The translations under genes were made by a program, and so were the position numbers. Shown piece by piece: positions 1-64,000 of a DNA stretch of 64,000 bases (positions are counted from its first letter, which is position 1; every line of letters begins with the position of its first letter). This stretch comes from an uncultured virus (IMG/VR IMGVR_UViG_3300042542_003718) (lineage: Duplodnaviria > Heunggongvirae > Uroviricota > Caudoviricetes > Herelleviridae). Below the pieces are notes generated by a model that was not told the DNA's origin, ran no database searches, and saw only the letters and a program-made list of their open reading frames with translations. Location of the stretch: the IMG/VR virus record IMGVR_UViG_3300042542_003718; one strand, given 5' to 3'.

Positions 1-95
1 CTGAAGCACAGGACGAACAAGAACCCCATCAAGAAGAGGACGCGGGCGAGGAAGTAACAAAATCACTTACAAAAAGATTTACAATAGATATTTAG
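1..95 (+). CDS. 3' end of upstream gene, probably portal protein (partial)
   Basis: Open frame from nt 3 reads EAQDEQEPHQEEDAGEEVTKSLTKRFTIDI* (TAG 93-95). Acidic tail with a KS motif just before the head genes; portal call rests on position only. Confidence 0.35.
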   Translation, partial: EAQDEQEPHQEEDAGEEVTKSLTKRFTIDI

Positions 96-141
96 TTTCT
101 TATACAATGATCCTTGAACACAGTAAACAAGGATTAAAAAG

Positions 142-1974
142 ATGTTTAGATACTCATTTATCATTGATTCATTGATCAAGGCAATGACTCATAAGTATAT
201 TCGTAGAATTCCCAAGGGAGTAACCAAGACCGGCGCAACAAAGTATATTTATTACTACGCAGGGCAAGAAGGGCATGGCAAGGGAATTGCACACGATGAA
301 GAATTGACCGCCGGCGCTTCTTTTGCATTCGGTGAACATGAAAAAACAAGATATCATATGCACATTGTACTTGAAGCGGGGGACAAGTTAACATTGAAAT
401 ACGACGATGGCGACAAAAAGGGGCAAACTGTCACAATGACAAAGAAGGAATTTAGAGACCTACTACATAAAGAACATGCATCAAGTATTCAAAGCGCAAA
501 AGAGAAGGCGCATAAGCAATTAAAAGACTTTCAAGCAGGTAAAGAGAAGGGCGTAAAAGTGAAACAAAGTACACTTGATAAGCTTGAACAAAGAGTAAAG
601 AACATTGATGAATTAGCGCCAACAAAAGAAGAGAATGAGGATGTTGGAGGCACTGTAAAAGATGGAGTAAACACACTAGACAACCCGTCACCAGTGAAAC
701 AAGTAGAACCGAATTTTCAAGGTAGCGTGGACGCCCCAGAATTCACATTACGACTACTTGCAAAGACCGCTTTAATGCGTATTAATCCAAAAGTACATAA
801 AACAATTTTCATTCAAAGTAATAAGGACGCCGGCAAAATTGAAATCTATGTAGAGAAGGCTAATCAATCCGGCGATATTGTTCTTGTTCGCTCTATAGAT
901 AGTACCGATACGCCCGATTTATCAATTACCGCATCAACAAAAGATATACAAAGTGTATTAGGTCAAGACGTAGTAGGATTTAGCCCCGTATTCAAGTATA
1001 AGGACAATGCTTTATACTTTGTTTCAAGAGTTCCACAAAATGAGCTTTCACCTAGTGAGCGGCGGACAAATGCACGACCAATACGAGAAAACGCATTCTA
1101 TAAAATTCCTGTAAATGATTGGCAAAAACCAGAAGAGAAACAAGGAACAGCGCAACAAAAGGGCGCTGAATCTGTTGTAGATCGCTTGAAACATTATAGG
1201 AATCTAATTGAAATTGCAGACTCATTATCATTTAAAAAAGTACCAGGTACATCATTGCATATTAGGGGCGTCGATCAAGCATTATTAGACAATCAGAAAC
1301 CATTAGAGGATATACAAAAAGATTTAGTTCTTAATGACAAGGTTAATATTGACGGGGTACCGAACGCAAGTATCAATCATCTCTTAGAATCGCTTGAAAA
1401 CAAAGATTATACACACCCCGACGCCCCAAAAGTAGAATATGGAGGAAAGAACCCGTTTATGATTGTAAATAAGAGATGGGACACAAAAGAACAAACACGA
1501 TGGGAGAACGTAATAAAACCGGCGCTTAAAGAACTAGGATTAAAGCGCTATGAAATGATGGATGTGAACAAAAATAAAAAAGTTCAAGAGGTAACCTATA
1601 GAATACCTTTACATTTCTTAAATAACAAACCTGAAGGCCCTGAACAAGCGCTAAAAGATTTATTCGATGATACAAAAGTTCCAGAAGTTAAATATGCACC
1701 TTTGACAGAGAAACAACAAAACTTGATCACAAAGTACAATAAGAGTGATGTAAAAGGTTTCAAATCTTTTGTGTTTGAAGATGACAGCGTTGGCGATGAG
1801 ATTGAAAATGAAGAGATGGGCAGCAAGGACCCCGATAAACTTTATATCTATGCAGAAGGGACATACGCCGATAGGGAAGCATTGAACAAGTTAGGATTTA
1901 AATTTGTTCAAAAGAAAGAGGGCGAAAAGAACGTCTCTTATTATAAATATAAAGCGCCAATTTCTAAGCTATAA
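142..1974 (+). CDS. Head-associated polyvalent-type protein, paralog 1 (constant N-terminal module + unknown C-terminus)
   Basis: First ~155 aa similar to 5422 and ~115 aa to 8304; AAGGA SD; located in head module. Confidence 0.7.
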   Translation: MFRYSFIIDSLIKAMTHKYIRRIPKGVTKTGATKYIYYYAGQEGHGKGIAHDEELTAGASFAFGEHEKTRYHMHIVLEAGDKLTLKYDDGDKKGQTVTMTKKEFRDLLHKEHASSIQSAKEKAHKQLKDFQAGKEKGVKVKQSTLDKLEQRVKNIDELAPTKEENEDVGGTVKDGVNTLDNPSPVKQVEPNFQGSVDAPEFTLRLLAKTALMRINPKVHKTIFIQSNKDAGKIEIYVEKANQSGDIVLVRSIDSTDTPDLSITASTKDIQSVLGQDVVGFSPVFKYKDNALYFVSRVPQNELSPSERRTNARPIRENAFYKIPVNDWQKPEEKQGTAQQKGAESVVDRLKHYRNLIEIADSLSFKKVPGTSLHIRGVDQALLDNQKPLEDIQKDLVLNDKVNIDGVPNASINHLLESLENKDYTHPDAPKVEYGGKNPFMIVNKRWDTKEQTRWENVIKPALKELGLKRYEMMDVNKNKKVQEVTYRIPLHFLNNKPEGPEQALKDLFDDTKVPEVKYAPLTEKQQNLITKYNKSDVKGFKSFVFEDDSVGDEIENEEMGSKDPDKLYIYAEGTYADREALNKLGFKFVQKKEGEKNVSYYKYKAPISKL

Positions 1975-2038
1975 AAAATTTACAAAATAACCTGTTAAAA
2001 AGTATACAATGATCCTTGACCATAACAAGGATGATAAA

Positions 2039-2839
2039 ATGTTTCGATTTACCCCGCTACTTAAAAGCATGTTTCCGCTAGATTTGCATGCACACGCACG
2101 CTTTGACGAATTAAAAATGATCATTGCTAGCAAATCCACCAATTATACACCCGAACAGATTTACGACATTGTCAAAGATTGCATACTTAACGAATTTACA
2201 TTCTACATTGATTATTTAGAAGATTTGTATCATCTATCTCTTAACATGGATTCGATGAACTACGCAAACGCATTGAAACAAGTAAAAGAGAAAATACTTG
2301 ACCCCGAATTTATGGGCATGGTTGCCAGTGAACTTTATGAAGATTTGTATCAAAACGACTTCCAGTTTCTGAATTTGCCTATTACTTTTGATGATAAAGA
2401 AATTACTATGTGGGCAAGAAACTTTTTAAAAGGTGAGATTACCGGCGTAGCGGCGAACGTGCTTAGATCGGGCAAGTTTCAAAAGTCAATGAGTTTCAAT
2501 GTGCCTCAAGCGGTGAGAAACGCAGCTAAAAGAGGCCTTGAACTTCGTAGGGAAAACAAGCGGGGCGGGCTTAGTAACGAACAAGCAAGTAACTTGGGCA
2601 TAGGTTCAGGCGTACAACGTGCAGTCAATTTGAGTGAAGGTAAAGTTTCACTTCAAACACTGAAGCGCATGAAATCATTTTTCGCCCGTCATAGAGTTTA
2701 CAAAGAGAAGGGGTATCACAAAGACAAAACAAGCGCTTCTTATATCTCTTGGATGCTATGGGGCGGAGATGCAGGCGACGCATGGGCAACAAGAACACTT
2801 GAACAATTAGAAAAGAAGGAGAACCAGAATGAAAATTAA
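2039..2839 (+). CDS. Head-associated protein with conserved C-terminal 'RMxSFFxRH...WxLWGG' phage domain
   Basis: Likely start MFRFTPLLKSM at 2039 after an AAGGA SD. C-terminal ~115 aa match a domain I recognise as often fused to phage head/portal proteins. Confidence 0.6.
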   Translation: MFRFTPLLKSMFPLDLHAHARFDELKMIIASKSTNYTPEQIYDIVKDCILNEFTFYIDYLEDLYHLSLNMDSMNYANALKQVKEKILDPEFMGMVASELYEDLYQNDFQFLNLPITFDDKEITMWARNFLKGEITGVAANVLRSGKFQKSMSFNVPQAVRNAAKRGLELRRENKRGGLSNEQASNLGIGSGVQRAVNLSEGKVSLQTLKRMKSFFARHRVYKEKGYHKDKTSASYISWMLWGGDAGDAWATRTLEQLEKKENQNEN

Positions 2840-3071
2840 CTTAGAATTAAGTAATGAAGAACTTATTAAATTCAATCAAAGTACACTAGAAAATCATATC
2901 ATTGCAAACGCAGACAAGATCGCCAAGGCCGTATTCAAAGACAATTTGAGCAAGGGATTTAGAGGCGGAGAAATCCAGCTAATCGACGATCTAAGCGCCA
3001 AAATGGTTGACCTCTACGAACAAAGACTACAAACACTAAGCAAACAAATTATCAAGGAGTCTACAAAATGA
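2829..3071 (+). CDS. Hypothetical protein
   Basis: 80-aa ORF overlapping both neighbours, AAGGAG SD. Confidence 0.6.
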   Translation: MKINLELSNEELIKFNQSTLENHIIANADKIAKAVFKDNLSKGFRGGEIQLIDDLSAKMVDLYEQRLQTLSKQIIKESTK

Positions 3072-3310
3072 AAAACCTGTTATTAGGTAACAAATCGGCG
3101 CTATTCAAGGCGCTTGAAAACAATGAAGGCAATGTTGAAATCTATGTAGATGATGAACTTTGTTACACAGTTCTAATCGACACGAAACAGCTAGTAAAAC
3201 AAGGTTTTCAAGGGGCGTTCAAGTTCGATCTTGTGAAAGAACAACAAGATAACATTGTTGACCTTCTAGAAGAAGAAATTACACTATGGCAAAGTGATAC
3301 AGAAGAATAA
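3068..3310 (+). CDS. Hypothetical protein
   Basis: 80-aa ORF, ATGA overlap, AAGGAG SD. Confidence 0.6.
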   Translation: MKNLLLGNKSALFKALENNEGNVEIYVDDELCYTVLIDTKQLVKQGFQGAFKFDLVKEQQDNIVDLLEEEITLWQSDTEE

Positions 3311-3322
3311 TATAAATACACA

Positions 3323-3400
3323 TAAAAATATTTTTAATTTATTTTGTAAAATCTCTTGACAAAGTACAAAACATAAAGTATTCATGAAAGCACCTTAACC
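3323..3400 (+). promoter_or_regulatory. Sigma70-like promoter with AT-rich UP element and CCTTAACC leader
   Basis: TTTTGTAAAATCTC-TTGACA (-35 at 3356); same family as 7295, 21588(-), 56575(-). Confidence 0.7.
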
Positions 3401-3422
3401 AACAACAAAGGATACAAGCAAA

Positions 3423-3791
3423 ATGAATGCTTTATTATCAAGAGTCTTAGAGACCTTCACCAGCCTTCAAGGCAAGAGAAACGCCGTAAAGTCAACACGC
3501 ATCACAGTAACCGCCGTTGAACACGAACGCCACGATCTACACACAAGCAACCGTTTAACTAATCGCAGATGGTCAAGCAATATGGCGCACGACGAAATCA
3601 CAGTGACCTTGTCATCAAAATTCGGAGATACACAGCTAGTTTTTACAGCATATGACTACGAAGGCGACGCGATCACAGTTCAATTCTCTCATAAATCACA
3701 GTCCGTTTCTTTCTTTGATGCAGCGCTAACAGAAGATGATGTAACTAGCGTACGCAGTTTCTTTGCCGAACATGTTGAATTACTAGCATAG
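3423..3791 (+). CDS. Hypothetical stand-alone (moron-like) protein
   Basis: Has its own promoter, AAGGA SD and downstream terminator. Confidence 0.7.
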   Translation: MNALLSRVLETFTSLQGKRNAVKSTRITVTAVEHERHDLHTSNRLTNRRWSSNMAHDEITVTLSSKFGDTQLVFTAYDYEGDAITVQFSHKSQSVSFFDAALTEDDVTSVRSFFAEHVELLA

Positions 3792-3815
3792 ACGCTATCT
3801 GACCACAAAACGAAT

Positions 3816-3841
3816 AAAAGGGGCGCATATGCCCCTTTTTT
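3816..3841. terminator. Intrinsic terminator, possibly bidirectional
   Basis: AAAAGGGGC-GCATAT-GCCCCTTTTTT hairpin with A and T tracts. Confidence 0.8.
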
Positions 3842-3912
3842 CATTTGTACTTTCTAAATCGTGTATTATGTGCATATTATCACAAAGACAATATGCAGAA
3901 AGGGCAAACACG

Positions 3913-5355
3913 ATGCAGAAAGACGAACTAATCAAGAATGCCAGTGAACAGATTAGAGAACAACATGATATATTTCTTGTTCAATTGCTTGGCGTGGAAA
4001 ATAGCGGCCTAGACGCCCTACGTATCAAAGAACTATATGATAAAGGTTTGATTGATTTAAATGATCAGGGTTTACAGGTTGGGGGCGTTGATCCATTTAC
4101 TTTTTTACAGGTAGCGGGCAAAATCTTTGATAGTGTTGATCATGATACAAAAGTAAAAATGAGATCATGGAGTCTTGATGATTGGCGCTTACCGGTCAAG
4201 AGTACGCTTGAAAAAATGGTAGGCAAGAACGCACCGGTTGCCAGCTCACAAATGGCAGCACCCCCAATCACACAAATCACAGATTTAAAAGCGCCTGTAC
4301 TTATTCCCGCGTGGATGAGTCCCGCGGAGAAGGGCGCTTATGTGTCCGCGATTACAAGGGCGGGCAGCTATGCAAGAGGCTTAGGGAATAGGCTTGATGA
4401 GGACTTGAGCAAGGTAATTGCGGAAGGTTGGCAAGGTGAGCAAATAAGCGAACAAGTGAACCCCGCACAAAGAGAATACATGCTTGACACAATACGCAAT
4501 GAAACAGCGAATGAGTTCATAGGTTCAAGAGACGCAAAAGTCTTAGCCTCAAGGCTTGCGGATTTAACAAAGTTCTATTCTCACAATTGGCAACGAATCG
4601 CACAAACAGAACTACAAGCAAGCCACAACGAAGGGCGTTTCATTGACGCCGTAGCAAATAATGAACGCGTCGCAAGAGTACCAGATAGCGACGCATGCGA
4701 AACTTGTTTATCTTTGTTTGTTGGTGAAGATGGTAATCTACTTGTTTTTGAACCATCACAGCTTGCACAAAATGGATCAAATGTAGGCAAGGCAAAGGGC
4801 GAGCACAAAGCAACCTTATTCCCTGTTCATCCTAATTGCAGATGCGATACGATTCCCGTCCCTCAAGGTTTCTATGCGATGAGGGACGGGCGAATAAGAC
4901 GGGAGGAATTGAACAAAGCAATCAAAGTACCTAGAAAATATTTAGCCGGTTTGACAAGTGAGGATAAAGAGGCACGAACAAAAGAGATTAGGCAAAGAGT
5001 AAAGGGCGGCGAAGAAAAAAGAACCTATGCGCCTATGCCAGGCGATACAGACGCCAAGACAAAGCCCTCAAAGTACACTAGAACAGAACTAGCAAGTAAA
5101 GTGAGAGAGGCAACCAAGACAAATAGCACAGAAGAATTTATAAGCGTTGCTTCAAAGATTTCAGGCGTACCCCGATCAATCGTGGCGGAAGTACACAAGA
5201 GAGGGGCGGAGGCGTGGAGCGTGGGGCATAGACCAGGGGCTACGCAAATCGCATGGGCAAGGGCGCGCGTTTACTCATTCTTGACCGGCGGGAAAACTAG
5301 ACAAACAGCAGATAAAGACCTATGGGCGAAATACTTAGAAACTAAGAAATCATAG
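3913..5355 (+). CDS. Head morphogenesis protein (MuF/SPP1 gp7-like) with C-terminal extra domain
   Basis: IAQTE...CETC...HPNCRC MuF signature, then ~145 aa containing GHRPGA..AWARARVYSF. Likely start MQKDE at 3913. Confidence 0.75.
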   Translation: MQKDELIKNASEQIREQHDIFLVQLLGVENSGLDALRIKELYDKGLIDLNDQGLQVGGVDPFTFLQVAGKIFDSVDHDTKVKMRSWSLDDWRLPVKSTLEKMVGKNAPVASSQMAAPPITQITDLKAPVLIPAWMSPAEKGAYVSAITRAGSYARGLGNRLDEDLSKVIAEGWQGEQISEQVNPAQREYMLDTIRNETANEFIGSRDAKVLASRLADLTKFYSHNWQRIAQTELQASHNEGRFIDAVANNERVARVPDSDACETCLSLFVGEDGNLLVFEPSQLAQNGSNVGKAKGEHKATLFPVHPNCRCDTIPVPQGFYAMRDGRIRREELNKAIKVPRKYLAGLTSEDKEARTKEIRQRVKGGEEKRTYAPMPGDTDAKTKPSKYTRTELASKVREATKTNSTEEFISVASKISGVPRSIVAEVHKRGAEAWSVGHRPGATQIAWARARVYSFLTGGKTRQTADKDLWAKYLETKKS

Positions 5356-5880
5356 ATAAAAAGTTTAAATCGTACATAATAGAGAAGATACTTAGAAACA
5401 AAGTGAACAGGGTTAAAAAAGATGTTTAGATACTCATTTATCGTAGATACATTGCTCAAGGCAATGACTCATAAATACATTCGTAGAGTCCCTAAAGGGG
5501 TAACCAAGACAGGGAAAACAAAGTACATGTACTTCTATGCAGGGCAAGAAGGACATGGTCGGGGCATAGCGCACGAAAGCGAACTTGTCGAAGGTTCATC
5601 GTTTGCATTCGGTGAATTAGGAAAGACAAGATATCATGCTCACATTAGCAAAGTAGACGGCGATAAAGTTACTGTTCGTTACGATGATGGAGCGAAAAAA
5701 GGTACTGAAGAAACCATGACTAAGAAGCAATTTCAAGCGCTAGTACATGGTGAACATGCAACAGGGATTAAAGAAGCACAAGTTAAAGCAGATAAGCAAT
5801 TAAAAGATTTTCAAGCAGGCAAAGAAAAGGGCGTAAAGGTTAAACAAGAAACACTTGATAAACTAGCGCAAAGAGTAGCA
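5343..5880 (+). repeat. Repeated 5' module (intergenic leader + constant N-terminal coding region); other copies ~121-600 and 8225-8645
   Basis: AAATCATAGATAAAAAGTTTAAATCGTACATAATAGAGAAGA is identical at 5347 and 8229; ATGTTTAGATACTCATTTATC starts all three genes. Confidence 0.9.
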
Positions 5881-7230
5881 AATTTAAAAGATTTAGTTAG
5901 CCACATTGACCAGCCCGCAAAGGTTGATGCCCCTTGGATGAGTGAACGAGAACGAAGAGTTTTTGAGGGGCAAAATCGACTTTTTACATTGCTTGAGAAC
6001 AAAGAGATCACCGAGGCACTTTTAAAAGATAGAACAAATAATAAGATCATACGGGATATGCTGAAAAATGTTATTACAGCTATTTTTAAGTACAAAGATA
6101 TTTCAACAATACCGAAAAAGGATTTAAAGATTTTAGTAGATGCAAATAAATTATCATATGCATCTAGGATATACACATATGATACAGATGAACTTTTGAT
6201 TCTAACACTATCGCAATTATGGCAAAAACTGCCATATGCACAACAAGAGAAAAATGAAAAAGTAGGTCGCTTAGATGTGATTCACGCGGAGTTGATAGAC
6301 CAGACACCAGAGCAAAAAAAGAAAAAAGCAATACATATTGAGGCGGTAAAGCAAGCGCAAGAGGCAATGATCAAGACTGATCCAGATTTAGCGAAAATCA
6401 TCTATGGAAATATGATTTTTACTCAAGTTAAAGATGCACTCGATTACAGCGCACAAGGTTTCTTCGCTACCGGTACGCCATCTCATAATCTTCATAATGT
6501 AACAACAAAACTAGATACTGTGTATCATTCGGCAGATGTTATTTATATGGATACAGACGATCATTTTGAGAACTCTTATTATAGCCCTCTTCCTGAAAAG
6601 GCTAAGACATACCTACAAACAGAATATTTTAAAAAAGTTGCAATTCATGAGCTTGCGCATCGTTTCTCAAAGTCTTTGTTAGAACATGCAAACAATGACT
6701 TCTTGTCAGATTTGACCCTTTTCATGAGCAAATATGCACAAAAAAAACGAGATGTAAACGATATAATAAATAAACCAATCCAAGAATTTACAATAATTGG
6801 AAATGATTCTAGTGCATTAATAGCTAGGCTTTTATTATCACCAGACTTTAATTTTTCAACTAACGAAATTTCGGGCGTTTTACAACAAGGTACAGATTCA
6901 AGGGCACATACAATTAAGTTTTCTGATATAAACTTTGAAGCACTAGGAGAAAGTATGCTTTTACCTTCCGAGGGGGGAATGACTGATTTACAAATCCCTT
7001 TAATTGATGGTGGTAAATTTAGCGTATTAATAGAAGGTACACCAAAAGACTTTTTATCTAGGTTCAATAAAAATCTATCAATGTTACCTACTACATATGC
7101 ACATGCAGACGCCGAAGAATGTTTCAGTGAAATGATGGCGGCGGTATGTGATCCGAACTACAAAGATGAACCAATGAGAACAGACTTTTTAAACTTATTG
7201 AAAAAGTATAAAGACAAATTCGGGGCATAA
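5422..7230 (+). CDS. Head-associated polyvalent-type protein, paralog 2 (constant N-terminus + zincin metallopeptidase-like domain)
   Basis: HELAH (HExxH) plus downstream TYAHADAEECFSE third-ligand motif. Confidence 0.7.
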   Translation: MFRYSFIVDTLLKAMTHKYIRRVPKGVTKTGKTKYMYFYAGQEGHGRGIAHESELVEGSSFAFGELGKTRYHAHISKVDGDKVTVRYDDGAKKGTEETMTKKQFQALVHGEHATGIKEAQVKADKQLKDFQAGKEKGVKVKQETLDKLAQRVANLKDLVSHIDQPAKVDAPWMSERERRVFEGQNRLFTLLENKEITEALLKDRTNNKIIRDMLKNVITAIFKYKDISTIPKKDLKILVDANKLSYASRIYTYDTDELLILTLSQLWQKLPYAQQEKNEKVGRLDVIHAELIDQTPEQKKKKAIHIEAVKQAQEAMIKTDPDLAKIIYGNMIFTQVKDALDYSAQGFFATGTPSHNLHNVTTKLDTVYHSADVIYMDTDDHFENSYYSPLPEKAKTYLQTEYFKKVAIHELAHRFSKSLLEHANNDFLSDLTLFMSKYAQKKRDVNDIINKPIQEFTIIGNDSSALIARLLLSPDFNFSTNEISGVLQQGTDSRAHTIKFSDINFEALGESMLLPSEGGMTDLQIPLIDGGKFSVLIEGTPKDFLSRFNKNLSMLPTTYAHADAEECFSEMMAAVCDPNYKDEPMRTDFLNLLKKYKDKFGA

Positions 7231-7262
7231 AGTACTAAGAAATCAATAACTTATGTATCATA

Positions 7263-7338
7263 TAAAAATATTTTAATTTATTTTGTAAAATTTATTGACA
7301 CTATAAAAGAACTTTGTTAAATGTGAATCATCCTTAAC
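7263..7338 (+). promoter_or_regulatory. Sigma70-like promoter with UP element and CCTTAAC leader
   Basis: TTTTGTAAAATTTA-TTGACA (7295); IHF-consensus-like AATCAATAACTTA just upstream (~7241). Confidence 0.7.
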
Positions 7339-7358
7339 AAACACACCGGAGAAAACAA

Positions 7359-7733
7359 ATGACTTGTTCTTTCACAAAACACGATCTACACACTCAACAT
7401 TTACAATTAGACAGCGCAATTCGTAGCATGTATGGCGTAGACGCATTGTCAAAATTCAGCTTTAGACACATTACAACAAACTTCAATGATGGCTTATTAT
7501 CAAACACAGGCTACACAGTAAGAATTAAGAATGTTTGTGTCAATGTTGAATTAGATTCATGCGCTCAAACAATCAAGATCAGCGCATTCAAACCAACAGG
7601 CACAATCAGGGCAAGCGTACCAAGTGCAAATGATGTAGTATATGTAAAAACTGTACACTGTGCGAAAAATCCTAGCGATTGTTTGTTTGCTACTTTGCTT
7701 TCAAATAAAAGCGCATTCCCTGTTATTGCGTAA
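7359..7733 (+). CDS. Hypothetical protein
   Basis: GGAG SD, directly downstream of the promoter. Confidence 0.65.
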   Translation: MTCSFTKHDLHTQHLQLDSAIRSMYGVDALSKFSFRHITTNFNDGLLSNTGYTVRIKNVCVNVELDSCAQTIKISAFKPTGTIRASVPSANDVVYVKTVHCAKNPSDCLFATLLSNKSAFPVIA

Positions 7734-7753
7734 TGTGTACACATGCTAAATAA

Positions 7754-8227
7754 ATGACATATAATATTAGACTACATAATCACTTAGACACATTAGATTT
7801 GATTGGGCGGCGTGTATCTGTTTACTACAATTTACATAAAGATACCTTTTCAATTAAGTATAAATCGAAGGTTGTTCATTGGGCGGACAGTGTGAACTTA
7901 GTAAATGTTCGTTTCTATGTATCTGAAAAGGCTATGATACGCATAAATCAAGATGCCAGACACAAAAAAGAAGTTCATGCGTATGTAATTGGCGATCTTG
8001 TCTCTATGCGTTCTTATACACATAAAACACTAGAACAATGTAAACAAGAGACACGCCCGCAACCATTCACATATAAGCAGCTTATCAAATATAATCCGCT
8101 TGATATGCTACCCTATTTCAGAAACGCAGAAACTAACGAACGTATTGATTTTGTTCCTATGTTGACTATGCGAAATTTTTATCATGATAAATTGAATCGA
8201 ATGAAACCTACAATCTATGAACCATAA
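7754..8227 (+). CDS. Conserved phage protein of unknown function
   Basis: VYYNLHK..FS...VHAYVxG pattern that I recognise from phage hypothetical proteins. Confidence 0.65.
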   Translation: MTYNIRLHNHLDTLDLIGRRVSVYYNLHKDTFSIKYKSKVVHWADSVNLVNVRFYVSEKAMIRINQDARHKKEVHAYVIGDLVSMRSYTHKTLEQCKQETRPQPFTYKQLIKYNPLDMLPYFRNAETNERIDFVPMLTMRNFYHDKLNRMKPTIYEP

Positions 8228-8303
8228 AAAATCATAGATAAAAAGTTTAAATCGTACATAATAGAGAAGAAACCTAGAACCACAATAAACAGGATTAAAA
8301 AAG

Positions 8304-10292
8304 ATGTTTAGATACTCATTTATCATAGATACATTGCTCAAGGCGATGACTCATAAGTACATTCGTAGAGTCCCTAAAGGGGTAACCAAGACAGGGAAAA
8401 CAAAGTATATTTATTACTATGCAGGGCAAGAAGGACGGGGCAAAGGGATTGCACATGAACACGAACTTATTCAAGGCGCTTCTTTTGCTATGGGCAGCGG
8501 TGATCAAAGACACCATGCACATATAACAAAAGAAGAGGGGGACAAGATTACAGTAAAATATGATGATGGAGCAAAAAAGGGACAAGAAGAGACCATGACT
8601 AAGAAAGAGTTTCAAGCGCTAGTACATGGAGAACACAAAGAAGCAATCAAACAAGTACAAGAGAAACAAACACAAAGAGAATACAAACAGAAACAAAAGA
8701 AACAGGCCGTCCCCGATCTAAAGAAACCACACCCAGCCCCGCCCAAAATTGAACATGAGAAAATCAAGATCAAGCGAGCTCAAACAGTCACTAAGATTGT
8801 TGATACTTTGGCCTCTATGCCCTCATTAGAAGATCAATTGAAAGCATTTATCAACGATAATAATCCAGATGCTTTATCTAAGATGCTTGAGAAACTAGGC
8901 GTACAGGTAAAACCAAAGATTGACAATTCAAGGCAAAACTCTTTTATCATGTTAGCCGGTGAAGCGGGCAAACCAACAAAAGCACCGATCAAATATAAGA
9001 TTGTAGAGATGGATGATATTCAGGCAAGCCACGATGAGAACACATTTACAAATAACAAAGAGTATCCAACAGGCCTACAAGAACGCATCTATGAATCAGA
9101 TATGGCAGAACAATTGAAGGTGATTAGGAATGCGCAAAACTTAGAACCCGCGTTCTTAGTCAATACAAATCCCGATGCGATGAATGGAGCGCCTATTATC
9201 AATGAAGAAGGTTTAGTACTTGGGGGCAATAGTCGCACAATGGCAATTAAACGAGCATACGCAAGACACCCAGAAAAAGCAGAAACCTATAAAAACTATT
9301 TGGCCAATCATGCAGACTCTTTTGGATTTGCCCCCGAATATATTTCACAGTTCAAAAACCCTATTTTAGTTAGGGAATATGAGCCAGAAGATAAGAGTGA
9401 AAAAAATATGAAGTTACTTGTTCGTCAAATGAATGAAGGTTTTACGCAATCAATGGATGAGAAAACAGAGATCGCCGCTATCTCTAGACGCTTGACAGAC
9501 AAATCAATAAATGCAATAGGAAAAGCGTTCTCAAATTCCGACGCCGCTAATATCTATGAACTTTTAAATCTAGGTGATGATTATTCGCAAGACGTAATCA
9601 ACGCACTTATGAAAGATGGTATCTTGTCTTATCAAAATATGAATAAATACATTGATGTAGATACAAAACGAGTTTCGCCCGCTTTTGCTCATATGTTATC
9701 AGATGTTCTAGTAGGTAAAGTATTAACAAACAAGACTATCATGGCTAAAATGTCCCCCGCTTTACATGAAAGATTTTCGGCGGGCGTGATTTCTCTTGTT
9801 GCCCTCAATCTGTTTGATGAGAAACAAAGACACGCGCTAGAACATGCAATCTATGCTTACTCATTCGCACAAAAAACAAACTTTGTACGAACAAGAGGGA
9901 CAGCCGAACAAAACTTATCAGGCCTTCAAAATTGGATTAGTCAAGGCAAGACGGACACAGGAAAGGGCGATATTGAAGATAAAGTACGTAGTGAGCTCAC
10001 TAATAACCCCTTAGCGCTTGCATACCTTGAGACGCTAGGGATTGCCACAACAGCAAGTAAATTACGCGAAATGTTTTCAGCCGCCGGCGCAAAGGCCTTG
10101 GGCAAGGGAGCAGATCAAGAGGTTGATTTATTCGGTGAAACCGCTTCTATGGAGAAAGAATTAAAGAAGTTAAATGATTTCTATATGCCAGGCAAGACAC
10201 AGGCGGAGAAAGACGCGTATAAACTAAAGAAATCAATGAAATCAAAGTTTTCATATACCGATCTAGTTAAATCACTACGTACTAAGAAATAA
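8304..10292 (+). CDS. Head-associated polyvalent-type protein, paralog 3 (constant N-terminus + DdrB-like ParB-superfamily domain)
   Basis: LQERxY...NGAPII...VLGGNSR...AY...FG...PILVR pattern of DdrB-like ParB domains. Confidence 0.7.
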   Translation: MFRYSFIIDTLLKAMTHKYIRRVPKGVTKTGKTKYIYYYAGQEGRGKGIAHEHELIQGASFAMGSGDQRHHAHITKEEGDKITVKYDDGAKKGQEETMTKKEFQALVHGEHKEAIKQVQEKQTQREYKQKQKKQAVPDLKKPHPAPPKIEHEKIKIKRAQTVTKIVDTLASMPSLEDQLKAFINDNNPDALSKMLEKLGVQVKPKIDNSRQNSFIMLAGEAGKPTKAPIKYKIVEMDDIQASHDENTFTNNKEYPTGLQERIYESDMAEQLKVIRNAQNLEPAFLVNTNPDAMNGAPIINEEGLVLGGNSRTMAIKRAYARHPEKAETYKNYLANHADSFGFAPEYISQFKNPILVREYEPEDKSEKNMKLLVRQMNEGFTQSMDEKTEIAAISRRLTDKSINAIGKAFSNSDAANIYELLNLGDDYSQDVINALMKDGILSYQNMNKYIDVDTKRVSPAFAHMLSDVLVGKVLTNKTIMAKMSPALHERFSAGVISLVALNLFDEKQRHALEHAIYAYSFAQKTNFVRTRGTAEQNLSGLQNWISQGKTDTGKGDIEDKVRSELTNNPLALAYLETLGIATTASKLREMFSAAGAKALGKGADQEVDLFGETASMEKELKKLNDFYMPGKTQAEKDAYKLKKSMKSKFSYTDLVKSLRTKK

Positions 10293-10358
10293 AATAAGCA
10301 TAGAACTTGTGAACTTTGTAAAATGCAATTAAGAAACAAAGTAAACAGGATTAAAAAC

Positions 10359-11387
10359 ATGCCCTTTAAAAACGAACACGCCGCGAGGCAAACAGAACCC
10401 GAGCAATACAAAGAATTTAGACGATACCAGCCGAAGGGATTCCCTAAGGGCGTATCAGTGATCTTAGGTATTGGCAGCGATGGTAAAACAGAAATTCAAA
10501 GTGTCCGAGCAAACAAAGACGATATGACACCCTCTGAATTTAAGCAATGGTTAAAAGAACACGATTTCAAAGATGAAGTAGAAGAGGCACAACTTGAAAA
10601 GGGCAATTACTTTGCTACTTGGATTCCCTTCACTACACTTGCTAAAGCGAAAAAAGATAATGATGAACCTGAAATCATGGATGACAATGTTGGTATGATC
10701 GCCGGTATCGTATCAACTGATGATATGGATTTTGAAGGTGAGAAGATCAATCAAAGCGGCCTTGATTGGTCGTACTTTTTGAACAATGGTTGGTTTAATC
10801 ATGAACATAGGCCAGGGCCTGAAGCGGTTTTAGGACATCCTACAAAGATTGAAAAGGTAGATGATCATAAAACACGTGTAGAAGGTAAATTGTATCTATC
10901 AAAACCATTAGCGAAAGAATGCTATGATACAGCGGTAGCAATGCAAAAGGCCGGCGGGGAAAGATGCCTTGGTTTTTCAATTGAGGGAAAAGTGACACTT
11001 CGGGACCCTATCCAGCCTAAGAAGGTACTTAAGGCGAATGTGATCAATGTGGCTATCACTTCGCACCCTGTCAATCCTAATACTAATCTAGAAATTATCG
11101 CAAAGTCGATGAATGTTGGATATCAAGAAGCGGCGATTCCTGATGCTGATGCTTCAATGTCATCACTTGTAGAACAATCACTAGCGCAAAAAGTATCAAG
11201 CGCAACATACGGAGCGAACAACAAAGCGCCCAAGAAAGAGAATAGAATGATTAGCAAAGAAGCCTTGAAAAACAAGTTAAAAGAACACTTTAGCGACTAC
11301 ACTAATGAGGAATTAGAGCGCCTTCTTAAACTTGTTATGGAGTCCGCAAAAAATAAGAGTCAAGAAAAACTAAGAGATTATGAGTAA
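10359..11387 (+). CDS. Prohead protease with N-terminal accessory domain
   Basis: GIVSTDDMDFEGE, NHEH, GFSIEG, VAITSHPVN motifs. Likely start MPFKNEH at 10359 with leader GTAAACAGGATTAAAAAC. Confidence 0.85.
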   Translation: MPFKNEHAARQTEPEQYKEFRRYQPKGFPKGVSVILGIGSDGKTEIQSVRANKDDMTPSEFKQWLKEHDFKDEVEEAQLEKGNYFATWIPFTTLAKAKKDNDEPEIMDDNVGMIAGIVSTDDMDFEGEKINQSGLDWSYFLNNGWFNHEHRPGPEAVLGHPTKIEKVDDHKTRVEGKLYLSKPLAKECYDTAVAMQKAGGERCLGFSIEGKVTLRDPIQPKKVLKANVINVAITSHPVNPNTNLEIIAKSMNVGYQEAAIPDADASMSSLVEQSLAQKVSSATYGANNKAPKKENRMISKEALKNKLKEHFSDYTNEELERLLKLVMESAKNKSQEKLRDYE

Positions 11388-11443
11388 AAAGCTTGAAAAA
11401 TACTTTGAACTCTAAAACAATGATCTATATAGGAGAATTTACG

Positions 11444-12151
11444 ATGAATAACGATTTAATCAAGCATCTTATGAATAAAGGGATGAGTGAGGCCGACGCC
11501 GTACAAGTCGCCGAAGGTTTCACCCCCGACGCCGTCAATGTTGACGATTTAACAATCGCCCTTGATGATCTATCTAAAGCAATGAAAATGGATGATCAAG
11601 ATCAAATGAACGCCAAAAAAGCAAAGAAGGCCAAAACTCAAGGTTCTTTGTTTGAAAAGGGCGATGATGAAGATGGTTCTTCTTCTGAAGATGGTTCATC
11701 TTACGACGATGAAGATGAAGATGAAGATGAAGACAAGATGGAAAAAGCTATGATGGAGATGGCAAAAGGTACCGATGCCATCCTTGACGCTATGGACAAG
11801 CAATATAAAGCAATGCTTAAAGCGGTTGAAGCTTGTACAAAAGAAATCAAGGCAATGAAGGACACAGGGGCGGGCAAAATGCAACAAATGGAGAAATCTT
11901 TAAATCGTGCATTGCTTGAACCCGTCGCCCCTACTTCTATCAATTTCAATAAGATTCCATATGTAGAACAAACAGCTAAAGCGCCTAGTTTCACTACTCA
12001 AGACGTAATGAACAAGGCCTTATCTTTAGTTCGTTCCGAGTCTGATTGGTCTAGAAAGTCCGAACTTACAAGCGCAATTTCTAGATTAAGCGTTGGCGCT
12101 AATCCTCAAGAGATCGTCGCCGAATTTAACATCAATATGAATAGCAAATAA
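11444..12151 (+). CDS. Probable capsid scaffolding protein
   Basis: Acidic and helical, many xxK[SAG] sites, lies between protease and capsid; AGGAG SD before ATG 11444. Confidence 0.65.
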   Translation: MNNDLIKHLMNKGMSEADAVQVAEGFTPDAVNVDDLTIALDDLSKAMKMDDQDQMNAKKAKKAKTQGSLFEKGDDEDGSSSEDGSSYDDEDEDEDEDKMEKAMMEMAKGTDAILDAMDKQYKAMLKAVEACTKEIKAMKDTGAGKMQQMEKSLNRALLEPVAPTSINFNKIPYVEQTAKAPSFTTQDVMNKALSLVRSESDWSRKSELTSAISRLSVGANPQEIVAEFNINMNSK

Positions 12152-12165
12152 AGAGAGAGTAGAAC

Positions 12166-13596
12166 ATGAGTTTCAATTCATTAAATATCCCACAAGCAAA
12201 CGGGCTCGTTTCCGCTGCTGATCTAGCTGATTTAAACAGCGCCCTTCGCAAGTCTGCAACTATTGGCTACCAAACCCCCGCCGGCATGCCCGCTGGTGAT
12301 ACAGGTTCTTTAAGCCCTTTAGTTCCTCAAAGCATTGAAAACATTTTGGCAAGCGCTACTTATAGCATGAAACAACTTGCTTTATGGCCTGCAATGCCTA
12401 AAGTATCTGTGACTAATACCTTGCACGAATACGCCGTAATCAATTCTCATGGCTTAGATATTGATCCATTTATTAGCGAAGGTTCCGCCGGTACTACAAA
12501 TCGCTCTGAATATCAAAGAAAGTCAATTCGTATCAAGTACTTAGCTGAAAGAAGAGAAGTAACTGACGTAGGAACCTTGGTTGGCTTGATTGGCGCTAAT
12601 CAAAATGCAATCGCATTAGAAACAGAACGCGGCACCCTCTCTTTACTTGCTAAGCTTGAAAAAGCAATGTTCCACGCTAAAGAAAGTAATAATCCTTTAC
12701 ATTTCGATGGTATCATTCATCAAATTGAATCCTATAACAACGGTTCAAATGTGTTTGATGCACGCGGCGCAAGTCCATCACCTAGACTTCTTCAAGATAT
12801 CTTGGCTAAACTTTATTCTGCGCCTTTATATGGTACTCCAGACTGTATCTATGTAACCCCAGATATTCATGGCGAATTGATCAAGTTTGCTGTTCAATTT
12901 GGCCGTCATGATCAATTGGTTCTTACTAACTCTTCATCTATTACATATGGTACTCAAGAAATTTCTATCATGGGCCCAGTCGGACCAGTACCAGTAAAGA
13001 GCGCCCCATTCTTGGCGAACAATGGCAAAGCACCAGACACAGGAAGCGCAACCACCGGCGCCGCATCTACCCCTGTTCTTACTTCTGCTGTTGTTGCTAG
13101 TGATTCCGCTTCTCAATTTATTTCAAGCGACGCCGGCGATTACTTCTATAAGGTCGTAGCGATCAATAATAGCGGTTATTCTGCTCCTGTTACTTCTGCC
13201 TCTAAGACAGTCGCCGCCGGTGAAAAAGTAACTTTGACCATCGCTCAACAATCAGACGCAATCTATTTCAAGATTTTCAGAACCCCTGTAGATCGTCCAG
13301 CTTCTGAAGCGGTCTTGATCAACGAAGTTCCCGCAACAAGTGGCGGCGCTACTGTGTTTGTTGATCGTAATGAAAACTTAGCAAATGGTCATAAGATGGT
13401 ATTTGTTCAACATAGTTCCGAAATTATGGAATTTGCAAAGTTACTTGACTTCTTCAGACGCCCCCTCGCTGAAGTACAAACCAGTAAACCATTCTTGCTC
13501 ATGCTCTTTGGTTCACCTATTGTTAAAGTTCCTTCTAAGTGTTGGATTGTTAAGAATGTTCGTGTTGGTTCAAGCTTGATTGAAACTTTAGGCTAA
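12166..13596 (+). CDS. Major capsid protein (SPO1/Twort-like type)
   Basis: ALRKS..GY..P N-terminus, L.PQSIE and LHFDGI motifs, Ig-like insertion; follows protease and scaffold. Confidence 0.85.
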   Translation: MSFNSLNIPQANGLVSAADLADLNSALRKSATIGYQTPAGMPAGDTGSLSPLVPQSIENILASATYSMKQLALWPAMPKVSVTNTLHEYAVINSHGLDIDPFISEGSAGTTNRSEYQRKSIRIKYLAERREVTDVGTLVGLIGANQNAIALETERGTLSLLAKLEKAMFHAKESNNPLHFDGIIHQIESYNNGSNVFDARGASPSPRLLQDILAKLYSAPLYGTPDCIYVTPDIHGELIKFAVQFGRHDQLVLTNSSSITYGTQEISIMGPVGPVPVKSAPFLANNGKAPDTGSATTGAASTPVLTSAVVASDSASQFISSDAGDYFYKVVAINNSGYSAPVTSASKTVAAGEKVTLTIAQQSDAIYFKIFRTPVDRPASEAVLINEVPATSGGATVFVDRNENLANGHKMVFVQHSSEIMEFAKLLDFFRRPLAEVQTSKPFLLMLFGSPIVKVPSKCWIVKNVRVGSSLIETLG

Positions 13597-13689
13597 GTTT
13601 ATTATTTACTTATTTAATATGAAATTATGATAATATGAGGGCATAGAATAAAAGTTCTAGATCGTCAAAGTTCTAGATTAAGGTGTCCC

Positions 13690-14658
13690 ATGAGTACTAC
13701 AACTTTACTAGATATTATCACGCCCGATTATCTCAAGAAAACTTCTTTATTAGGTGTTGACTTGACCACAGACGACGGCGCCCCCTTCCCTAATGAGATA
13801 TATGAAACATCTATTCAAGCATCTATTCAACACATTGAAAACGATATAGGTATCAACTTAGAACCCTTTAAGGTATCTAGGGAGACACACGACGCCGAAA
13901 GACAAGGGCGCTTCTCATATTGGCCTATGAAGCTTGATTATAGGCCTATCGTATCAATTGACAAAGTACGAATTAGATTCGGTTCGTTTCAACCTGTTGA
14001 CTTGCCCGTCTCATGGATTCGCATGGTGTCCGCTATTCATGGGCAAATGCACATTATCCCATCTCAAGAGAGCTTAGGATCATATTTTTTTACGGCGGGC
14101 ATGCCTATTTTAGGGAATTACGGAATTTTCTATGAAGGGCGGGACTTTATACCAGGTTACTTTGAGTTTGACTATACAGCGGGATTTGAAACACGAAAAG
14201 AAACAATCACATTCCCAGCGGGACAAACACAATACACAGTCAATCTAAGTCGTCACTGTTTTTTAAAATATCGTATTGCATTGACCTTGCCCGCCGGCGT
14301 TACCGGTAAAGCGATAACACTTGGTCAAGACTCATTTGTCATCGAACTAAATAGCGCCCCCGTAACAGATATTCAAATTACTTATTTACTTGATACTTTA
14401 CCCAGTGACATTAAGCACATGATCACATTAAAAGCATCAAGCAATATGATTTTACAAGTAGCGGGCGATTTGATCTTAGGCGCGGGTATTGCATCAAGTT
14501 CTATTGGCATTGATGGCTTGTCTCAAAGTATTCAAACAACGTCAAGCGCTATGTATTCAGGTTATTCATCGCGTGTTGATTACTATGAAAAACAGTATGA
14601 CGCGCTAAAGAAGGCCGTAAAAGCACAGTACAAAATCAACCAGTTCGGAGTAATCTAA
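13690..14658 (+). CDS. Head-tail connector/adaptor
   Basis: Position; YTAGF and GIASSSIGIDGLSQS motifs typical of such neck proteins. Confidence 0.65.
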   Translation: MSTTTLLDIITPDYLKKTSLLGVDLTTDDGAPFPNEIYETSIQASIQHIENDIGINLEPFKVSRETHDAERQGRFSYWPMKLDYRPIVSIDKVRIRFGSFQPVDLPVSWIRMVSAIHGQMHIIPSQESLGSYFFTAGMPILGNYGIFYEGRDFIPGYFEFDYTAGFETRKETITFPAGQTQYTVNLSRHCFLKYRIALTLPAGVTGKAITLGQDSFVIELNSAPVTDIQITYLLDTLPSDIKHMITLKASSNMILQVAGDLILGAGIASSSIGIDGLSQSIQTTSSAMYSGYSSRVDYYEKQYDALKKAVKAQYKINQFGVI

Positions 14659-15486
14659 ATGACTACGATCACCCCTAGAATACCAACAAAACTAAGGCCC
14701 CGCGTTGATTGGCTAAATGAGGAATTTAGAAAACAATTTTTCACAAGATCAATGCTCGTATCTTGGGAAATGTGCGCCGAATGCCCATGCTCAAATAAGG
14801 GCGGGGCGGTGGTTCTTGATCTTCCTAGTATAGATGCAAACTTAGAGAAACAAGGCGAAGTTCGTTCAGATTGCCCCCTATGCAAGGGCATTGGCTATTT
14901 TTGGCATAGCAAACAAGACACAAGGGCACTAATCACTAGCGCAAGTTCAGACGAATCAAGGTTTCATGAGTATGGAGAATACGCAAGAGGAATGGTAAAT
15001 ATTACGCTGCTACCTGAAACATTGCCTTCATTCGGTGATCGCTTTACAATGGTAGATTCAAGCATGATCTTTAAAGAAACAAAGACACGAAAGATCGGGG
15101 CGATTCAGTCCCTTAGAAATCCTATTGTTCCTCGTGTACTCGATACACAGGGCGGGGCGACTACTTTACGTGTTTTGCATCTACATACGGCGAATAGTAC
15201 AGGTTTAGGCGTTCTAAATGGTAGCCTGATTGAGGGCGTAGACTTTGAAGTCAATGTAGATGGAGACATTGATTTTTCTAAAGGTGATCTAAATGGCAAA
15301 GCGCCGGCGGTGGGCGTGAGATACTCAATCTCTTATTATGGGCATCCTAGATACTATGTGGCGGATAATCCACATACTCATAGAGATTCAAGATATGTTC
15401 GCAAGTCAACAGATGAACAAATTAGACTTATGCCTGTTCAATGTAAAGCAACCTTAGAATTTATGGGGGCCGGCTTAAATGGTTAA
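14659..15486 (+). CDS. Neck/head-closure protein
   Basis: CPC...CPLCKG zinc motif; synteny. Confidence 0.55.
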   Translation: MTTITPRIPTKLRPRVDWLNEEFRKQFFTRSMLVSWEMCAECPCSNKGGAVVLDLPSIDANLEKQGEVRSDCPLCKGIGYFWHSKQDTRALITSASSDESRFHEYGEYARGMVNITLLPETLPSFGDRFTMVDSSMIFKETKTRKIGAIQSLRNPIVPRVLDTQGGATTLRVLHLHTANSTGLGVLNGSLIEGVDFEVNVDGDIDFSKGDLNGKAPAVGVRYSISYYGHPRYYVADNPHTHRDSRYVRKSTDEQIRLMPVQCKATLEFMGAGLNG

Positions 15487-16261
15487 TATTAAACGCTTAT
15501 CCCTTGTAGATTTGATAGAGGGCTTAGGCCTTGGTAAACAAGACCAAAAACAACGATCCAGACAACTTGCAAGCATGATTCTTGCCGAATGGTCAGCGGA
15601 GGCCCGAAGCGCCCTTAAAGGTTCTGTTCAACAAAGTTATCTTAGATCGTTATCAATCAATAAAGCGGATGAATACGGCGTATCTGTTAGCCTACCTAAA
15701 CCAGGGCAAAGCGCAACAATTGCCCTTATGTATGAACTTGGAATGGGGCCAGGGGGTATAGGGACAACAGGGCCTTATGATATGCGTATATTTATGCTTC
15801 AAGAGAAAACAAGAAACATAAGACGGGATAAAAAAGGCAATTTGTATCTAAACGTTCCCTTTAAAAAGAGCGCTAAGAAATTACAGGCGGAGAACCCCGC
15901 TATCTATAAGAAAGCAAAGAAATTAGCCCCTATGATTTCTTTTCATGCAAATGCTCACAATGTTACACCTCAAGGCAGCCCCCGCGGCGCTAAAGGTAAT
16001 CAATTACCGCGGGGGCTAGTACCTAAAAAAGCGCCTCATCATGCTACTGATATCTATGCAGGTATGAGAAGGCAAGCGAGCGCTTATTCAAACAAACAGG
16101 GGCGGCCGGTGATACAAACTAGCGGTTATATTACTTGGCGTAGAATGACAATTGACCAGAAGCCCCCTAAATGGATGCATCCAGGTATCAGACCGCTAAA
16201 TCTTGGCGATCGTGTCTTTAGAATGCTTCCGCAAATGATTAACCATATATATGGAGTATAA
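15479..16261 (+). CDS. Neck/tail completion protein
   Basis: Basic protein with WRR...WMHPG motif; synteny. Confidence 0.5.
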   Translation: MVNIKRLSLVDLIEGLGLGKQDQKQRSRQLASMILAEWSAEARSALKGSVQQSYLRSLSINKADEYGVSVSLPKPGQSATIALMYELGMGPGGIGTTGPYDMRIFMLQEKTRNIRRDKKGNLYLNVPFKKSAKKLQAENPAIYKKAKKLAPMISFHANAHNVTPQGSPRGAKGNQLPRGLVPKKAPHHATDIYAGMRRQASAYSNKQGRPVIQTSGYITWRRMTIDQKPPKWMHPGIRPLNLGDRVFRMLPQMINHIYGV

Positions 16262-16264
16262 ATT

Positions 16265-16909
16265 ATGTTCGATCTACTATTACTAGAAACCTTACACAAT
16301 GGATTTGAGTACTACCTTCAAAAAAAGAACGATTTTAAAGCTTTGTTCTTTGGCCTTAGTGATGCAACTCTTGAACAATGGTTTTCATTATTCATTGCAC
16401 AAAAGCCGGTATTTCGTGCAAGATACGCACAAGGTACCGCTCAAGCGCCCATGATTACCATTTTAACAGGTCAAGAAGACGTACAAGAAAAGTTCATGGG
16501 CAAAACAGAATATAGGGGCAGCGACGGGCGTATGGTTGTAGGCTACCATGTTTCAGAGAATGCGCAAGCGGTAATCTTTGCAAAGTCGCCCGAACTTGCG
16601 AGAATTTATTTTATTGTGCTTAGGGCAGCATTTGAGCAAGGCGCTAGGGCGCTAATGAAAGCGGGGTATTCACAAACAGCGTATGAAGGAACTACGCTAC
16701 TTGATCCAGAAGAAGAACTATCAAGCGAAGAATTAGGCATCTATGTAAGAAAGATGAACTTTAGCGCTAGTTATCCAGTAGAGATCAAACTTACTAAAGA
16801 TGCAGAATTCGGAGATCAAACAACCTATTCAACCATTGATGATCTTCTCATTTTAGCCAGTGATCAAGAAAAGAATAGCATCAAGGGCGGAGTCACCCCC
16901 GAAACCTAA
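16265..16909 (+). CDS. Putative tail terminator
   Basis: Immediately upstream of the sheath gene. Confidence 0.45.
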   Translation: MFDLLLLETLHNGFEYYLQKKNDFKALFFGLSDATLEQWFSLFIAQKPVFRARYAQGTAQAPMITILTGQEDVQEKFMGKTEYRGSDGRMVVGYHVSENAQAVIFAKSPELARIYFIVLRAAFEQGARALMKAGYSQTAYEGTTLLDPEEELSSEELGIYVRKMNFSASYPVEIKLTKDAEFGDQTTYSTIDDLLILASDQEKNSIKGGVTPET

Positions 16910-16973
16910 CAAAAAATCAAACATGAAACTTTTATTTATTTTATAATAGAAAAAAAGATGAAGGAGTCTATAA

Positions 16974-18914
16974 ATGCCCAGTTCTTTAAATCTCAATGGA
17001 TTAAGAATCTATAAACCAGGCGTATACGCAACAATCGACGCAAGCGCCTTAGGTGGTCAAAATACAAGTACAGGCAACGTTTGTCTAGTCGGTGCTTTTC
17101 CTAGTTTTGAAGCTGACAATCCGCTAACCTTTACAAGCGCCGGAGCGCTAAGGGATTATGACAGCACAGACAAAGAACTAGCGCTACTAGGCAAACTCGC
17201 CTTTGCCCCTAGCGTAGATGATCGTGTGCCCGCCGGCGTCAATTCGCTTACTATTTTGAATGTGCAAACATGCGCACAAGCTAAATACAACTTAGTAAAT
17301 GACAACGCGGACACAGTGGCAACCTTTGAAGCTTCTGTGTGGGGCGCAAAAGGTAATAATACTTATTTAACTTGTTCTTTTGATGGTGCGTTCGATGTTG
17401 CTTTAAATCGTAATGGACTTGCAGAAGAATTCTTGAATGTGTCTAGTGGTGATGTTTGTTCTTTTGAGTATACAGGTAGCGCATTAACTAGCGCTTCTCT
17501 TGATCTTAGCGATACAAGCAATCTAGTAATTACTTGGACAAAAGATGTTGATCTTAGTTCAAATAATGCCGGCGTAAATGTTACCGATATGAAAACAGTA
17601 GCCGGCTTAGGTTTTCAACTTGATGAGGCGCCAACAGGGAATGTAGTAATCGTGATTAGTGGCTATAATGCAGCCGGCGTAGAGACTACACAAACAATTA
17701 CCCTTAGCAATACAACTAAAGTAACAAGTAACGTGTTTTCTCAAATTTACGGGCTAACTATTACAAATACAGCTAAGGCCGGCCTTGTACTCACAATTGA
17801 CGGCGTCGCGTTTGATCTTGATCTATCAACCTTTGAAACAGTGAATGACGTAGTCGACTTTGTAAATCAAGCGAACAATGATTATCATTTTACAGCAAAC
17901 TACTTAGCATCTAAATCATACAATGCGACCGCTTTAGATGGTTTTAGAGATGCACAAGATATCAAGGGCGTAGAAGTAGCCGTAACAGCGAATCTACAAG
18001 AGTTAATTGATACCTTGAGCGCTTCTAAAGTAGCTTCTTTGGTTCGTGTTGGCGCTATTGCATGCGATGATTTTACAAATATTACAGGTACTTTCTTGAT
18101 CGGTGGTACTCAATCAAGCGTAGTTCTTGGTGATTGGACAAGTGCGCTTGAACTCATTGAAACAAGCGATATTCAAATCGTTGTCCCTTTCTCAAGTGAT
18201 GTAGATGTTCATAAAGAAGTTTTGAAACATTGTACTAAATCAGCGCTTGCAGGTAGTGAAAGAAATGGTTGGGTCGGTGCCAGTGCTAATCAATCAATCA
18301 CTGAGCTAAAGAACAATTGGGTTAAGGCGCTCAATAATAGAAACATTGCTTTAGTAGGTCAAAGCGTAAAAGTGACTAATCCTCAAGGCGTCATTCAGAC
18401 ACTTGAACCTAAGTATTTTGCGTTGATCTGTGCAGCTATGCAAGCCGGCACGCCTGTTGCTACGCCTCTCACTAGAAAGCGCCCCGACGTGGTTGATGTT
18501 CTCGGCGCTTGGATTGCTAATAGAGACGTAACAGACGCAATCAAGGCCGGTATTTGCGCTTTAACTTCTGATAATTTAGGGTGGCGCATTGAACGATCTG
18601 TGACTACATGGATCAAAGATGACAATCCTGTTTATTCAGAAGTTTCAGCGAATGAAAGTATCAATACTAGCGTTAGAGACCTTAGAAACGCGCTTGATTT
18701 GTATATTGGCGATCGTAATTTAAATATCACCAGTTCAAGAATCCAAGGTATCGTTTCGGCCCGTCTCGATCAACAAGTAACAGATGGTATTATTAAAGCA
18801 TATAAAAACATAGTCTTAGAGAACTTAGGTGATACGCTCAAAGTAAATTACACAGTCGCAGCCGTAGAACCTTTGAACTTTATTTCTATCACCGCCAGCG
18901 TTAGCAGATTTTAA
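16974..18914 (+). CDS. Contractile tail sheath protein
   Basis: N-terminal PGVY, sheath-type C-terminus (EPLNFI), 646 aa. Confidence 0.9.
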   Translation: MPSSLNLNGLRIYKPGVYATIDASALGGQNTSTGNVCLVGAFPSFEADNPLTFTSAGALRDYDSTDKELALLGKLAFAPSVDDRVPAGVNSLTILNVQTCAQAKYNLVNDNADTVATFEASVWGAKGNNTYLTCSFDGAFDVALNRNGLAEEFLNVSSGDVCSFEYTGSALTSASLDLSDTSNLVITWTKDVDLSSNNAGVNVTDMKTVAGLGFQLDEAPTGNVVIVISGYNAAGVETTQTITLSNTTKVTSNVFSQIYGLTITNTAKAGLVLTIDGVAFDLDLSTFETVNDVVDFVNQANNDYHFTANYLASKSYNATALDGFRDAQDIKGVEVAVTANLQELIDTLSASKVASLVRVGAIACDDFTNITGTFLIGGTQSSVVLGDWTSALELIETSDIQIVVPFSSDVDVHKEVLKHCTKSALAGSERNGWVGASANQSITELKNNWVKALNNRNIALVGQSVKVTNPQGVIQTLEPKYFALICAAMQAGTPVATPLTRKRPDVVDVLGAWIANRDVTDAIKAGICALTSDNLGWRIERSVTTWIKDDNPVYSEVSANESINTSVRDLRNALDLYIGDRNLNITSSRIQGIVSARLDQQVTDGIIKAYKNIVLENLGDTLKVNYTVAAVEPLNFISITASVSRF

Positions 18915-18927
18915 AGGAGCTTAGAAA

Positions 18928-19365
18928 ATGGAAAAAGTTTTTAGTGGTGCAAGAGCAAAGCTCTATTTTAACACAGCAACAGGGCAAGTAGAAGCGGGAT
19001 TCGCTACCGGTATCAGTGTAAACGAAAATCACACTTTACAGCGTGTAAATGTGCTAGGTAACCTTGATTCAGAAGAAATCATAGCAACCTCTAGAACTGT
19101 CGATGTTCGTTGCGACCTAGTTCGTATTAGTGGCAAGTCTCTACGTACTTTGGGCATTTGGCCTAAGGGACAAACTATCGACGTTCTAAACTTCCCTGAA
19201 CTAACTATCGTTGTTTACGATGGAGTAGAGAACAAGATCGTTGCTCAAATTGAAGGGGCTAGATGTGAAACAAGATCATTTCAAGTTCAAGCGGGCGCGA
19301 TCGTGTCAGAGAATGCCAGCTTCCAAGCTAAGAGGCTCAAAGACGAAGCCGATTTGACTTTGTAG
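18928..19365 (+). CDS. Tail tube protein
   Basis: 145-aa beta-rich protein directly after the sheath. Confidence 0.8.
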   Translation: MEKVFSGARAKLYFNTATGQVEAGFATGISVNENHTLQRVNVLGNLDSEEIIATSRTVDVRCDLVRISGKSLRTLGIWPKGQTIDVLNFPELTIVVYDGVENKIVAQIEGARCETRSFQVQAGAIVSENASFQAKRLKDEADLTL

Positions 19366-19374
19366 GATATTGTC

Positions 19375-19590
19375 ATGGATGAACAACAAAAGACAATCGG
19401 CGCCCCTGTTGATGATATCTCACAGATCAAAGATTTGATGAGTATGACACAAAACAACGCCCCTTTAGCCCTTGCCATCTTTGCCGTACTTATGCTTAAC
19501 AAGGTAAAAAATAATCAAGTAAAATCTGAACTTGAAACAAAGATCAATGATCTTGATAGCCGAATTAAGAAGATTGAAAACAAAGATTAA
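19375..19590 (+). CDS. Small membrane protein (holin-like?)
   Basis: One hydrophobic segment followed by a coiled coil. Confidence 0.4.
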   Translation: MDEQQKTIGAPVDDISQIKDLMSMTQNNAPLALAIFAVLMLNKVKNNQVKSELETKINDLDSRIKKIENKD

Positions 19591-21098
19591 AGAAACTTGC
19601 TAAATAGAATTCTAAAAGCAAGTTCAGCGGTTGCAGGGACAACCCCATTCCCTAGTAATGCTATTTCGTCCACGATACTTGTATAACTTGTACACAATTT
19701 TTCATAGTCCAACCAATCGGGAGCCCCATCAACATTTCTACCCATCTCGGATTCAACATTTCCCGATAGTTCAAAAGGTTGATCTCTTCCTGTGTTCTCT
19801 CTGATTCCGGTTTCGCTAGTGCTTGTTCTCTCATTGTTCGTAGTTCGGTGAATGTCAGTTTGTTCGATCGTAGGGCTTGAATTGGCATAGATTCTTGATG
19901 CCCGTTTTGAATGTATGTTGCTAACGCTTCCGGAGAATAAGCAATCTGTTTGAAATCCGTCTTTTTCGGAGTCAGCCAATTCATTACTTGCTCGTTCATC
20001 GTGGCTAAGTGAACTTGCCTTGATACTTTCGCATTCTCTCGGTCGAATATTTGATCTTCCTTGATCGGTGTTATCATTGTCACATCTAGGGCATCGCTCT
20101 TTGTTGATGTTTGCCAGTGTTGCCCTGTCATTGTCTCTATGTGTACTTGCATCCCTAAATCTAATTGCCTGTTCTCTTCTAGTCTCTTGTTCAAGGTGTC
20201 CATCTGAAGAGGATAAATCGACCGGCGCGCTATGCTTTCCATTGGCGTTGCCCAAGTCTTTACTAAGGGTTCTTGGGGGTTCGTAGAATTGTTGTTCTCG
20301 GTCTCTACCGCTAGGCGTGCAAATGCTTGAGGATTGGATTTTTTCAGCGCTAAAAGCTGATGCAGTAATCTTTTGTAGTAAAATGGTTGCGTTGTCATTC
20401 CCATATCCGCCCTGATCATACTTAAGTTTTGATTCACATACACGCTCGCCATTACTGTTGCATGTATCCGACTTGCTTTTACCGGTGTGAAAAATGTATC
20501 GGGAAAACTCTTCAAGCCTAGACGTTTCAATATCTGTTCTTTTTCCCAAGATAAAGACTCTTTGCCTAAGATGGGGGAGGCCTGTTTCTCTCGCAGAGAA
20601 TAAGCCCCAATGGCACTCGTAACCGATTCTTTCCATTTCTCTAATGACATGAAGCAATACGGGCGTTTCTTTGGGGTCTGTCCATTCGTCTGATTGGAGC
20701 TTTGAGCTGACAAGCCCTCGAACATTTTCCAAGAGAACAAAGGCAGGTCTTGACTCAATGATTCCTTGTTTGATGAATGGGAATAAGTGGCGGGGGTCTG
20801 TGTCACCGTCTCTTCGTCCAGCACTTGAAAAAGGTTGACATGGGAAACCGCCAGATAAGATATCCACGCATCCACGAAATTTGCCGAATGGGAATGTTTT
20901 AAGGTTCGACCATATAGGAGCGGGCGCAATGATTCCTTTTTCCATTTTGTCAATAATGTTTTCGATTGCGTAAAGTTCGATCTCACAGTAAGCGAGGGTT
21001 CGCAGGTTTGGCAAAACTCTTGCAAGTCCAAGATCAATCCCGCCGTATCCTGTACAAAGGGAGATATGATTAAATTTTTTGGTAGTATCCACATTCAT
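19587..21098 (-). CDS. C5-cytosine DNA methyltransferase, frame A (motifs I-VIII and X)
   Basis: LCTGYGG (I), GFPCQPFS (IV), ENV (VI), RQRVF (VIII), LGNGVVP (X). Confidence 0.9.
   Translation of the reverse strand: MNVDTTKKFNHISLCTGYGGIDLGLARVLPNLRTLAYCEIELYAIENIIDKMEKGIIAPAPIWSNLKTFPFGKFRGCVDILSGGFPCQPFSSAGRRDGDTDPRHLFPFIKQGIIESRPAFVLLENVRGLVSSKLQSDEWTDPKETPVLLHVIREMERIGYECHWGLFSARETGLPHLRQRVFILGKRTDIETSRLEEFSRYIFHTGKSKSDTCNSNGERVCESKLKYDQGGYGNDNATILLQKITASAFSAEKIQSSSICTPSGRDREQQFYEPPRTLSKDLGNANGKHSAPVDLSSSDGHLEQETRREQAIRFRDASTHRDNDRATLANINKERCPRCDNDNTDQGRSNIRPRECESIKASSLSHDERASNELADSEKDGFQTDCLFSGSVSNIHSKRASRIYANSSPTIEQTDIHRTTNNERTSTSETGIRENTGRDQPFELSGNVESEMGRNVDGAPDWLDYEKLCTSYTSIVDEIALLGNGVVPATAELAFRILFSKFL
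19661..21094 (-). CDS. Overlapping alternative-frame MTase partner (TRD-like region and motif IX)
   Basis: 477 codons without a stop; WATP/WLTP motifs and LNPRWVEMLMGLPIGWT (motif IX-like). Confidence 0.7.
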   Translation of the reverse strand: MWILPKNLIISPFVQDTAGLILDLQEFCQTCEPSLTVRSNFTQSKTLLTKWKKESLRPLLYGRTLKHSHSANFVDAWISYLAVSHVNLFQVLDEETVTQTPATYSHSSNKESLSQDLPLFSWKMFEGLSAQSSNQTNGQTPKKRPYCFMSLEKWKESVTSAIGAYSLREKQASPILGKESLSWEKEQILKRLGLKSFPDTFFTPVKASRIHATVMASVYVNQNLSMIRADMGMTTQPFYYKRLLHQLLALKKSNPQAFARLAVETENNNSTNPQEPLVKTWATPMESIARRSIYPLQMDTLNKRLEENRQLDLGMQVHIETMTGQHWQTSTKSDALDVTMITPIKEDQIFDRENAKVSRQVHLATMNEQVMNWLTPKKTDFKQIAYSPEALATYIQNGHQESMPIQALRSNKLTFTELRTMREQALAKPESERTQEEINLLNYREMLNPRWVEMLMGLPIGWTMKNCVQVIQVSWTK

Positions 21099-21181
21099 TT
21101 TTTGCTTTCGTAGATTGATTAATTAGCGAATGAATTAAATATATAACAGTAACTTAGAAATAATATAAATTTGAAAAGTAA

Positions 21182-21517
21182 TTAGATGTACTTAATTTCT
21201 TTTTCTAAGCGATCTAAGATATCTTGCTTAGCCTTTAAGTAATCATTGATCGCGCTTGTGTATGCACTAAGTAATCTATAAACAGTGAGTTCAATTTCAG
21301 AAGAACCGAAGGCCCTGAACATGCCGATTTTAGAATGTTCTTTCATGCCATCCGCTTCTAAGAAGTATAAGTATTCATCGGAACTCATAACGTAATTTAC
21401 TGTGATTTGTGCTGTTTGGCCTTTTTCTCTTACGATCATTTGTAAGCGATCATCATTGTATTGTACTTCGTAGCCTTCGCTAATGAATAGGCAACTTGCG
21501 AACTGTAAAGAATCCAT
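21182..21517 (-). CDS. Hypothetical protein
   Basis: Downstream of the promoter at 21588; ATG 21517 fits the predicted transcript start. Confidence 0.6.
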   Translation of the reverse strand: MDSLQFASCLFISEGYEVQYNDDRLQMIVREKGQTAQITVNYVMSSDEYLYFLEADGMKEHSKIGMFRAFGSSEIELTVYRLLSAYTSAINDYLKAKQDILDRLEKEIKYI

Positions 21518-21543
21518 GTGAAAACTCGTTTCATAGTGGTTTT

Positions 21544-21615
21544 GGTTAAGGGTGAACACATACTAAATCAAGGTTTTTACTTTGTCAATAAATTTTACAA
21601 AGATTTATATTTTTA
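21544..21615 (-). promoter_or_regulatory. Sigma70-like promoter, same family as 3356/7295
   Basis: TTTGTAAAATTTA-TTGACA-17 nt-TAGTAT, then CCTTAACC. Confidence 0.75.
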
Positions 21616-21670
21616 TTTTTTACTTGAATTGCATAGTATCAAGGCAAACATGAACCAGGAGAAAAGAAAA

Positions 21671-22099
21671 ATGGACTTAAGAAACCTAGTAACAGAAGAC
21701 GAAGCGATCAAGCCTCTAATCAAAAGAGAATTGCCCTTGATCATTACTTATCATGATCCAGAAGGAGAGAGGCATCAAGACACAGTGATTTCAAAAGTAC
21801 CTGATGGAGACGGAAAACTATTGATTGAACGAAAAATGGCGCTTTTGTCCGCCGGCCCATGGGAAAATTTAAGCCCGCTAGCTAAGTTAAGAATTGAAGC
21901 GATCGCCGTTTTAAGCGTGCAACTTGTGCAGCCCCCCGAATGGTTGAATAAGTGGGCGGTGATTGATGATGAACTACTTTTCGATCTAAGGGAGCAACTT
22001 GGCAAGCATGCTAATCTATACTTTCGCTCAAATATTGGACAGGGTACGGGCGATTCGGCGGTCTCAAGAGTGGCGATTTATTCAAAAGAACTTGCCTAA
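21671..22099 (+). CDS. Tail assembly chaperone
   Basis: Between tube and tape measure; PPEW motif; AGGAG SD. Confidence 0.7.
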   Translation: MDLRNLVTEDEAIKPLIKRELPLIITYHDPEGERHQDTVISKVPDGDGKLLIERKMALLSAGPWENLSPLAKLRIEAIAVLSVQLVQPPEWLNKWAVIDDELLFDLREQLGKHANLYFRSNIGQGTGDSAVSRVAIYSKELA

Positions 22100-22307
22100 T
22101 ACATACCCTAGATCACAAGTAAACTCTGTTTATTCGTCCCTGTCAGAAAATGATCAATTTGAATCATGGCTTTTATCCCTATCTGATGAAGATTATGATA
22201 AAATACAACCTAGATACAAAGTAAATCAAGACAAAACCATAAAACACGAAAACAAGATCGATGATCAGTGGGAACGTGAATTTTGGCAAAAAGAAAAGGG
22301 GGAATAG
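21999..22307 (+). CDS. Tail chaperone extension (probable frameshift product)
   Basis: Overlapping +1 frame ORF with no good start; ends flush with the tape measure ATG. Confidence 0.55.
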   Translation: MASMLIYTFAQILDRVRAIRRSQEWRFIQKNLPNTYPRSQVNSVYSSLSENDQFESWLLSLSDEDYDKIQPRYKVNQDKTIKHENKIDDQWEREFWQKEKGE

Positions 22308-23963
22308 ATGGCAACGCAAAGAGTAGAAATTGTTGTTGATCTCAATGATCAAGCGGCAATGCAAGCCCTGAACACATTTAAAACACAGTTTCAAGGGATT
22401 GTTTCAAATGTGCAAGATGCTTTGACCGATGCGCAAAAGGCCCAAGCCTTCCAGATGCAGCAAAGATTAGCACAACAACAATATGACACGAACAGGGAGC
22501 GGGAGCGTAGAAATGAAGAACGCCATCAACGGCAAATGGCGCAAAGTCAAGAGAACATATTAAATAAAGAGAATGAAGAACGAAGGCGCACAGAACAAGC
22601 CCAAAAAGCACAAGTACAACTTGAAAAAGAAAAAGTACAACAACAAAGATTACGCATTATTCAAGGGGCGGGGCGGATGATTACGGCGGGCGTCTCTACC
22701 GGTATGAATATTGCGACAAGTTCAGATGCCAGCGGCGTAATTAGCGCATTAAGTAGCGGGGCGGGGCAAGGTGTCAATGCACTTGGGGGCTTACTTAGCA
22801 ATTTAGGTATGCAGAAAACGGGGGGCATTGTTCAAACGATAGGGGGCTTAACGCCTATCGTTGGGCAAGGTATCGCCGCCGTAATTGGTCAAATGTATTC
22901 TAGGTTTACAGAAGCGGCACAATATGAATTGCCCAAAATGATTGCTTCTTATCGTGCGGGCGCCGGAATGGCAAAGGCCGCGCCCACATTTGGCAACGCT
23001 TTTGGTGGCTACTCAATGATGGAATCATTAAACAATTTAAACGCATATTCGGCGGCGTTTGGCGAAAAGAGTTTTATAAAAAAAGGCTTAAAAACGATTT
23101 ATACAGATATGCGAAGCGCTGAAATGATGGGTATTAATCCGCTAGCTATTCCACAATTTGCCGCTTTAGGTGGTATGGGCGGCGCACAACAAAGCGAAAC
23201 ATCTATGGCAGGAATTGCCCGCGGTGTTTTACAGTATGCAAACAGTAAAAATATGCTAGGTTCACAAGCTGAAAAGTTGTTAGGCGCTATCAATTCAGGG
23301 ATTCAAGGCATGGCATCTAAGGGGCTTGCAGTAGATGCACGCTCACTTACTAGCTTTATCTTAGGCGTATCAAATGCAGGTATCAAATCAGTACAAGGGG
23401 CGGGGGCGGTTCGTGCAATTCAAGGGATTGAGGCGGTCGCAGGTCAAGCAAAAGGGGGCTACTTAGGCAATTTTCAAGGTTTAGCAATGCAGGCACTACA
23501 AGCGGAGGCAGCGGCCACAAGTGACGGCACCCCCCTTGGCATGGTTACTAAGCTTGAAGAGTTTCAAGCGGACCCCAGACAAGCTACGCAAATTATTAAA
23601 AAGAGGCTAGGCGATACCGTCTCTAAACTTGCACTAGGTGGGGCGGGGTTATCACAGGCACAGATTAGCGCATTGTTTGAGGCAAGCGACGCGAAAAAAG
23701 TAGGCATAGGAAATACGTTTGATCTTACGGGGCAAATTGGCGATCAATTAGATGTCACAAAGAAACTAAATACACTTGAAAGACAACGTGTTGAACGAAC
23801 ATTTGACTATGTAAACACAGGCGGCGGAAAAGCTCAATTAGACGCACTTCTCGGCATACAACAGAAATTAGAAATATTGCTTGAGGGCGTAGGCACTAGC
23901 AGGCTAACACAAGCAATTCTTGACGCTTCGAACGCCGTTATCAACTTTCTAGGGACAAAATAA
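22308..23963 (+). CDS. Tape measure protein (short, 551 aa)
   Basis: Ala/Gly/Gln-rich helical protein after the chaperone. Confidence 0.7.
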   Translation: MATQRVEIVVDLNDQAAMQALNTFKTQFQGIVSNVQDALTDAQKAQAFQMQQRLAQQQYDTNRERERRNEERHQRQMAQSQENILNKENEERRRTEQAQKAQVQLEKEKVQQQRLRIIQGAGRMITAGVSTGMNIATSSDASGVISALSSGAGQGVNALGGLLSNLGMQKTGGIVQTIGGLTPIVGQGIAAVIGQMYSRFTEAAQYELPKMIASYRAGAGMAKAAPTFGNAFGGYSMMESLNNLNAYSAAFGEKSFIKKGLKTIYTDMRSAEMMGINPLAIPQFAALGGMGGAQQSETSMAGIARGVLQYANSKNMLGSQAEKLLGAINSGIQGMASKGLAVDARSLTSFILGVSNAGIKSVQGAGAVRAIQGIEAVAGQAKGGYLGNFQGLAMQALQAEAAATSDGTPLGMVTKLEEFQADPRQATQIIKKRLGDTVSKLALGGAGLSQAQISALFEASDAKKVGIGNTFDLTGQIGDQLDVTKKLNTLERQRVERTFDYVNTGGGKAQLDALLGIQQKLEILLEGVGTSRLTQAILDASNAVINFLGTK

Positions 23964-23972
23964 GGAGTATTT

Positions 23973-25532
23973 ATGATTAAATTTGAAGTCTTATTGACGC
24001 GCAAAATAAACGAAAATTCGCAAGAATCAGGCTTATATGAAATTAGCGATTATATTCATGATCTACAGATTGTATATGCGTTAAAATCACCATATGAACA
24101 GGCAACATTAAGGGCGAAAGTTCCATTTAATGAGCTACCTATTATTTTTGGGCGTACTATTCCCGTTACCGGTGATATTTTGTATGATTATGACGCCATG
24201 CAGGTTGACGGTTGGGCGACAATCTACGAGCTTGACGATGAACAAAACACAAGAAAGCTTAGATTTTTTGGCGTAGTTTCATCAATAACATCGGGGCTTG
24301 TGGCAGATCAAAACGGACTAAAAACAACGATTGATCTAAACATTGTTTTAAATTCTTGGATATCTGTTTTACAAACAAACATTAAACTAATTCTATCTGA
24401 ATACTATAAAGCGCAAAATTTGAATATTGATAGCGGCGTATCTAGTGAACTTGATTACTACGCAAAATTAAATGAGCTATTAAAGAATTTCAATGATCCT
24501 AAAGATGCTATTAAACAATGGTATTCTACGTTTTGCGTATTCGCACCAGATTCCCGAATTACTAACAAATCTTTGAATGATGTTATTTTGTTAACACGCA
24601 CCGCCGATTTAAAGAAATATGCGATTACAGGGCGCACACTAACCGAAATTGTATCTTTTAATTTTGATACATTGTTTCCCTCTATAAATAACAACATTTT
24701 GAGTTCTTTAACTTCATCGTTTCAAGGTGAAATGGAAAACGTACTTGAATTTTTCCCATCATATGAAGAAATCACCAGCACAGAAGGTATTTTCTCAAAC
24801 GACGGAGAAGGACCGCCACAAGCACAAATTCAGCCTGTTCTTCTTTATAGATACCGCCCCATTCCTATTGATTATAAAAACGCCCCCGCCGCCGCTAGTG
24901 TCGTATTAAATACAGGTAAGGTAAAGAAGGGAGAAATTCGCACAAATGCAGAAGGTGAAGCACAATTAGAATTTGATAGAGAAGGGGCATCGTTAACGTT
25001 CAACGCTATCAAGCCTAACTTTTTGAAACCTATTAAAATTGATACAATATCAAGTTTATCAATTACATGGAGTACAAGCAACCGCTTGAATTTGATCAAT
25101 GTTTCTACAAGAGCGAGCGGCGTAAACAATATTCTAGGCACCACAACAGATTTCTTTATTGATACCGAGTCAATCAAGAAATATGGCGTTTTTGGTTATG
25201 AAGCTACATACCCATTTTTTGGAGCAAAAGCGGAAAATGAAAAGATTAGAGACTTTGCAAAAGAACTAACAACGTATGTACGATTGTTATTTGGTAGCGG
25301 TGAAATATACGGCCTTGCGCAGTGTGTATCTTATTATGAACCTAGTATCAAGCATGGCGAATATGTAGTTATTGGGGTTTCATACCAACAAGGCAACACA
25401 AAAAACCCATTAAATTACTATATTGGTTATTGTACACAGGTTACGCATATGCATAAAGCATTACCAGACGGGCGAATACAAAGATCATCAAGTTTCACAT
25501 TAGAGCGCTTACAAGTATATCAAGAAGGATAG
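23973..25532 (+). CDS. Putative baseplate hub
   Basis: Synteny; hub-like C-terminus (YCTQVTH...FTLER). Confidence 0.5.
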   Translation: MIKFEVLLTRKINENSQESGLYEISDYIHDLQIVYALKSPYEQATLRAKVPFNELPIIFGRTIPVTGDILYDYDAMQVDGWATIYELDDEQNTRKLRFFGVVSSITSGLVADQNGLKTTIDLNIVLNSWISVLQTNIKLILSEYYKAQNLNIDSGVSSELDYYAKLNELLKNFNDPKDAIKQWYSTFCVFAPDSRITNKSLNDVILLTRTADLKKYAITGRTLTEIVSFNFDTLFPSINNNILSSLTSSFQGEMENVLEFFPSYEEITSTEGIFSNDGEGPPQAQIQPVLLYRYRPIPIDYKNAPAAASVVLNTGKVKKGEIRTNAEGEAQLEFDREGASLTFNAIKPNFLKPIKIDTISSLSITWSTSNRLNLINVSTRASGVNNILGTTTDFFIDTESIKKYGVFGYEATYPFFGAKAENEKIRDFAKELTTYVRLLFGSGEIYGLAQCVSYYEPSIKHGEYVVIGVSYQQGNTKNPLNYYIGYCTQVTHMHKALPDGRIQRSSSFTLERLQVYQEG

Positions 25533-25538
25533 TAGACC

Positions 25539-26252
25539 ATGTTAAATATCAAGAAACCAGGAGCGAGCACCGCACGCATACAGGGCGCACCGGCAAAAAC
25601 AAATAATCAACCAACGATCGGCACTACGATATATAATGGGGCCGCGTCTCTCTATACGCCTATCATGGGAATCGGAGGCGGTCAATCTTTTGTTTATGCG
25701 CCCCCCGAAGATCAATCAGAAGCATTCATAGAATATAATGATAAAATCGCAAGAGGTTTCTATGTATCTTCCACAATTCCGAATGTTTCAGACTTGCAAG
25801 AGGAGACAGACGCCCCGACCGCTGATTATGCATACAAAGCATCAATTCAAGATGTACTTGTGAAACAGGGCGATTCCGTGATTGCAGTATCAAGAAACAA
25901 TGGTATTCTTTTGGATACCTCAAACACTGATCAATCAATTAGGATCCAGTTATCGGGGGCGGGCAAATTAAGAATTTCTTCAAATGGTGAAAGTGAGGAT
26001 TTTGTAATAATTGCCAGTGACACAATGAACTATTTGACCGCCGAGACTCAAAAACAAGTTCTACTTGTGAACACGTTACTTGCAATCATAGAATCAATGA
26101 TTGTCACACTGAACAGCATAAGCGGCGCCCCTGTAACAGGTACAATCTTAGCGGGGCTAATAACACCAATTCAAACAATCTTAAATAATACAAATTTCTC
26201 AAATCCGCCCCCAAGTATGGTATCATCAAAAATAAAGATTCCTAGAGGATAG
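25539..26252 (+). CDS. Putative baseplate spike
   Basis: Synteny; beta-strand repeats. Confidence 0.45.
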   Translation: MLNIKKPGASTARIQGAPAKTNNQPTIGTTIYNGAASLYTPIMGIGGGQSFVYAPPEDQSEAFIEYNDKIARGFYVSSTIPNVSDLQEETDAPTADYAYKASIQDVLVKQGDSVIAVSRNNGILLDTSNTDQSIRIQLSGAGKLRISSNGESEDFVIIASDTMNYLTAETQKQVLLVNTLLAIIESMIVTLNSISGAPVTGTILAGLITPIQTILNNTNFSNPPPSMVSSKIKIPRG

Positions 26253-26260
26253 GGGGCAAA

Positions 26261-27838
26261 ATGCCAAGCTCAATGCCTAAGGGCGTATCAGTACCTAAAA
26301 CAGGGCGCTTAGGTACTCTATTCAAAGTACCGATTGATTACATATTAGAGACCAGCAAGGGCGATATGATCACGCTACCGAATAAGCCTACAATGTATAT
26401 GCAATCAAGATCAAATGCCTCATTGATTACATATACTTTGAATTCTTATGTAAAAGAGAACACGCCCTACAGAAATACGCATATTGAATTAAGAGGTTCA
26501 AGCGGATACTTAGAGCGAACGGGGTATAATAGGCAGGGAGACGTAATTTTTCAAAATGGCTTAATCATTCTAGAAGAGTTTGATCATTGGCTGAATGAGT
26601 GGCAAAAGACAGCAACGAACAAAGATTATCTAGTCTTTAGGAGCTTAAATGAAGGTTTCGCATATAAAGTAGGCGTAGATAAATTTGAATGGTCAAGAGA
26701 TGCGGACACCTCTAAATTTTCATATCAATGGAATTTGTCTCTTCATGCCTATGATGAAGCACCAGAAAGCAAACTAAAACCTATCTTTTCACCAGTTACG
26801 GAGGCCGTCAAAGCGATCACAGATCAAATCGACGTTGCCAGCGCAAGCATTGCAATTCTTGACAACGCAATTCAAAACACAAATAAAGAAGTATCACAAA
26901 TCATTAGAGGCCCTATTCAAGCGGTCAATCGTGTAGCTTTGGCAATCCGTCAAGTAGCAAACAGTTTAGACGGGATTTTATTCCAGTTGCCCGCGTCTGT
27001 CATGTCTGATGCGGTCAATGTGTTTGGCAACCTTACAGCGGCGCTACGAACTGTAAAAGGGACAGCCCAAGGCCTACTAGGTATCAATGAGACTTTTGAC
27101 CCATATCAAGATCAAATTGATGAACTTATTAGCGAGACGCAACAGGCGCAAAATTCAGTTATTGAATTGGCCGGCGTAACAAATCAATTGATTAGCGCCA
27201 GTACAAACAAAGAAGCTCAAGTAGAACTTGCAATCAATCAAAACTTAGTTTCTTTATTGTACACAGTGAGAGCGGGCGAAAGCATTCGGACCATTGCACA
27301 AAGGCAATTAAATAATGAGGGCGCATTAGGCGTAATTTTAACACTTAATAACATGCTTGATCAGTATACATACGCAAATGGGCGCCCTTTGTTGCCAGGT
27401 GATGAAATCCTGATTCCTATTCTTGAAGGTGGCAACGCAAACGAATTTAAATTTAAACAGGATGATTACTTTTATACAGACCTACTATTAAATAATGATG
27501 GAGACCTTGAAATCAAGAACAACGATTTCAATTTGATTACTCAAGAAGATAACTTAGTTCAAGCTATAAAAAATCGTGTACTCACTGAAAAGGGAAGCGC
27601 TAGAACGATGCTTGATTATGGTTTACCTGTTCTTATTGGGGGCAATGTAAACAATCGAACAAGCGCTTTTCTATCTATGCATATCAAAGAACAATTAAAC
27701 AGAGACCCCCGAATCGTGGGCGTAACACAAATTGAAATCATTGTTCAAGGTGATCAAATTGCTTTATCATGCATAGTTTCAAGTGTTCAAGGCGTCTCAA
27801 TCCCTCTAATCGTACCAGTTAAAAAAGAGATAAACTAA
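26261..27838 (+). CDS. Baseplate protein with LysM-like and gp25/W-like domains
   Basis: YTVRAGESIRTIA...LLPGDEILIP (LysM); NLVQAIKNRVLT...YG...DPRI (gp25-like). Confidence 0.7.
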   Translation: MPSSMPKGVSVPKTGRLGTLFKVPIDYILETSKGDMITLPNKPTMYMQSRSNASLITYTLNSYVKENTPYRNTHIELRGSSGYLERTGYNRQGDVIFQNGLIILEEFDHWLNEWQKTATNKDYLVFRSLNEGFAYKVGVDKFEWSRDADTSKFSYQWNLSLHAYDEAPESKLKPIFSPVTEAVKAITDQIDVASASIAILDNAIQNTNKEVSQIIRGPIQAVNRVALAIRQVANSLDGILFQLPASVMSDAVNVFGNLTAALRTVKGTAQGLLGINETFDPYQDQIDELISETQQAQNSVIELAGVTNQLISASTNKEAQVELAINQNLVSLLYTVRAGESIRTIAQRQLNNEGALGVILTLNNMLDQYTYANGRPLLPGDEILIPILEGGNANEFKFKQDDYFYTDLLLNNDGDLEIKNNDFNLITQEDNLVQAIKNRVLTEKGSARTMLDYGLPVLIGGNVNNRTSAFLSMHIKEQLNRDPRIVGVTQIEIIVQGDQIALSCIVSSVQGVSIPLIVPVKKEIN

Positions 27839-27839
27839 A

Positions 27840-29225
27840 ATGGCATATGTACAAAGAACAAAAGATGAAATCTTAACAAGTTTACTTGCCCGTATGGTAG
27901 CAAGAAGCGCCGTAACCGATATTGTTGAAGGTAGCGTAATTTATACTTTGATGAGTGCTATTGCTGAACAGATAGCAGATTCAGAATATAAACTAGCGAA
28001 ACTAAGACAACAATTTACACTTACAAACACTACAGGGACTGATCTAGATGATCGGGCGCTTGAAATTGGTATTAGTAGACTACAACCAACCAACGCAACC
28101 GGTGAAATCACTTTGACACGATCAAGCATAGGGGCAACTCTTACACTAGAAGCGGGCCTTCGTGTATCAAATCCTAGTAATCAAGCGCTAGTTTATTACA
28201 CAAGAGAACAGGCCGTATTTGGTACTAATGATTTAACGAAAACAGTTTCAATTATTGCAGGCGTAGCCGGTAGCGTAGGGAACGCAATAAATAACACGAT
28301 TACACGCCTTGAGAATTTCCCAAGCTCCATTATTGCCTGTACAAATGTTAATGCGCTCACAAATGGACTTGATGAAGAGACAGATGATCAATTGCGCAAT
28401 CGTTGTAAACAATTTATTCAATCACTTGCAAAGAGTCAACCACAGGCAATTCAAACACTAGCTAAATCATACATTGCGACAGATGGGACACGAGCATTTA
28501 ACGCAGCAATCTATGAGTCTGAAAACTTGCCCGCTTATTGTGAACTTTTGATAGATGATGGTAGCGCCCTATATAACAACGTAGTAACTCAAACAATTAC
28601 TAGCACGTCTTTTGTTGTGTATGGTGATCAAAGTCCTCTTGTGATGCCAGTTTCAAGCCCTATCACAGATGCATCTAATCTTGTACTGACTAGAACAAGA
28701 GGGTCACTTGTGATCAATCCGAATAAATATCGAATTATTCATGAACGCGGCTTAATCATATTCTTAGATCGTAGTGATTTAGTAGATGGTGATATTGTTA
28801 CTACGAATTCTTATTTTATCTATACCGGCCTAATTAGTGAACTACAGAACTTGATTGAAGGGTCATCAGCTGACCCCATCAACAATCCAGGATATAGAGC
28901 GGCGGGCGTGCGTGTTCGTGTTTTGCCCGCCCCGATTACGCTTGTCTCTTTTGATCTACAAATTACCGCTTATAATGGCGTTGACTTAGTAGCACTACAA
29001 GCAAGATTACAAGGGATTGCGAATGGTTTTGTAAATTCCCTTGAAGCGGGGCAACCTCTACTTATTGCGCAGTTGATTGATGCTCTTATGAATGACACAG
29101 ACCTTCAAAATGTAAAAGTGTACTCAAGCGCAACATTAAATCTAAGCCCCGATATCTACCCAACAACACAAAGACACATACTAAAAGCAGATACTATTAA
29201 CTTATTTGTAAGTACTAGGAGATAA
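27840..29225 (+). CDS. Baseplate J-like wedge protein
   Basis: GTDLD, AGSVGN, GLDEETDDQLRNR motifs. Confidence 0.85.
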   Translation: MAYVQRTKDEILTSLLARMVARSAVTDIVEGSVIYTLMSAIAEQIADSEYKLAKLRQQFTLTNTTGTDLDDRALEIGISRLQPTNATGEITLTRSSIGATLTLEAGLRVSNPSNQALVYYTREQAVFGTNDLTKTVSIIAGVAGSVGNAINNTITRLENFPSSIIACTNVNALTNGLDEETDDQLRNRCKQFIQSLAKSQPQAIQTLAKSYIATDGTRAFNAAIYESENLPAYCELLIDDGSALYNNVVTQTITSTSFVVYGDQSPLVMPVSSPITDASNLVLTRTRGSLVINPNKYRIIHERGLIIFLDRSDLVDGDIVTTNSYFIYTGLISELQNLIEGSSADPINNPGYRAAGVRVRVLPAPITLVSFDLQITAYNGVDLVALQARLQGIANGFVNSLEAGQPLLIAQLIDALMNDTDLQNVKVYSSATLNLSPDIYPTTQRHILKADTINLFVSTRR

Positions 29226-29227
29226 AA

Positions 29228-30598
29228 ATGGATCGTGTTAAATTATACCCTCAAGAACGATTAGACTTAGGAGACGCCGGCGCTCTACAACAATTAGTCT
29301 ATGACTATGTGCAAGATGCTTTAGGTTCACTAATTGGCCCCGCTAGAGGTTGCCTCTCTCAACCAGTTTACAGCTTTATCAATGGAACACCTGATAAGAT
29401 TTCTTTTACTGATTTTTCATTTGTTGCCAGCAAACCTATTGGCAATGCAATTTTAGGCGTCAAACAAGTTAATTTTTCATCTCACATTGTCAAGTTTGAT
29501 AGTTTGCTTACTGATCATGGTAATTATCCCATTCCATTAACCGGCGTAGATAATACGATGTTTCTTTGGGCCCGTCCGCTTATGGTTGCAACTGATCTAG
29601 GTAATCGTAGGAAATGGGACGTAGCACAAGGCGCAGAGGTTACTTTTTCAGACAATACACGTGAGCGCATGCGTATTGAATTTGCTTTTAGCGCTACAAA
29701 TCCAACAGTAGCGGGCGATAATTTTGACTATTCACCATTGGCTAAGGTGGCATCAATTACAGGTTCTTCAATCTCGCTAACCTTTATATCCGCTTTTGAT
29801 TCCGCAGATGTACAAGCGGTCACAGGTGAAAGCGGGACTTTCTACGATAGCGCAAATACAAACGCCACCGCTTTCAGTGGTATGTTGCCCACATATCTTG
29901 CAAATAGTTATGATGTAAATGTAGGCCTATTAAGCGTGATTCATGCACTAGGTAGAATGACAAGACAGATGCACGCAAAGGGCGAAAATGATCCAGTCGG
30001 CACAAGTACGCCCGCCGCTTGGTATAATACACAGCCTAAGATTTCTTTGAATGGAGCATATAAAAAGATCGATGTGCACGATACACAAATCGACGTTCTA
30101 CAAGGGCAAGTAGACAACCTAGAAACGCAACTTCTTGAACGTGGAACTGTCCCTTTTGCCTATTGGATTGTGCAAGGTAACCCGCTATTTGCTTCTAATA
30201 TTTGGCAAGTAATACGTGGGACTACAACCGGTATTTACGTTGATCCTAATAATCCTAATAATTTTAGATTGCTTATGAATACGGAAATGGTGAACAGTGG
30301 TTTTTATGTGAATGGTTGTAGTATCACACAAAGACACCAACCTTCAAACAAGAATCATAATAGAGTAAGTACACAATTACGATGGTTTGATACACCTACA
30401 AGTCATACAGATTGGATTGATCCAGATGTAGGCAATCAAAGAACATTTTCATTTGACACAATCCCTTGGCAACTATCAAATGAAGCATCATTCACAAGTA
30501 CCACCGGTTCCGCCGATTACAACAATTTGACAAACGCAGCAAGTATCACACTTCTAATTACGCTATTTGGCACCCCTGTCAATCCTTATGGAGCGTAA
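29228..30598 (+). CDS. Baseplate/tail-fibre-associated structural protein
   Basis: Follows J; short coiled coil and beta-rich C-terminus. Confidence 0.5.
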   Translation: MDRVKLYPQERLDLGDAGALQQLVYDYVQDALGSLIGPARGCLSQPVYSFINGTPDKISFTDFSFVASKPIGNAILGVKQVNFSSHIVKFDSLLTDHGNYPIPLTGVDNTMFLWARPLMVATDLGNRRKWDVAQGAEVTFSDNTRERMRIEFAFSATNPTVAGDNFDYSPLAKVASITGSSISLTFISAFDSADVQAVTGESGTFYDSANTNATAFSGMLPTYLANSYDVNVGLLSVIHALGRMTRQMHAKGENDPVGTSTPAAWYNTQPKISLNGAYKKIDVHDTQIDVLQGQVDNLETQLLERGTVPFAYWIVQGNPLFASNIWQVIRGTTTGIYVDPNNPNNFRLLMNTEMVNSGFYVNGCSITQRHQPSNKNHNRVSTQLRWFDTPTSHTDWIDPDVGNQRTFSFDTIPWQLSNEASFTSTTGSADYNNLTNAASITLLITLFGTPVNPYGA

Positions 30599-30601
30599 CA
30601 A

Positions 30602-31348
30602 ATGGCAAACCTAGAAATTAGTCCCCTATCAACAACGATCGGTGATAATGGTGGATACTTGATTTATGTAATCGGTGACTATTTCACAGATGGCACGATT
30701 TCAAATGATCAAGATATCAAGATCAGGCTTAAGAATACCAGCACTCTTGCTTATACACAGTATCTTTATTCATGCGTGCCCGGTCAGGGCGTCAATTGCC
30801 AAGTACAAAGGGGGCAATACGTTTTATGCGCCTCACCTATCCTTGAAACAGGTATTTATGATCTAGTCTTAACCTACGGCGTACAAAATTACACAGTGAG
30901 CGCCGGCATACAGGTAAAACGAAGATTGAGAAGTCTTGAAGCGTATGAGCTTCGGGCGTCTTTGCCCCCTCTATATAAGGCCGGCGAACGCATATTAAAT
31001 CAAGATACATTGTTTGCGTATGGTTCAAGTACTCTTGATCAAACTGAACTTAGCAACTTAGCGATTTTGACTTCTTGCATAGGCGACGAATTAACCTATC
31101 TAAAGGGCAAATCTAGAACCAGAGTAGCGGAACAATGCACAATACCCTATGAAATCAATTCTAGCGATGATTCACTGATCAAGCTAGAAAGTAATCTAGG
31201 ACTTGAGGCCGGTCAAATTATCTATGTACAGGGCATTAAATGCGTAGTGACTAGCATTGCAGGGAACGCCGTATATATTCAAACACAACAACCTTTTAGC
31301 ATTGTACAACAAGGGGCGGAGGTGAGCTATGCTACTATCTCAAATTGA
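30602..31348 (+). CDS. Structural protein (Ig/IPT-like N-terminus)
   Basis: ISP...GG..I.V.G..F pattern; synteny. Confidence 0.45.
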   Translation: MANLEISPLSTTIGDNGGYLIYVIGDYFTDGTISNDQDIKIRLKNTSTLAYTQYLYSCVPGQGVNCQVQRGQYVLCASPILETGIYDLVLTYGVQNYTVSAGIQVKRRLRSLEAYELRASLPPLYKAGERILNQDTLFAYGSSTLDQTELSNLAILTSCIGDELTYLKGKSRTRVAEQCTIPYEINSSDDSLIKLESNLGLEAGQIIYVQGIKCVVTSIAGNAVYIQTQQPFSIVQQGAEVSYATISN

Positions 31349-32243
31349 TAAAGCTAGACATTCAACCATTTTTACCAGCGCTACAACAACAGATCTAGAT
31401 AGACTTAGTTTTTTCTATGATCTAGTACGCCCCGCGTCGTTTCCTCGTGTATATTGGGCAAAAGTGATGCAGGCTATTGTTTACCAGCCAAAAGGCACAT
31501 ATGCACAATTATTCAATGTTCTCTATTGGCTATTCAAACCATGGATTGATCAAGAGACTTATGAAAATGTTCTAATCAATACTGAAGGGCGCTTTGTCTT
31601 GCCTACCGGTGATTTGTCAGATGGTAGAGTACACAAATTAGTTCGATGCACTTTTACCGATGGTTCAGTAAAAATTTACATGGTTTATCAAATTCATGAG
31701 ACCGGTACGCCGCCGATCGTCGTTCGTAGGTATCAATTATTTACTAATCAAACGCATGCTAGTAATTCAATGTTTTCTGTGTATGCTAGAGGGCAAAATA
31801 TAACAGTGAAAACAATGGAATTTTTACCCTTTCTCATCTTTGAGACTACAGGCGGGGGCCTTGGGAATGTAAACGCCTTAGACGATCTAAGAAATGGTAA
31901 GATTACAATTTACCTTGATTCTACACTAGCTAAAGCGCCCCCCACATATATGAAAGAAGATAATGAAGAGAGAGACGCCGGCGAACCATTCGGGGGGCAG
32001 CTACTAGAATTGTTTGATCTTGATCCAGACACAGAGAACTATGGCGATCAGATCACAGGGCCCTTTCCTCTATATGTAGGAGGTTCACAATTAGAAGGCG
32101 TATTCGGTACAATTTTAAATAAATGCATTTCAGCCGGTATCAAGTACGAACTTGTAAATCAAGATTGGGATACTTCCCTTAACTACCAGTCACTAAGTAT
32201 CTACGCACAGCAAGGACTTTACCCGTTCCCGCCTAAAATTTAG
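31329..32243 (+). CDS. Putative baseplate wedge (gpI-like) protein
   Basis: LD.L...Y...R..., KGT, and C-terminal AGIK pattern. Confidence 0.45.
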   Translation: MLLSQIDKARHSTIFTSATTTDLDRLSFFYDLVRPASFPRVYWAKVMQAIVYQPKGTYAQLFNVLYWLFKPWIDQETYENVLINTEGRFVLPTGDLSDGRVHKLVRCTFTDGSVKIYMVYQIHETGTPPIVVRRYQLFTNQTHASNSMFSVYARGQNITVKTMEFLPFLIFETTGGGLGNVNALDDLRNGKITIYLDSTLAKAPPTYMKEDNEERDAGEPFGGQLLELFDLDPDTENYGDQITGPFPLYVGGSQLEGVFGTILNKCISAGIKYELVNQDWDTSLNYQSLSIYAQQGLYPFPPKI

Positions 32244-32279
32244 TTATGATACTTGATAAAAGTACGATGTTCTTTGTAT

Positions 32280-32485
32280 ATCTTAACTAGAAAATCTTGT
32301 TATGTTTCAACAATTTACCAAGATAATTAAGATAATTAAGATATTTTGAAGAGTAGTATAATATTAAAAATAAAATATATGTACATGATGTATATGTGAT
32401 TTATATATATAGGGGCTATCGGGCCAATAATTATCTAATCATCTATGTAAATCATTGATTTATAACAATATTCTCTAGTTAAGAT
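32280..32485. repeat. 31-bp imperfect inverted repeat with AT-rich spacer (copy 1), candidate origin
   Basis: Arms 32280-32310 and 32455-32485 match 26/31; internal TTAAGAT repeats. Confidence 0.8.
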
Positions 32486-32516
32486 GTTTTTCACATATCT
32501 TTTTCATGGTTTTAGT

Positions 32517-32560
32517 TTGACAAATCACACTTTTTTCTCTATTTTGATTCAACCTTAATC
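32517..32560 (+). promoter_or_regulatory. Sigma70-like promoter of the primase operon
   Basis: TTGACA-17 nt-TATTTT, then CCTTAATC. Confidence 0.65.
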
Positions 32561-32579
32561 CATTGCTAGGAGTACAGCC

Positions 32580-35500
32580 ATGAACGAAGCAAAAGGCAAG
32601 TTCTATCCTCATCTATCCAGTGAAGTTTTGAATCAGTGGTATAATGAACCCTTATTCTGTTCCATTTTGCCTAATCTCAAAGTTAAAGCGGGCCAGTATA
32701 CAAACCCCGCCGTTTTTCATGTAGACTTGAAAGATGCACTTAGAACACAGTTTAACACAGATGCACAGATGCAACCTGCATACGCATCACAGCTTGTTAA
32801 AGCAACAGCACAAACTTGGAGACTTGGAACAGAACATATCAAAGATTTACAAGTACAAATTGACTTTATCGCTTTAGATTTTGATGCAAAGAGGGAAGAG
32901 AGTCCACGTGAAAAATGGGCTTGGTCAAATGATGACTTTAGCGCTTGCGTTATCTCTTGGGCTGCGCATCCTATTCTAGGAAATTCATTGACCTATAAAA
33001 CAAAACATGGTCTACGCGTTCTAATCCCTCTTGAAGCGCCCTTTATGATTGATAAAGAGTTACGGGGTAAAGATTGGGAGAAAGTCTATGAATCCATTTT
33101 GGCCAGGTTGCCTAAATCATCTTTTGGCGCGTTTGATGTATCTTGCGACACAGTAGTAAAAACTTATAGATTGCCACAAGTAATTAGAGAAAAAGAATAC
33201 TTGTACTCTTTTTTCTATGTGCCAGCTAAACAATATGTACATAAAATTGATATGCTCTCTATGTTCTCTGATATTTCATACATTACAGCACAGAGACAAG
33301 CAATCAGGGGCGTAAGTCAAGGCTTAATCGAAGTATTCAAAGAAAACAAGCTTTATATCGAACCTATGAACAAGCAAATCAACGGCGAATTAGTTCATCG
33401 TGTTCAATGCCCTTGGCATGATTTACATTCATCAAACGACGATAAAAGCACAGCCAGCGTTCTTTTTCTTGGTGATAATGGTTGGGTTTTCAATTGTATG
33501 CATGCATCTTGTAAAACTGAACGAACTAAGCCTAATGCACTTCGGAACAAATTCCCTAGGGGTTGGAGTGATTTTGTTCAAGATGGTTTTGAATATGAGT
33601 TTAACAGCATAGACGGGCAAGAGATTATTAGAAACTTAGTAGAAGTTCTAAAATCATCTAAAGAAGCGCCCTTTTATCAAAGAGGGAATGAAATTGTTCG
33701 TGTAAAAATGAACCTAGAAATTGATAGAGAGACTATCTACACGCCAAGCGTAGAAGAGATCACAGGTTACATTTTACAGTTTTCTAGGTGGTACACAGTA
33801 AAGACAACAAAAGAGGGTTTGACACGAAATTACATAGCTTTACAAGTGGCCACGATCAAAATTTACTATGCATATATCAAAGACATGTTGCCACGTATTG
33901 AGGGCGTGACTAGCATCCCCCCGATCAATAGCGCATTTGAACCATTGCAAACACATAAGGGCTATTGTGAGGCCCAAGCATGCTTTTATTCACCTGTACG
34001 CCATTTCAATTTTAAGGCGTTGCAAGATATACCATCTAGCACTCAAGCAGCGAAAGATGCAGCACTTAGACTACTTGATCTATTTTGCGATTTCCCATTT
34101 GCGCAGGACCATTATAGACTTATGGCACTAGCTACACTATTCACAGCCGGTTTCCGTAAGAAGATTGACGCCCCCGCCCCTTTGTTTCTAGTATCCGCAA
34201 ACACTAAGGCCGCCGGTAAAACTACCTTTATTCAGACCGCTTTGGCCGGCGTGTATGGTATCCGCCAGCCTTCAATCATGGCAACACCAGAAAAACAAGA
34301 AGAACTTGAGAAACAATTAAATACAATGCTCTTAGAAGGTGAAGATTTCATTGTACTTGATAATATTACACAGGCCCTCGGTTCAGGTAGTATCGATGCG
34401 ATCTTAACAAGTTCAGTTTATAAAACTCGTATTCTTGGCAAAAGTCACATGCCAACAATTAAGATTAGATCATTCTTTGCGGGCACTTCTAACAATGCAG
34501 TTATGAAAGCGGATACAGATAGACGCGTAATTACTGTTCGCCTTGTATCTGATTTAGATAGACCAGATGAACGAAGAGACTTTAAACATAGAGATATCTT
34601 GACTTTTGCGTCTCAAAATACAAGTTCTATTTGGCGGGATATGCTCACAATCCAAAAGAGCTTTCAGGAATTGGCAGACGTAGAAGAATTATCAAAAGAA
34701 CTTTCATCAATGGGAAGTTTTACAGAATGGGCCGATTGGGTTCAATATCCTGTCGCATGGGTTGGGAAATTACTAGGTTTCATGAATGTTGATATTGTTG
34801 AGATGTCCCGTTCTGAAATCGTATCAAGAGAAAACGATGATTTAAATACAGTATTTCAAGGCCTCTACGGCTATCAAAGGAATTTAGGGGCGGGCGCTCA
34901 ATGGAATGCGCAAGACTTGTACACAGCATTAAAGAATAAGCATTCAGAGGATGAATACTTAGAACCTTTACAAGATGCATTACTTCAAGGCGTCTCTCTA
35001 AGCGTTGTTAATATAGGCCGTAGATTGATGAGATACAAAGATAAGGTTTGCAACGGGTATAAACTACAATATTACAGATTGCCAGGTAATAAGAATGCAT
35101 TCTCTTTAGTACGAATTACACCGCCTACAGACCGAAAAGAGTTTACACCAGAACAAACTTATCAAGATCATATAAATACACAAGAAGCGCCAAAAGAAAC
35201 AAATCAACCTATACATCAAGCAACAAATGTAGCGAATACAAGTACGAACACGATTGAAAGTATTTTGACGCTTTGTGGCTACAAAGAAGATGCAGACAAG
35301 AAGCAACCTTGTAAATTCATTCAAAAGGGCAATGTTTGTACGCTAAATGATGGTGAACCTTGCGAGGCCTCTTTTATCTACCAGATCGAAGAACCTAAAA
35401 CTAAAGAAGTAGTTAAAGAATCACTATTTGAACTTGAGACCATTGACCCATTCAAGCAAATATGCACAGAGGCCTTGAAACAAAGATTAGCGATGCTACT

Positions 35501-35927
35501 TGATGAGCTAAAGAAACCCGCTGAAATCGTGGATATCTTGAATAAGGAAGGGTTCACCGTAGATAAGGGCAAATGGTCGAGTATCAAGGTAAATAAAGCA
35601 ATCGAATTCTTTAGATTGACACAAAAGAAGATCACTAGCGCCGAACAGAAACTTGAAAAAAGAGGCGTCTATGATCATCGTTGGCTTGCGGGGTATCCAA
35701 CAACCAGAATTTCACAAGAAGAATATTTATCTAAGTATTCCGAAGGTTTACCGATTGGGGGCGTAACATGTGGATCAAGTACAGATAAAAAAAGCGTTCG
35801 ATTTACAGGCGCTTCACTTATTCATAGCGTGCTAGGCGTATCACAGATCAAAGATGCTATAGCTAAGGCAACCACGCCCGAACAAAGAGAGCAGGCGGCA
35901 AAAGAAAAATATGGTGATAAAGAATAA
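32580..35927 (+). CDS. Primase-helicase fusion
   Basis: N-terminal LDFD...HGLRV prim-pol-like motifs; CPWH...CMHASC Zn finger; P-loop AAGKT with LDN Walker B. Confidence 0.75.
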   Translation: MNEAKGKFYPHLSSEVLNQWYNEPLFCSILPNLKVKAGQYTNPAVFHVDLKDALRTQFNTDAQMQPAYASQLVKATAQTWRLGTEHIKDLQVQIDFIALDFDAKREESPREKWAWSNDDFSACVISWAAHPILGNSLTYKTKHGLRVLIPLEAPFMIDKELRGKDWEKVYESILARLPKSSFGAFDVSCDTVVKTYRLPQVIREKEYLYSFFYVPAKQYVHKIDMLSMFSDISYITAQRQAIRGVSQGLIEVFKENKLYIEPMNKQINGELVHRVQCPWHDLHSSNDDKSTASVLFLGDNGWVFNCMHASCKTERTKPNALRNKFPRGWSDFVQDGFEYEFNSIDGQEIIRNLVEVLKSSKEAPFYQRGNEIVRVKMNLEIDRETIYTPSVEEITGYILQFSRWYTVKTTKEGLTRNYIALQVATIKIYYAYIKDMLPRIEGVTSIPPINSAFEPLQTHKGYCEAQACFYSPVRHFNFKALQDIPSSTQAAKDAALRLLDLFCDFPFAQDHYRLMALATLFTAGFRKKIDAPAPLFLVSANTKAAGKTTFIQTALAGVYGIRQPSIMATPEKQEELEKQLNTMLLEGEDFIVLDNITQALGSGSIDAILTSSVYKTRILGKSHMPTIKIRSFFAGTSNNAVMKADTDRRVITVRLVSDLDRPDERRDFKHRDILTFASQNTSSIWRDMLTIQKSFQELADVEELSKELSSMGSFTEWADWVQYPVAWVGKLLGFMNVDIVEMSRSEIVSRENDDLNTVFQGLYGYQRNLGAGAQWNAQDLYTALKNKHSEDEYLEPLQDALLQGVSLSVVNIGRRLMRYKDKVCNGYKLQYYRLPGNKNAFSLVRITPPTDRKEFTPEQTYQDHINTQEAPKETNQPIHQATNVANTSTNTIESILTLCGYKEDADKKQPCKFIQKGNVCTLNDGEPCEASFIYQIEEPKTKEVVKESLFELETIDPFKQICTEALKQRLAMLLDELKKPAEIVDILNKEGFTVDKGKWSSIKVNKAIEFFRLTQKKITSAEQKLEKRGVYDHRWLAGYPTTRISQEEYLSKYSEGLPIGGVTCGSSTDKKSVRFTGASLIHSVLGVSQIKDAIAKATTPEQREQAAKEKYGDKE

Positions 35928-37066
35928 TGAGTTCAAAATTTACGCATGTTTCCGCATCACAGATCAAAACGTATCTTGATTGCCCCCGCAAATGGTATCT
36001 ACAAAAGATTGTTGGGCTACCGTCTCCATCGAGTGCATCTACTGAACTTGGTAAAGATATACATAGTATCATAGAAGCTTATTTCAGAGATGGGCTTGAT
36101 ATACCAGAAACAGACACAGGGGCAATCGCTAAACGAGGGCTTGAGTATTTACCTAGTAGAGATGAAGATTTATCAATTGAACTAGGTATTCATGAGGCCC
36201 TACCGATCAAAGATTCCCCCGTCCCGATTATGGGTTTCATTGATTTACTCCATAAGGGGGCGGGGTTTGTGCGTATCATTGATCATAAAACCACCAGTTC
36301 AAAGAAGTACACAAAGACGTCAAAAGAATTAGGCTATGATGTGCAAATGAACATCTACGCACGATCAATCTTTGATAATATGCCAACCCTTGAACAAGTT
36401 GAGGTTGTGCATGTCTATTATGGTACGAAAGCGCCGGCGTGGTCGTCTAGTGTGTCATATGTGCTCACTAGACAAGAAAACGATGATCATTTTAATGAAA
36501 TTGTAAAAACGATTGACAAAATGAAAATTGACGCTATAAAAGAAGAAAACGAGGTTGAAAAGAACCTTGAAGCATGTTTCAAGTTCGGGGGGTGCCCTTA
36601 TCGCTCCGAATGCCTTTTAAAACGAAAAGAGATTGACACTATGACACAGACACAAGGTCAAGATTTAGCAAGTAAGTTAGGACTTACAGCGCCTAAAGCA
36701 CAAGCACAAACAGCACAAGTAGAAGCAAAGATTCAAGCACAAATTGAAAAACCTTTAGCAATTGTCCCGCCCTATGAACGGCGTTCATTGTTCATTGGTT
36801 GTTTGCCCCAAAAGAGTACGATTGCACCTGTCACATTTTACGAAGCGTTTAGAGAAGAGATTCAAATGATCTGTAATCAATTTCAAGTGTTTCATTTGTC
36901 GCAGGTTGATTATGGTAAAGGGTGGAATGCGTTCCAGTCTTTACTAGCTTCTCAAAGTTGGTCAAAGACAACAACAGCGATTTACATTGATCCTATGAGC
37001 GATGAATTTACAAGGGTTGGCAGCTTACTAATTGCGAATGCAAGTACAGTGATTCGAAGAGTCTAG
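35927..37066 (+). CDS. PD-(D/E)XK exonuclease (RecB/Cas4-like)
   Basis: SASQI...CPRKW, GFID...IIDHKT, QMNIY, C..GCPY..C. Confidence 0.85.
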   Translation: MSSKFTHVSASQIKTYLDCPRKWYLQKIVGLPSPSSASTELGKDIHSIIEAYFRDGLDIPETDTGAIAKRGLEYLPSRDEDLSIELGIHEALPIKDSPVPIMGFIDLLHKGAGFVRIIDHKTTSSKKYTKTSKELGYDVQMNIYARSIFDNMPTLEQVEVVHVYYGTKAPAWSSSVSYVLTRQENDDHFNEIVKTIDKMKIDAIKEENEVEKNLEACFKFGGCPYRSECLLKRKEIDTMTQTQGQDLASKLGLTAPKAQAQTAQVEAKIQAQIEKPLAIVPPYERRSLFIGCLPQKSTIAPVTFYEAFREEIQMICNQFQVFHLSQVDYGKGWNAFQSLLASQSWSKTTTAIYIDPMSDEFTRVGSLLIANASTVIRRV

Positions 37067-37072
37067 AATAAA

Positions 37073-38704
37073 ATGATTGCTACTGAATGGGAACGCCTCC
37101 GATTAGTTCCCTTAGATAAAATTGAACATACGCAAGATTTAACAAAATACCTAAAGAAACCAGAAGGCAAACAACAATTAAGATCCATTCAAAACGAGAT
37201 GCTATGGCAAGCAATCGACCGAAGGGGCTTACTTGGTTTTGTTGCCTGTGGTGAAGGTAAAACATTGGTTTCTATGCTTCTACCATCTGTATTGCGTTCT
37301 AATCGCCCTTTGTTATTGTTGCCCGCGTTTATGATTACACAACATAAATCAGATCGTAGTTCTTATGGTTTACATTGGGACTTGAAAGAGATGAAAGTGT
37401 TATCATATGAGACTCTTAGTTCTCCCAAAAGACTAAAAGAGCTTGAGGACTACGCCCCCGATCTGATCATATGTGATGAAGCGCATTTACTACGCAACCT
37501 AAAGAGCGCAAGAGTGAGACGCCTTGATAACTACATGATCAAGTTTAGCCCGATGTTCTGTGCGCTAAGTGGTACTTTGGTTGCGCGCTCAATTGTTGAT
37601 TATTCGCATTTGGCATCATGGGCGCTTGGTGCATATTCAAGCATTCCTAGAATTGCATCTATCGTACAAGAATGGTGCTTAAGCATTGAAGAGGGTATCC
37701 CCTCTAAATTAGTAAATACGATCATCCCTAAGGGTTCAAAAGAAGAATATCTATCAAGACTACAAAGAACAAAGGGAATCGTTATAACTAAGAGTCAAGA
37801 GGTTGGGGCGTCCCTAGTAATCAATAAAGAAAAAATAAGCATGCCAGCCAGTCTAAAAAAGAGTATTGCAATTGCTATGAGTACTAATGACATTGTAAGC
37901 GCCACAAATGAAATACTAGACGCCGAACAGCTTGAAGCAGTGTTTCAATCATCCGATCTATGGACGCCAAAAGACGCGTTTTTACTTAGAGTATGGGGGC
38001 AAATTTCATGCGGTTTTATCTATGCTTGGGATTGGGAAGATAGAGAAATTGATCATGAGTGGATTGAGTACAAGAGGGCATGGGGGCGGGCATCGTTTCA
38101 AATGCTTGAGCGATCGAGTTTTGATAGTATCTCTTTGATTTCACAGTATGCAGAAACAAAAGAAGCGCCTAAGGCCCTTTCTATAGCGTGGCAAAATTGG
38201 AAGCGTGTAAAGGATAGGGAAGCGCCAAAAACAAAGGCGATTTGGCTTGATGATTTCTTGATTAACTATGTTAAAAAGTGGACTCTTGAACAGTCTGAAC
38301 CTGTTTTAATATGGTGCGCTTACGCCGCCCTAGCGCATAGATTAAAGGGCGCTTTGAATTGTGAATTATATGGGGCGGGCAACGATGACGCACAAAGACT
38401 TGATACAAATAAGCATAGTGCACATACGGCGATCATGAGCATTCAAGCACATGGGACAGGGAAGAATTTACAGGCTTGGAATAATCAGATCATCGTTCAT
38501 CCGCTCTCTCATCCGAGCACATGGGAACAAATGTTAGCTAGGACACACAGACCAGGACAAACAGCGGATGAGGTACATGTATCTATTTTAAACATGGGCT
38601 TATTTGCTAAATCGTTTAATAAGGCGCTTAGAGATGCTCAATATATCCAAGATACAACAGGACAAAAGCAGCGCTTAATTTATGCAACAAAGAATAATAA
38701 ATAA
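37073..38704 (+). CDS. SF2 (SNF2-like) helicase
   Basis: GEGKT, DEAH, SGT, GKNLQ, EQMLARTHRPGQ. Confidence 0.85.
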   Translation: MIATEWERLRLVPLDKIEHTQDLTKYLKKPEGKQQLRSIQNEMLWQAIDRRGLLGFVACGEGKTLVSMLLPSVLRSNRPLLLLPAFMITQHKSDRSSYGLHWDLKEMKVLSYETLSSPKRLKELEDYAPDLIICDEAHLLRNLKSARVRRLDNYMIKFSPMFCALSGTLVARSIVDYSHLASWALGAYSSIPRIASIVQEWCLSIEEGIPSKLVNTIIPKGSKEEYLSRLQRTKGIVITKSQEVGASLVINKEKISMPASLKKSIAIAMSTNDIVSATNEILDAEQLEAVFQSSDLWTPKDAFLLRVWGQISCGFIYAWDWEDREIDHEWIEYKRAWGRASFQMLERSSFDSISLISQYAETKEAPKALSIAWQNWKRVKDREAPKTKAIWLDDFLINYVKKWTLEQSEPVLIWCAYAALAHRLKGALNCELYGAGNDDAQRLDTNKHSAHTAIMSIQAHGTGKNLQAWNNQIIVHPLSHPSTWEQMLARTHRPGQTADEVHVSILNMGLFAKSFNKALRDAQYIQDTTGQKQRLIYATKNNK

Positions 38705-38790
38705 TTTGTAAAATAATTTGACAAACTAGAAAAACATGATAATTTGAACTTATCAAACATGCTCAACCCTTAAAACAAGGAAATGACAAA

Positions 38791-39300
38791 ATGACATTTG
38801 ACATTAGCAAATACGCCGGACAAATCGCACAAGCGACACAAGCCAGAGTCTCACGCGAAAACATCGCACAAGGTGACCACATTTTACAAATTGAGGGCGT
38901 CAAAGGCCTCACAAGTCAGAACGACGGTTCAGATTATATCATTATCGAAGCGTCTATTTACACAAGCACCACAATGCAACAAGGCACACCAGTAAAGCAC
39001 ATGTACAAACTTACAGGCGTACCTTCTTGGAAACAAAAGGGCAATCTTGAAGCGCTCAAGTCTTTTGTTTGTTCTGTTTTACCCCCTGAATTTCGTTCAC
39101 AAGTTAGCGCCGAAGTTGTCATTAATGCTTGCAATGGTGGGACTGAATCGGCGCTTGTAAATCATCAAGTTCGTTGTAGAGTCGTTGAAAAGAAAAGCAA
39201 ACTTGAAAAGGCATTTCTTGAGACTAATTGGATGCCTGTAGATGGTGCATTACCCCAATCAAGAAATGATGACGATGACGCCAACGATTTACCTTTCTAA
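38791..39300 (+). CDS. Putative single-stranded DNA-binding protein
   Basis: Acidic C-terminus DDDDANDLPF; in the replication module. Confidence 0.6.
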   Translation: MTFDISKYAGQIAQATQARVSRENIAQGDHILQIEGVKGLTSQNDGSDYIIIEASIYTSTTMQQGTPVKHMYKLTGVPSWKQKGNLEALKSFVCSVLPPEFRSQVSAEVVINACNGGTESALVNHQVRCRVVEKKSKLEKAFLETNWMPVDGALPQSRNDDDDANDLPF

Positions 39301-39361
39301 AAAGATTGACAATCTAAAAGAAATTTGTTGACAAAGTACAAAAAACAGCTAAAATCAAAAT

Positions 39362-39422
39362 ATCTCTGTAGTAGAGGTTAAGGCGTAGAAAGGCCCGAGC
39401 GTTGATTCGTTCGGGTTTTTTT
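39362..39422 (+). ncRNA. Candidate small RNA (~60 nt)
   Basis: TTGACA(39328)-16 nt-TAAAAT(39350) followed within ~60 nt by a terminator; no ORF between. Confidence 0.5.
39392..39422 (+). terminator. Intrinsic terminator
   Basis: GGCCCGAGCG-TTGATT-CGTTCGGGTT followed by a T run. Confidence 0.8.
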
Positions 39423-39464
39423 ACATCTAGTTTCTAGGATACTTATTTTAATTATTTAAATTTA

Positions 39465-39507
39465 TTGACAATTTGAAAAACTCAAGTTATTATGGGACAC
39501 CTTAGCC
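39465..39507 (+). promoter_or_regulatory. Sigma70-like promoter of the DNA polymerase gene
   Basis: TTGACA-17 nt-TATTAT, then CCTTAGCC. Confidence 0.75.
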
Positions 39508-39524
39508 ACACAACAGGAGAACCC

Positions 39525-41411
39525 ATGAAATACGTCGCTATTGATACCGAAACTCATCTAATTGTTGATAACAATGTGCCCGCCCCTATTTGCTTGACCG
39601 CCTTTTTAATGGATGATCAAGATAACACCGATTCATTTATCGCCCGCTTTGATGCTTCATTGTACGCATGGTTAAAAAGTATCTTTCTAGACACCAGCCG
39701 AACAATCATCATGCACAACGCCGCTTTTGATCTATCTGTCATCTGTGCCGCATATCCCACGCTCTACGCCCCAGTATTCAAGGCGCTTCAAGAAGGTAGA
39801 GTACATGATACAGGTATCATCGAAAAATTACACAAGATCGCACATGGGGGCGAGGGCGTAGGGATGATGGATGTAAACGGAACAAAAGTATCTAAATTAA
39901 GCCTTGCCGGCCTTGTTTACAAATACTTCATGATCGACATTACAGCCTCTAAACAGGCGGATTCTGTACGATATAACTACGATTCGCTTAGAACTCAATC
40001 CCTTGATATTTGGAGTCATGAGGCTAAGATTTATGCGGTTTATGATGCAATGTACACATTCCTTGTTTATCAAGTTCAAATGGTTCAAATTCCACAAGAT
40101 GAGATCATGGGACACGCTAAACAAGTAGCCTATGATTTCGCCTTACGCTTGACCGGTTCGCATGGCATCTGTGTTGATCAATCAAAAGTAGAAGCGGTGA
40201 AAAAGAGCTTAGAGGATGCAATCAAAGAGACCGCCGCCCCTTTACTTGAAAAAGGTATCTTGAAGATTGAAAAGAATGAGATCAAAGAGAACAAGAGCAT
40301 TTTGAAAGCAAAAGTACAAAGTGCATATGAGAGCATGAAAAAAGAGATCAAGAAAACGAATTCGGGCGAAATTAGCATAGATAAGGGCGCGCTAGAAGAG
40401 AGTGAAGATGCAGACCTGTTATCACTCTTAGAATATAGGGAAATTACTAAATTGCTAAGTACTTATATTGATTCTGTTGAAATGGTCAATTTGCCTATGA
40501 TGGATGGTAGATTACGGTGCGATTATGAAGTCTTGCAGGCAACAGGGCGAACCAGTTCAAAAGACCCTAATCTACAAAATTTGCCCCGTCGTGAAGGCAT
40601 TCGTGATTGTTTTGTCCCTAGTAATAATTTTATCTTTGTTGCGTGTGATTATGACGCGGCAGAGCTAAGAACGCTTGCCCAATGTCATCATTCAATCACA
40701 GGCAAAGAAAGCCCGCTTTTAAGCATGTATAAGCAAGATTCAGGGTTTGACCCTCATACATGGTTTGCGTGTAAAATGCTTAATATTACCTATGAAGAGG
40801 GCATGACTAGAAAAGCACAGGGCGACAAAGAAATCAAGAAACAAAGACAAAGGGCAAAGGCTTGTAATTTTGGATTTCCGGGCGGTATGGGCGCAAGTTC
40901 CTTCATGGCATACGCTAAGGGGTACGGCGTAGCCCTGACAAGAGACGAAGCGCAAGAGTTAAAGAATCAATGGTTTGATGCATGGCAGTTATGGGATTGG
41001 TTAGATCATGCACAAGCCGCACAAGATCAAGGATTTGTAATTATTCCACATTCACAACGAAAGCGGGGGCGTGTATCGTTTACGCAGGCCTGTAATACAC
41101 CCTTTCAAGGATTGGCAAGCGACGGGGCAAAAGAAGCGCTATTTCGTGTTTCTTTTGAGTGTTTCGCTGATACTAAATCTTCTTTGTATGGCGCCCGCCC
41201 TGTTGTCTTTATTCATGATGAAATCATTATTGAGGCGCCAGAACATAAGGCGCAAGAAGCGGCTAAGAGATTGCAAGAAGTCATGATTGAAGCAATGCAA
41301 GCATTTTGCCCCGATACACCTATTGAGGCATCACCAACGCTTATGCGCCAATGGTCAAAGAATGCAGAAAGTAAACTAGATAATAATGGTAACTATACGA
41401 TTTGGGGCTAA
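39525..41411 (+). CDS. polA: Family A DNA polymerase with 3'-5' exonuclease
   Basis: DTET, HNAAFD, YD exo motifs; TGRTSS..PNLQN, DYxxxELR (A), KACNFG (B), IHDE (C); AGGAG SD. Confidence 0.95.
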   Translation: MKYVAIDTETHLIVDNNVPAPICLTAFLMDDQDNTDSFIARFDASLYAWLKSIFLDTSRTIIMHNAAFDLSVICAAYPTLYAPVFKALQEGRVHDTGIIEKLHKIAHGGEGVGMMDVNGTKVSKLSLAGLVYKYFMIDITASKQADSVRYNYDSLRTQSLDIWSHEAKIYAVYDAMYTFLVYQVQMVQIPQDEIMGHAKQVAYDFALRLTGSHGICVDQSKVEAVKKSLEDAIKETAAPLLEKGILKIEKNEIKENKSILKAKVQSAYESMKKEIKKTNSGEISIDKGALEESEDADLLSLLEYREITKLLSTYIDSVEMVNLPMMDGRLRCDYEVLQATGRTSSKDPNLQNLPRREGIRDCFVPSNNFIFVACDYDAAELRTLAQCHHSITGKESPLLSMYKQDSGFDPHTWFACKMLNITYEEGMTRKAQGDKEIKKQRQRAKACNFGFPGGMGASSFMAYAKGYGVALTRDEAQELKNQWFDAWQLWDWLDHAQAAQDQGFVIIPHSQRKRGRVSFTQACNTPFQGLASDGAKEALFRVSFECFADTKSSLYGARPVVFIHDEIIIEAPEHKAQEAAKRLQEVMIEAMQAFCPDTPIEASPTLMRQWSKNAESKLDNNGNYTIWG

Positions 41412-41708
41412 TTAAATATTTTTCTTTTGTTGTAGGTTTACTAATCTCTCTTCAATCCTACCCAATAAAACTTTGATATCTGAAATCTCTGACACTAATT
41501 TATCTTGCTTAGTATCCATTGATCTAATCTCTTGTTCGATAGATACATGTTTATCTGTCAAACTCTTAATCTCTTGCTCTAGTCTAACTAATCGTTGTTC
41601 TTTATCACTTAGTGACTTGTAGATAGGGTAGACAGAGGAAATCAAGGTTGATAGACCGGCGATTGAAATTGTAATTGTCTGATTATCCATTTTGTTCATC
41701 CCTTCCAC
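41412..41708 (-). CDS. Holin-like protein (N-terminal TM + coiled coil)
   Basis: Hydrophobic N-terminus; adjacent to the endolysin. Confidence 0.45.
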   Translation of the reverse strand: MEGMNKMDNQTITISIAGLSTLISSVYPIYKSLSDKEQRLVRLEQEIKSLTDKHVSIEQEIRSMDTKQDKLVSEISDIKVLLGRIEERLVNLQQKKNI

Positions 41709-42175
41709 TGTGTGAGAGTGCCACGAATATCATAATGAACAAAGTTTTCATAGATACCTACGCCGCCTTGTTTCATTTTGCCTTGATCAATAAGTTTCAA
41801 GATTGTTTGTTGAACTTGTGCGGGCGATAACCCTTCAATTCTGATATCTGATGCCTTCGCTTGTAGGTGCTGACTATTCTTTGAACCTTTACACTGTGTA
41901 TTTAGCTTTTGATCTCGGTAGCCCCCGCCAGGAATGATCTTGATAGGGCGCTTTACTTCGTTTCTAAGTACTTGAAGATTTTCTAGTAGTTCTTGCGCAT
42001 TGTCTAGTAATTCGCTAGGAACGCTACAAGAGTACTCTAGTTCACTAATTGAAAAGTTTTCAGTCCCTAATTTCTTATCTACCGAAGGCACAGAATCCGC
42101 CGGCAATTGCTCCAATGGTACTAAATCCGAGGTTGAAGTATTCAGAGATTTTTGTGTTCTTGTTCTCACAGCCAT
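41696..42175 (-). CDS. Peptidase M15 endolysin (start uncertain)
   Basis: GYR...SQH...ASDI...GxGxY..FVHYDIRG. Confidence 0.85.
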   Translation of the reverse strand: MAVRTRTQKSLNTSTSDLVPLEQLPADSVPSVDKKLGTENFSISELEYSCSVPSELLDNAQELLENLQVLRNEVKRPIKIIPGGGYRDQKLNTQCKGSKNSQHLQAKASDIRIEGLSPAQVQQTILKLIDQGKMKQGGVGIYENFVHYDIRGTLTQWKG

Positions 42176-42353
42176 TTAATGCCTCCTTGAGTTCATCATT
42201 TTGTTGTTTCAATTGTTTATTCTCTTCTTTTAGTCTATTTATTTCAAGTTTCAAGTTTCTAAGTTCTTGAGCAAATAACTTGATCAACGCATCATCTTCT
42301 TGAGCTTGTGTAGTAGAAATGAGAAGGCATGTGAAAAGTACTATGTTTTTCAT
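42075..42353 (-). CDS. Exported coiled-coil protein with C-terminal hydrophobic segment (spanin-like?)
   Basis: Signal-peptide-like MKNIVLFTCLLISTTQA; in the lysis cluster. Confidence 0.45.
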   Translation of the reverse strand: MKNIVLFTCLLISTTQAQEDDALIKLFAQELRNLKLEINRLKEENKQLKQQNDELKEALNGCENKNTKISEYFNLGFSTIGAIAGGFCAFGR

Positions 42354-42859
42354 TTCCATGCCTTAATCAAAATATGACATCTAAAAGAAGAACTCCCAGC
42401 ATCACCGGAAACATTTAATTGACCACCTGCCCCCCCACCAACCTTTAAAACTCTTAATTTTAGATCGACGCCCGTAGATAGACAATCTTGATACACTATA
42501 CATTTTTCTTGAATGTATGAATACGCTGTTTCTCTATAAAATATAAGGCTGCCAACTGATGAAATATGATTATTTGAGGTATCTGTTAAAACATATTGAA
42601 TATTTTCTGTTGTGCTAGGTGTTGTGTCTGTAGCCTTCAAGCGAACATCAATTACATATTTCCACCCCGCCTCAAGGTTGATTTGTGCGCCGGTCGTTGT
42701 AATTATGGGGTACCCTATAGAGGATGCCATCTGTACTTGTGTTTCTGTGCCAAAAATTACGCTATCTGCAAAGGTAGAAGAAAGCGCCGTGTCTATATTT
42801 GCGGTATATATGCCCAAAATAGATAGGTTCATGCGCTTCTCTGTTGAAAAGTAACTCAT
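42350..42859 (-). CDS. Tail-fibre-associated beta protein (MSY family 3)
   Basis: Closely coupled to the upstream gene; beta-rich. Confidence 0.55.
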   Translation of the reverse strand: MSYFSTEKRMNLSILGIYTANIDTALSSTFADSVIFGTETQVQMASSIGYPIITTTGAQINLEAGWKYVIDVRLKATDTTPSTTENIQYVLTDTSNNHISSVGSLIFYRETAYSYIQEKCIVYQDCLSTGVDLKLRVLKVGGGAGGQLNVSGDAGSSSFRCHILIKAWK

Positions 42860-42860
42860 A

Positions 42861-43247
42861 TTATTGAATCCTCCACATTTGGGTAAACATTTTTCTATCT
42901 CCTGTTATAATTGCAGCGGTTCCGACTGCTGTTGAAGTCATAGAAATAGAACTTCCTGGTGTATTTACGCCTATCCATACATCATCTGTCCCTGTTTGTG
43001 TACCAGATACAAAATTACAGCGAACAGTTCCCCCGCCCCATGCAAAACCATTCCAATTATACCAAACAATTAAACCCGATACAGAATTGTTTACGGGAAT
43101 ATAAACCTTACTTTCTAAAAAATATTTATTCCTTGCTGTCAGTGAGGTTATAGTGTGCGCTGTTACATCATCACTAAGAATAGTAGCCCCATTAACATCT
43201 ATCTGTATTGCTTTTGTTCCTTGTGCTTGTGATGGGTCATAACTCAT
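42861..43247 (-). CDS. Tail-fibre-associated beta protein (MSY family 2)
   Basis: ATGA overlap at 43244-43247 gives start MSYDP. Confidence 0.55.
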   Translation of the reverse strand: MSYDPSQAQGTKAIQIDVNGATILSDDVTAHTITSLTARNKYFLESKVYIPVNNSVSGLIVWYNWNGFAWGGGTVRCNFVSGTQTGTDDVWIGVNTPGSSISMTSTAVGTAAIITGDRKMFTQMWRIQ

Positions 43248-43621
43248 AAGGGGAATCTCCAAATCTGTAATCTGCTATTATTTGTAAGAGCTAGATCTGC
43301 GTATAGTGAAAATGTTACTTGTGCATCCGCTTGAATAGATGAATATTGTTCATCTAGCCCCGAATTGGTAGACCTTGCGCCTACAGAATACATATCGCCA
43401 TTTATGCCATCTACTATATGATAATAATTGGTGGCGGCGGTAATACATGGGGAACTTATAATGAAGTATTCAAAACCTTGTTCAAGTGTGATCGTATCTG
43501 AGGCAATAGAGGGGGTAAAGTCCCCATCTAAAAAAGAAAAAGCAACATTCCCTGCGGCGGTTGAGGAAAACGCACATAGCGCAAAAGATACACTAATATT
43601 TCTTGCAATACTATAACTCAT
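43244..43621 (-). CDS. Tail-fibre-associated beta protein (MSY family 1)
   Basis: TAATG overlap with the fibre gene. Confidence 0.55.
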   Translation of the reverse strand: MSYSIARNISVSFALCAFSSTAAGNVAFSFLDGDFTPSIASDTITLEQGFEYFIISSPCITAATNYYHIVDGINGDMYSVGARSTNSGLDEQYSSIQADAQVTFSLYADLALTNNSRLQIWRFPL

Positions 43622-46425
43622 TATTCAATTCTCCATCCGAGATTTGTTGCTGTCATAGTTATAGATGAGTTCTGAAGGGATAAAGCAAATGTTGTCGCCC
43701 CATCTATAGTTTCAGTACCATTTGCATCTATTGTAAGGGTTCCAGTTCCTAGCAATTTAATTACAAGTTCAAGACCATCACAAGTATTTACAGCGGGTAA
43801 ATTGACAGTTACAGCGCTTGCTCCATTGCTAATATAGTATTTCTCTTTTACCGATGCCGAATTAGGGGCAATCGTGGCCGGAAATGCTGAAATAACAGCA
43901 TATGGGGCACGTGTCCTGCCGCCACCGCTCACTGTACCAGGTTTCCACTGTGAACTAGCACTTTCCCAAACTAGCGCTTGTCCATTTGTTGGCGCTGTGG
44001 TTGCTGTGTCTACATCTGATAGCGCATTAACTGAAAAACCCGCTAGAGATACTACAGCATCAATTCTTGAGGCGCCTGTGTTATTTGTGAATGTGATTCC
44101 TGTGTTTGTTTCATTGCCACTTGCAAGACCAGCACCGGCGGCGCTTCGTGCTAAGGCGTCTGTATACTGTGTGATGGTTGAAGCAATTACGCCACTAGAT
44201 ACAGTTATTCCCGAACCTGCTGTATAGTATGCCTTCATCGCTGTATCTTGTGTACCAATTGCATTGTCAACATACTTAGAATTTACAGACTTTGTAGAAT
44301 TGTCATTAGCGCCTAAATCGGGGACAATTGGGGAAGATGAGAATGTTTTAACGCCTGCAATTGTTTGCGCTGTTGTCATACGTACAAAGTCTGTTGAATC
44401 TAGACCATCAAGTAAATCAGCATCTAGACCACTACCGGAACCATCAACAGTCTTGATTTTTGTGAGTACGTCGCTTGCTGTATAACTTGTAGCATCAAGT
44501 TTGCCAGCTAACCCATTGTCTACATAGGCCACAGTTGCAAAAGTCAAAGAGCTTGTTTCTAGTGTGTCTACACGTGAATCTAAAGCGTCTGTGATACCGG
44601 TAACATAGAGCTTAACTGTTGGTGCATCGGGCGCTTTGGTTGCGTCGTCAATATCATTTGTTACGGCGGCGCTTAAAGCTCTTGAATCTGTGAAATAAAG
44701 TTTAGAGGCTTCACCTTGCGCCCCGTTGCCTTCGCTTATGTCTCCTGTGTATAAAGTAACGTCGCCAATCTGTCCATTTACTTGATTAACAGGTGCGGAA
44801 GAGTTATAAAGGGCAATCCATGAAGGGCCATCGGAATCATAGATATAATTCCCATTGTTTGAAGATGTGCCGTCATTTACCACGATCGCAACGTCGCCGG
44901 TATTGATTCCGGTCAATGCGTCTCGTTCTGCAATGGTTTGAACTACATATGGCTTGGTTAGTGCAAGGGGCGGTATATGGTGATTAGGAATATAGCCATT
45001 TGCGTCTAGTTCAGCGACACCATTCGCAACGCCCTTATCAGAAGTTCTAAGAAGCTGCGCCGAGTCGCTTAATTGTGTACTAGCGGTTACCAAGGTTGGT
45101 TTGTCTCTTAGTTCAGTATAACTACCAGTAAAAGAAGTTTCTACGCCTAAAGCGCTAATGAAATTCGCTGACGTTGTGAATGTTTTTACTGTGTTATTTG
45201 AATACCCTGTACGCCCCGCAATCACTACACCACTTGTCAAATTAGTCTGTAGTGTGTTTAAGCCGCTACATTCTGAAACAATGATTAGGAATGGTGAAGC
45301 TACATTTGAAGGGATGATACGAAGGTTATTCAGTGAACAACGATTAAAGTAAATTGTGCAATTTGTAATATTTGAAATTAGAATGTTTTGATTTGCAAAT
45401 TCGCAATCTGTAAAGGTCATAAAGGTAGCGCTTGAGTCTGTCACGCCGTCAATAGTGAGACCTCCTAAAAAGTCAACACGATTAAAGATATGGCGGCCCT
45501 TAGTCCCTGTAATGCTAGCCGCACCCTCAATTTGCAAGTTAGTAATGCGAATGCGTTCACTTGTCCCACTGATTGAAAGACCACGCCCGCCCGCTAGTTC
45601 ACAAATTGTATTGCCTACCTCGGGGCAAATGATACCTAAATTAACTTTATCTTCAATGGACAAAGTAGATCCGCCGTAAGAACCAGCGGAAGCATAGATC
45701 ACATTCCCTTGATCAGCCCCAATTTCATTGATTACCGCTTGAAAGTCGTTTAGGCCGTCGTTTACATAGTATGAGTTACTATGTAAATGATGAGCTTCTA
45801 CATCGTCTAAACGAAGATCAAGGGCGTTGTCTGCATTGGTCCTATTAGTGATCTCACTTTGTAAATCAGCTTCTAAAGCTCTAAGATCAACGCCGGCGGT
45901 TAGTGTGAGAATGTCCGCTTGTAGGTTATCAATATCTGTTTCAGCGGTGGTTACTCGTGACGCCAAGTCTGTCACAGATTGAGAAGATGCCTTGTTTGAT
46001 AGATCAGATTCGGCGCTTGTCAATCGTGTATCAAGCCCGCTTACTTGTCCGTCTAGTGTGCTTACTTGCCCTTCTAGTGTGCTTACTCTTGTATCAAGTG
46101 CATTGTCTGCATCTGTTCTATTTGTGATTTCTGTTGATAAGTCACTTTGTAGATCAGAGATATCTTGTACAATTGCTGCGCTTGCTGTATCAAATCTTGA
46201 TTGTGTCCAATAAAGGTTTGTACCTTCTGAAATGTTTGACGTGGTCAATGATACATTACCATCAACATCAGGCGAAACATTGTTGACTGAATCAACGGTA
46301 CCCTGTCCCATACCTCCAGGAATTTGTGATAGTGGAACTTTGCCGGTTTCGTCTAGTGTGGCAACCCCGCCCGCTTGTCCCTTTTCTGATTCAGGAATAC
46401 CTTTGTTCTTGTAAAGAGTAGCCAT
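43621..46425 (-). CDS. Tail fibre protein
   Basis: GVAxLDxxG repeats, heptad coiled coil, beta-helix-like middle, GSGLDADLLDG motif. Confidence 0.8.
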   Translation of the reverse strand: MATLYKNKGIPESEKGQAGGVATLDETGKVPLSQIPGGMGQGTVDSVNNVSPDVDGNVSLTTSNISEGTNLYWTQSRFDTASAAIVQDISDLQSDLSTEITNRTDADNALDTRVSTLEGQVSTLDGQVSGLDTRLTSAESDLSNKASSQSVTDLASRVTTAETDIDNLQADILTLTAGVDLRALEADLQSEITNRTNADNALDLRLDDVEAHHLHSNSYYVNDGLNDFQAVINEIGADQGNVIYASAGSYGGSTLSIEDKVNLGIICPEVGNTICELAGGRGLSISGTSERIRITNLQIEGAASITGTKGRHIFNRVDFLGGLTIDGVTDSSATFMTFTDCEFANQNILISNITNCTIYFNRCSLNNLRIIPSNVASPFLIIVSECSGLNTLQTNLTSGVVIAGRTGYSNNTVKTFTTSANFISALGVETSFTGSYTELRDKPTLVTASTQLSDSAQLLRTSDKGVANGVAELDANGYIPNHHIPPLALTKPYVVQTIAERDALTGINTGDVAIVVNDGTSSNNGNYIYDSDGPSWIALYNSSAPVNQVNGQIGDVTLYTGDISEGNGAQGEASKLYFTDSRALSAAVTNDIDDATKAPDAPTVKLYVTGITDALDSRVDTLETSSLTFATVAYVDNGLAGKLDATSYTASDVLTKIKTVDGSGSGLDADLLDGLDSTDFVRMTTAQTIAGVKTFSSSPIVPDLGANDNSTKSVNSKYVDNAIGTQDTAMKAYYTAGSGITVSSGVIASTITQYTDALARSAAGAGLASGNETNTGITFTNNTGASRIDAVVSLAGFSVNALSDVDTATTAPTNGQALVWESASSQWKPGTVSGGGRTRAPYAVISAFPATIAPNSASVKEKYYISNGASAVTVNLPAVNTCDGLELVIKLLGTGTLTIDANGTETIDGATTFALSLQNSSITMTATNLGWRIE

Positions 46426-46740
46426 TTAAATACCTCGTTCCCATGCTGTCAATGTGGCTGTTACTTCGTCTAAATTGTCATTGAAGATTACTTTCACTTG
46501 CTCAAATAAAGGGGCATCTTTGCCGGCGATCATCACTGTATCAAGTTCACTTGCTCCTAAGATATGAGACTTAAAGTCACTTTCACCACAGGGCAAAATG
46601 TAAACGTCAAAAGTGCCCCCGCCAAGATTACTACATGAAACTTGAACATTTGAGGGATAGCGGGCAAAGTCTACACGTGAATTGCTGCGTGTAAAAGTTA
46701 CTTGATTTATATCAGTTAACTTCGTTGTTTGGTAAGTCAT
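46426..46740 (-). CDS. Hypothetical (possibly structural) protein
   Basis: AAGGAG SD; upstream of the fibre gene. Confidence 0.6.
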   Translation of the reverse strand: MTYQTTKLTDINQVTFTRSNSRVDFARYPSNVQVSCSNLGGGTFDVYILPCGESDFKSHILGASELDTVMIAGKDAPLFEQVKVIFNDNLDEVTATLTAWERGI

Positions 46741-46779
46741 AATTGTTTCTCCTTCTTATTGATCATAGTATCTTGTTAT

Positions 46780-48480
46780 TTAGTTTTCATCATCAAAATC
46801 ATCTTTGAAGTCCCAACTTGCTAAAATTCTATGTAAATCTTTTGTGTCTTCTTCTCTTAGATCATTGACTGTTTGATCTAGATCATCCAGATACTCACGA
46901 TCACCGAATGAGATGATATGTTGAAATCTTTCTTCTCTTAGTACACAATGAGCAATCCATAAACTCATAACAGTATCATCATGTTTCTCTCTACCAAGCC
47001 CCCATAATTCTTGTATTAATGGATCACTTATTTCTTTATCAACACTTGTACGACTAGGAATGATCACTTTCCCATTTTCAAAGAGTACAGATAAAGATGT
47101 GACACCATCCCAAGGACTTGCCTTTTTTGCCCCTGTGGTCAAGTGGGGGCGTAAAGGTAGATCGGAAGTTTGTTTGAGGCCTACATAATGCAATTCACCG
47201 AATGCGTTTCGTTCTACGGCGACCGCGTAAACTTTGCCCCTAAATCGTTCATATTCACGAACTACCGCGTTTCTAAGTTCGCTTGTACTCATGCCCCGCT
47301 TTCTAAACAAACCTAGTAAATAATGATCACCAGTTCGCCTATCTCTTGCCCAAGTAGTGCCAACAGTAAAATCGGAATCCTTTGTTTCCGCATGTTGTGC
47401 ATTTTGTACAAGGGAAAAATCCCAACCTTGCACAATATCAAATTGATCTTGATTAACATGTTTAGGGACTTCATAAAAGCTTAGGTTTCGCCCTCTCTCT
47501 TGTGCCTGTTGTAGCCATTCCCATTTAAACGCGGCGGCGGTATCATCTTGAACTTGATTTAAGAATTCCCTTGCGAACATTTGAGAACCAATGGTCATTC
47601 GTTCCTCCATCAACATTTCAAAAGGCCTGTGCTCCTTCCATAATACGATAGGTTCGCCTACTACCTTTACGCCTGTTATTCTTGATTTACCATTGATTTC
47701 TTTTGTTTCATATTCATAGTGTTCAGGCCATTTGAGAATAGCGGGGTCTTCTTGTACGGCCCACGTAGCATCTGTTTTCAAGTGTCCATATAAATCATCA
47801 TGATGCTTCCTAGTACCAATTACAATCATAAGGCCCCCAGGTTCTAACATTGGCTGAACAGTACCCCGAAACCATCTTCTAGTTTTCTCCCTACTTGTTT
47901 GCGAATAGACGGTATCATCATCCTCTAAGTCGTCCGCTAGGATAATATCAAAATGCGCCCCTGTGATTGCGCCGCCCGCCCCGATCGCTTGAATAGTAGG
48001 ATCAACGCTATGATTTTTTCTTTTTACATAGATTTGTCTTTGTGTCCAGCTTTCGCCGCCCCCTTCAAATGGTAAACAGCCCGCATCTAGATCACTTGCC
48101 CAATCTTCTATAATTCGATCACTCTTTAAAAGTTCTTTCACGCGGGACATACGGCGCTCCGCCTGTGGGGCGCTTGCACATATCCACAAGATACGCACAT
48201 CCCTATTTAAACAAATTGCACGAAGGGCATATGTTACCGCTAGTTCAGTTTTACCATGAGAACGAGGGGCAAGTAATAGGATTCTATTTTTACGCCTCTC
48301 TTTGATTGCTTGATTGCGTTCATCCTCTAATCTTTTAAGCCATTGTACGCGGTGCTTTGCATATTGCATACCACAATAATAAACATCAAAGAAAACCGGT
48401 GAATGTGCGGCTAATAATCTACGTTCAGCCGGCGTACTTGGCAAAATCATTTTATTTGACAAACTTTGATTGTTTGGCAT
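46780..48480 (-). CDS. Terminase large subunit
   Basis: APRSHGKT Walker A, ILADD Walker B, IGTR coupling motif, GWD and HDD nuclease residues. Confidence 0.92.
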   Translation of the reverse strand: MPNNQSLSNKMILPSTPAERRLLAAHSPVFFDVYYCGMQYAKHRVQWLKRLEDERNQAIKERRKNRILLLAPRSHGKTELAVTYALRAICLNRDVRILWICASAPQAERRMSRVKELLKSDRIIEDWASDLDAGCLPFEGGGESWTQRQIYVKRKNHSVDPTIQAIGAGGAITGAHFDIILADDLEDDDTVYSQTSREKTRRWFRGTVQPMLEPGGLMIVIGTRKHHDDLYGHLKTDATWAVQEDPAILKWPEHYEYETKEINGKSRITGVKVVGEPIVLWKEHRPFEMLMEERMTIGSQMFAREFLNQVQDDTAAAFKWEWLQQAQERGRNLSFYEVPKHVNQDQFDIVQGWDFSLVQNAQHAETKDSDFTVGTTWARDRRTGDHYLLGLFRKRGMSTSELRNAVVREYERFRGKVYAVAVERNAFGELHYVGLKQTSDLPLRPHLTTGAKKASPWDGVTSLSVLFENGKVIIPSRTSVDKEISDPLIQELWGLGREKHDDTVMSLWIAHCVLREERFQHIISFGDREYLDDLDQTVNDLREEDTKDLHRILASWDFKDDFDDEN

Positions 48481-48518
48481 ACTAGATAAACCCTTTCAAC
48501 CTCTATAAAGGCTTAAAA

Positions 48519-48995
48519 ATGCTTTGTTATATCATGATCTTATCACTTTTTACACATGATCAATCAATCGACTATTCAAAAAAACTAAGTAAAACTTTTC
48601 AAAATAGATTGAAAACGTGTAAGATGGTCGCCCAAGAAGCGAAGAATCAGGCTATTGATCCAGTCTTAGCAGTTTCAATCGCATTCAACGAATCTAAGTT
48701 TACACAAGACGCAATCGCTTTTGATGGCAAAGGTTTTGGACCTATGCAGGCAACCCCCCGCCTATGGTGTGAAAACAAGAAACTTGAGAATTGCGACTTG
48801 ATCAAGGCCGGCGTAACAGCCCTTAGAACCTATTTAGAAATTCATGATGGCGATGAGTTTAAAGCGGTCAAGGCATATGCAGGCAAGGGCGAAAAGGCGC
48901 ATAAGTACGCCCGCCGTATCCTTAGAATCAAGGCTAAAACAATCAACCTTTTAAAGGAAATTCAGGATGAAGATATCATTATCATTGAAAACTAA
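48519..48995 (+). CDS. Lytic transglycosylase (SLT-like)
   Basis: IAFNES, GPMQ, AVKAY motifs. Confidence 0.8.
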   Translation: MLCYIMILSLFTHDQSIDYSKKLSKTFQNRLKTCKMVAQEAKNQAIDPVLAVSIAFNESKFTQDAIAFDGKGFGPMQATPRLWCENKKLENCDLIKAGVTALRTYLEIHDGDEFKAVKAYAGKGEKAHKYARRILRIKAKTINLLKEIQDEDIIIIEN

Positions 48996-50079
48996 TATCA
49001 AAGCAATCAAAGAAATCATCGCCGTAGCAAAACGCAAGAAAACGCCTGAGTATTTGTCGTTTGTTCATGTTGATTGTGTTGTTGTTGGCGAAGCGCGATT
49101 TGTTCGCTTGTCCGCTACTGATCTTGAAACTACGATTACTCATAAACTTGTTGATTGTGATTTTTTTGGTGATGCGTCTTTTAGTACATTGATTCATCAT
49201 GATGCATTAGCCAAGTTATTACCAACATACAAAACTATTGATATCATTGATGACAAGATCAAGGCCGGACAAGCTGAAATCACACATCAAATCCTTGATT
49301 CAAGAGACTATGCAGACATTTTAAACGATATTCAAGGGATCAAGGGGCAAGAGAGCGCCTACGCCCTTACTGATGATGATATTATTGAGCTTAGAACCGC
49401 TTTATCTACCGCCCTTATTGCATCATCAAACGAAGAATCAAGAGTCCGCCTATGTAGTGTATACCTATCCACAAATGAAGAAGGTTTTCTAATCGCTACC
49501 GCTACCGATGGACACCGATTGACAATCTACAAAACAGGCATCAAAACAAGTTTAAATGCGCTACTTCCAAAATGTCAAGTTCCTCTTCTTTGTGATGTGC
49601 TCAATGGTAACTTTGATGTAAAGATTTGGGCAACAAAGAGCATGCTATATGTATCAAGGGGGCAAGATTTCATTTTAGCCGTCCGCTTGATTGCTGAAGA
49701 TTTCCCAGATACTTCTCGTATTATTCCTAAGAACAATGAGTATTTGATTACATTCAACAGCGCTCATCTATTTAGTATCAAAGAAGCGTTGTTATTTGCA
49801 CAGGATAAAGCGGGGGCGGGTATCACTTTGAAACACCAAAAAGAAGGCAATAAATTATTTATTAGCCTCAAAGATGCAAATACTACAGGTTTGACATATG
49901 AGTCAAAAGATGAGGGGTTCTCAAACAGTGATTACTCTATTTGCTTTTCACCTAAGTATCTTTTAGACGCCCTACAAAATACGCCAACCATGCTAGCCGG
50001 TCCTAGTGAGTTTTCGCCTGTACTTTGTATAGAAGAGACAGGCAAGATCATGAATATTTTGATGGCTAGACGTGGCTAA
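48967..50079 (+). CDS. dnaN: DNA polymerase III beta sliding clamp homolog
   Basis: SATDLE, ATDGHRL, FPD..RIIP, F.PKYLLDAL motifs. Confidence 0.85.
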   Translation: MKISLSLKTNIKAIKEIIAVAKRKKTPEYLSFVHVDCVVVGEARFVRLSATDLETTITHKLVDCDFFGDASFSTLIHHDALAKLLPTYKTIDIIDDKIKAGQAEITHQILDSRDYADILNDIQGIKGQESAYALTDDDIIELRTALSTALIASSNEESRVRLCSVYLSTNEEGFLIATATDGHRLTIYKTGIKTSLNALLPKCQVPLLCDVLNGNFDVKIWATKSMLYVSRGQDFILAVRLIAEDFPDTSRIIPKNNEYLITFNSAHLFSIKEALLFAQDKAGAGITLKHQKEGNKLFISLKDANTTGLTYESKDEGFSNSDYSICFSPKYLLDALQNTPTMLAGPSEFSPVLCIEETGKIMNILMARRG

Positions 50080-50103
50080 CATTTAAAAAAGTTATTATGT
50101 ACA

Positions 50104-50856
50104 ATGAAAACTAATCAAATTTATCATGGCGATTGTCTTGATTTGCTACCGAATATTCCTAGTAAATCTGTTGATATGATCTTGTGCGATTTGCCTTATG
50201 GAACTACGGCCTGTGAATGGGATTCTATTATCGACATGGGGCAACTTTGGCAACAATATGAACGAGTTATCAAGGATAATGGGGCAATTGTGTTGACGGC
50301 ATGCAATGAATTTACATTCTTATTATACAACAGCAATCCTAAGCTTTTTAGATATAGATGGATTTGGGAAAAGAACCTATCAACTAATTTTCTTCATGCA
50401 AAGAAACAGCCCATGAGGAATTTTGAAGATGTTTTGATCTTTTATAAGAAGCAACCTACTTATCATCCTATTAGCTTTAAATTTGGGAAAGAAGGGAAGA
50501 GAAAGGCACGTAATAGAGAGTGTGAGCAATGGAATTTAAAAAGAACGGATAGTGTGGTACATGTAAATCGTTTACCTACAAGCATTTTATCTTTTGATTG
50601 CGAATCACGAATTAATTCAATCCACCCAACACAAAAACCGGTAGCCCTGTTTGAGTACCTAATCAAAACCTATACCAATGAAGGCGAAGTAGTCTTAGAT
50701 AATTGTTCAGGTTCAGGGACTACAGCGATTGCGTGTTTAAATAGTAACAGGCGGTTCATTTGCATAGAAAAAGATGAAACCTACTACAAGAAATCACTTG
50801 AACGCATAGCGAACCATGAACCTCTTTTACATTTACAAAATATCAATGAAAACTAA
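50104..50856 (+). CDS. N6A/N4C DNA methyltransferase, beta class, paralog 1
   Basis: DLPY (IV), HPTQKP, DNCSGSGTT (I). Confidence 0.9.
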   Translation: MKTNQIYHGDCLDLLPNIPSKSVDMILCDLPYGTTACEWDSIIDMGQLWQQYERVIKDNGAIVLTACNEFTFLLYNSNPKLFRYRWIWEKNLSTNFLHAKKQPMRNFEDVLIFYKKQPTYHPISFKFGKEGKRKARNRECEQWNLKRTDSVVHVNRLPTSILSFDCESRINSIHPTQKPVALFEYLIKTYTNEGEVVLDNCSGSGTTAIACLNSNRRFICIEKDETYYKKSLERIANHEPLLHLQNINEN

Positions 50857-50918
50857 GAAAGAAAAATAAAAAGTTCTTTGTTTACTATGTGATCCATTTT
50901 AAAAGAAAGTGAGTTACT

Positions 50919-51311
50919 ATGGATGATTTACAAAGAACACTGATGATTGAAGAGATGATGGAGCGGGGCGAAGTTTACGAAGGTTATCGGGAAAATCAAA
51001 AGTTCATACTTGAGCATAAACGATTTTACAACAAATGCACAAAAGAACGCTTTCTAAGTGAATTTTCTTACGATTTATCTTGGGGCGAAATCGCTTTAAA
51101 ACTTGGAATTAGTAAATATTCCGCCCGCGAACTTGGGATTTATTATGGTATCCATAAGAAACAAAAGAACAAGAATAGAACTGTGACAGATGCACAACTT
51201 ATAGAAGCATTCAAAGAGTATCCACGTAAAGCAATCAAAGAGATCAAGGATGATTTGAAATTAAGCTTCTCTACTGTTTGGCGAAGAGCAAAAGAACTGG
51301 GCTTACTATGA
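50919..51311 (+). CDS. HTH DNA-binding protein
   Basis: Two HTH-like segments (EIALKLGIS; EIKDDLKLSFSTVWRR). Confidence 0.55.
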   Translation: MDDLQRTLMIEEMMERGEVYEGYRENQKFILEHKRFYNKCTKERFLSEFSYDLSWGEIALKLGISKYSARELGIYYGIHKKQKNKNRTVTDAQLIEAFKEYPRKAIKEIKDDLKLSFSTVWRRAKELGLL

Positions 51312-51363
51312 TCAATGATATAGAGAAACTAAGCGCCTTATTATATAGGAAATTAGCTACTTT

Positions 51364-53550
51364 TTAAATGATACAAGCGCCGCCCGCACATGCTAGCTCT
51401 TGGGCCTGTGTTGTCTCATCTGTGCCCTCTAAAACGCTATCAAAGTCAACTGCATTGCTTGATCTAAGAGATACCCATAATTCGAATGCGTCCGCTCGTT
51501 CTTGCTTGCGATTGAGCGCAAAGCTCAAGGCGCTTTTATATCTATCTTCATCTTTATGTTCTAAGTATTCGTGTTCAATCTGTTCAACCTCATTAAAGTA
51601 CATGTTTTGATTTTCTATGTGATCATATACCGCTTTGAATGGGGGTTGTTGGTAGTCATAATCACCGCTCATGCTTAGGAATGATACACCACAAAAATAC
51701 TCTTGATTATCAAAGACAAATTCGCCCGCCTGTTCCCATTCGTTAGGGCGTACGTTGCAAGTATTTGATACATTATGATCAGAACCTTCAAGGGATTTAG
51801 GGCGTGCGTTGCCATTCTTTACCCATGAATTATAGACCATCTTAACAAGTGATAAGAATTCTGTTGCTTTGAGATCGTTTTTAAACACATTTTCGGGGTT
51901 GCATTCTACAGCGAAGATCAAACATTTATCAGTTCCATTCGCCGCCCATACACTGTTTTTCACCGCTTGGGGGTTAAGTTCCTCAAACTTTTGAACAAGT
52001 GCGGAATCGGCGGGAACTTGTACATGTCTTAGAAACCGGCGGGCGTGTTCGGGGTGAATGCCAGATGCACAGCCCAAAATTACGGAAGCGGTCCCGCTAG
52101 GTTTTACACATGTAATTCTCGCCGCCGGTTTGATACCTATTTTCTTTGAAAATTGCTTATTGATTACGATTGCAAATTCAGCAAGCGACTTGAGCAAAAA
52201 TGATGCCCGATCTTCTTCATGCTTGAAAAAGAAAGCGGAATTGGCTAGACCGGTCAACGATACCCCTAACAATGCTTCACGCTCTACAATTTGCTCACTT
52301 ACAGGGCCTAAGTAGTCTGATTTAGTATAACTTGCCTGCAATGTGCCAAGTTTTACAGCGTTCTTCACCGCTACATAGAACGCATCAATTGAGTCGATAG
52401 AGAAATCTTTAAACTTAGATGCGTTAACCTCTGTCAAATTGCATGCTTGCCAACCGCTTTGAAATGTATAGCCTTGATCTTCATATTTAGATCTATGTTC
52501 GGGGTTGATCAAGTCTAATGTGTACTCTTCCACAATTTGCCCTTCTTTGTCCTTGATGAGCATAGGACACATAGAAATTTCGACGCATGGATTGAAACAG
52601 AACTCTGTTGACTCGGTAAACACGAATCCAGGTTCGCCCCATTGTGGCACATTGTCTAGGAATTTCTTCATGAAATCTTGTTTGTCAAGTTTATTTTTCA
52701 AGGCTACCGCTGAAATATTGGCCCTTGCTCTATATGGTGCATCTTTCCACCAATTCCCAGTTTTAGCGGTCCACATGTCCGAATCATCCATGCTGAAAAT
52801 TGCAATGGTTGCACTTCTACGCACGCCACCAGATAACACGCAATCAGACGCAACGCACACGATATCAAGGCAATCAATACTACGTAGATTCATCCCCGCC
52901 CTTGATACAAGTATCTTTTCAATCATTTGTAAACTGAATTTGAGAGGCACAGGCCCAGGCGCTTTACCACCATGAGACAAAGGGGAGCCCTTCTTTCTAA
53001 TCAGTGAATAATTGAAGATGGGCATGGTATCAGATTGACCAAGATAGAACTGAATAAGGGCATCAAGCGCATCAGCCCAGCCCTCAATCGTATCTTTGAT
53101 CATGACTACCTTCATTTGTGCATTGTTAATTTGATCAGATGAGATCACAGGGGGCAACTTTGAAACGTGGTGCTTTTGTACAGAATAACCCACGCCACAG
53201 CCACACAGAAGAAGCCATAGGGATTCAGCAAAGAAGCGGGGGCGGTCACAAAACGAAGTTGTACAATTAAAAATGCGCCAAGGCTTATCAAGTATCGCCT
53301 TGCCTCCGAATTGCAATGATCTTTGAGAACCTAGAATATCTTTACGCTTTAGTGAATCTTCGATCTCGTTCAAATCCTCAAAGATTTCAATGTTATCAAT
53401 GAACTTTGAGGCGTGCATATTCATAAGCCTATCTACAGACTCGCCCCAGTTCTCACGCCGTCTCTTAGATGGTAGATACTTTGCGTAGGTTTGTTTAAAT
53501 GTGAAATTGGCTAGGTTGCTGCGTTGAATATCCATGTTTATTTTCTCCAT
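51364..53550 (-). CDS. nrdJ: Class II (B12-dependent) ribonucleotide reductase
   Basis: FNC, GGVRRSA, NPCVEI, TCVKPSGT, C-terminal CAGGAC; no small subunit in the window. Confidence 0.9.
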   Translation of the reverse strand: MEKINMDIQRSNLANFTFKQTYAKYLPSKRRRENWGESVDRLMNMHASKFIDNIEIFEDLNEIEDSLKRKDILGSQRSLQFGGKAILDKPWRIFNCTTSFCDRPRFFAESLWLLLCGCGVGYSVQKHHVSKLPPVISSDQINNAQMKVVMIKDTIEGWADALDALIQFYLGQSDTMPIFNYSLIRKKGSPLSHGGKAPGPVPLKFSLQMIEKILVSRAGMNLRSIDCLDIVCVASDCVLSGGVRRSATIAIFSMDDSDMWTAKTGNWWKDAPYRARANISAVALKNKLDKQDFMKKFLDNVPQWGEPGFVFTESTEFCFNPCVEISMCPMLIKDKEGQIVEEYTLDLINPEHRSKYEDQGYTFQSGWQACNLTEVNASKFKDFSIDSIDAFYVAVKNAVKLGTLQASYTKSDYLGPVSEQIVEREALLGVSLTGLANSAFFFKHEEDRASFLLKSLAEFAIVINKQFSKKIGIKPAARITCVKPSGTASVILGCASGIHPEHARRFLRHVQVPADSALVQKFEELNPQAVKNSVWAANGTDKCLIFAVECNPENVFKNDLKATEFLSLVKMVYNSWVKNGNARPKSLEGSDHNVSNTCNVRPNEWEQAGEFVFDNQEYFCGVSFLSMSGDYDYQQPPFKAVYDHIENQNMYFNEVEQIEHEYLEHKDEDRYKSALSFALNRKQERADAFELWVSLRSSNAVDFDSVLEGTDETTQAQELACAGGACII

Positions 53551-53612
53551 GGTTTACAGTGATGAAAGTTCTTAAGTATAATTCTTTAAATGCCAGTAAA
53601 CAATTTTATTTT

Positions 53613-54059
53613 TTATCTTGTGTACTCAATCTCAATGAGTTCTTGAATTTCCTGATTTACTTCTTTTACTTCTGTTTCAATGGTCAATTGAATCTCTTTC
53701 ATTTCTTTTGCGCCCTTGCCTACATAGAAAAACACAAGAGAAAGAGACAACGCAAACAAAGTAAATTCGCTAAATGTAAGTAGTGAGACAATATCAACAA
53801 ATAACAGGGGCAACAAACAGGCAATTAGAAAACAAGTAAAGATCGTAATTGCTTCTTTTCGTTGTCTATAAAGTTCTTTTTGAACAAGTAACAATTTTTG
53901 AAGGGTTAAGCGGTAAACCATAAGGTTCATTAAGTCAACGCCCGCTTGTTTCAAGTCAATTTGTTCGGGGTTGGGATTGATTTCGTTGTCTTGGTCGATC
54001 ATCGTTTTTTGTGTCCTTTTTGTGAGTTTCTTTGATCCATTGTTGAACAATCCAGGCAT
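53613..54059 (-). CDS. Membrane protein (2 TM)
   Basis: Two hydrophobic helices. Confidence 0.55.
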   Translation of the reverse strand: MPGLFNNGSKKLTKRTQKTMIDQDNEINPNPEQIDLKQAGVDLMNLMVYRLTLQKLLLVQKELYRQRKEAITIFTCFLIACLLPLLFVDIVSLLTFSEFTLFALSLSLVFFYVGKGAKEMKEIQLTIETEVKEVNQEIQELIEIEYTR

Positions 54060-54353
54060 TCATTTTTGTTCATCCATATTCAAAATAAATTGATTATTGA
54101 TACCGGTAACAGTGAAATTTGCATCACTGTTGGCGGGGTGAATTTTTACTAGAAACTTGCCACTAACGACCGGATGAAAATCAATTTCCCAGTTATCAAA
54201 CACGCGGTAAATGTTTTTATCTGTCACCTCTGCAATCATTGAAGCTGCTTCTATCAAAGAATACATAGATGAAAACTTAGTAGGGATTCCCATTTCTTTT
54301 TCATGGTCACATTTGATTATAAAGTCTATTTCAAACTTTTCGGGCGTTCTCAT
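54060..54353 (-). CDS. Hypothetical protein
   Basis: ORF within the operon, GGAG SD. Confidence 0.55.
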   Translation of the reverse strand: MRTPEKFEIDFIIKCDHEKEMGIPTKFSSMYSLIEAASMIAEVTDKNIYRVFDNWEIDFHPVVSGKFLVKIHPANSDANFTVTGINNQFILNMDEQK

Positions 54354-55059
54354 AGGTTCTCCATAGTTCAGATTTCATTTGTTCTAGTTCTTTTTTAACG
54401 TAGATTGATTTGTCTAGTAGCTTCATAGATTCAGGGAATAGGCACGCCGTAATCTGTTTCACAGCGCTTGCAAACTCTCTAATTTCTTCTTGTGCGTGTT
54501 CATCAATGCGTAGCGTTAAAAAGTGCATAATCGCCTGTAAATCAGCCTTCCAGATACAAGAAGAGTACATACCTACGGGCAATTGTACGCGTGCTTGTTC
54601 CCTGCATATACCTTGTTCAAGCATCCACTTATAATTATCATAGCATGTTTTATAGGTTTCTTCTAGTCTTGCGAATGCCTCTAGTTCAACATTGTTTTCA
54701 ATTTGCCCGTAACTTGATTGCTTGCTTGTTGGGTGCTGCTTTCTCCATAGTACAGGCTTAAAGAACTCTTCTTTGATTTCTACATATCGCCCGCTTACCT
54801 CATTCCACGAACAGCCGATAACGTGCTTCATCCATTGCCTAAGAACAAAAATAGGCGCTTTGACTCTAAATTTAATCGTTGCCATTCTAAAGGGTGATGT
54901 ATGCTCATGCTCCCATAGGTAGTTCATCAGTTTTGCATCTTTATCAGTGAAATCTTGAGTTTGTGCGCCAAAAGACACGCGGGCCGCGTTTACGATTGAA
55001 CAATCATCGCCGAATACATCGACCAGTTCAACGAATCCTTCATATACATTGATTTTCAT
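54331..55059 (-). CDS. thyX: FAD-dependent thymidylate synthase
   Basis: AARVS, HTSPF, SWNEVSGRY, REQAR, LR...HAQ.EI. Confidence 0.9.
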   Translation of the reverse strand: MKINVYEGFVELVDVFGDDCSIVNAARVSFGAQTQDFTDKDAKLMNYLWEHEHTSPFRMATIKFRVKAPIFVLRQWMKHVIGCSWNEVSGRYVEIKEEFFKPVLWRKQHPTSKQSSYGQIENNVELEAFARLEETYKTCYDNYKWMLEQGICREQARVQLPVGMYSSCIWKADLQAIMHFLTLRIDEHAQEEIREFASAVKQITACLFPESMKLLDKSIYVKKELEQMKSELWRTYENARKV

Positions 55060-55091
55060 TTTTCTTGTCCCTGTTTGCTAGTTTCAAGATA

Positions 55092-55625
55092 CTATTCTAT
55101 TTTGTTCAAATATAATTCGTTTATTTTAGATACTAAATCGGGCAAGTCTGTATTAGGTACTAAGTCTACTTTGTAGGGTTGTAAATCCTTAGTGTTCAGG
55201 GACTTTTTAGACTCATGCGCAAAGTTTCTAAAGGGAATAAGAAACCATTGATCATCTGTATCTTTGGGCGTGAGACAAACAAGGATACAGGCAATAAAGC
55301 CCCACCGGTCAAGAAGTCTAAGTTCGTCAATCTGTTTTTCATTGATTGCGTCTAGTGTGATCATTGTACTTGATCTGTACTTTAGTTCAAAGAGTCCGCT
55401 TTTACCATTGCTTAAAAAGATTTCAAAGTCTGCGCCCGCTGCTCCAGTGTTCACCGCTAAAAACCTATGATTACTTAAGTTCTTTGATACTCTTACATAT
55501 GGTTCAAATCTCTTTTTGATTAGTGCGCTATCAGTGCTTAGATAGTACGTATTCAAGCGGTCAATAAGGCGTTCATAGTAATCGCCCGCCCGCTTCGATT
55601 TCAAGCCCCGTCGTATATTGTCCAT
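55092..55625 (-). CDS. recU: RecU-like Holliday junction resolvase
   Basis: G..YE..I...N..Y, ADF...FELK, Q...L pattern. Confidence 0.7.
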   Translation of the reverse strand: MDNIRRGLKSKRAGDYYERLIDRLNTYYLSTDSALIKKRFEPYVRVSKNLSNHRFLAVNTGAAGADFEIFLSNGKSGLFELKYRSSTMITLDAINEKQIDELRLLDRWGFIACILVCLTPKDTDDQWFLIPFRNFAHESKKSLNTKDLQPYKVDLVPNTDLPDLVSKINELYLNKIE

Positions 55626-55675
55626 TTCGTTCTATGCTCCTATGTGTAAAAGAGCATCATAACAGTTTAACCCGA

Positions 55676-55870
55676 TTAAAGCATATTAAAAAAATATTGT
55701 ACAATTAAACACCAACCGACAACGACAACAGGGATCAAGATCACTCCTAAGATACTAAGAACACAGGTAGCCACGAACGAAAAAACTTCATTTAAAAATG
55801 TATTCTTTGTTGTCTTTGTCTCTTCTTTTTGCACGATTGGGAATAGTCCGCATGGTTCAGGTTTTCTCAT
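55676..55870 (-). CDS. Small membrane protein
   Basis: Hydrophobic C-terminus; ATGA overlap. Confidence 0.45.
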   Translation of the reverse strand: MRKPEPCGLFPIVQKEETKTTKNTFLNEVFSFVATCVLSILGVILIPVVVVGWCLIVQYFFNML

Positions 55871-56196
55871 TTGCTACGTACACTTTCTCTTGATTCAAGT
55901 TCATTGATTTCTTGTTTGATAAATTCGAGTTTAGAGGCCAACAATGATTCAAATGTATCTTTTTCGCTTAGGTTAAAGCGTAGGTACTTTGTTGTAAAGT
56001 GACGGCCAAGGGATACGTGAATAAATCTGTAATCATTGAATACGTTGAGTACAATGACTACATCTACTTCACCGATACACGCACTCAATAGAACTTCATG
56101 CAATTCTTCTTTGTTGTCTAGTTCTAAGCGGCGTTCTGTTACTTCCCAAGCGAGGCCGGATGGTTCAAGGCCGGCATTTAGTAAATTGGCGATCAT
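55867..56196 (-). CDS. Hypothetical protein, paralog of 56218-56502
   Basis: MIA..LLNAGL; identical SD/start region. Confidence 0.65.
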   Translation of the reverse strand: MIANLLNAGLEPSGLAWEVTERRLELDNKEELHEVLLSACIGEVDVVIVLNVFNDYRFIHVSLGRHFTTKYLRFNLSEKDTFESLLASKLEFIKQEINELESRESVRSK

Positions 56197-56217
56197 TTGT
56201 TTTCTCCTGTCTCTTTC

Positions 56218-56502
56218 TTAGTTTGATTGTGTGTATTGCTTAACAAATTTACAAACATCCACAAGCGCCTCATCAAGGCAACCATCAGCAAATTCAATTT
56301 GTGTAGCATGGTAAACAAGGGCGCTAATTGAAACATGCACATATTTTGTATGGTCCGCATAAAAGATTGTCATGGTGACATAGCGGCCAAGATAGTACGC
56401 AAACACTGTGAAGCTTTTTTCTTCTGTCTCACTTGCGTAGTCATTGATTTGGGCAACGTTCAAGCCAGCATTTAGCAAAGTGTCTTTGATTTGTGCGATC
56501 AT
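56218..56502 (-). CDS. Hypothetical protein
   Basis: GGAGAAAACAAATG start at 56502. Confidence 0.65.
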   Translation of the reverse strand: MIAQIKDTLLNAGLNVAQINDYASETEEKSFTVFAYYLGRYVTMTIFYADHTKYVHVSISALVYHATQIEFADGCLDEALVDVCKFVKQYTQSN

Positions 56503-56532
56503 TTGTTTTCTCCGTAGTGTGTGATCGTTTTT

Positions 56533-56608
56533 GTTAAGGTACTTTCTAAATAACATACGGTTTTTACTTTGTCAATAAATTTTACAAATTAAATTGAAAA
56601 TATTTTAC
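56533..56608 (-). promoter_or_regulatory. Sigma70-like promoter, same family as 3356/7295/21588
   Basis: TTTGTAAAATTTA-TTGACAAAGTAAAAACC identical to the 21588 copy; CCTTAAC leader. Confidence 0.75.
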
Positions 56609-56751
56609 TTGTCTTCTTCAGATAGTTTTTCATAGTCGAGTTCATTGATTACTTTTTTGCTTAGTTGTCAATAAATTCTACAAAATAAACACCGATCTTT
56701 TGATTGATACATATAAGCATAGTTCATAAAATCAAAGAGAAAGGATAAATC

Positions 56752-57132
56752 ATGTACGATTACGAATTACAACAATGCACCATAGAACATCCGCCCCTTG
56801 ATACCCCGATCATGTATCAAGGTACTTTTGAATTAGCGAAGCATGATAGAAGAGAACCGATTGATTTTGTTCTCTTTAACTTGCCCCTTGTTCTCATCTT
56901 TCTTTTTTGCTTAGTGGCTAGGCTGCTAAAGAAGCCCAGTAGGCAAATCGACCATTTCACCATTCAAACAGATACTAGAATAAATCAGTTACGCCTTAGA
57001 ATTGAAACACTAGAAAGACAAAGTAGACAGGACCCATTGAACCTAAACGCAAAGATTAACAGGTTGGAAGATATACTAAGATCACTTGAGACACCAGCCC
57101 CATTTTTACCAAAAAACACAGATCAGGACTAA
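56752..57132 (+). CDS. Hypothetical protein (TM + coiled coil)
   Basis: AAGGA SD; one TM segment. Confidence 0.55.
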   Translation: MYDYELQQCTIEHPPLDTPIMYQGTFELAKHDRREPIDFVLFNLPLVLIFLFCLVARLLKKPSRQIDHFTIQTDTRINQLRLRIETLERQSRQDPLNLNAKINRLEDILRSLETPAPFLPKNTDQD

Positions 57133-57226
57133 AGGGCTAATTTTGCCCCTGTTTGTACTATGTCGCCCCGCCTAAAAGTTGCGTTTTAGTTAGGATATTG
57201 GCTAATAGTTACGATCTTAACTGTAC

Positions 57227-57445
57227 ATCTTAACTAAAAAATATTGTTATATTTCAATACTTTACAAAGATGATTAAGATTATTAAGATAGTTTAAGGCT
57301 TAATGATAAACTAGAAACACATAAGAAAATAAATTATGTATTTTGTGTTTATATATAAGAGTATAGAAAAAAAATTAATTATCTTGATCATCTTAACTAG
57401 CATGAGCTAACTTATTGATCTATAACAATATTTTCTAGTTAAGAT
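57227..57445. repeat. 31-bp inverted repeat with AT-rich spacer (copy 2)
   Basis: Arms 57227-57257 and 57415-57445 match 28/31; extra ATCTTAA units at ~57214, 57390, 57468, 57487, 57496. Confidence 0.8.
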
Positions 57446-57570
57446 GTTTTTTTTCGTACCTTTTGGCATCTTAACGAGGCTGCCCCATCTTAATCATCTT
57501 AATTTTTGAGGCCTAAAAAGAAAACAAGTATCATGAAAACCATAGACCAGAACCAAAAGAGAGAGCGAAC

Positions 57571-58113
57571 ATGATCGCAAGTGAATATTTTGAAATGCTT
57601 AGCGCCTCTGAATGGCAAGTAGCGAATCTAGATACTTTTCTTAGAGAAGTACAAGGCGGGGCGACCTTAAAGAATGCGGGCATATTAGCCGAGTACACGC
57701 CAAAACAGATTAAAAAGATAGAGAGTATCTATGCGCAATTCTGTAATGACGAACTTGATGAACCATCAATTGAATTTGTTGTTGGTTTCTATGTATCCAA
57801 GGCGGTTGCGTACAGGGATAAACGATGGATAGGATTTGTAGAGGCCGGCGGCAAACAAGCGAGCGCGGGCATGTGGCTATTAGAACGGCGTGTAGGCGGC
57901 GAATTTGGCGCACCAGTTCAAAAAGTACAGCAAGAGATCAAGGCGGGGGTTATGTACTCAAGCGTACAAGAAGCAATAGAAGCAACACAAAAGAAACTAG
58001 GTATCAAACAGATTGAGGAACAGGGCGACTATTGGGCAAAACTACAAACAGCCGCCGCCCTATCTCAAGATTTGCCAGTGTTGCCCATAGAGACAACGAA
58101 CAAAAAAGATTAG
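57571..58113 (+). CDS. Probable terminase small subunit
   Basis: HTH-like N-terminus and A.MWLLERR...FG motif. Confidence 0.55.
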   Translation: MIASEYFEMLSASEWQVANLDTFLREVQGGATLKNAGILAEYTPKQIKKIESIYAQFCNDELDEPSIEFVVGFYVSKAVAYRDKRWIGFVEAGGKQASAGMWLLERRVGGEFGAPVQKVQQEIKAGVMYSSVQEAIEATQKKLGIKQIEEQGDYWAKLQTAAALSQDLPVLPIETTNKKD

Positions 58114-58266
58114 TGAACATGATCAAAAAATACAAAGTAGAATATGAAACTTGTTATCATGCTCTAGATTGCTTTAAAACCTATCTAAAATCGTTCATAC
58201 GCCCTTAGTGAATAGGTTGACTAGGTAACCATTAACAAAATAGAAAATAATAGGGAATTAGAGCAT

Positions 58267-58989
58267 ATGAAAAAGAAATATAGTACGCGGGACTTTTTGA
58301 AACCTAAGAGCACATGTGAAGGGGCATTGATTGCGACGCGCCGCGCTTTAGCTGATTGTGAAGTACGGGGGTGGCTTGCGGAAGATTTGGGCGTCTCATA
58401 TTCAACGTTTTGCAATTACCTATCCACATATGAGGACAAGGCAAACATATTGACTACGTGGTCAAAACATTGGGAGATGTCGCCCGCAATACTTCAGAAA
58501 ATAGTTCTTATTAATCCGGAAATTCCTAGCATCCTAAAGACTACTAGGATGACAGAAATCAAAGCGTCTCAAGTACTAGCTAATTTAAAATTTTGTGTAT
58601 CCATAGTACAAAGAAACCTAAATCAATCAATACTTGATCAAAAGATAGCTATTCGCAAATGGACGGGCCTAAATAGTGATTATGCAATCTTAGCCCCTAG
58701 CCTGTATCACTGTTCAGAAGTCCTGATTGATACAAGCATTGACGAGGGCGATTGTGAATGTCATATTGACGAACGAATTCTTTTTATCGTGGCAACGTGG
58801 GGCGGATGGCAGCTAAGGGCGGAAATCGAACATTGGTTAACAAATGTAGCTACGATTTTTCGGGGCGTGTCTCTTGGTTACTATCCACATGATCAACATG
58901 TAGACTTTACAACATGCTCAATTAAGAAGGCACCTGTAGATACGCTTGAAAAACATAAGCTTGATCAAATTAGAAAAATCTTTGTTTAG
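58267..58989 (+). CDS. Hypothetical protein with N-terminal HTH
   Basis: WLAEDLGVSYSTFCNYL. Confidence 0.5.
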   Translation: MKKKYSTRDFLKPKSTCEGALIATRRALADCEVRGWLAEDLGVSYSTFCNYLSTYEDKANILTTWSKHWEMSPAILQKIVLINPEIPSILKTTRMTEIKASQVLANLKFCVSIVQRNLNQSILDQKIAIRKWTGLNSDYAILAPSLYHCSEVLIDTSIDEGDCECHIDERILFIVATWGGWQLRAEIEHWLTNVATIFRGVSLGYYPHDQHVDFTTCSIKKAPVDTLEKHKLDQIRKIFV

Positions 58990-58999
58990 AAAGTATGCT

Positions 59000-59842
59000 A
59001 TGAAACCACTTCTTAAATATCCAGGCGGGAAGCTTGATGAACTTGTTCATATTTTGCCTGTGTTGCCTACATATAAGAGATATGTTGAACCATTTATTGG
59101 CGGGGGCGCTTTATACTTTTTCTTAGCACCTGATCAAGCCTGTATCAATGATCTAAATAGTAATGTGATCAATTTTTATAAGACAATTAGAGATGATTAT
59201 GACTTGTTCATGAACCAGATTACAAAGATACATGAACTCTATCTACACAATCAAAATAGATACGCTAAGCAATGCGCCCAAGGTATGGAGAACCCAACAA
59301 ATGAGAATGAAGCTTTATACTATGCCCTACGAAACGCGTTCAATGGTGAACCTTCTGACTATTTGCCCGCCGTCCTATACTACTTTATCAATAAAACAGC
59401 GTATGGAGGCCTTACACGATACAACAATAAAGGGCGGTTCAATGTACCATTCGGGCGCTATGCTTCTTTTAACATTGATAGCGTGAGTAAGTATCATAGT
59501 ACGTTACTACAAAATACACAGATACAAAATCAAGACTATTCAAGCATCTTTGAGCACATAGAAACAAGTGATTTCATGTTTCTAGATCCGCCCTATGATT
59601 GCAAGTTTCATGAGTATGGTAATCAAGAGATCAAAGATGCAGATAATGAAGCATTTCAGAGGAGACTAGCAGCCGATTTTAAGAATTTACATTGTTCGGC
59701 GCTGATGGTAGTAGCAGAAACACCATTGATCAAAGATTTGTACGCTAATTATATCTTTGCCAGCTATCAGAAAAAGTACGCCGTCAACATTAAGAACCGG
59801 TTCAATCAAGAAGTAAAGCACTTGATCATAAAAAACTATTAA
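59000..59842 (+). CDS. Dam-like (alpha class) adenine methyltransferase
   Basis: KYPGGK, EPFIGGG, NVPFG, FLDPPY. Confidence 0.9.
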   Translation: MKPLLKYPGGKLDELVHILPVLPTYKRYVEPFIGGGALYFFLAPDQACINDLNSNVINFYKTIRDDYDLFMNQITKIHELYLHNQNRYAKQCAQGMENPTNENEALYYALRNAFNGEPSDYLPAVLYYFINKTAYGGLTRYNNKGRFNVPFGRYASFNIDSVSKYHSTLLQNTQIQNQDYSSIFEHIETSDFMFLDPPYDCKFHEYGNQEIKDADNEAFQRRLAADFKNLHCSALMVVAETPLIKDLYANYIFASYQKKYAVNIKNRFNQEVKHLIIKNY

Positions 59843-59917
59843 ATCTTTATTTAAATATACTATGAAAGATTAAACTTGTTAAAAGTGTTTACAAGTCACA
59901 AAACACACGAGGGAATC

Positions 59918-60217
59918 ATGAAAAAGATTAAGCCAGCACCTAGACAGGTTGTACATTTAGACCGCCCACAAACAGCGATTCTAAAGCTCATTGCCCTAAT
60001 GGGCGAAGTATCACAGAAACAAGCAATCACAGCTATTTTCAATATGGGCCTTGGCGCTTTACTCAAGGCAATCAATGAAAAAGATGATATCCAGTTTCTA
60101 GCGACTCTCAAAACTTATGGCAACGATGAGACCACAGATCATCTATTCACAGAACTTTTCAAGCTTAGCGACTCAAGGAAGGCAACCAATGAACGCACAC
60201 AATCAGACGAGACTTGA
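59918..60217 (+). CDS. Hypothetical protein (possible RHH DNA-binding)
   Basis: GAGG SD before ATG 59918. Confidence 0.5.
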   Translation: MKKIKPAPRQVVHLDRPQTAILKLIALMGEVSQKQAITAIFNMGLGALLKAINEKDDIQFLATLKTYGNDETTDHLFTELFKLSDSRKATNERTQSDET

Positions 60218-60791
60218 AATCTTTGAATTTCTTTGTTGCAAAGACCACTTGAAAGAGAATGACCTTATGAGAAATAGAACACTATATGAAGATTTAAACA
60301 ATGAACTTGCGACTTCAAAAGATATCGCCGATCTTTGCGACCGAGCATCAATTTTACTAGCAAACATTATCAAACTTGCAGACAACACAGACGCCGTAGA
60401 TATCTTCATGAAACAGGCTGAAGTTTTAAGCTATATGTTCAAAGATATGGCGTACAAATGCCCCAAGAAGTCCGTTCGTTCTCTTGTATCTGAATGGATT
60501 AGAGAAGAAAAGACACTACGGGAAATGGCTAAATTGCTCAATGAACAAGGATTGACCACCAACACAGGTAAACCATGGACTTACGCCTTAGTCGCCTATA
60601 CCTTCAAAGACTTGTTCGATGCAAACAAGGCAAACCCCGCACAAGTTAGCGCACCAGTTAGGGCAAAAGAATTGCGAGATCGAGGATGGACACTAGAAGC
60701 AATTGCACAGGCGCTCAATGAGGAAGGATTTACCACGCTACGAGGCGGGGCGTATTCATCCGGTACTGTGCATCACCTTTTAAAGGATTAA
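60189..60791 (+). CDS. Protein with two recombinase-type DNA-binding repeats and no catalytic domain
   Basis: AKLLNEQGLTTNTGKPWT and AQALNEEGFTTLRGGAYS. Confidence 0.65.
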   Translation: MNAHNQTRLEIFEFLCCKDHLKENDLMRNRTLYEDLNNELATSKDIADLCDRASILLANIIKLADNTDAVDIFMKQAEVLSYMFKDMAYKCPKKSVRSLVSEWIREEKTLREMAKLLNEQGLTTNTGKPWTYALVAYTFKDLFDANKANPAQVSAPVRAKELRDRGWTLEAIAQALNEEGFTTLRGGAYSSGTVHHLLKD

Positions 60792-60793
60792 CT

Positions 60794-60934
60794 ATGAACG
60801 CTATTATGATTGCCAGCCTTGGGCTACTAAGACAAATTGCAGAACCTATACTAAGAGAAGATGAAACAATTCAAAGAAGAGTCTTAGATTTCTTAGATAC
60901 CTTGATCAATGAACTTGAGGGAATTGATAAATGA
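60794..60934 (+). CDS. Small hypothetical protein (not in ORF track)
   Basis: AAGGA SD, MNAIMIASLG..., ATGA overlap with the next gene. Confidence 0.45.
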   Translation: MNAIMIASLGLLRQIAEPILREDETIQRRVLDFLDTLINELEGIDK

Positions 60935-61392
60935 AGATCAAAGAACAGATACAAGAACTAAGAGAGCAGATCGCGCGCTTAACAATGCATCTAGTCAATA
61001 AGAATGAAGTACTTAGAGAACATAGATATGAGATTGCCAGCCTCAAAGAAGAAAACAAGCTAATGAGGGCGTGCGTAGATGAAACACGCTTAAAAGTGCT
61101 AGCGCTATTCCTGAAACAAGATATTCATCATCCAGTCTATTCACATGACTTTGAAACATTGTATCATTCAATCGGTGATTACTTCTTTTCGCCGATCATG
61201 GCGGACAATGTGTATCCCGCCCTTTTTGTGGTTCAAGACTTAGCACATAAAAACATTTGTATTCATGCACTCTATGAGCAAATGAAAGACAATGAACGCA
61301 CGCTTGAAGATGCAAGGATTATAGAAATCATTGAGAAAGCTAGCCAGTACCGAGCAGCACAGAACCAACAGGGCAAGAACGATGAAGAGTGA
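60931..61392 (+). CDS. Hypothetical coiled-coil protein
   Basis: ORF within the operon. Confidence 0.55.
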   Translation: MKIKEQIQELREQIARLTMHLVNKNEVLREHRYEIASLKEENKLMRACVDETRLKVLALFLKQDIHHPVYSHDFETLYHSIGDYFFSPIMADNVYPALFVVQDLAHKNICIHALYEQMKDNERTLEDARIIEIIEKASQYRAAQNQQGKNDEE

Positions 61393-61858
61393 GCACCTAA
61401 AACAAAGAATGAATCAAGTCTTAGTACTTGCTCAATCGTCTAAATGCCCACGAAAACAATTCGGTTGCTTAATCATTGATCCAGTGAATAACAGAGTGAT
61501 TAGTGACGGATGGAATGGAGCGCCAAAAGGGCCCGAGCGCCTTTGTGGGGGCGAAATTTGCCTAAGAGATCAAGCAGCGATTCAAAGCGGTTCAAGTCCT
61601 CACATAGGTTGCCACCACGCCGAAACAAACGCAATTTGTAACGCCGCTTCAATGGGTACCAGTACAAAGGGCGCTTGGGCGATTGTCAATGGCGAACCTT
61701 GCCTTATGTGCGCTAAGATGCTTCATCATGCCTTGATTAGTAGCGTGGTAATCATTCGGGGGGCTTACCTTGGCGCACAGCTTACAGGAGATGCAGGCGT
61801 CCAGTATCTACTTGATCATAGTATCAATGTAATCTTTGAAAGGATTGAACATGGTTGA
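61382..61858 (+). CDS. dCMP deaminase
   Basis: HAETNA and PCLMC zinc motifs. Confidence 0.9.
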   Translation: MKSEHLKQRMNQVLVLAQSSKCPRKQFGCLIIDPVNNRVISDGWNGAPKGPERLCGGEICLRDQAAIQSGSSPHIGCHHAETNAICNAASMGTSTKGAWAIVNGEPCLMCAKMLHHALISSVVIIRGAYLGAQLTGDAGVQYLLDHSINVIFERIEHG

Positions 61859-62105
61859 TTTTTTATATAGTTTCAATGGTTGTGTTTTTGTTACGGCGCT
61901 TCTGTACTTGCTCATATGGATTTTGAAGCTTGTCCACGAACTACGATTTGTACACATTGGCGCCCTTCGCATGTTCGCTTTAGGCGTGTTACTAGGTTTC
62001 TTTGTGTACTTCTTATTCATGCTTAGTTTACGAGCGCCGGCGATCATTGCGTCTTTCATGTTTGTTAATATGATCATCGGTGCGTTGGAAGGTGAGGGGC
62101 AATGA
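61851..62105 (+). CDS. Membrane protein
   Basis: Three hydrophobic segments. Confidence 0.5.
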   Translation: MVDFLYSFNGCVFVTALLYLLIWILKLVHELRFVHIGALRMFALGVLLGFFVYFLFMLSLRAPAIIASFMFVNMIIGALEGEGQ

Positions 62106-63115
62106 AAACTAATCAAATTTATCATGGTGATTGTCTTGATCTGTTGCCCAGTATACCGAGTAAATCTGTTGACATGATACTTTGTGATTTACCGTATGGA
62201 ACTACAGCTTGTGCGTGGGATTCAATTATCCCTTTAGATAGATTATGGAGGGAATACGAACGAGTAATCAAGGATAATGGGAACATTGTTTTAACCGCTC
62301 AAGGTATGTTCGGGGCTAAGCTAATGACTTTCAGAGAAACATGGTTCAATCATGACTATGTATGGATAAAGAACCAACATTCAAACTTCGCTTTAGTAGG
62401 TATCCAGCCACTACGTATCTTTGAAAATGTACTTGTATTCAGACCACCAAGAAAAGACGATATAGATAGAGCATTTAACAAAGAACTAAGGGCATATTTC
62501 AAGCAAGTAAATGAGTTTATAGGTTTAAATAGATCACAGATAGAACAGATCATAGGACATATGGGCTATCATCATTCTTACGGCGTGACGGGTTGTCAAT
62601 TTGATCTATGTACAAAAGAAACCTACGATCAATTGATAGCGTGTTTCAAGATTGACCAGATGCAGGGCTTTTTGAATTATGAAACTTTGCAATCTATGAA
62701 AGAGAAACAAATTTATCTTCCATATACTTTTAACTTTGATGCTCGCATTAAAAGTACAAAGCAAGCAAAGAACAATGATTTCAATAGGCAAATGTACGGT
62801 GACAAAACAAATCAAAAGTATAAAGAACACATAAGCAAAGAGTATGAAAATTATCCTAGAAACACGCTATATTTTGACTGTGAACGAGGGCAACACCCAA
62901 CACAGAAGCCCGTCGCATTGTTTGAATATTTAATAAGAACCTATTCAAACGAGGGCGAAGTAATCTTAGATAATTGTTCAGGTTCAGGGACTACAGCGAT
63001 TGCGTGTTTAAATAGTAATAGGCAATATATTTGCATAGAAAAAGATGAAACCTACTACAAGAGATCACTTGAACGCATAGCGAACCACGAACCGCTTTTA
63101 CACATGGGAAAATAG
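62102..63115 (+). CDS. N6A/N4C DNA methyltransferase, beta class, paralog 2
   Basis: DLPY, HPTQKP, DNCSGSGTT; longer central region than paralog 1. Confidence 0.9.
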   Translation: MKTNQIYHGDCLDLLPSIPSKSVDMILCDLPYGTTACAWDSIIPLDRLWREYERVIKDNGNIVLTAQGMFGAKLMTFRETWFNHDYVWIKNQHSNFALVGIQPLRIFENVLVFRPPRKDDIDRAFNKELRAYFKQVNEFIGLNRSQIEQIIGHMGYHHSYGVTGCQFDLCTKETYDQLIACFKIDQMQGFLNYETLQSMKEKQIYLPYTFNFDARIKSTKQAKNNDFNRQMYGDKTNQKYKEHISKEYENYPRNTLYFDCERGQHPTQKPVALFEYLIRTYSNEGEVILDNCSGSGTTAIACLNSNRQYICIEKDETYYKRSLERIANHEPLLHMGK

Positions 63116-63116
63116 T

Positions 63117-63311
63117 ATGAATGGGAATAGGCTAATCGTTCGCTTATATATCAATGAACTTTGTATCTTAGATTTTTGTGAACCTTTAGAAAGAGTATAC
63201 AATCTACTTGATCAAGAGATCATTGACCGAATAAGAGACCTAGAAAACAGGTTTGACGGCGTAGCAAAGAAAGCGCTATTGACCATGAGCAAAACACAGG
63301 AGGCCCCTTGA
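63117..63311 (+). CDS. Hypothetical protein
   Basis: 64-aa ORF coupled to its neighbours. Confidence 0.45.
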   Translation: MNGNRLIVRLYINELCILDFCEPLERVYNLLDQEIIDRIRDLENRFDGVAKKALLTMSKTQEAP

Positions 63312-63589
63312 ACAAGTTTGAAAAGATAGCTAGCAACCTAGCCACCATTTTATCAATGAAAAATGACGCATATGGCAACGCATTTGACAAGACAACACAG
63401 ATACTCACGCTTCTTTATCCCAATGGGATCAAGGTAGAACAGTTCAAGGATGTTCATGTACTCATTCGCATGCTTGACAAGATCAGCAGGATCGCAAGAG
63501 ATAACGACCCTTTTGGAGAAAGTCCCTATAAAGATTTAGCGGGCTATGCTATTTTGTCACTTGCTAGGGATGAGAACGATGAAAACTAA
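63308..63589 (+). CDS. Nucleotide-modification-associated (DUF1599/Nmad1-like) protein
   Basis: KNxAYG.AF...R..DK..R...D..GY pattern. Confidence 0.65.
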   Translation: MNKFEKIASNLATILSMKNDAYGNAFDKTTQILTLLYPNGIKVEQFKDVHVLIRMLDKISRIARDNDPFGESPYKDLAGYAILSLARDENDEN

Positions 63590-64000
63590 CAACGTTTATC
63601 ATGGCGATTGTCTTGATTTGTTGCCAAGTATTCCAGATAAATCCGTAGATATGATCTTATGCGATTTGCCTTATGGAACTACAGCTTGTGAATGGGATTC
63701 AATTATCCCTTTAGATAGGCTATGGGCACAGTATGAACGAGTAATCAAGGATAATGGGAACATTGTTTTAACCGCTCAAGGTATGTTTTGTGCGGAGTTA
63801 ATGTGTTATAAGAAAACATGGTTCAATCATGATTACGTATGGATAAAGAACCAACATTCAAACTTCGCTTTAGTAGGTATCCAGCCACTACGTATCTTTG
63901 AAAATGTACTTGTATTCAGACCACCTAGAAAAGAAGATTTAAATATTCAATTCAATTTAGAGCTTCGTACTTATTCTCATAAGATATTATCTTTTATCAA
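63579..64000 (+). CDS. N6A/N4C DNA methyltransferase, beta class, paralog 3 (runs off the window; not in ORF track)
   Basis: MKTNNVYHGDCLDLLPSIPDKSVDMILCDLPYGTTACEWD...; near-identical blocks to 62102. Confidence 0.9.
   Translation, partial: MKTNNVYHGDCLDLLPSIPDKSVDMILCDLPYGTTACEWDSIIPLDRLWAQYERVIKDNGNIVLTAQGMFCAELMCYKKTWFNHDYVWIKNQHSNFALVGIQPLRIFENVLVFRPPRKEDLNIQFNLELRTYSHKILSFI

Follow-up and report, generated by a model that had tools for sequence, protein, structure and literature searches.

The window, a 64,000-nucleotide stretch that comprises most of a ~69-kb freshwater myovirus genome, carries CCAG almost exclusively in one orientation, and the sister words GCAG, GGAG and CGAG are arranged in co-oriented blocks (Table 1). 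Both patterns probably reflect selection by host Type III restriction-modification systems that need inverted pairs of sites, with CCAG as a predicted 4-bp specificity. For phage T7, it is textbook knowledge that Type III sites are lost from one strand; the blocks of GCAG, GGAG and CGAG are new beside it. Most likely the phage uses the escape known from T7 and EcoP15I, here unusually strong and extended to several words.

Table 1. Oriented site runs, minority-orientation CTGG sites and genes of the window
Feature	Position	Strand	Remarks
One-way CCAG, whole window	1..64000	+	167 on +, 3 on -; ~1 site per 380 bp
Minority-orientation site	12293..12296	+	variable 5' part of major capsid gene
Minority-orientation site	42956..42959	+	accessory stretch
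Minority-orientation site	51297..51300	+	end of HTH gene
Reversed GCAG block, 8 sites	12215..15007	-	within + strand structural genes
Reversed GGAG block, 5 sites	36024..37422	-	within + strand replication genes; p = 0.002
Reversed GCAG block, 16/17 sites	42427..46685	-	
Reversed GCAG block, 11 sites	51450..57480	-	
Major capsid protein	12166..13596	+	phrog_752, E 1.4e-62
C5-cytosine DNA methyltransferase (phage)	19587..21098	-	PF00145
Replication module	32580..41411	+	RepB-like primase-helicase, exonuclease, SF2 helicase, PolA
N6/N4 methyltransferase (phage)	50104..50856	+	PF01555; family expanded in relatives
Dam-like (D12 class) methyltransferase (phage)	58946..59842	+	PF02086; absent from G004
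Second N6/N4 methyltransferase (phage)	62102..63115	+	PF01555

CCAG/CTGG is the most strand-asymmetric 4-mer pair of the window. A sequence-only reading had noted by eye about three CTGG on the + strand, at 12293, 42956 and 51297, among common CCAG, and about 14 CCAG with no CTGG in 51.4-56.5 kb; the computed counts are exactly those three sites against 167, and 14 and 0. Read on the + strand, + genes contain 132 CCAG and 2 CTGG, - genes 30 and 1, and intergenic DNA 5 and 0. The bias therefore runs with the DNA strand and not with transcription, as that reading had proposed, and codon shuffles agree. Pooled over all genes, these predict 108 CCAG and 86 CTGG in + genes and 33 and 30 in - genes. 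Shuffling synonymous codons within each gene (300 shuffles) gives 107.7 +/- 9.0 CTGG, with a minimum of 84, against the 3 observed, and 152.8 +/- 10.3 CCAG against 167 (z about 1.4); no other 4-mer approaches CCAG in same-direction bias across both gene classes. Neither outcome named as refuting in that reading, CTGG close to expectation or a skew that reverses with gene direction, was obtained. Trp codons follow a C in 0/153 cases in + genes versus 5/59 in - genes, and the base after a CCA codon is G in 68/172 versus 1/31. CCAG orientation switches six times versus 80 expected (rank 1 of 118 4-mers), and the sites are spaced a little more evenly than random (CV 0.87). The earlier proposal of a CCAG-containing site holds for CCAG itself and fails for any longer motif, the site being a bare 4-mer with no preference in the adjacent bases and no longer word accounting for the bias.

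Relatives were fetched and oriented with the major capsid protein gene, which is <30% identical to that of the best isolated phages; all near-complete relatives are collinear. Close relatives have CCAG/CTGG counts of 157/0, 186/8 (G004) and 71/10 (G003, with 135 CCAG expected). The bias is present in the same direction in most of the low-GC clade, across subclades with differing palindrome-avoidance sets, and is absent from high-GC relatives, including one that has the same replication genes. L018 (78% capsid identity, collinear, 7/7 genes on +) is reversed, with CCAG 1 versus 16 and CTGG 9 versus 18, although this is a single 7-kb fragment and could represent a local block. The G003 subclade shows a local reversal, a run of 3-4 sites. 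L071 and L072 (27% capsid identity) lean the opposite way (CCAG 4 versus 13 and 7 versus 11) and are too distant and too short for use. CCAG positions turn over like those of any 4-mer, with 106/135 kept in G002 (median 4-mer 0.80), 78/143 in G004 (0.52) and 23/138 in G003 (0.37). One-step neighbours had changed to CCAG at 25/1715 places in G002 and 53/1853 in G004, and to CTGG at 0/1722 and 0/1800.

The minority site at 12293 is missing from 38/38 aligned related loci (duplicates included), and its place is polymorphic in run X7; that at 51297 is missing from 2/2 aligned relatives. The site at 42956 has no aligned homologue, and alignments with G002, G003 and G004 all leave out 42.36-43.9 kb, the stretch that contains it. 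Of the CTGG of G004, 7/8 sit in 11.8 kb without alignment to the window. For CCAG, a distance effect or a comparison of head-to-head with tail-to-tail pairs would rest on the three minority sites, which are too few to show either. The phage population is polymorphic (contigs of four runs, with ~1740 differences, 40 of them listed); RNA runs account for small shares only.

The sister words form blocks even in stretches where all genes point one way. GCAG switches 4 times in 1-19.5 kb versus 14.9 expected, and 0/5000 permutations were as low. GGAG runs in reverse across 42110-48157 (17 sites) and 53304-56510 (10 sites), where CCAG is forward, and GCAG remains forward across the short GGAG block in the replication genes. 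A single degenerate S-S-A-G site was ruled out, as different words point different ways within one stretch. Switch-scarcity ranks for CCAG, GCAG, GGAG and CGAG are 1, 2, 3 and 8 of 118 4-mers in the window, 2, 4, 3 and 1 in G003, and 1, 3, 2 and 5 in G004. Inverted pairs of the sister words are scarce within about 1-2 kb: within 1 kb there are 16 versus 123 for GCAG (head-to-head 10/61, tail-to-tail 6/62) and 7 versus 89 for GGAG (4/45 and 3/44), and gaps are widened at both kinds of block wall. There is a correlation between GCAG blocks and GGAG blocks (cross ratios 0.25 and 0.38), and both largely track gene direction. The best 5-mers of the window by orientation order are AGACC, ACACC and ACAGC. 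GCTGA forms three perfect blocks in G003 (53, 13 and 12 sites; 2 switches versus 36) and is without order in the window and G004; this order is lineage-specific, much as defence specificities are.

Type III enzymes methylate an adenine of one strand, and cleavage requires communication along the DNA between two unmethylated sites that are inverted relative to each other. The window shows the corresponding pattern, with direct repeats tolerated and inverted pairs removed. Type ISP enzymes are known to cut only head-to-head pairs, by convergent translocation, which does not demand the equal scarcity of tail-to-tail pairs seen for the sister words; Type III is therefore favoured. Of the suggestion that a Type III or ISP-like system selects against head-to-head sites, the selection on inverted pairs thus stands and the restriction to head-to-head pairs does not hold for the sister words. 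Each of the four words carries adenine on just one strand, and CCAG is asymmetric and within the 4-6 bp given for Type III sites in the accessible part of PMC3936762. The sister words are themselves 4-bp Type III m6A sites (HpyAXI GCAG, Hal24586II GGAG, H. influenzae ModA allele CGAG), and CCAG has the same N-N-A-G form; the hosts of these enzymes are unrelated to the phage habitat and the specificity type is the only common feature. By eye, AGACC, ACACC and ACAGC also occur in the REBASE-derived Type III list of Rusinov 2018, which holds only six asymmetric 4-bp sites. The asymmetric CCAG motif that the sequence-only reading would have sought in REBASE is absent from that list, with 0 matches to CCAG as a Type III site there or in the text-form supplements of Rusinov 2018; in the supplements of Blow 2016 and in PMC5930826, the sole CCAG entries are of low fraction and Type II/IIG (6.8% m5C, 55% unknown, 30.9%).

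The appeal to T7 is borne out by the available portion of PMC12707154, in which all 36 EcoP15I sites of T7 are head-to-tail, while T3, with two pairs of inverted sites, is restricted. As far as that portion goes, the phage resembles T7 in the genome-wide single orientation of an asymmetric adenine-on-one-strand site, independent of anti-restriction proteins. It differs in that a 4-bp word with 167 sites is ordered across oppositely transcribed operons with three minority sites, and in that several words are involved at once, most of them in blocks, with a predicted enzyme.

A host population would thus carry Type III (mod-res) systems with short asymmetric sites, presumably with a separate enzyme for each of the four words, and a phage with all its sites one way would escape cutting. 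The full order of CCAG may reflect an enzyme that is common or long retained among the hosts. Two causes may keep the sister words in blocks: selection would act chiefly on opposed neighbours no more than about 1-2 kb apart, and local codon use, for GGAG also Shine-Dalgarno sites, would make gene direction decide which orientation is cheaper. The winning strand would be arbitrary and the few minority sites recent mutations or imports. Every test run agrees with selection against inverted pairs of such a site. Several observations sit less easily with Type III enzymes. The blocks point to a range of 1-2 kb, whereas early in vitro work found no distance dependence, polarity persists across subclades that differ in palindrome avoidance, which is unusual for a fast-changing specificity, and CCAG is not among the Rusinov 2018 Type III sites. 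T3 is restricted with two inverted pairs (PMC12707154, available portion), yet these phage genomes keep 3-10 minority sites plus several block walls; exposure must therefore be intermittent or graded.

A tentative extension, doubtful at present, is one-dimensional ordering, in which several inverted-pair-sensing enzymes would penalize opposite neighbours within about 1-2 kb and the sites would coarsen into blocks; CCAG may then be the end state, one block spanning the genome. In its boldest form, the enzymes may be a new non-classical family with interchangeable 4-bp S-S-A-G specificities.

It is rather unlikely that the sensor of inverted pairs is non-classical, whether a hemimethylation system related to MANTIS/BREX whose orientation preference is graded, Type ISP or an undescribed 4-bp relative. 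In the accessible part of bioRxiv 10.64898/2026.09.23.753747, MANTIS (Gao_RL) acts more strongly on inverted pairs than on direct repeats, with a graded effect, and about 40% of the virulent phages tested are depleted on one strand. Graded action would account for the tolerated minority sites and walls, the sites also fitting intermittent exposure, and the absence of CCAG from the Rusinov 2018 list is in keeping with such a sensor. Single-strand depletion as a footprint of inverted-pair sensing is shared with the MANTIS/Type III depletion in Pseudomonas phages; however, in the same part of that source the sites are 6 bp and counted over whole strands, whereas the 4-bp sites here show a near-complete purge and block structure, and Type III enzymes are on record for all three sister words.

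An improbable alternative is that CTGG does harm on the strand laid bare when the DNA is replicated, injected or packaged in one direction, either as a signal to primase or helicase or as the target of a host toxin or nuclease specific for single strands. The absence of a polarity switch over 64 kb, the common direction in most of the low-GC clade and the collinearity of near-complete relatives would be expected, but L018 is reversed, the G003 subclade has its local reversed run, and G008 shows no bias (rank 54) despite sharing the primase, exonuclease, helicase and PolA module at 26-48% identity. Such harm cannot yield blocks whose walls vary by word, and the replication or packaging signal offered as an alternative in the sequence-only reading is disfavoured on these grounds and by the turnover of positions.

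Codon use, mRNA-level avoidance, Dcm/EcoRII avoidance, Vsr-type repair and deamination of the phage's own 5mC are strand-symmetric processes, and it is very improbable that any of them is the cause. CTG codons are rare (28/1437 Leu codons in + genes), the phage encodes a C5 methyltransferase and the sister words partly track gene direction; nevertheless, the CCAG bias is the same for genes of either direction and codon shuffles refute this group for CCAG, CCAGG occurs 25 times in the window and the Dcm site is therefore not avoided, and G004 remains biased without the C5 gene. Chi, KOPS and other replichore-skewed motifs likewise have strong strand polarity independent of gene direction. CCAG as a positive oriented signal of this kind, or for a packaging motor, is largely refuted: its single orientation, its excess over a first-order Markov expectation (167 versus 93) and its spacing would fit, but the excess vanishes under the codon null, G003 has fewer CCAG than expected, and there are no shared switch points. 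The pattern is the loss of one orientation and not a Chi-like signal, because CCAG is neither enriched nor positionally conserved.

Independent restriction-modification pressure is evident from 97 strongly depleted bipartite 3-N(3-8)-3 words in the window (none at gaps 9-12), which are Type I-like, and from the avoidance of palindromes. A longer or gapped CCAG motif was rejected, the scarcity of T 7-9 bases past its A belonging to the genome-wide Type I-like avoidance. CCA and TGG are balanced (582/616), and a CCA-directed Ssp system is therefore not the cause.

Searches for the host and its restriction enzyme, through phage protein matches, contigs and phylum genomes, found neither, and cluster look-ups and Atlas searches also gave no host. 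No near DNA match to 1-24 kb was found in 50,697 phage records, and protein matches were distant (capsid <30%, RNR 41%, terminase about 25%, primase 22-28%, clamp and C5 methyltransferase 23-40%). The Dam-like gene matched two gut MAGs at about 50% among genome contigs. For 44-64 kb, 401 genomes of the phylum of G010 gave 12 weak DNA matches; of the four shortest, none lies in a CRISPR array. A cyanobacterial host, the first guess, was rejected; HIP1 is absent, and palindrome sets (5 rows per genus) were not diagnostic. Shine-Dalgarno use is strong in the phage, which argues solely against hosts without it. PADLOC found no Type III system among 13 phage proteins, and a promoter scan of 55.5-58.5 kb gave no more than chance level.

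In its accessible part, the survey of cultured phages by Rusinov 2018 (PMC6286503) reports neither systematic strand-asymmetric avoidance nor Type I avoidance; unlike those phages, this clade shows both one-strand loss and Type I-like avoidance very strongly. Counts over whole strands cannot reveal the block pattern, so that earlier surveys may have missed such cases. The CCAG prediction provides a testable 4-bp specificity and a methylome fingerprint for finding the host. If general, the approach would offer a sequence-only route to inverted-pair-sensing defences and their range in cells. Were the ordering proposal true, block lengths and wall gaps would measure the in vivo communication range of the enzymes, and a scan for orientation blocks would read asymmetric specificities (CCAG; GCTGA in G003) and thereby the host defence repertoires of uncultured phages. 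Inversions and gene imports in such phages would be constrained by site orientation.

CCAG and its reverse complement CTGG are the most asymmetric of all the 4-mers compared in the window. On the + strand of the whole window CTGG occurs only at 12293, 42956 and 51297, the approximate count made by the sequence-only reading, against 167 copies of CCAG. Read on the same strand, + genes contain 132 CCAG and 2 CTGG, − genes 30 and 1, and intergenic DNA 5 and 0. A null in which synonymous codons are pooled over all genes in two gene-direction classes predicts 86 CTGG and 108 CCAG in + genes and 30 and 33 in − genes; only one other 4-mer, GCTG, passes this two-class filter, and weakly (28/73 and 31/52). 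Shuffling synonymous codons within each gene (300 shuffles) gives an expectation of 107.7 ± 9.0 for CTGG (minimum 84) and 152.8 ± 10.3 for CCAG, indicating that one orientation has been lost and the other stands at expectation. The skew does not flip with gene direction, and both gene classes deviate in the same direction under the codon nulls, as anticipated from the claims that it extends to minus-strand operons and follows the DNA strand rather than codon usage. Positions adjacent to CCAG show no base preference.

Relatives were oriented with the capsid gene on the + strand before counting (see table); these genomes share ancestry and are not independent samples. The capsid-locus survey covers 63 of 72 viral loci, with L064–L072 (<45% identity) excluded and near-duplicates retained. 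Gene order is collinear with the window in all five close records compared. CCAG positions are retained no better than those of the median 4-mer, and aligned positions one step away from CTGG almost never turn into CTGG. The three CTGG sites of the window are private or lie in accessory DNA. Seven of the eight CTGG in the relative G004 lie in DNA unaligned to the window, which is probably imported; nine of the ten in G003 lie in aligned core genes, suggesting a more relaxed lineage. In the G003 subclade, 3–4 successive sites at the capsid gene are locally reversed. Polarity is reversed in a single fragment, capsid locus L018, which is collinear with 12.4–19.4 kb and has all seven genes on the + strand (CCAG 1 versus 16 expected, CTGG 9 versus 18 expected). 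The bias is absent from the relative G008, in which the primase-helicase, exonuclease, helicase and PolA genes are present.

CCAG/CTGG counts in relatives and locations of features (window coordinates unless a record is named)
Feature	Location or size	Capsid identity	CCAG/CTGG	Remark
G002	55.8 kb		157/0	
G006			76/0	
G004			186/8	
G003			71/10	
G005			42/5	
L078		73%	60/8	
Capsid loci, n = 9		≥93%	208/6	
Capsid loci, n = 14		86–91%	124/30	
Capsid loci, n = 5		72–78%	81/19	low GC
Capsid locus, n = 1		72%	8/7	high GC
Capsid loci, n = 34		60–68%	650/595	higher GC
GCTGA blocks	G003:C1 1319-65579			walls 43833-46525 and 58711-59954
Intergenic inverted-repeat pairs	32280-32491; 57225-57451			arms 38–52 nt, 106 and 143 nt apart
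C5 methyltransferase	19590-21186			
N6/N4 methyltransferases	50104-50856; 62102-63115; 63579-64000			
N6/N4 methyltransferases of G004	L130:477-3515			four in tandem
Large proteins	142-1974; 5422-7230; 8304-10292			repeated N-terminal region at DNA 63-616, 5343-5896, 8225-8666
Promoter-like repeat	3334; 7273; 21572; 39443; 56559; 56655			both strands
RNR interruption point	52583-52587			uninterrupted in window and G003

Orientation switches between neighbouring sites, compared with a within-gene codon null for the 118 testable 4-mers of the window, are scarcest for CCAG (6 versus 80 expected), followed within ranks 1–3 by GCAG (12 versus 64) and GGAG (10 versus 51), with CGAG at rank 8. CCAG, GCAG, GGAG and CGAG rank 2, 4, 3 and 1 in G003 and 1, 3, 2 and 5 in G004; in G007, G008 and G009 their ranks range from 10 to 117. 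The one-way blocks mostly track gene direction, yet they also occur inside all-plus stretches, where GCAG, GGAG and CGAG are the most clustered 4-mers after two homopolymers (window, G003 and G004). GGAG is a Shine-Dalgarno core upstream of many genes, a role that would tie its blocks to gene direction. Blocks of GCAG and GGAG are correlated; local disagreements in orientation (GCAG 5/0 versus GGAG 1/5 at 36–40 kb; CCAG 8/0 versus GCAG 0/8 at 44–48 kb) suggest that the words are separate targets. Inverted GCAG pairs number 16 versus 123 expected below 1 kb, 49 versus 120 at 1–2 kb, 197 versus 243 at 2–4 kb and 462 versus 481 at 4–8 kb; those of GGAG number 7 versus 89 within 1 kb and about half of expectation at 4–8 kb. 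In G003 a further word, GCTGA, is arranged in three perfect one-way blocks (53, 13 and 12 sites); it shows no order in the window or G004.

CTGAT and CACAG are ordered solely in the G003 subclade. In L067, a capsid locus of 33% identity and 65% GC, CGAG is again the top polarised 4-mer (174/28; 52 switches versus 88 expected). Two intergenic pairs of inverted repeats are related to each other, and one of them lies upstream of the primase-helicase; they may be origins, termini or operator sites. CCAG switches at neither, and walls of GCAG, GGAG and the GCTGA of G003 lie close to the second.

The pattern, as read from the phage sequence, probably reflects selection by several Type III systems, with each ordered word a separate target of restriction that would require inverted pairs. 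According to PMC3874151, Type III systems modify a single strand, and their cleavage depends on two inverted sites that are both unmethylated; they can cleave head-to-head as well as tail-to-tail pairs, leave direct repeats uncut and have their communication blocked by a bound repressor. Head-to-head and tail-to-tail pairs of GCAG and GGAG behave similarly here, which for these two words favours Type III over a Type ISP system. The proposal of Type III-type selection stands at this strength. One-strand escape is already known: T7, whose 36 sites are co-oriented much as CCAG is here, escapes EcoP15I, and T3, which has two pairs of inverted sites, is restricted (PMC12707154). GCAG is the Type III site of HpyAXI (PMC3936762), and CGAG (PMC10073500) and GGAG (Blow 2016 supplements 3–4) are Type III sites. 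Supplement 4 of PMC6286503 has 173 rows that match 'III', and a comparison by eye with all of them gives six Type III sites that are asymmetric and 4 bp long; five end in AG, and GCAG, GGAG and CGAG are among the six. CCAG is not in these rows. The best three 5-mers of the window (modest z of −4.6 to −4.2 among 470) are also in this list. No report of CCAG as a Type III specificity, or of block-wise co-orientation of several sites, was found in the open-access literature, including the accessible parts of PMC4687349, PMC8594841, PMC8262939, PMC5930826 and PMC6329791; Krueger 1995 and Meisel 1992 may discuss clustering.

Against the Type III reading, subclades whose palindrome sets differ share one polarity, which is not usual for a labile specificity; the early in vitro data in PMC3874151 show no dependence on distance whereas the inverted-pair deficit here is local; and the relative with reversed polarity, L018, is one fragment. 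A strict Type III enzyme would cut the residual inverted sites, so exposure of the phage must be patchy. The toleration of these minority sites would be better explained by a MANTIS-like or other inverted-pair system, and single-strand depletion in Pseudomonas phages is described in the MANTIS preprint (bioRxiv 10.64898/2026.09.23.753747); such an agent is nevertheless unlikely, as MANTIS has 6-bp sites and CCAG is a 4-bp word. A replication- or injection-strand cause, of which the sequence-only reading had offered the replication form, fits CCAG taken alone but does not fit the reversed L018, G008, unbiased with the same replication genes, or the blocks with word-specific walls, and is very improbable.

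The window carries myovirus markers (capsid, protease, sheath, baseplate, terminase, PolA, clamp, RNR, thymidylate synthase and four DNA methyltransferases), and its capsid protein is <30% identical to those of isolated phages. A 68,849-base contig encodes a methyltransferase identical to one of these, and the genome of a relative rated complete is 67.6 kb long, suggesting that the window makes up about 93% of its genome. Fourteen sequencing runs each contain half or more of the words sampled: 12 carry a lake, pond or freshwater label, one a marine and one a wastewater label, and the window may derive from one of these runs. The gene for the C5 methyltransferase behaves as an optional cassette; G004 lacks it, and a contig from sequencing run X7 skips it. 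The N6/N4 methyltransferases form a growing paralogue family with common ends and variable middles (two more in G004 besides the tandem, at least four in G003), which looks like specificity shuffling against host restriction–modification. Three large proteins share a repeated N-terminal region (60–87% DNA identity), the third with a ddrB-like ParB domain, and are possibly injected head proteins. A conserved AT-rich promoter-like repeat ends in a perfect −35 hexamer. In G002, G004 and G007 an insertion of ∼0.4 kb breaks the RNR gene at one shared position, a probable intein, intron or split site.

Other restriction footprints are also present. Bipartite words of the form 3-N(3–8)-3, scored as depleted at ≤15% of expectation with overlapping words counted separately, number 97 in the window, 82 in G003, 67 in G004, 15 in G007 and 13 in G008; with gaps of 9–12 the numbers are 0, 2, 1, 1 and 0, respectively. 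The listed depleted words mostly have A on the left and T on the right, which is the shape of Type I sites. S-A...T-S pairs fall to 0.67 of expectation at distance 7 and 0.76 at distance 9 in the window, and to 0.75 at distance 8 and 0.82 at distance 9 in G003. This Type I-like avoidance is strong and genome-wide in the window, G003 and G004, in contrast to the survey in PMC6286503, the available part of which reports no systematic avoidance of Type I or Type III sites, strand-asymmetric avoidance included. Short symmetric sites are avoided as well, with sets that differ between the two subclades. The phage evidently encounters many restriction–modification systems and responds by editing its own sites.
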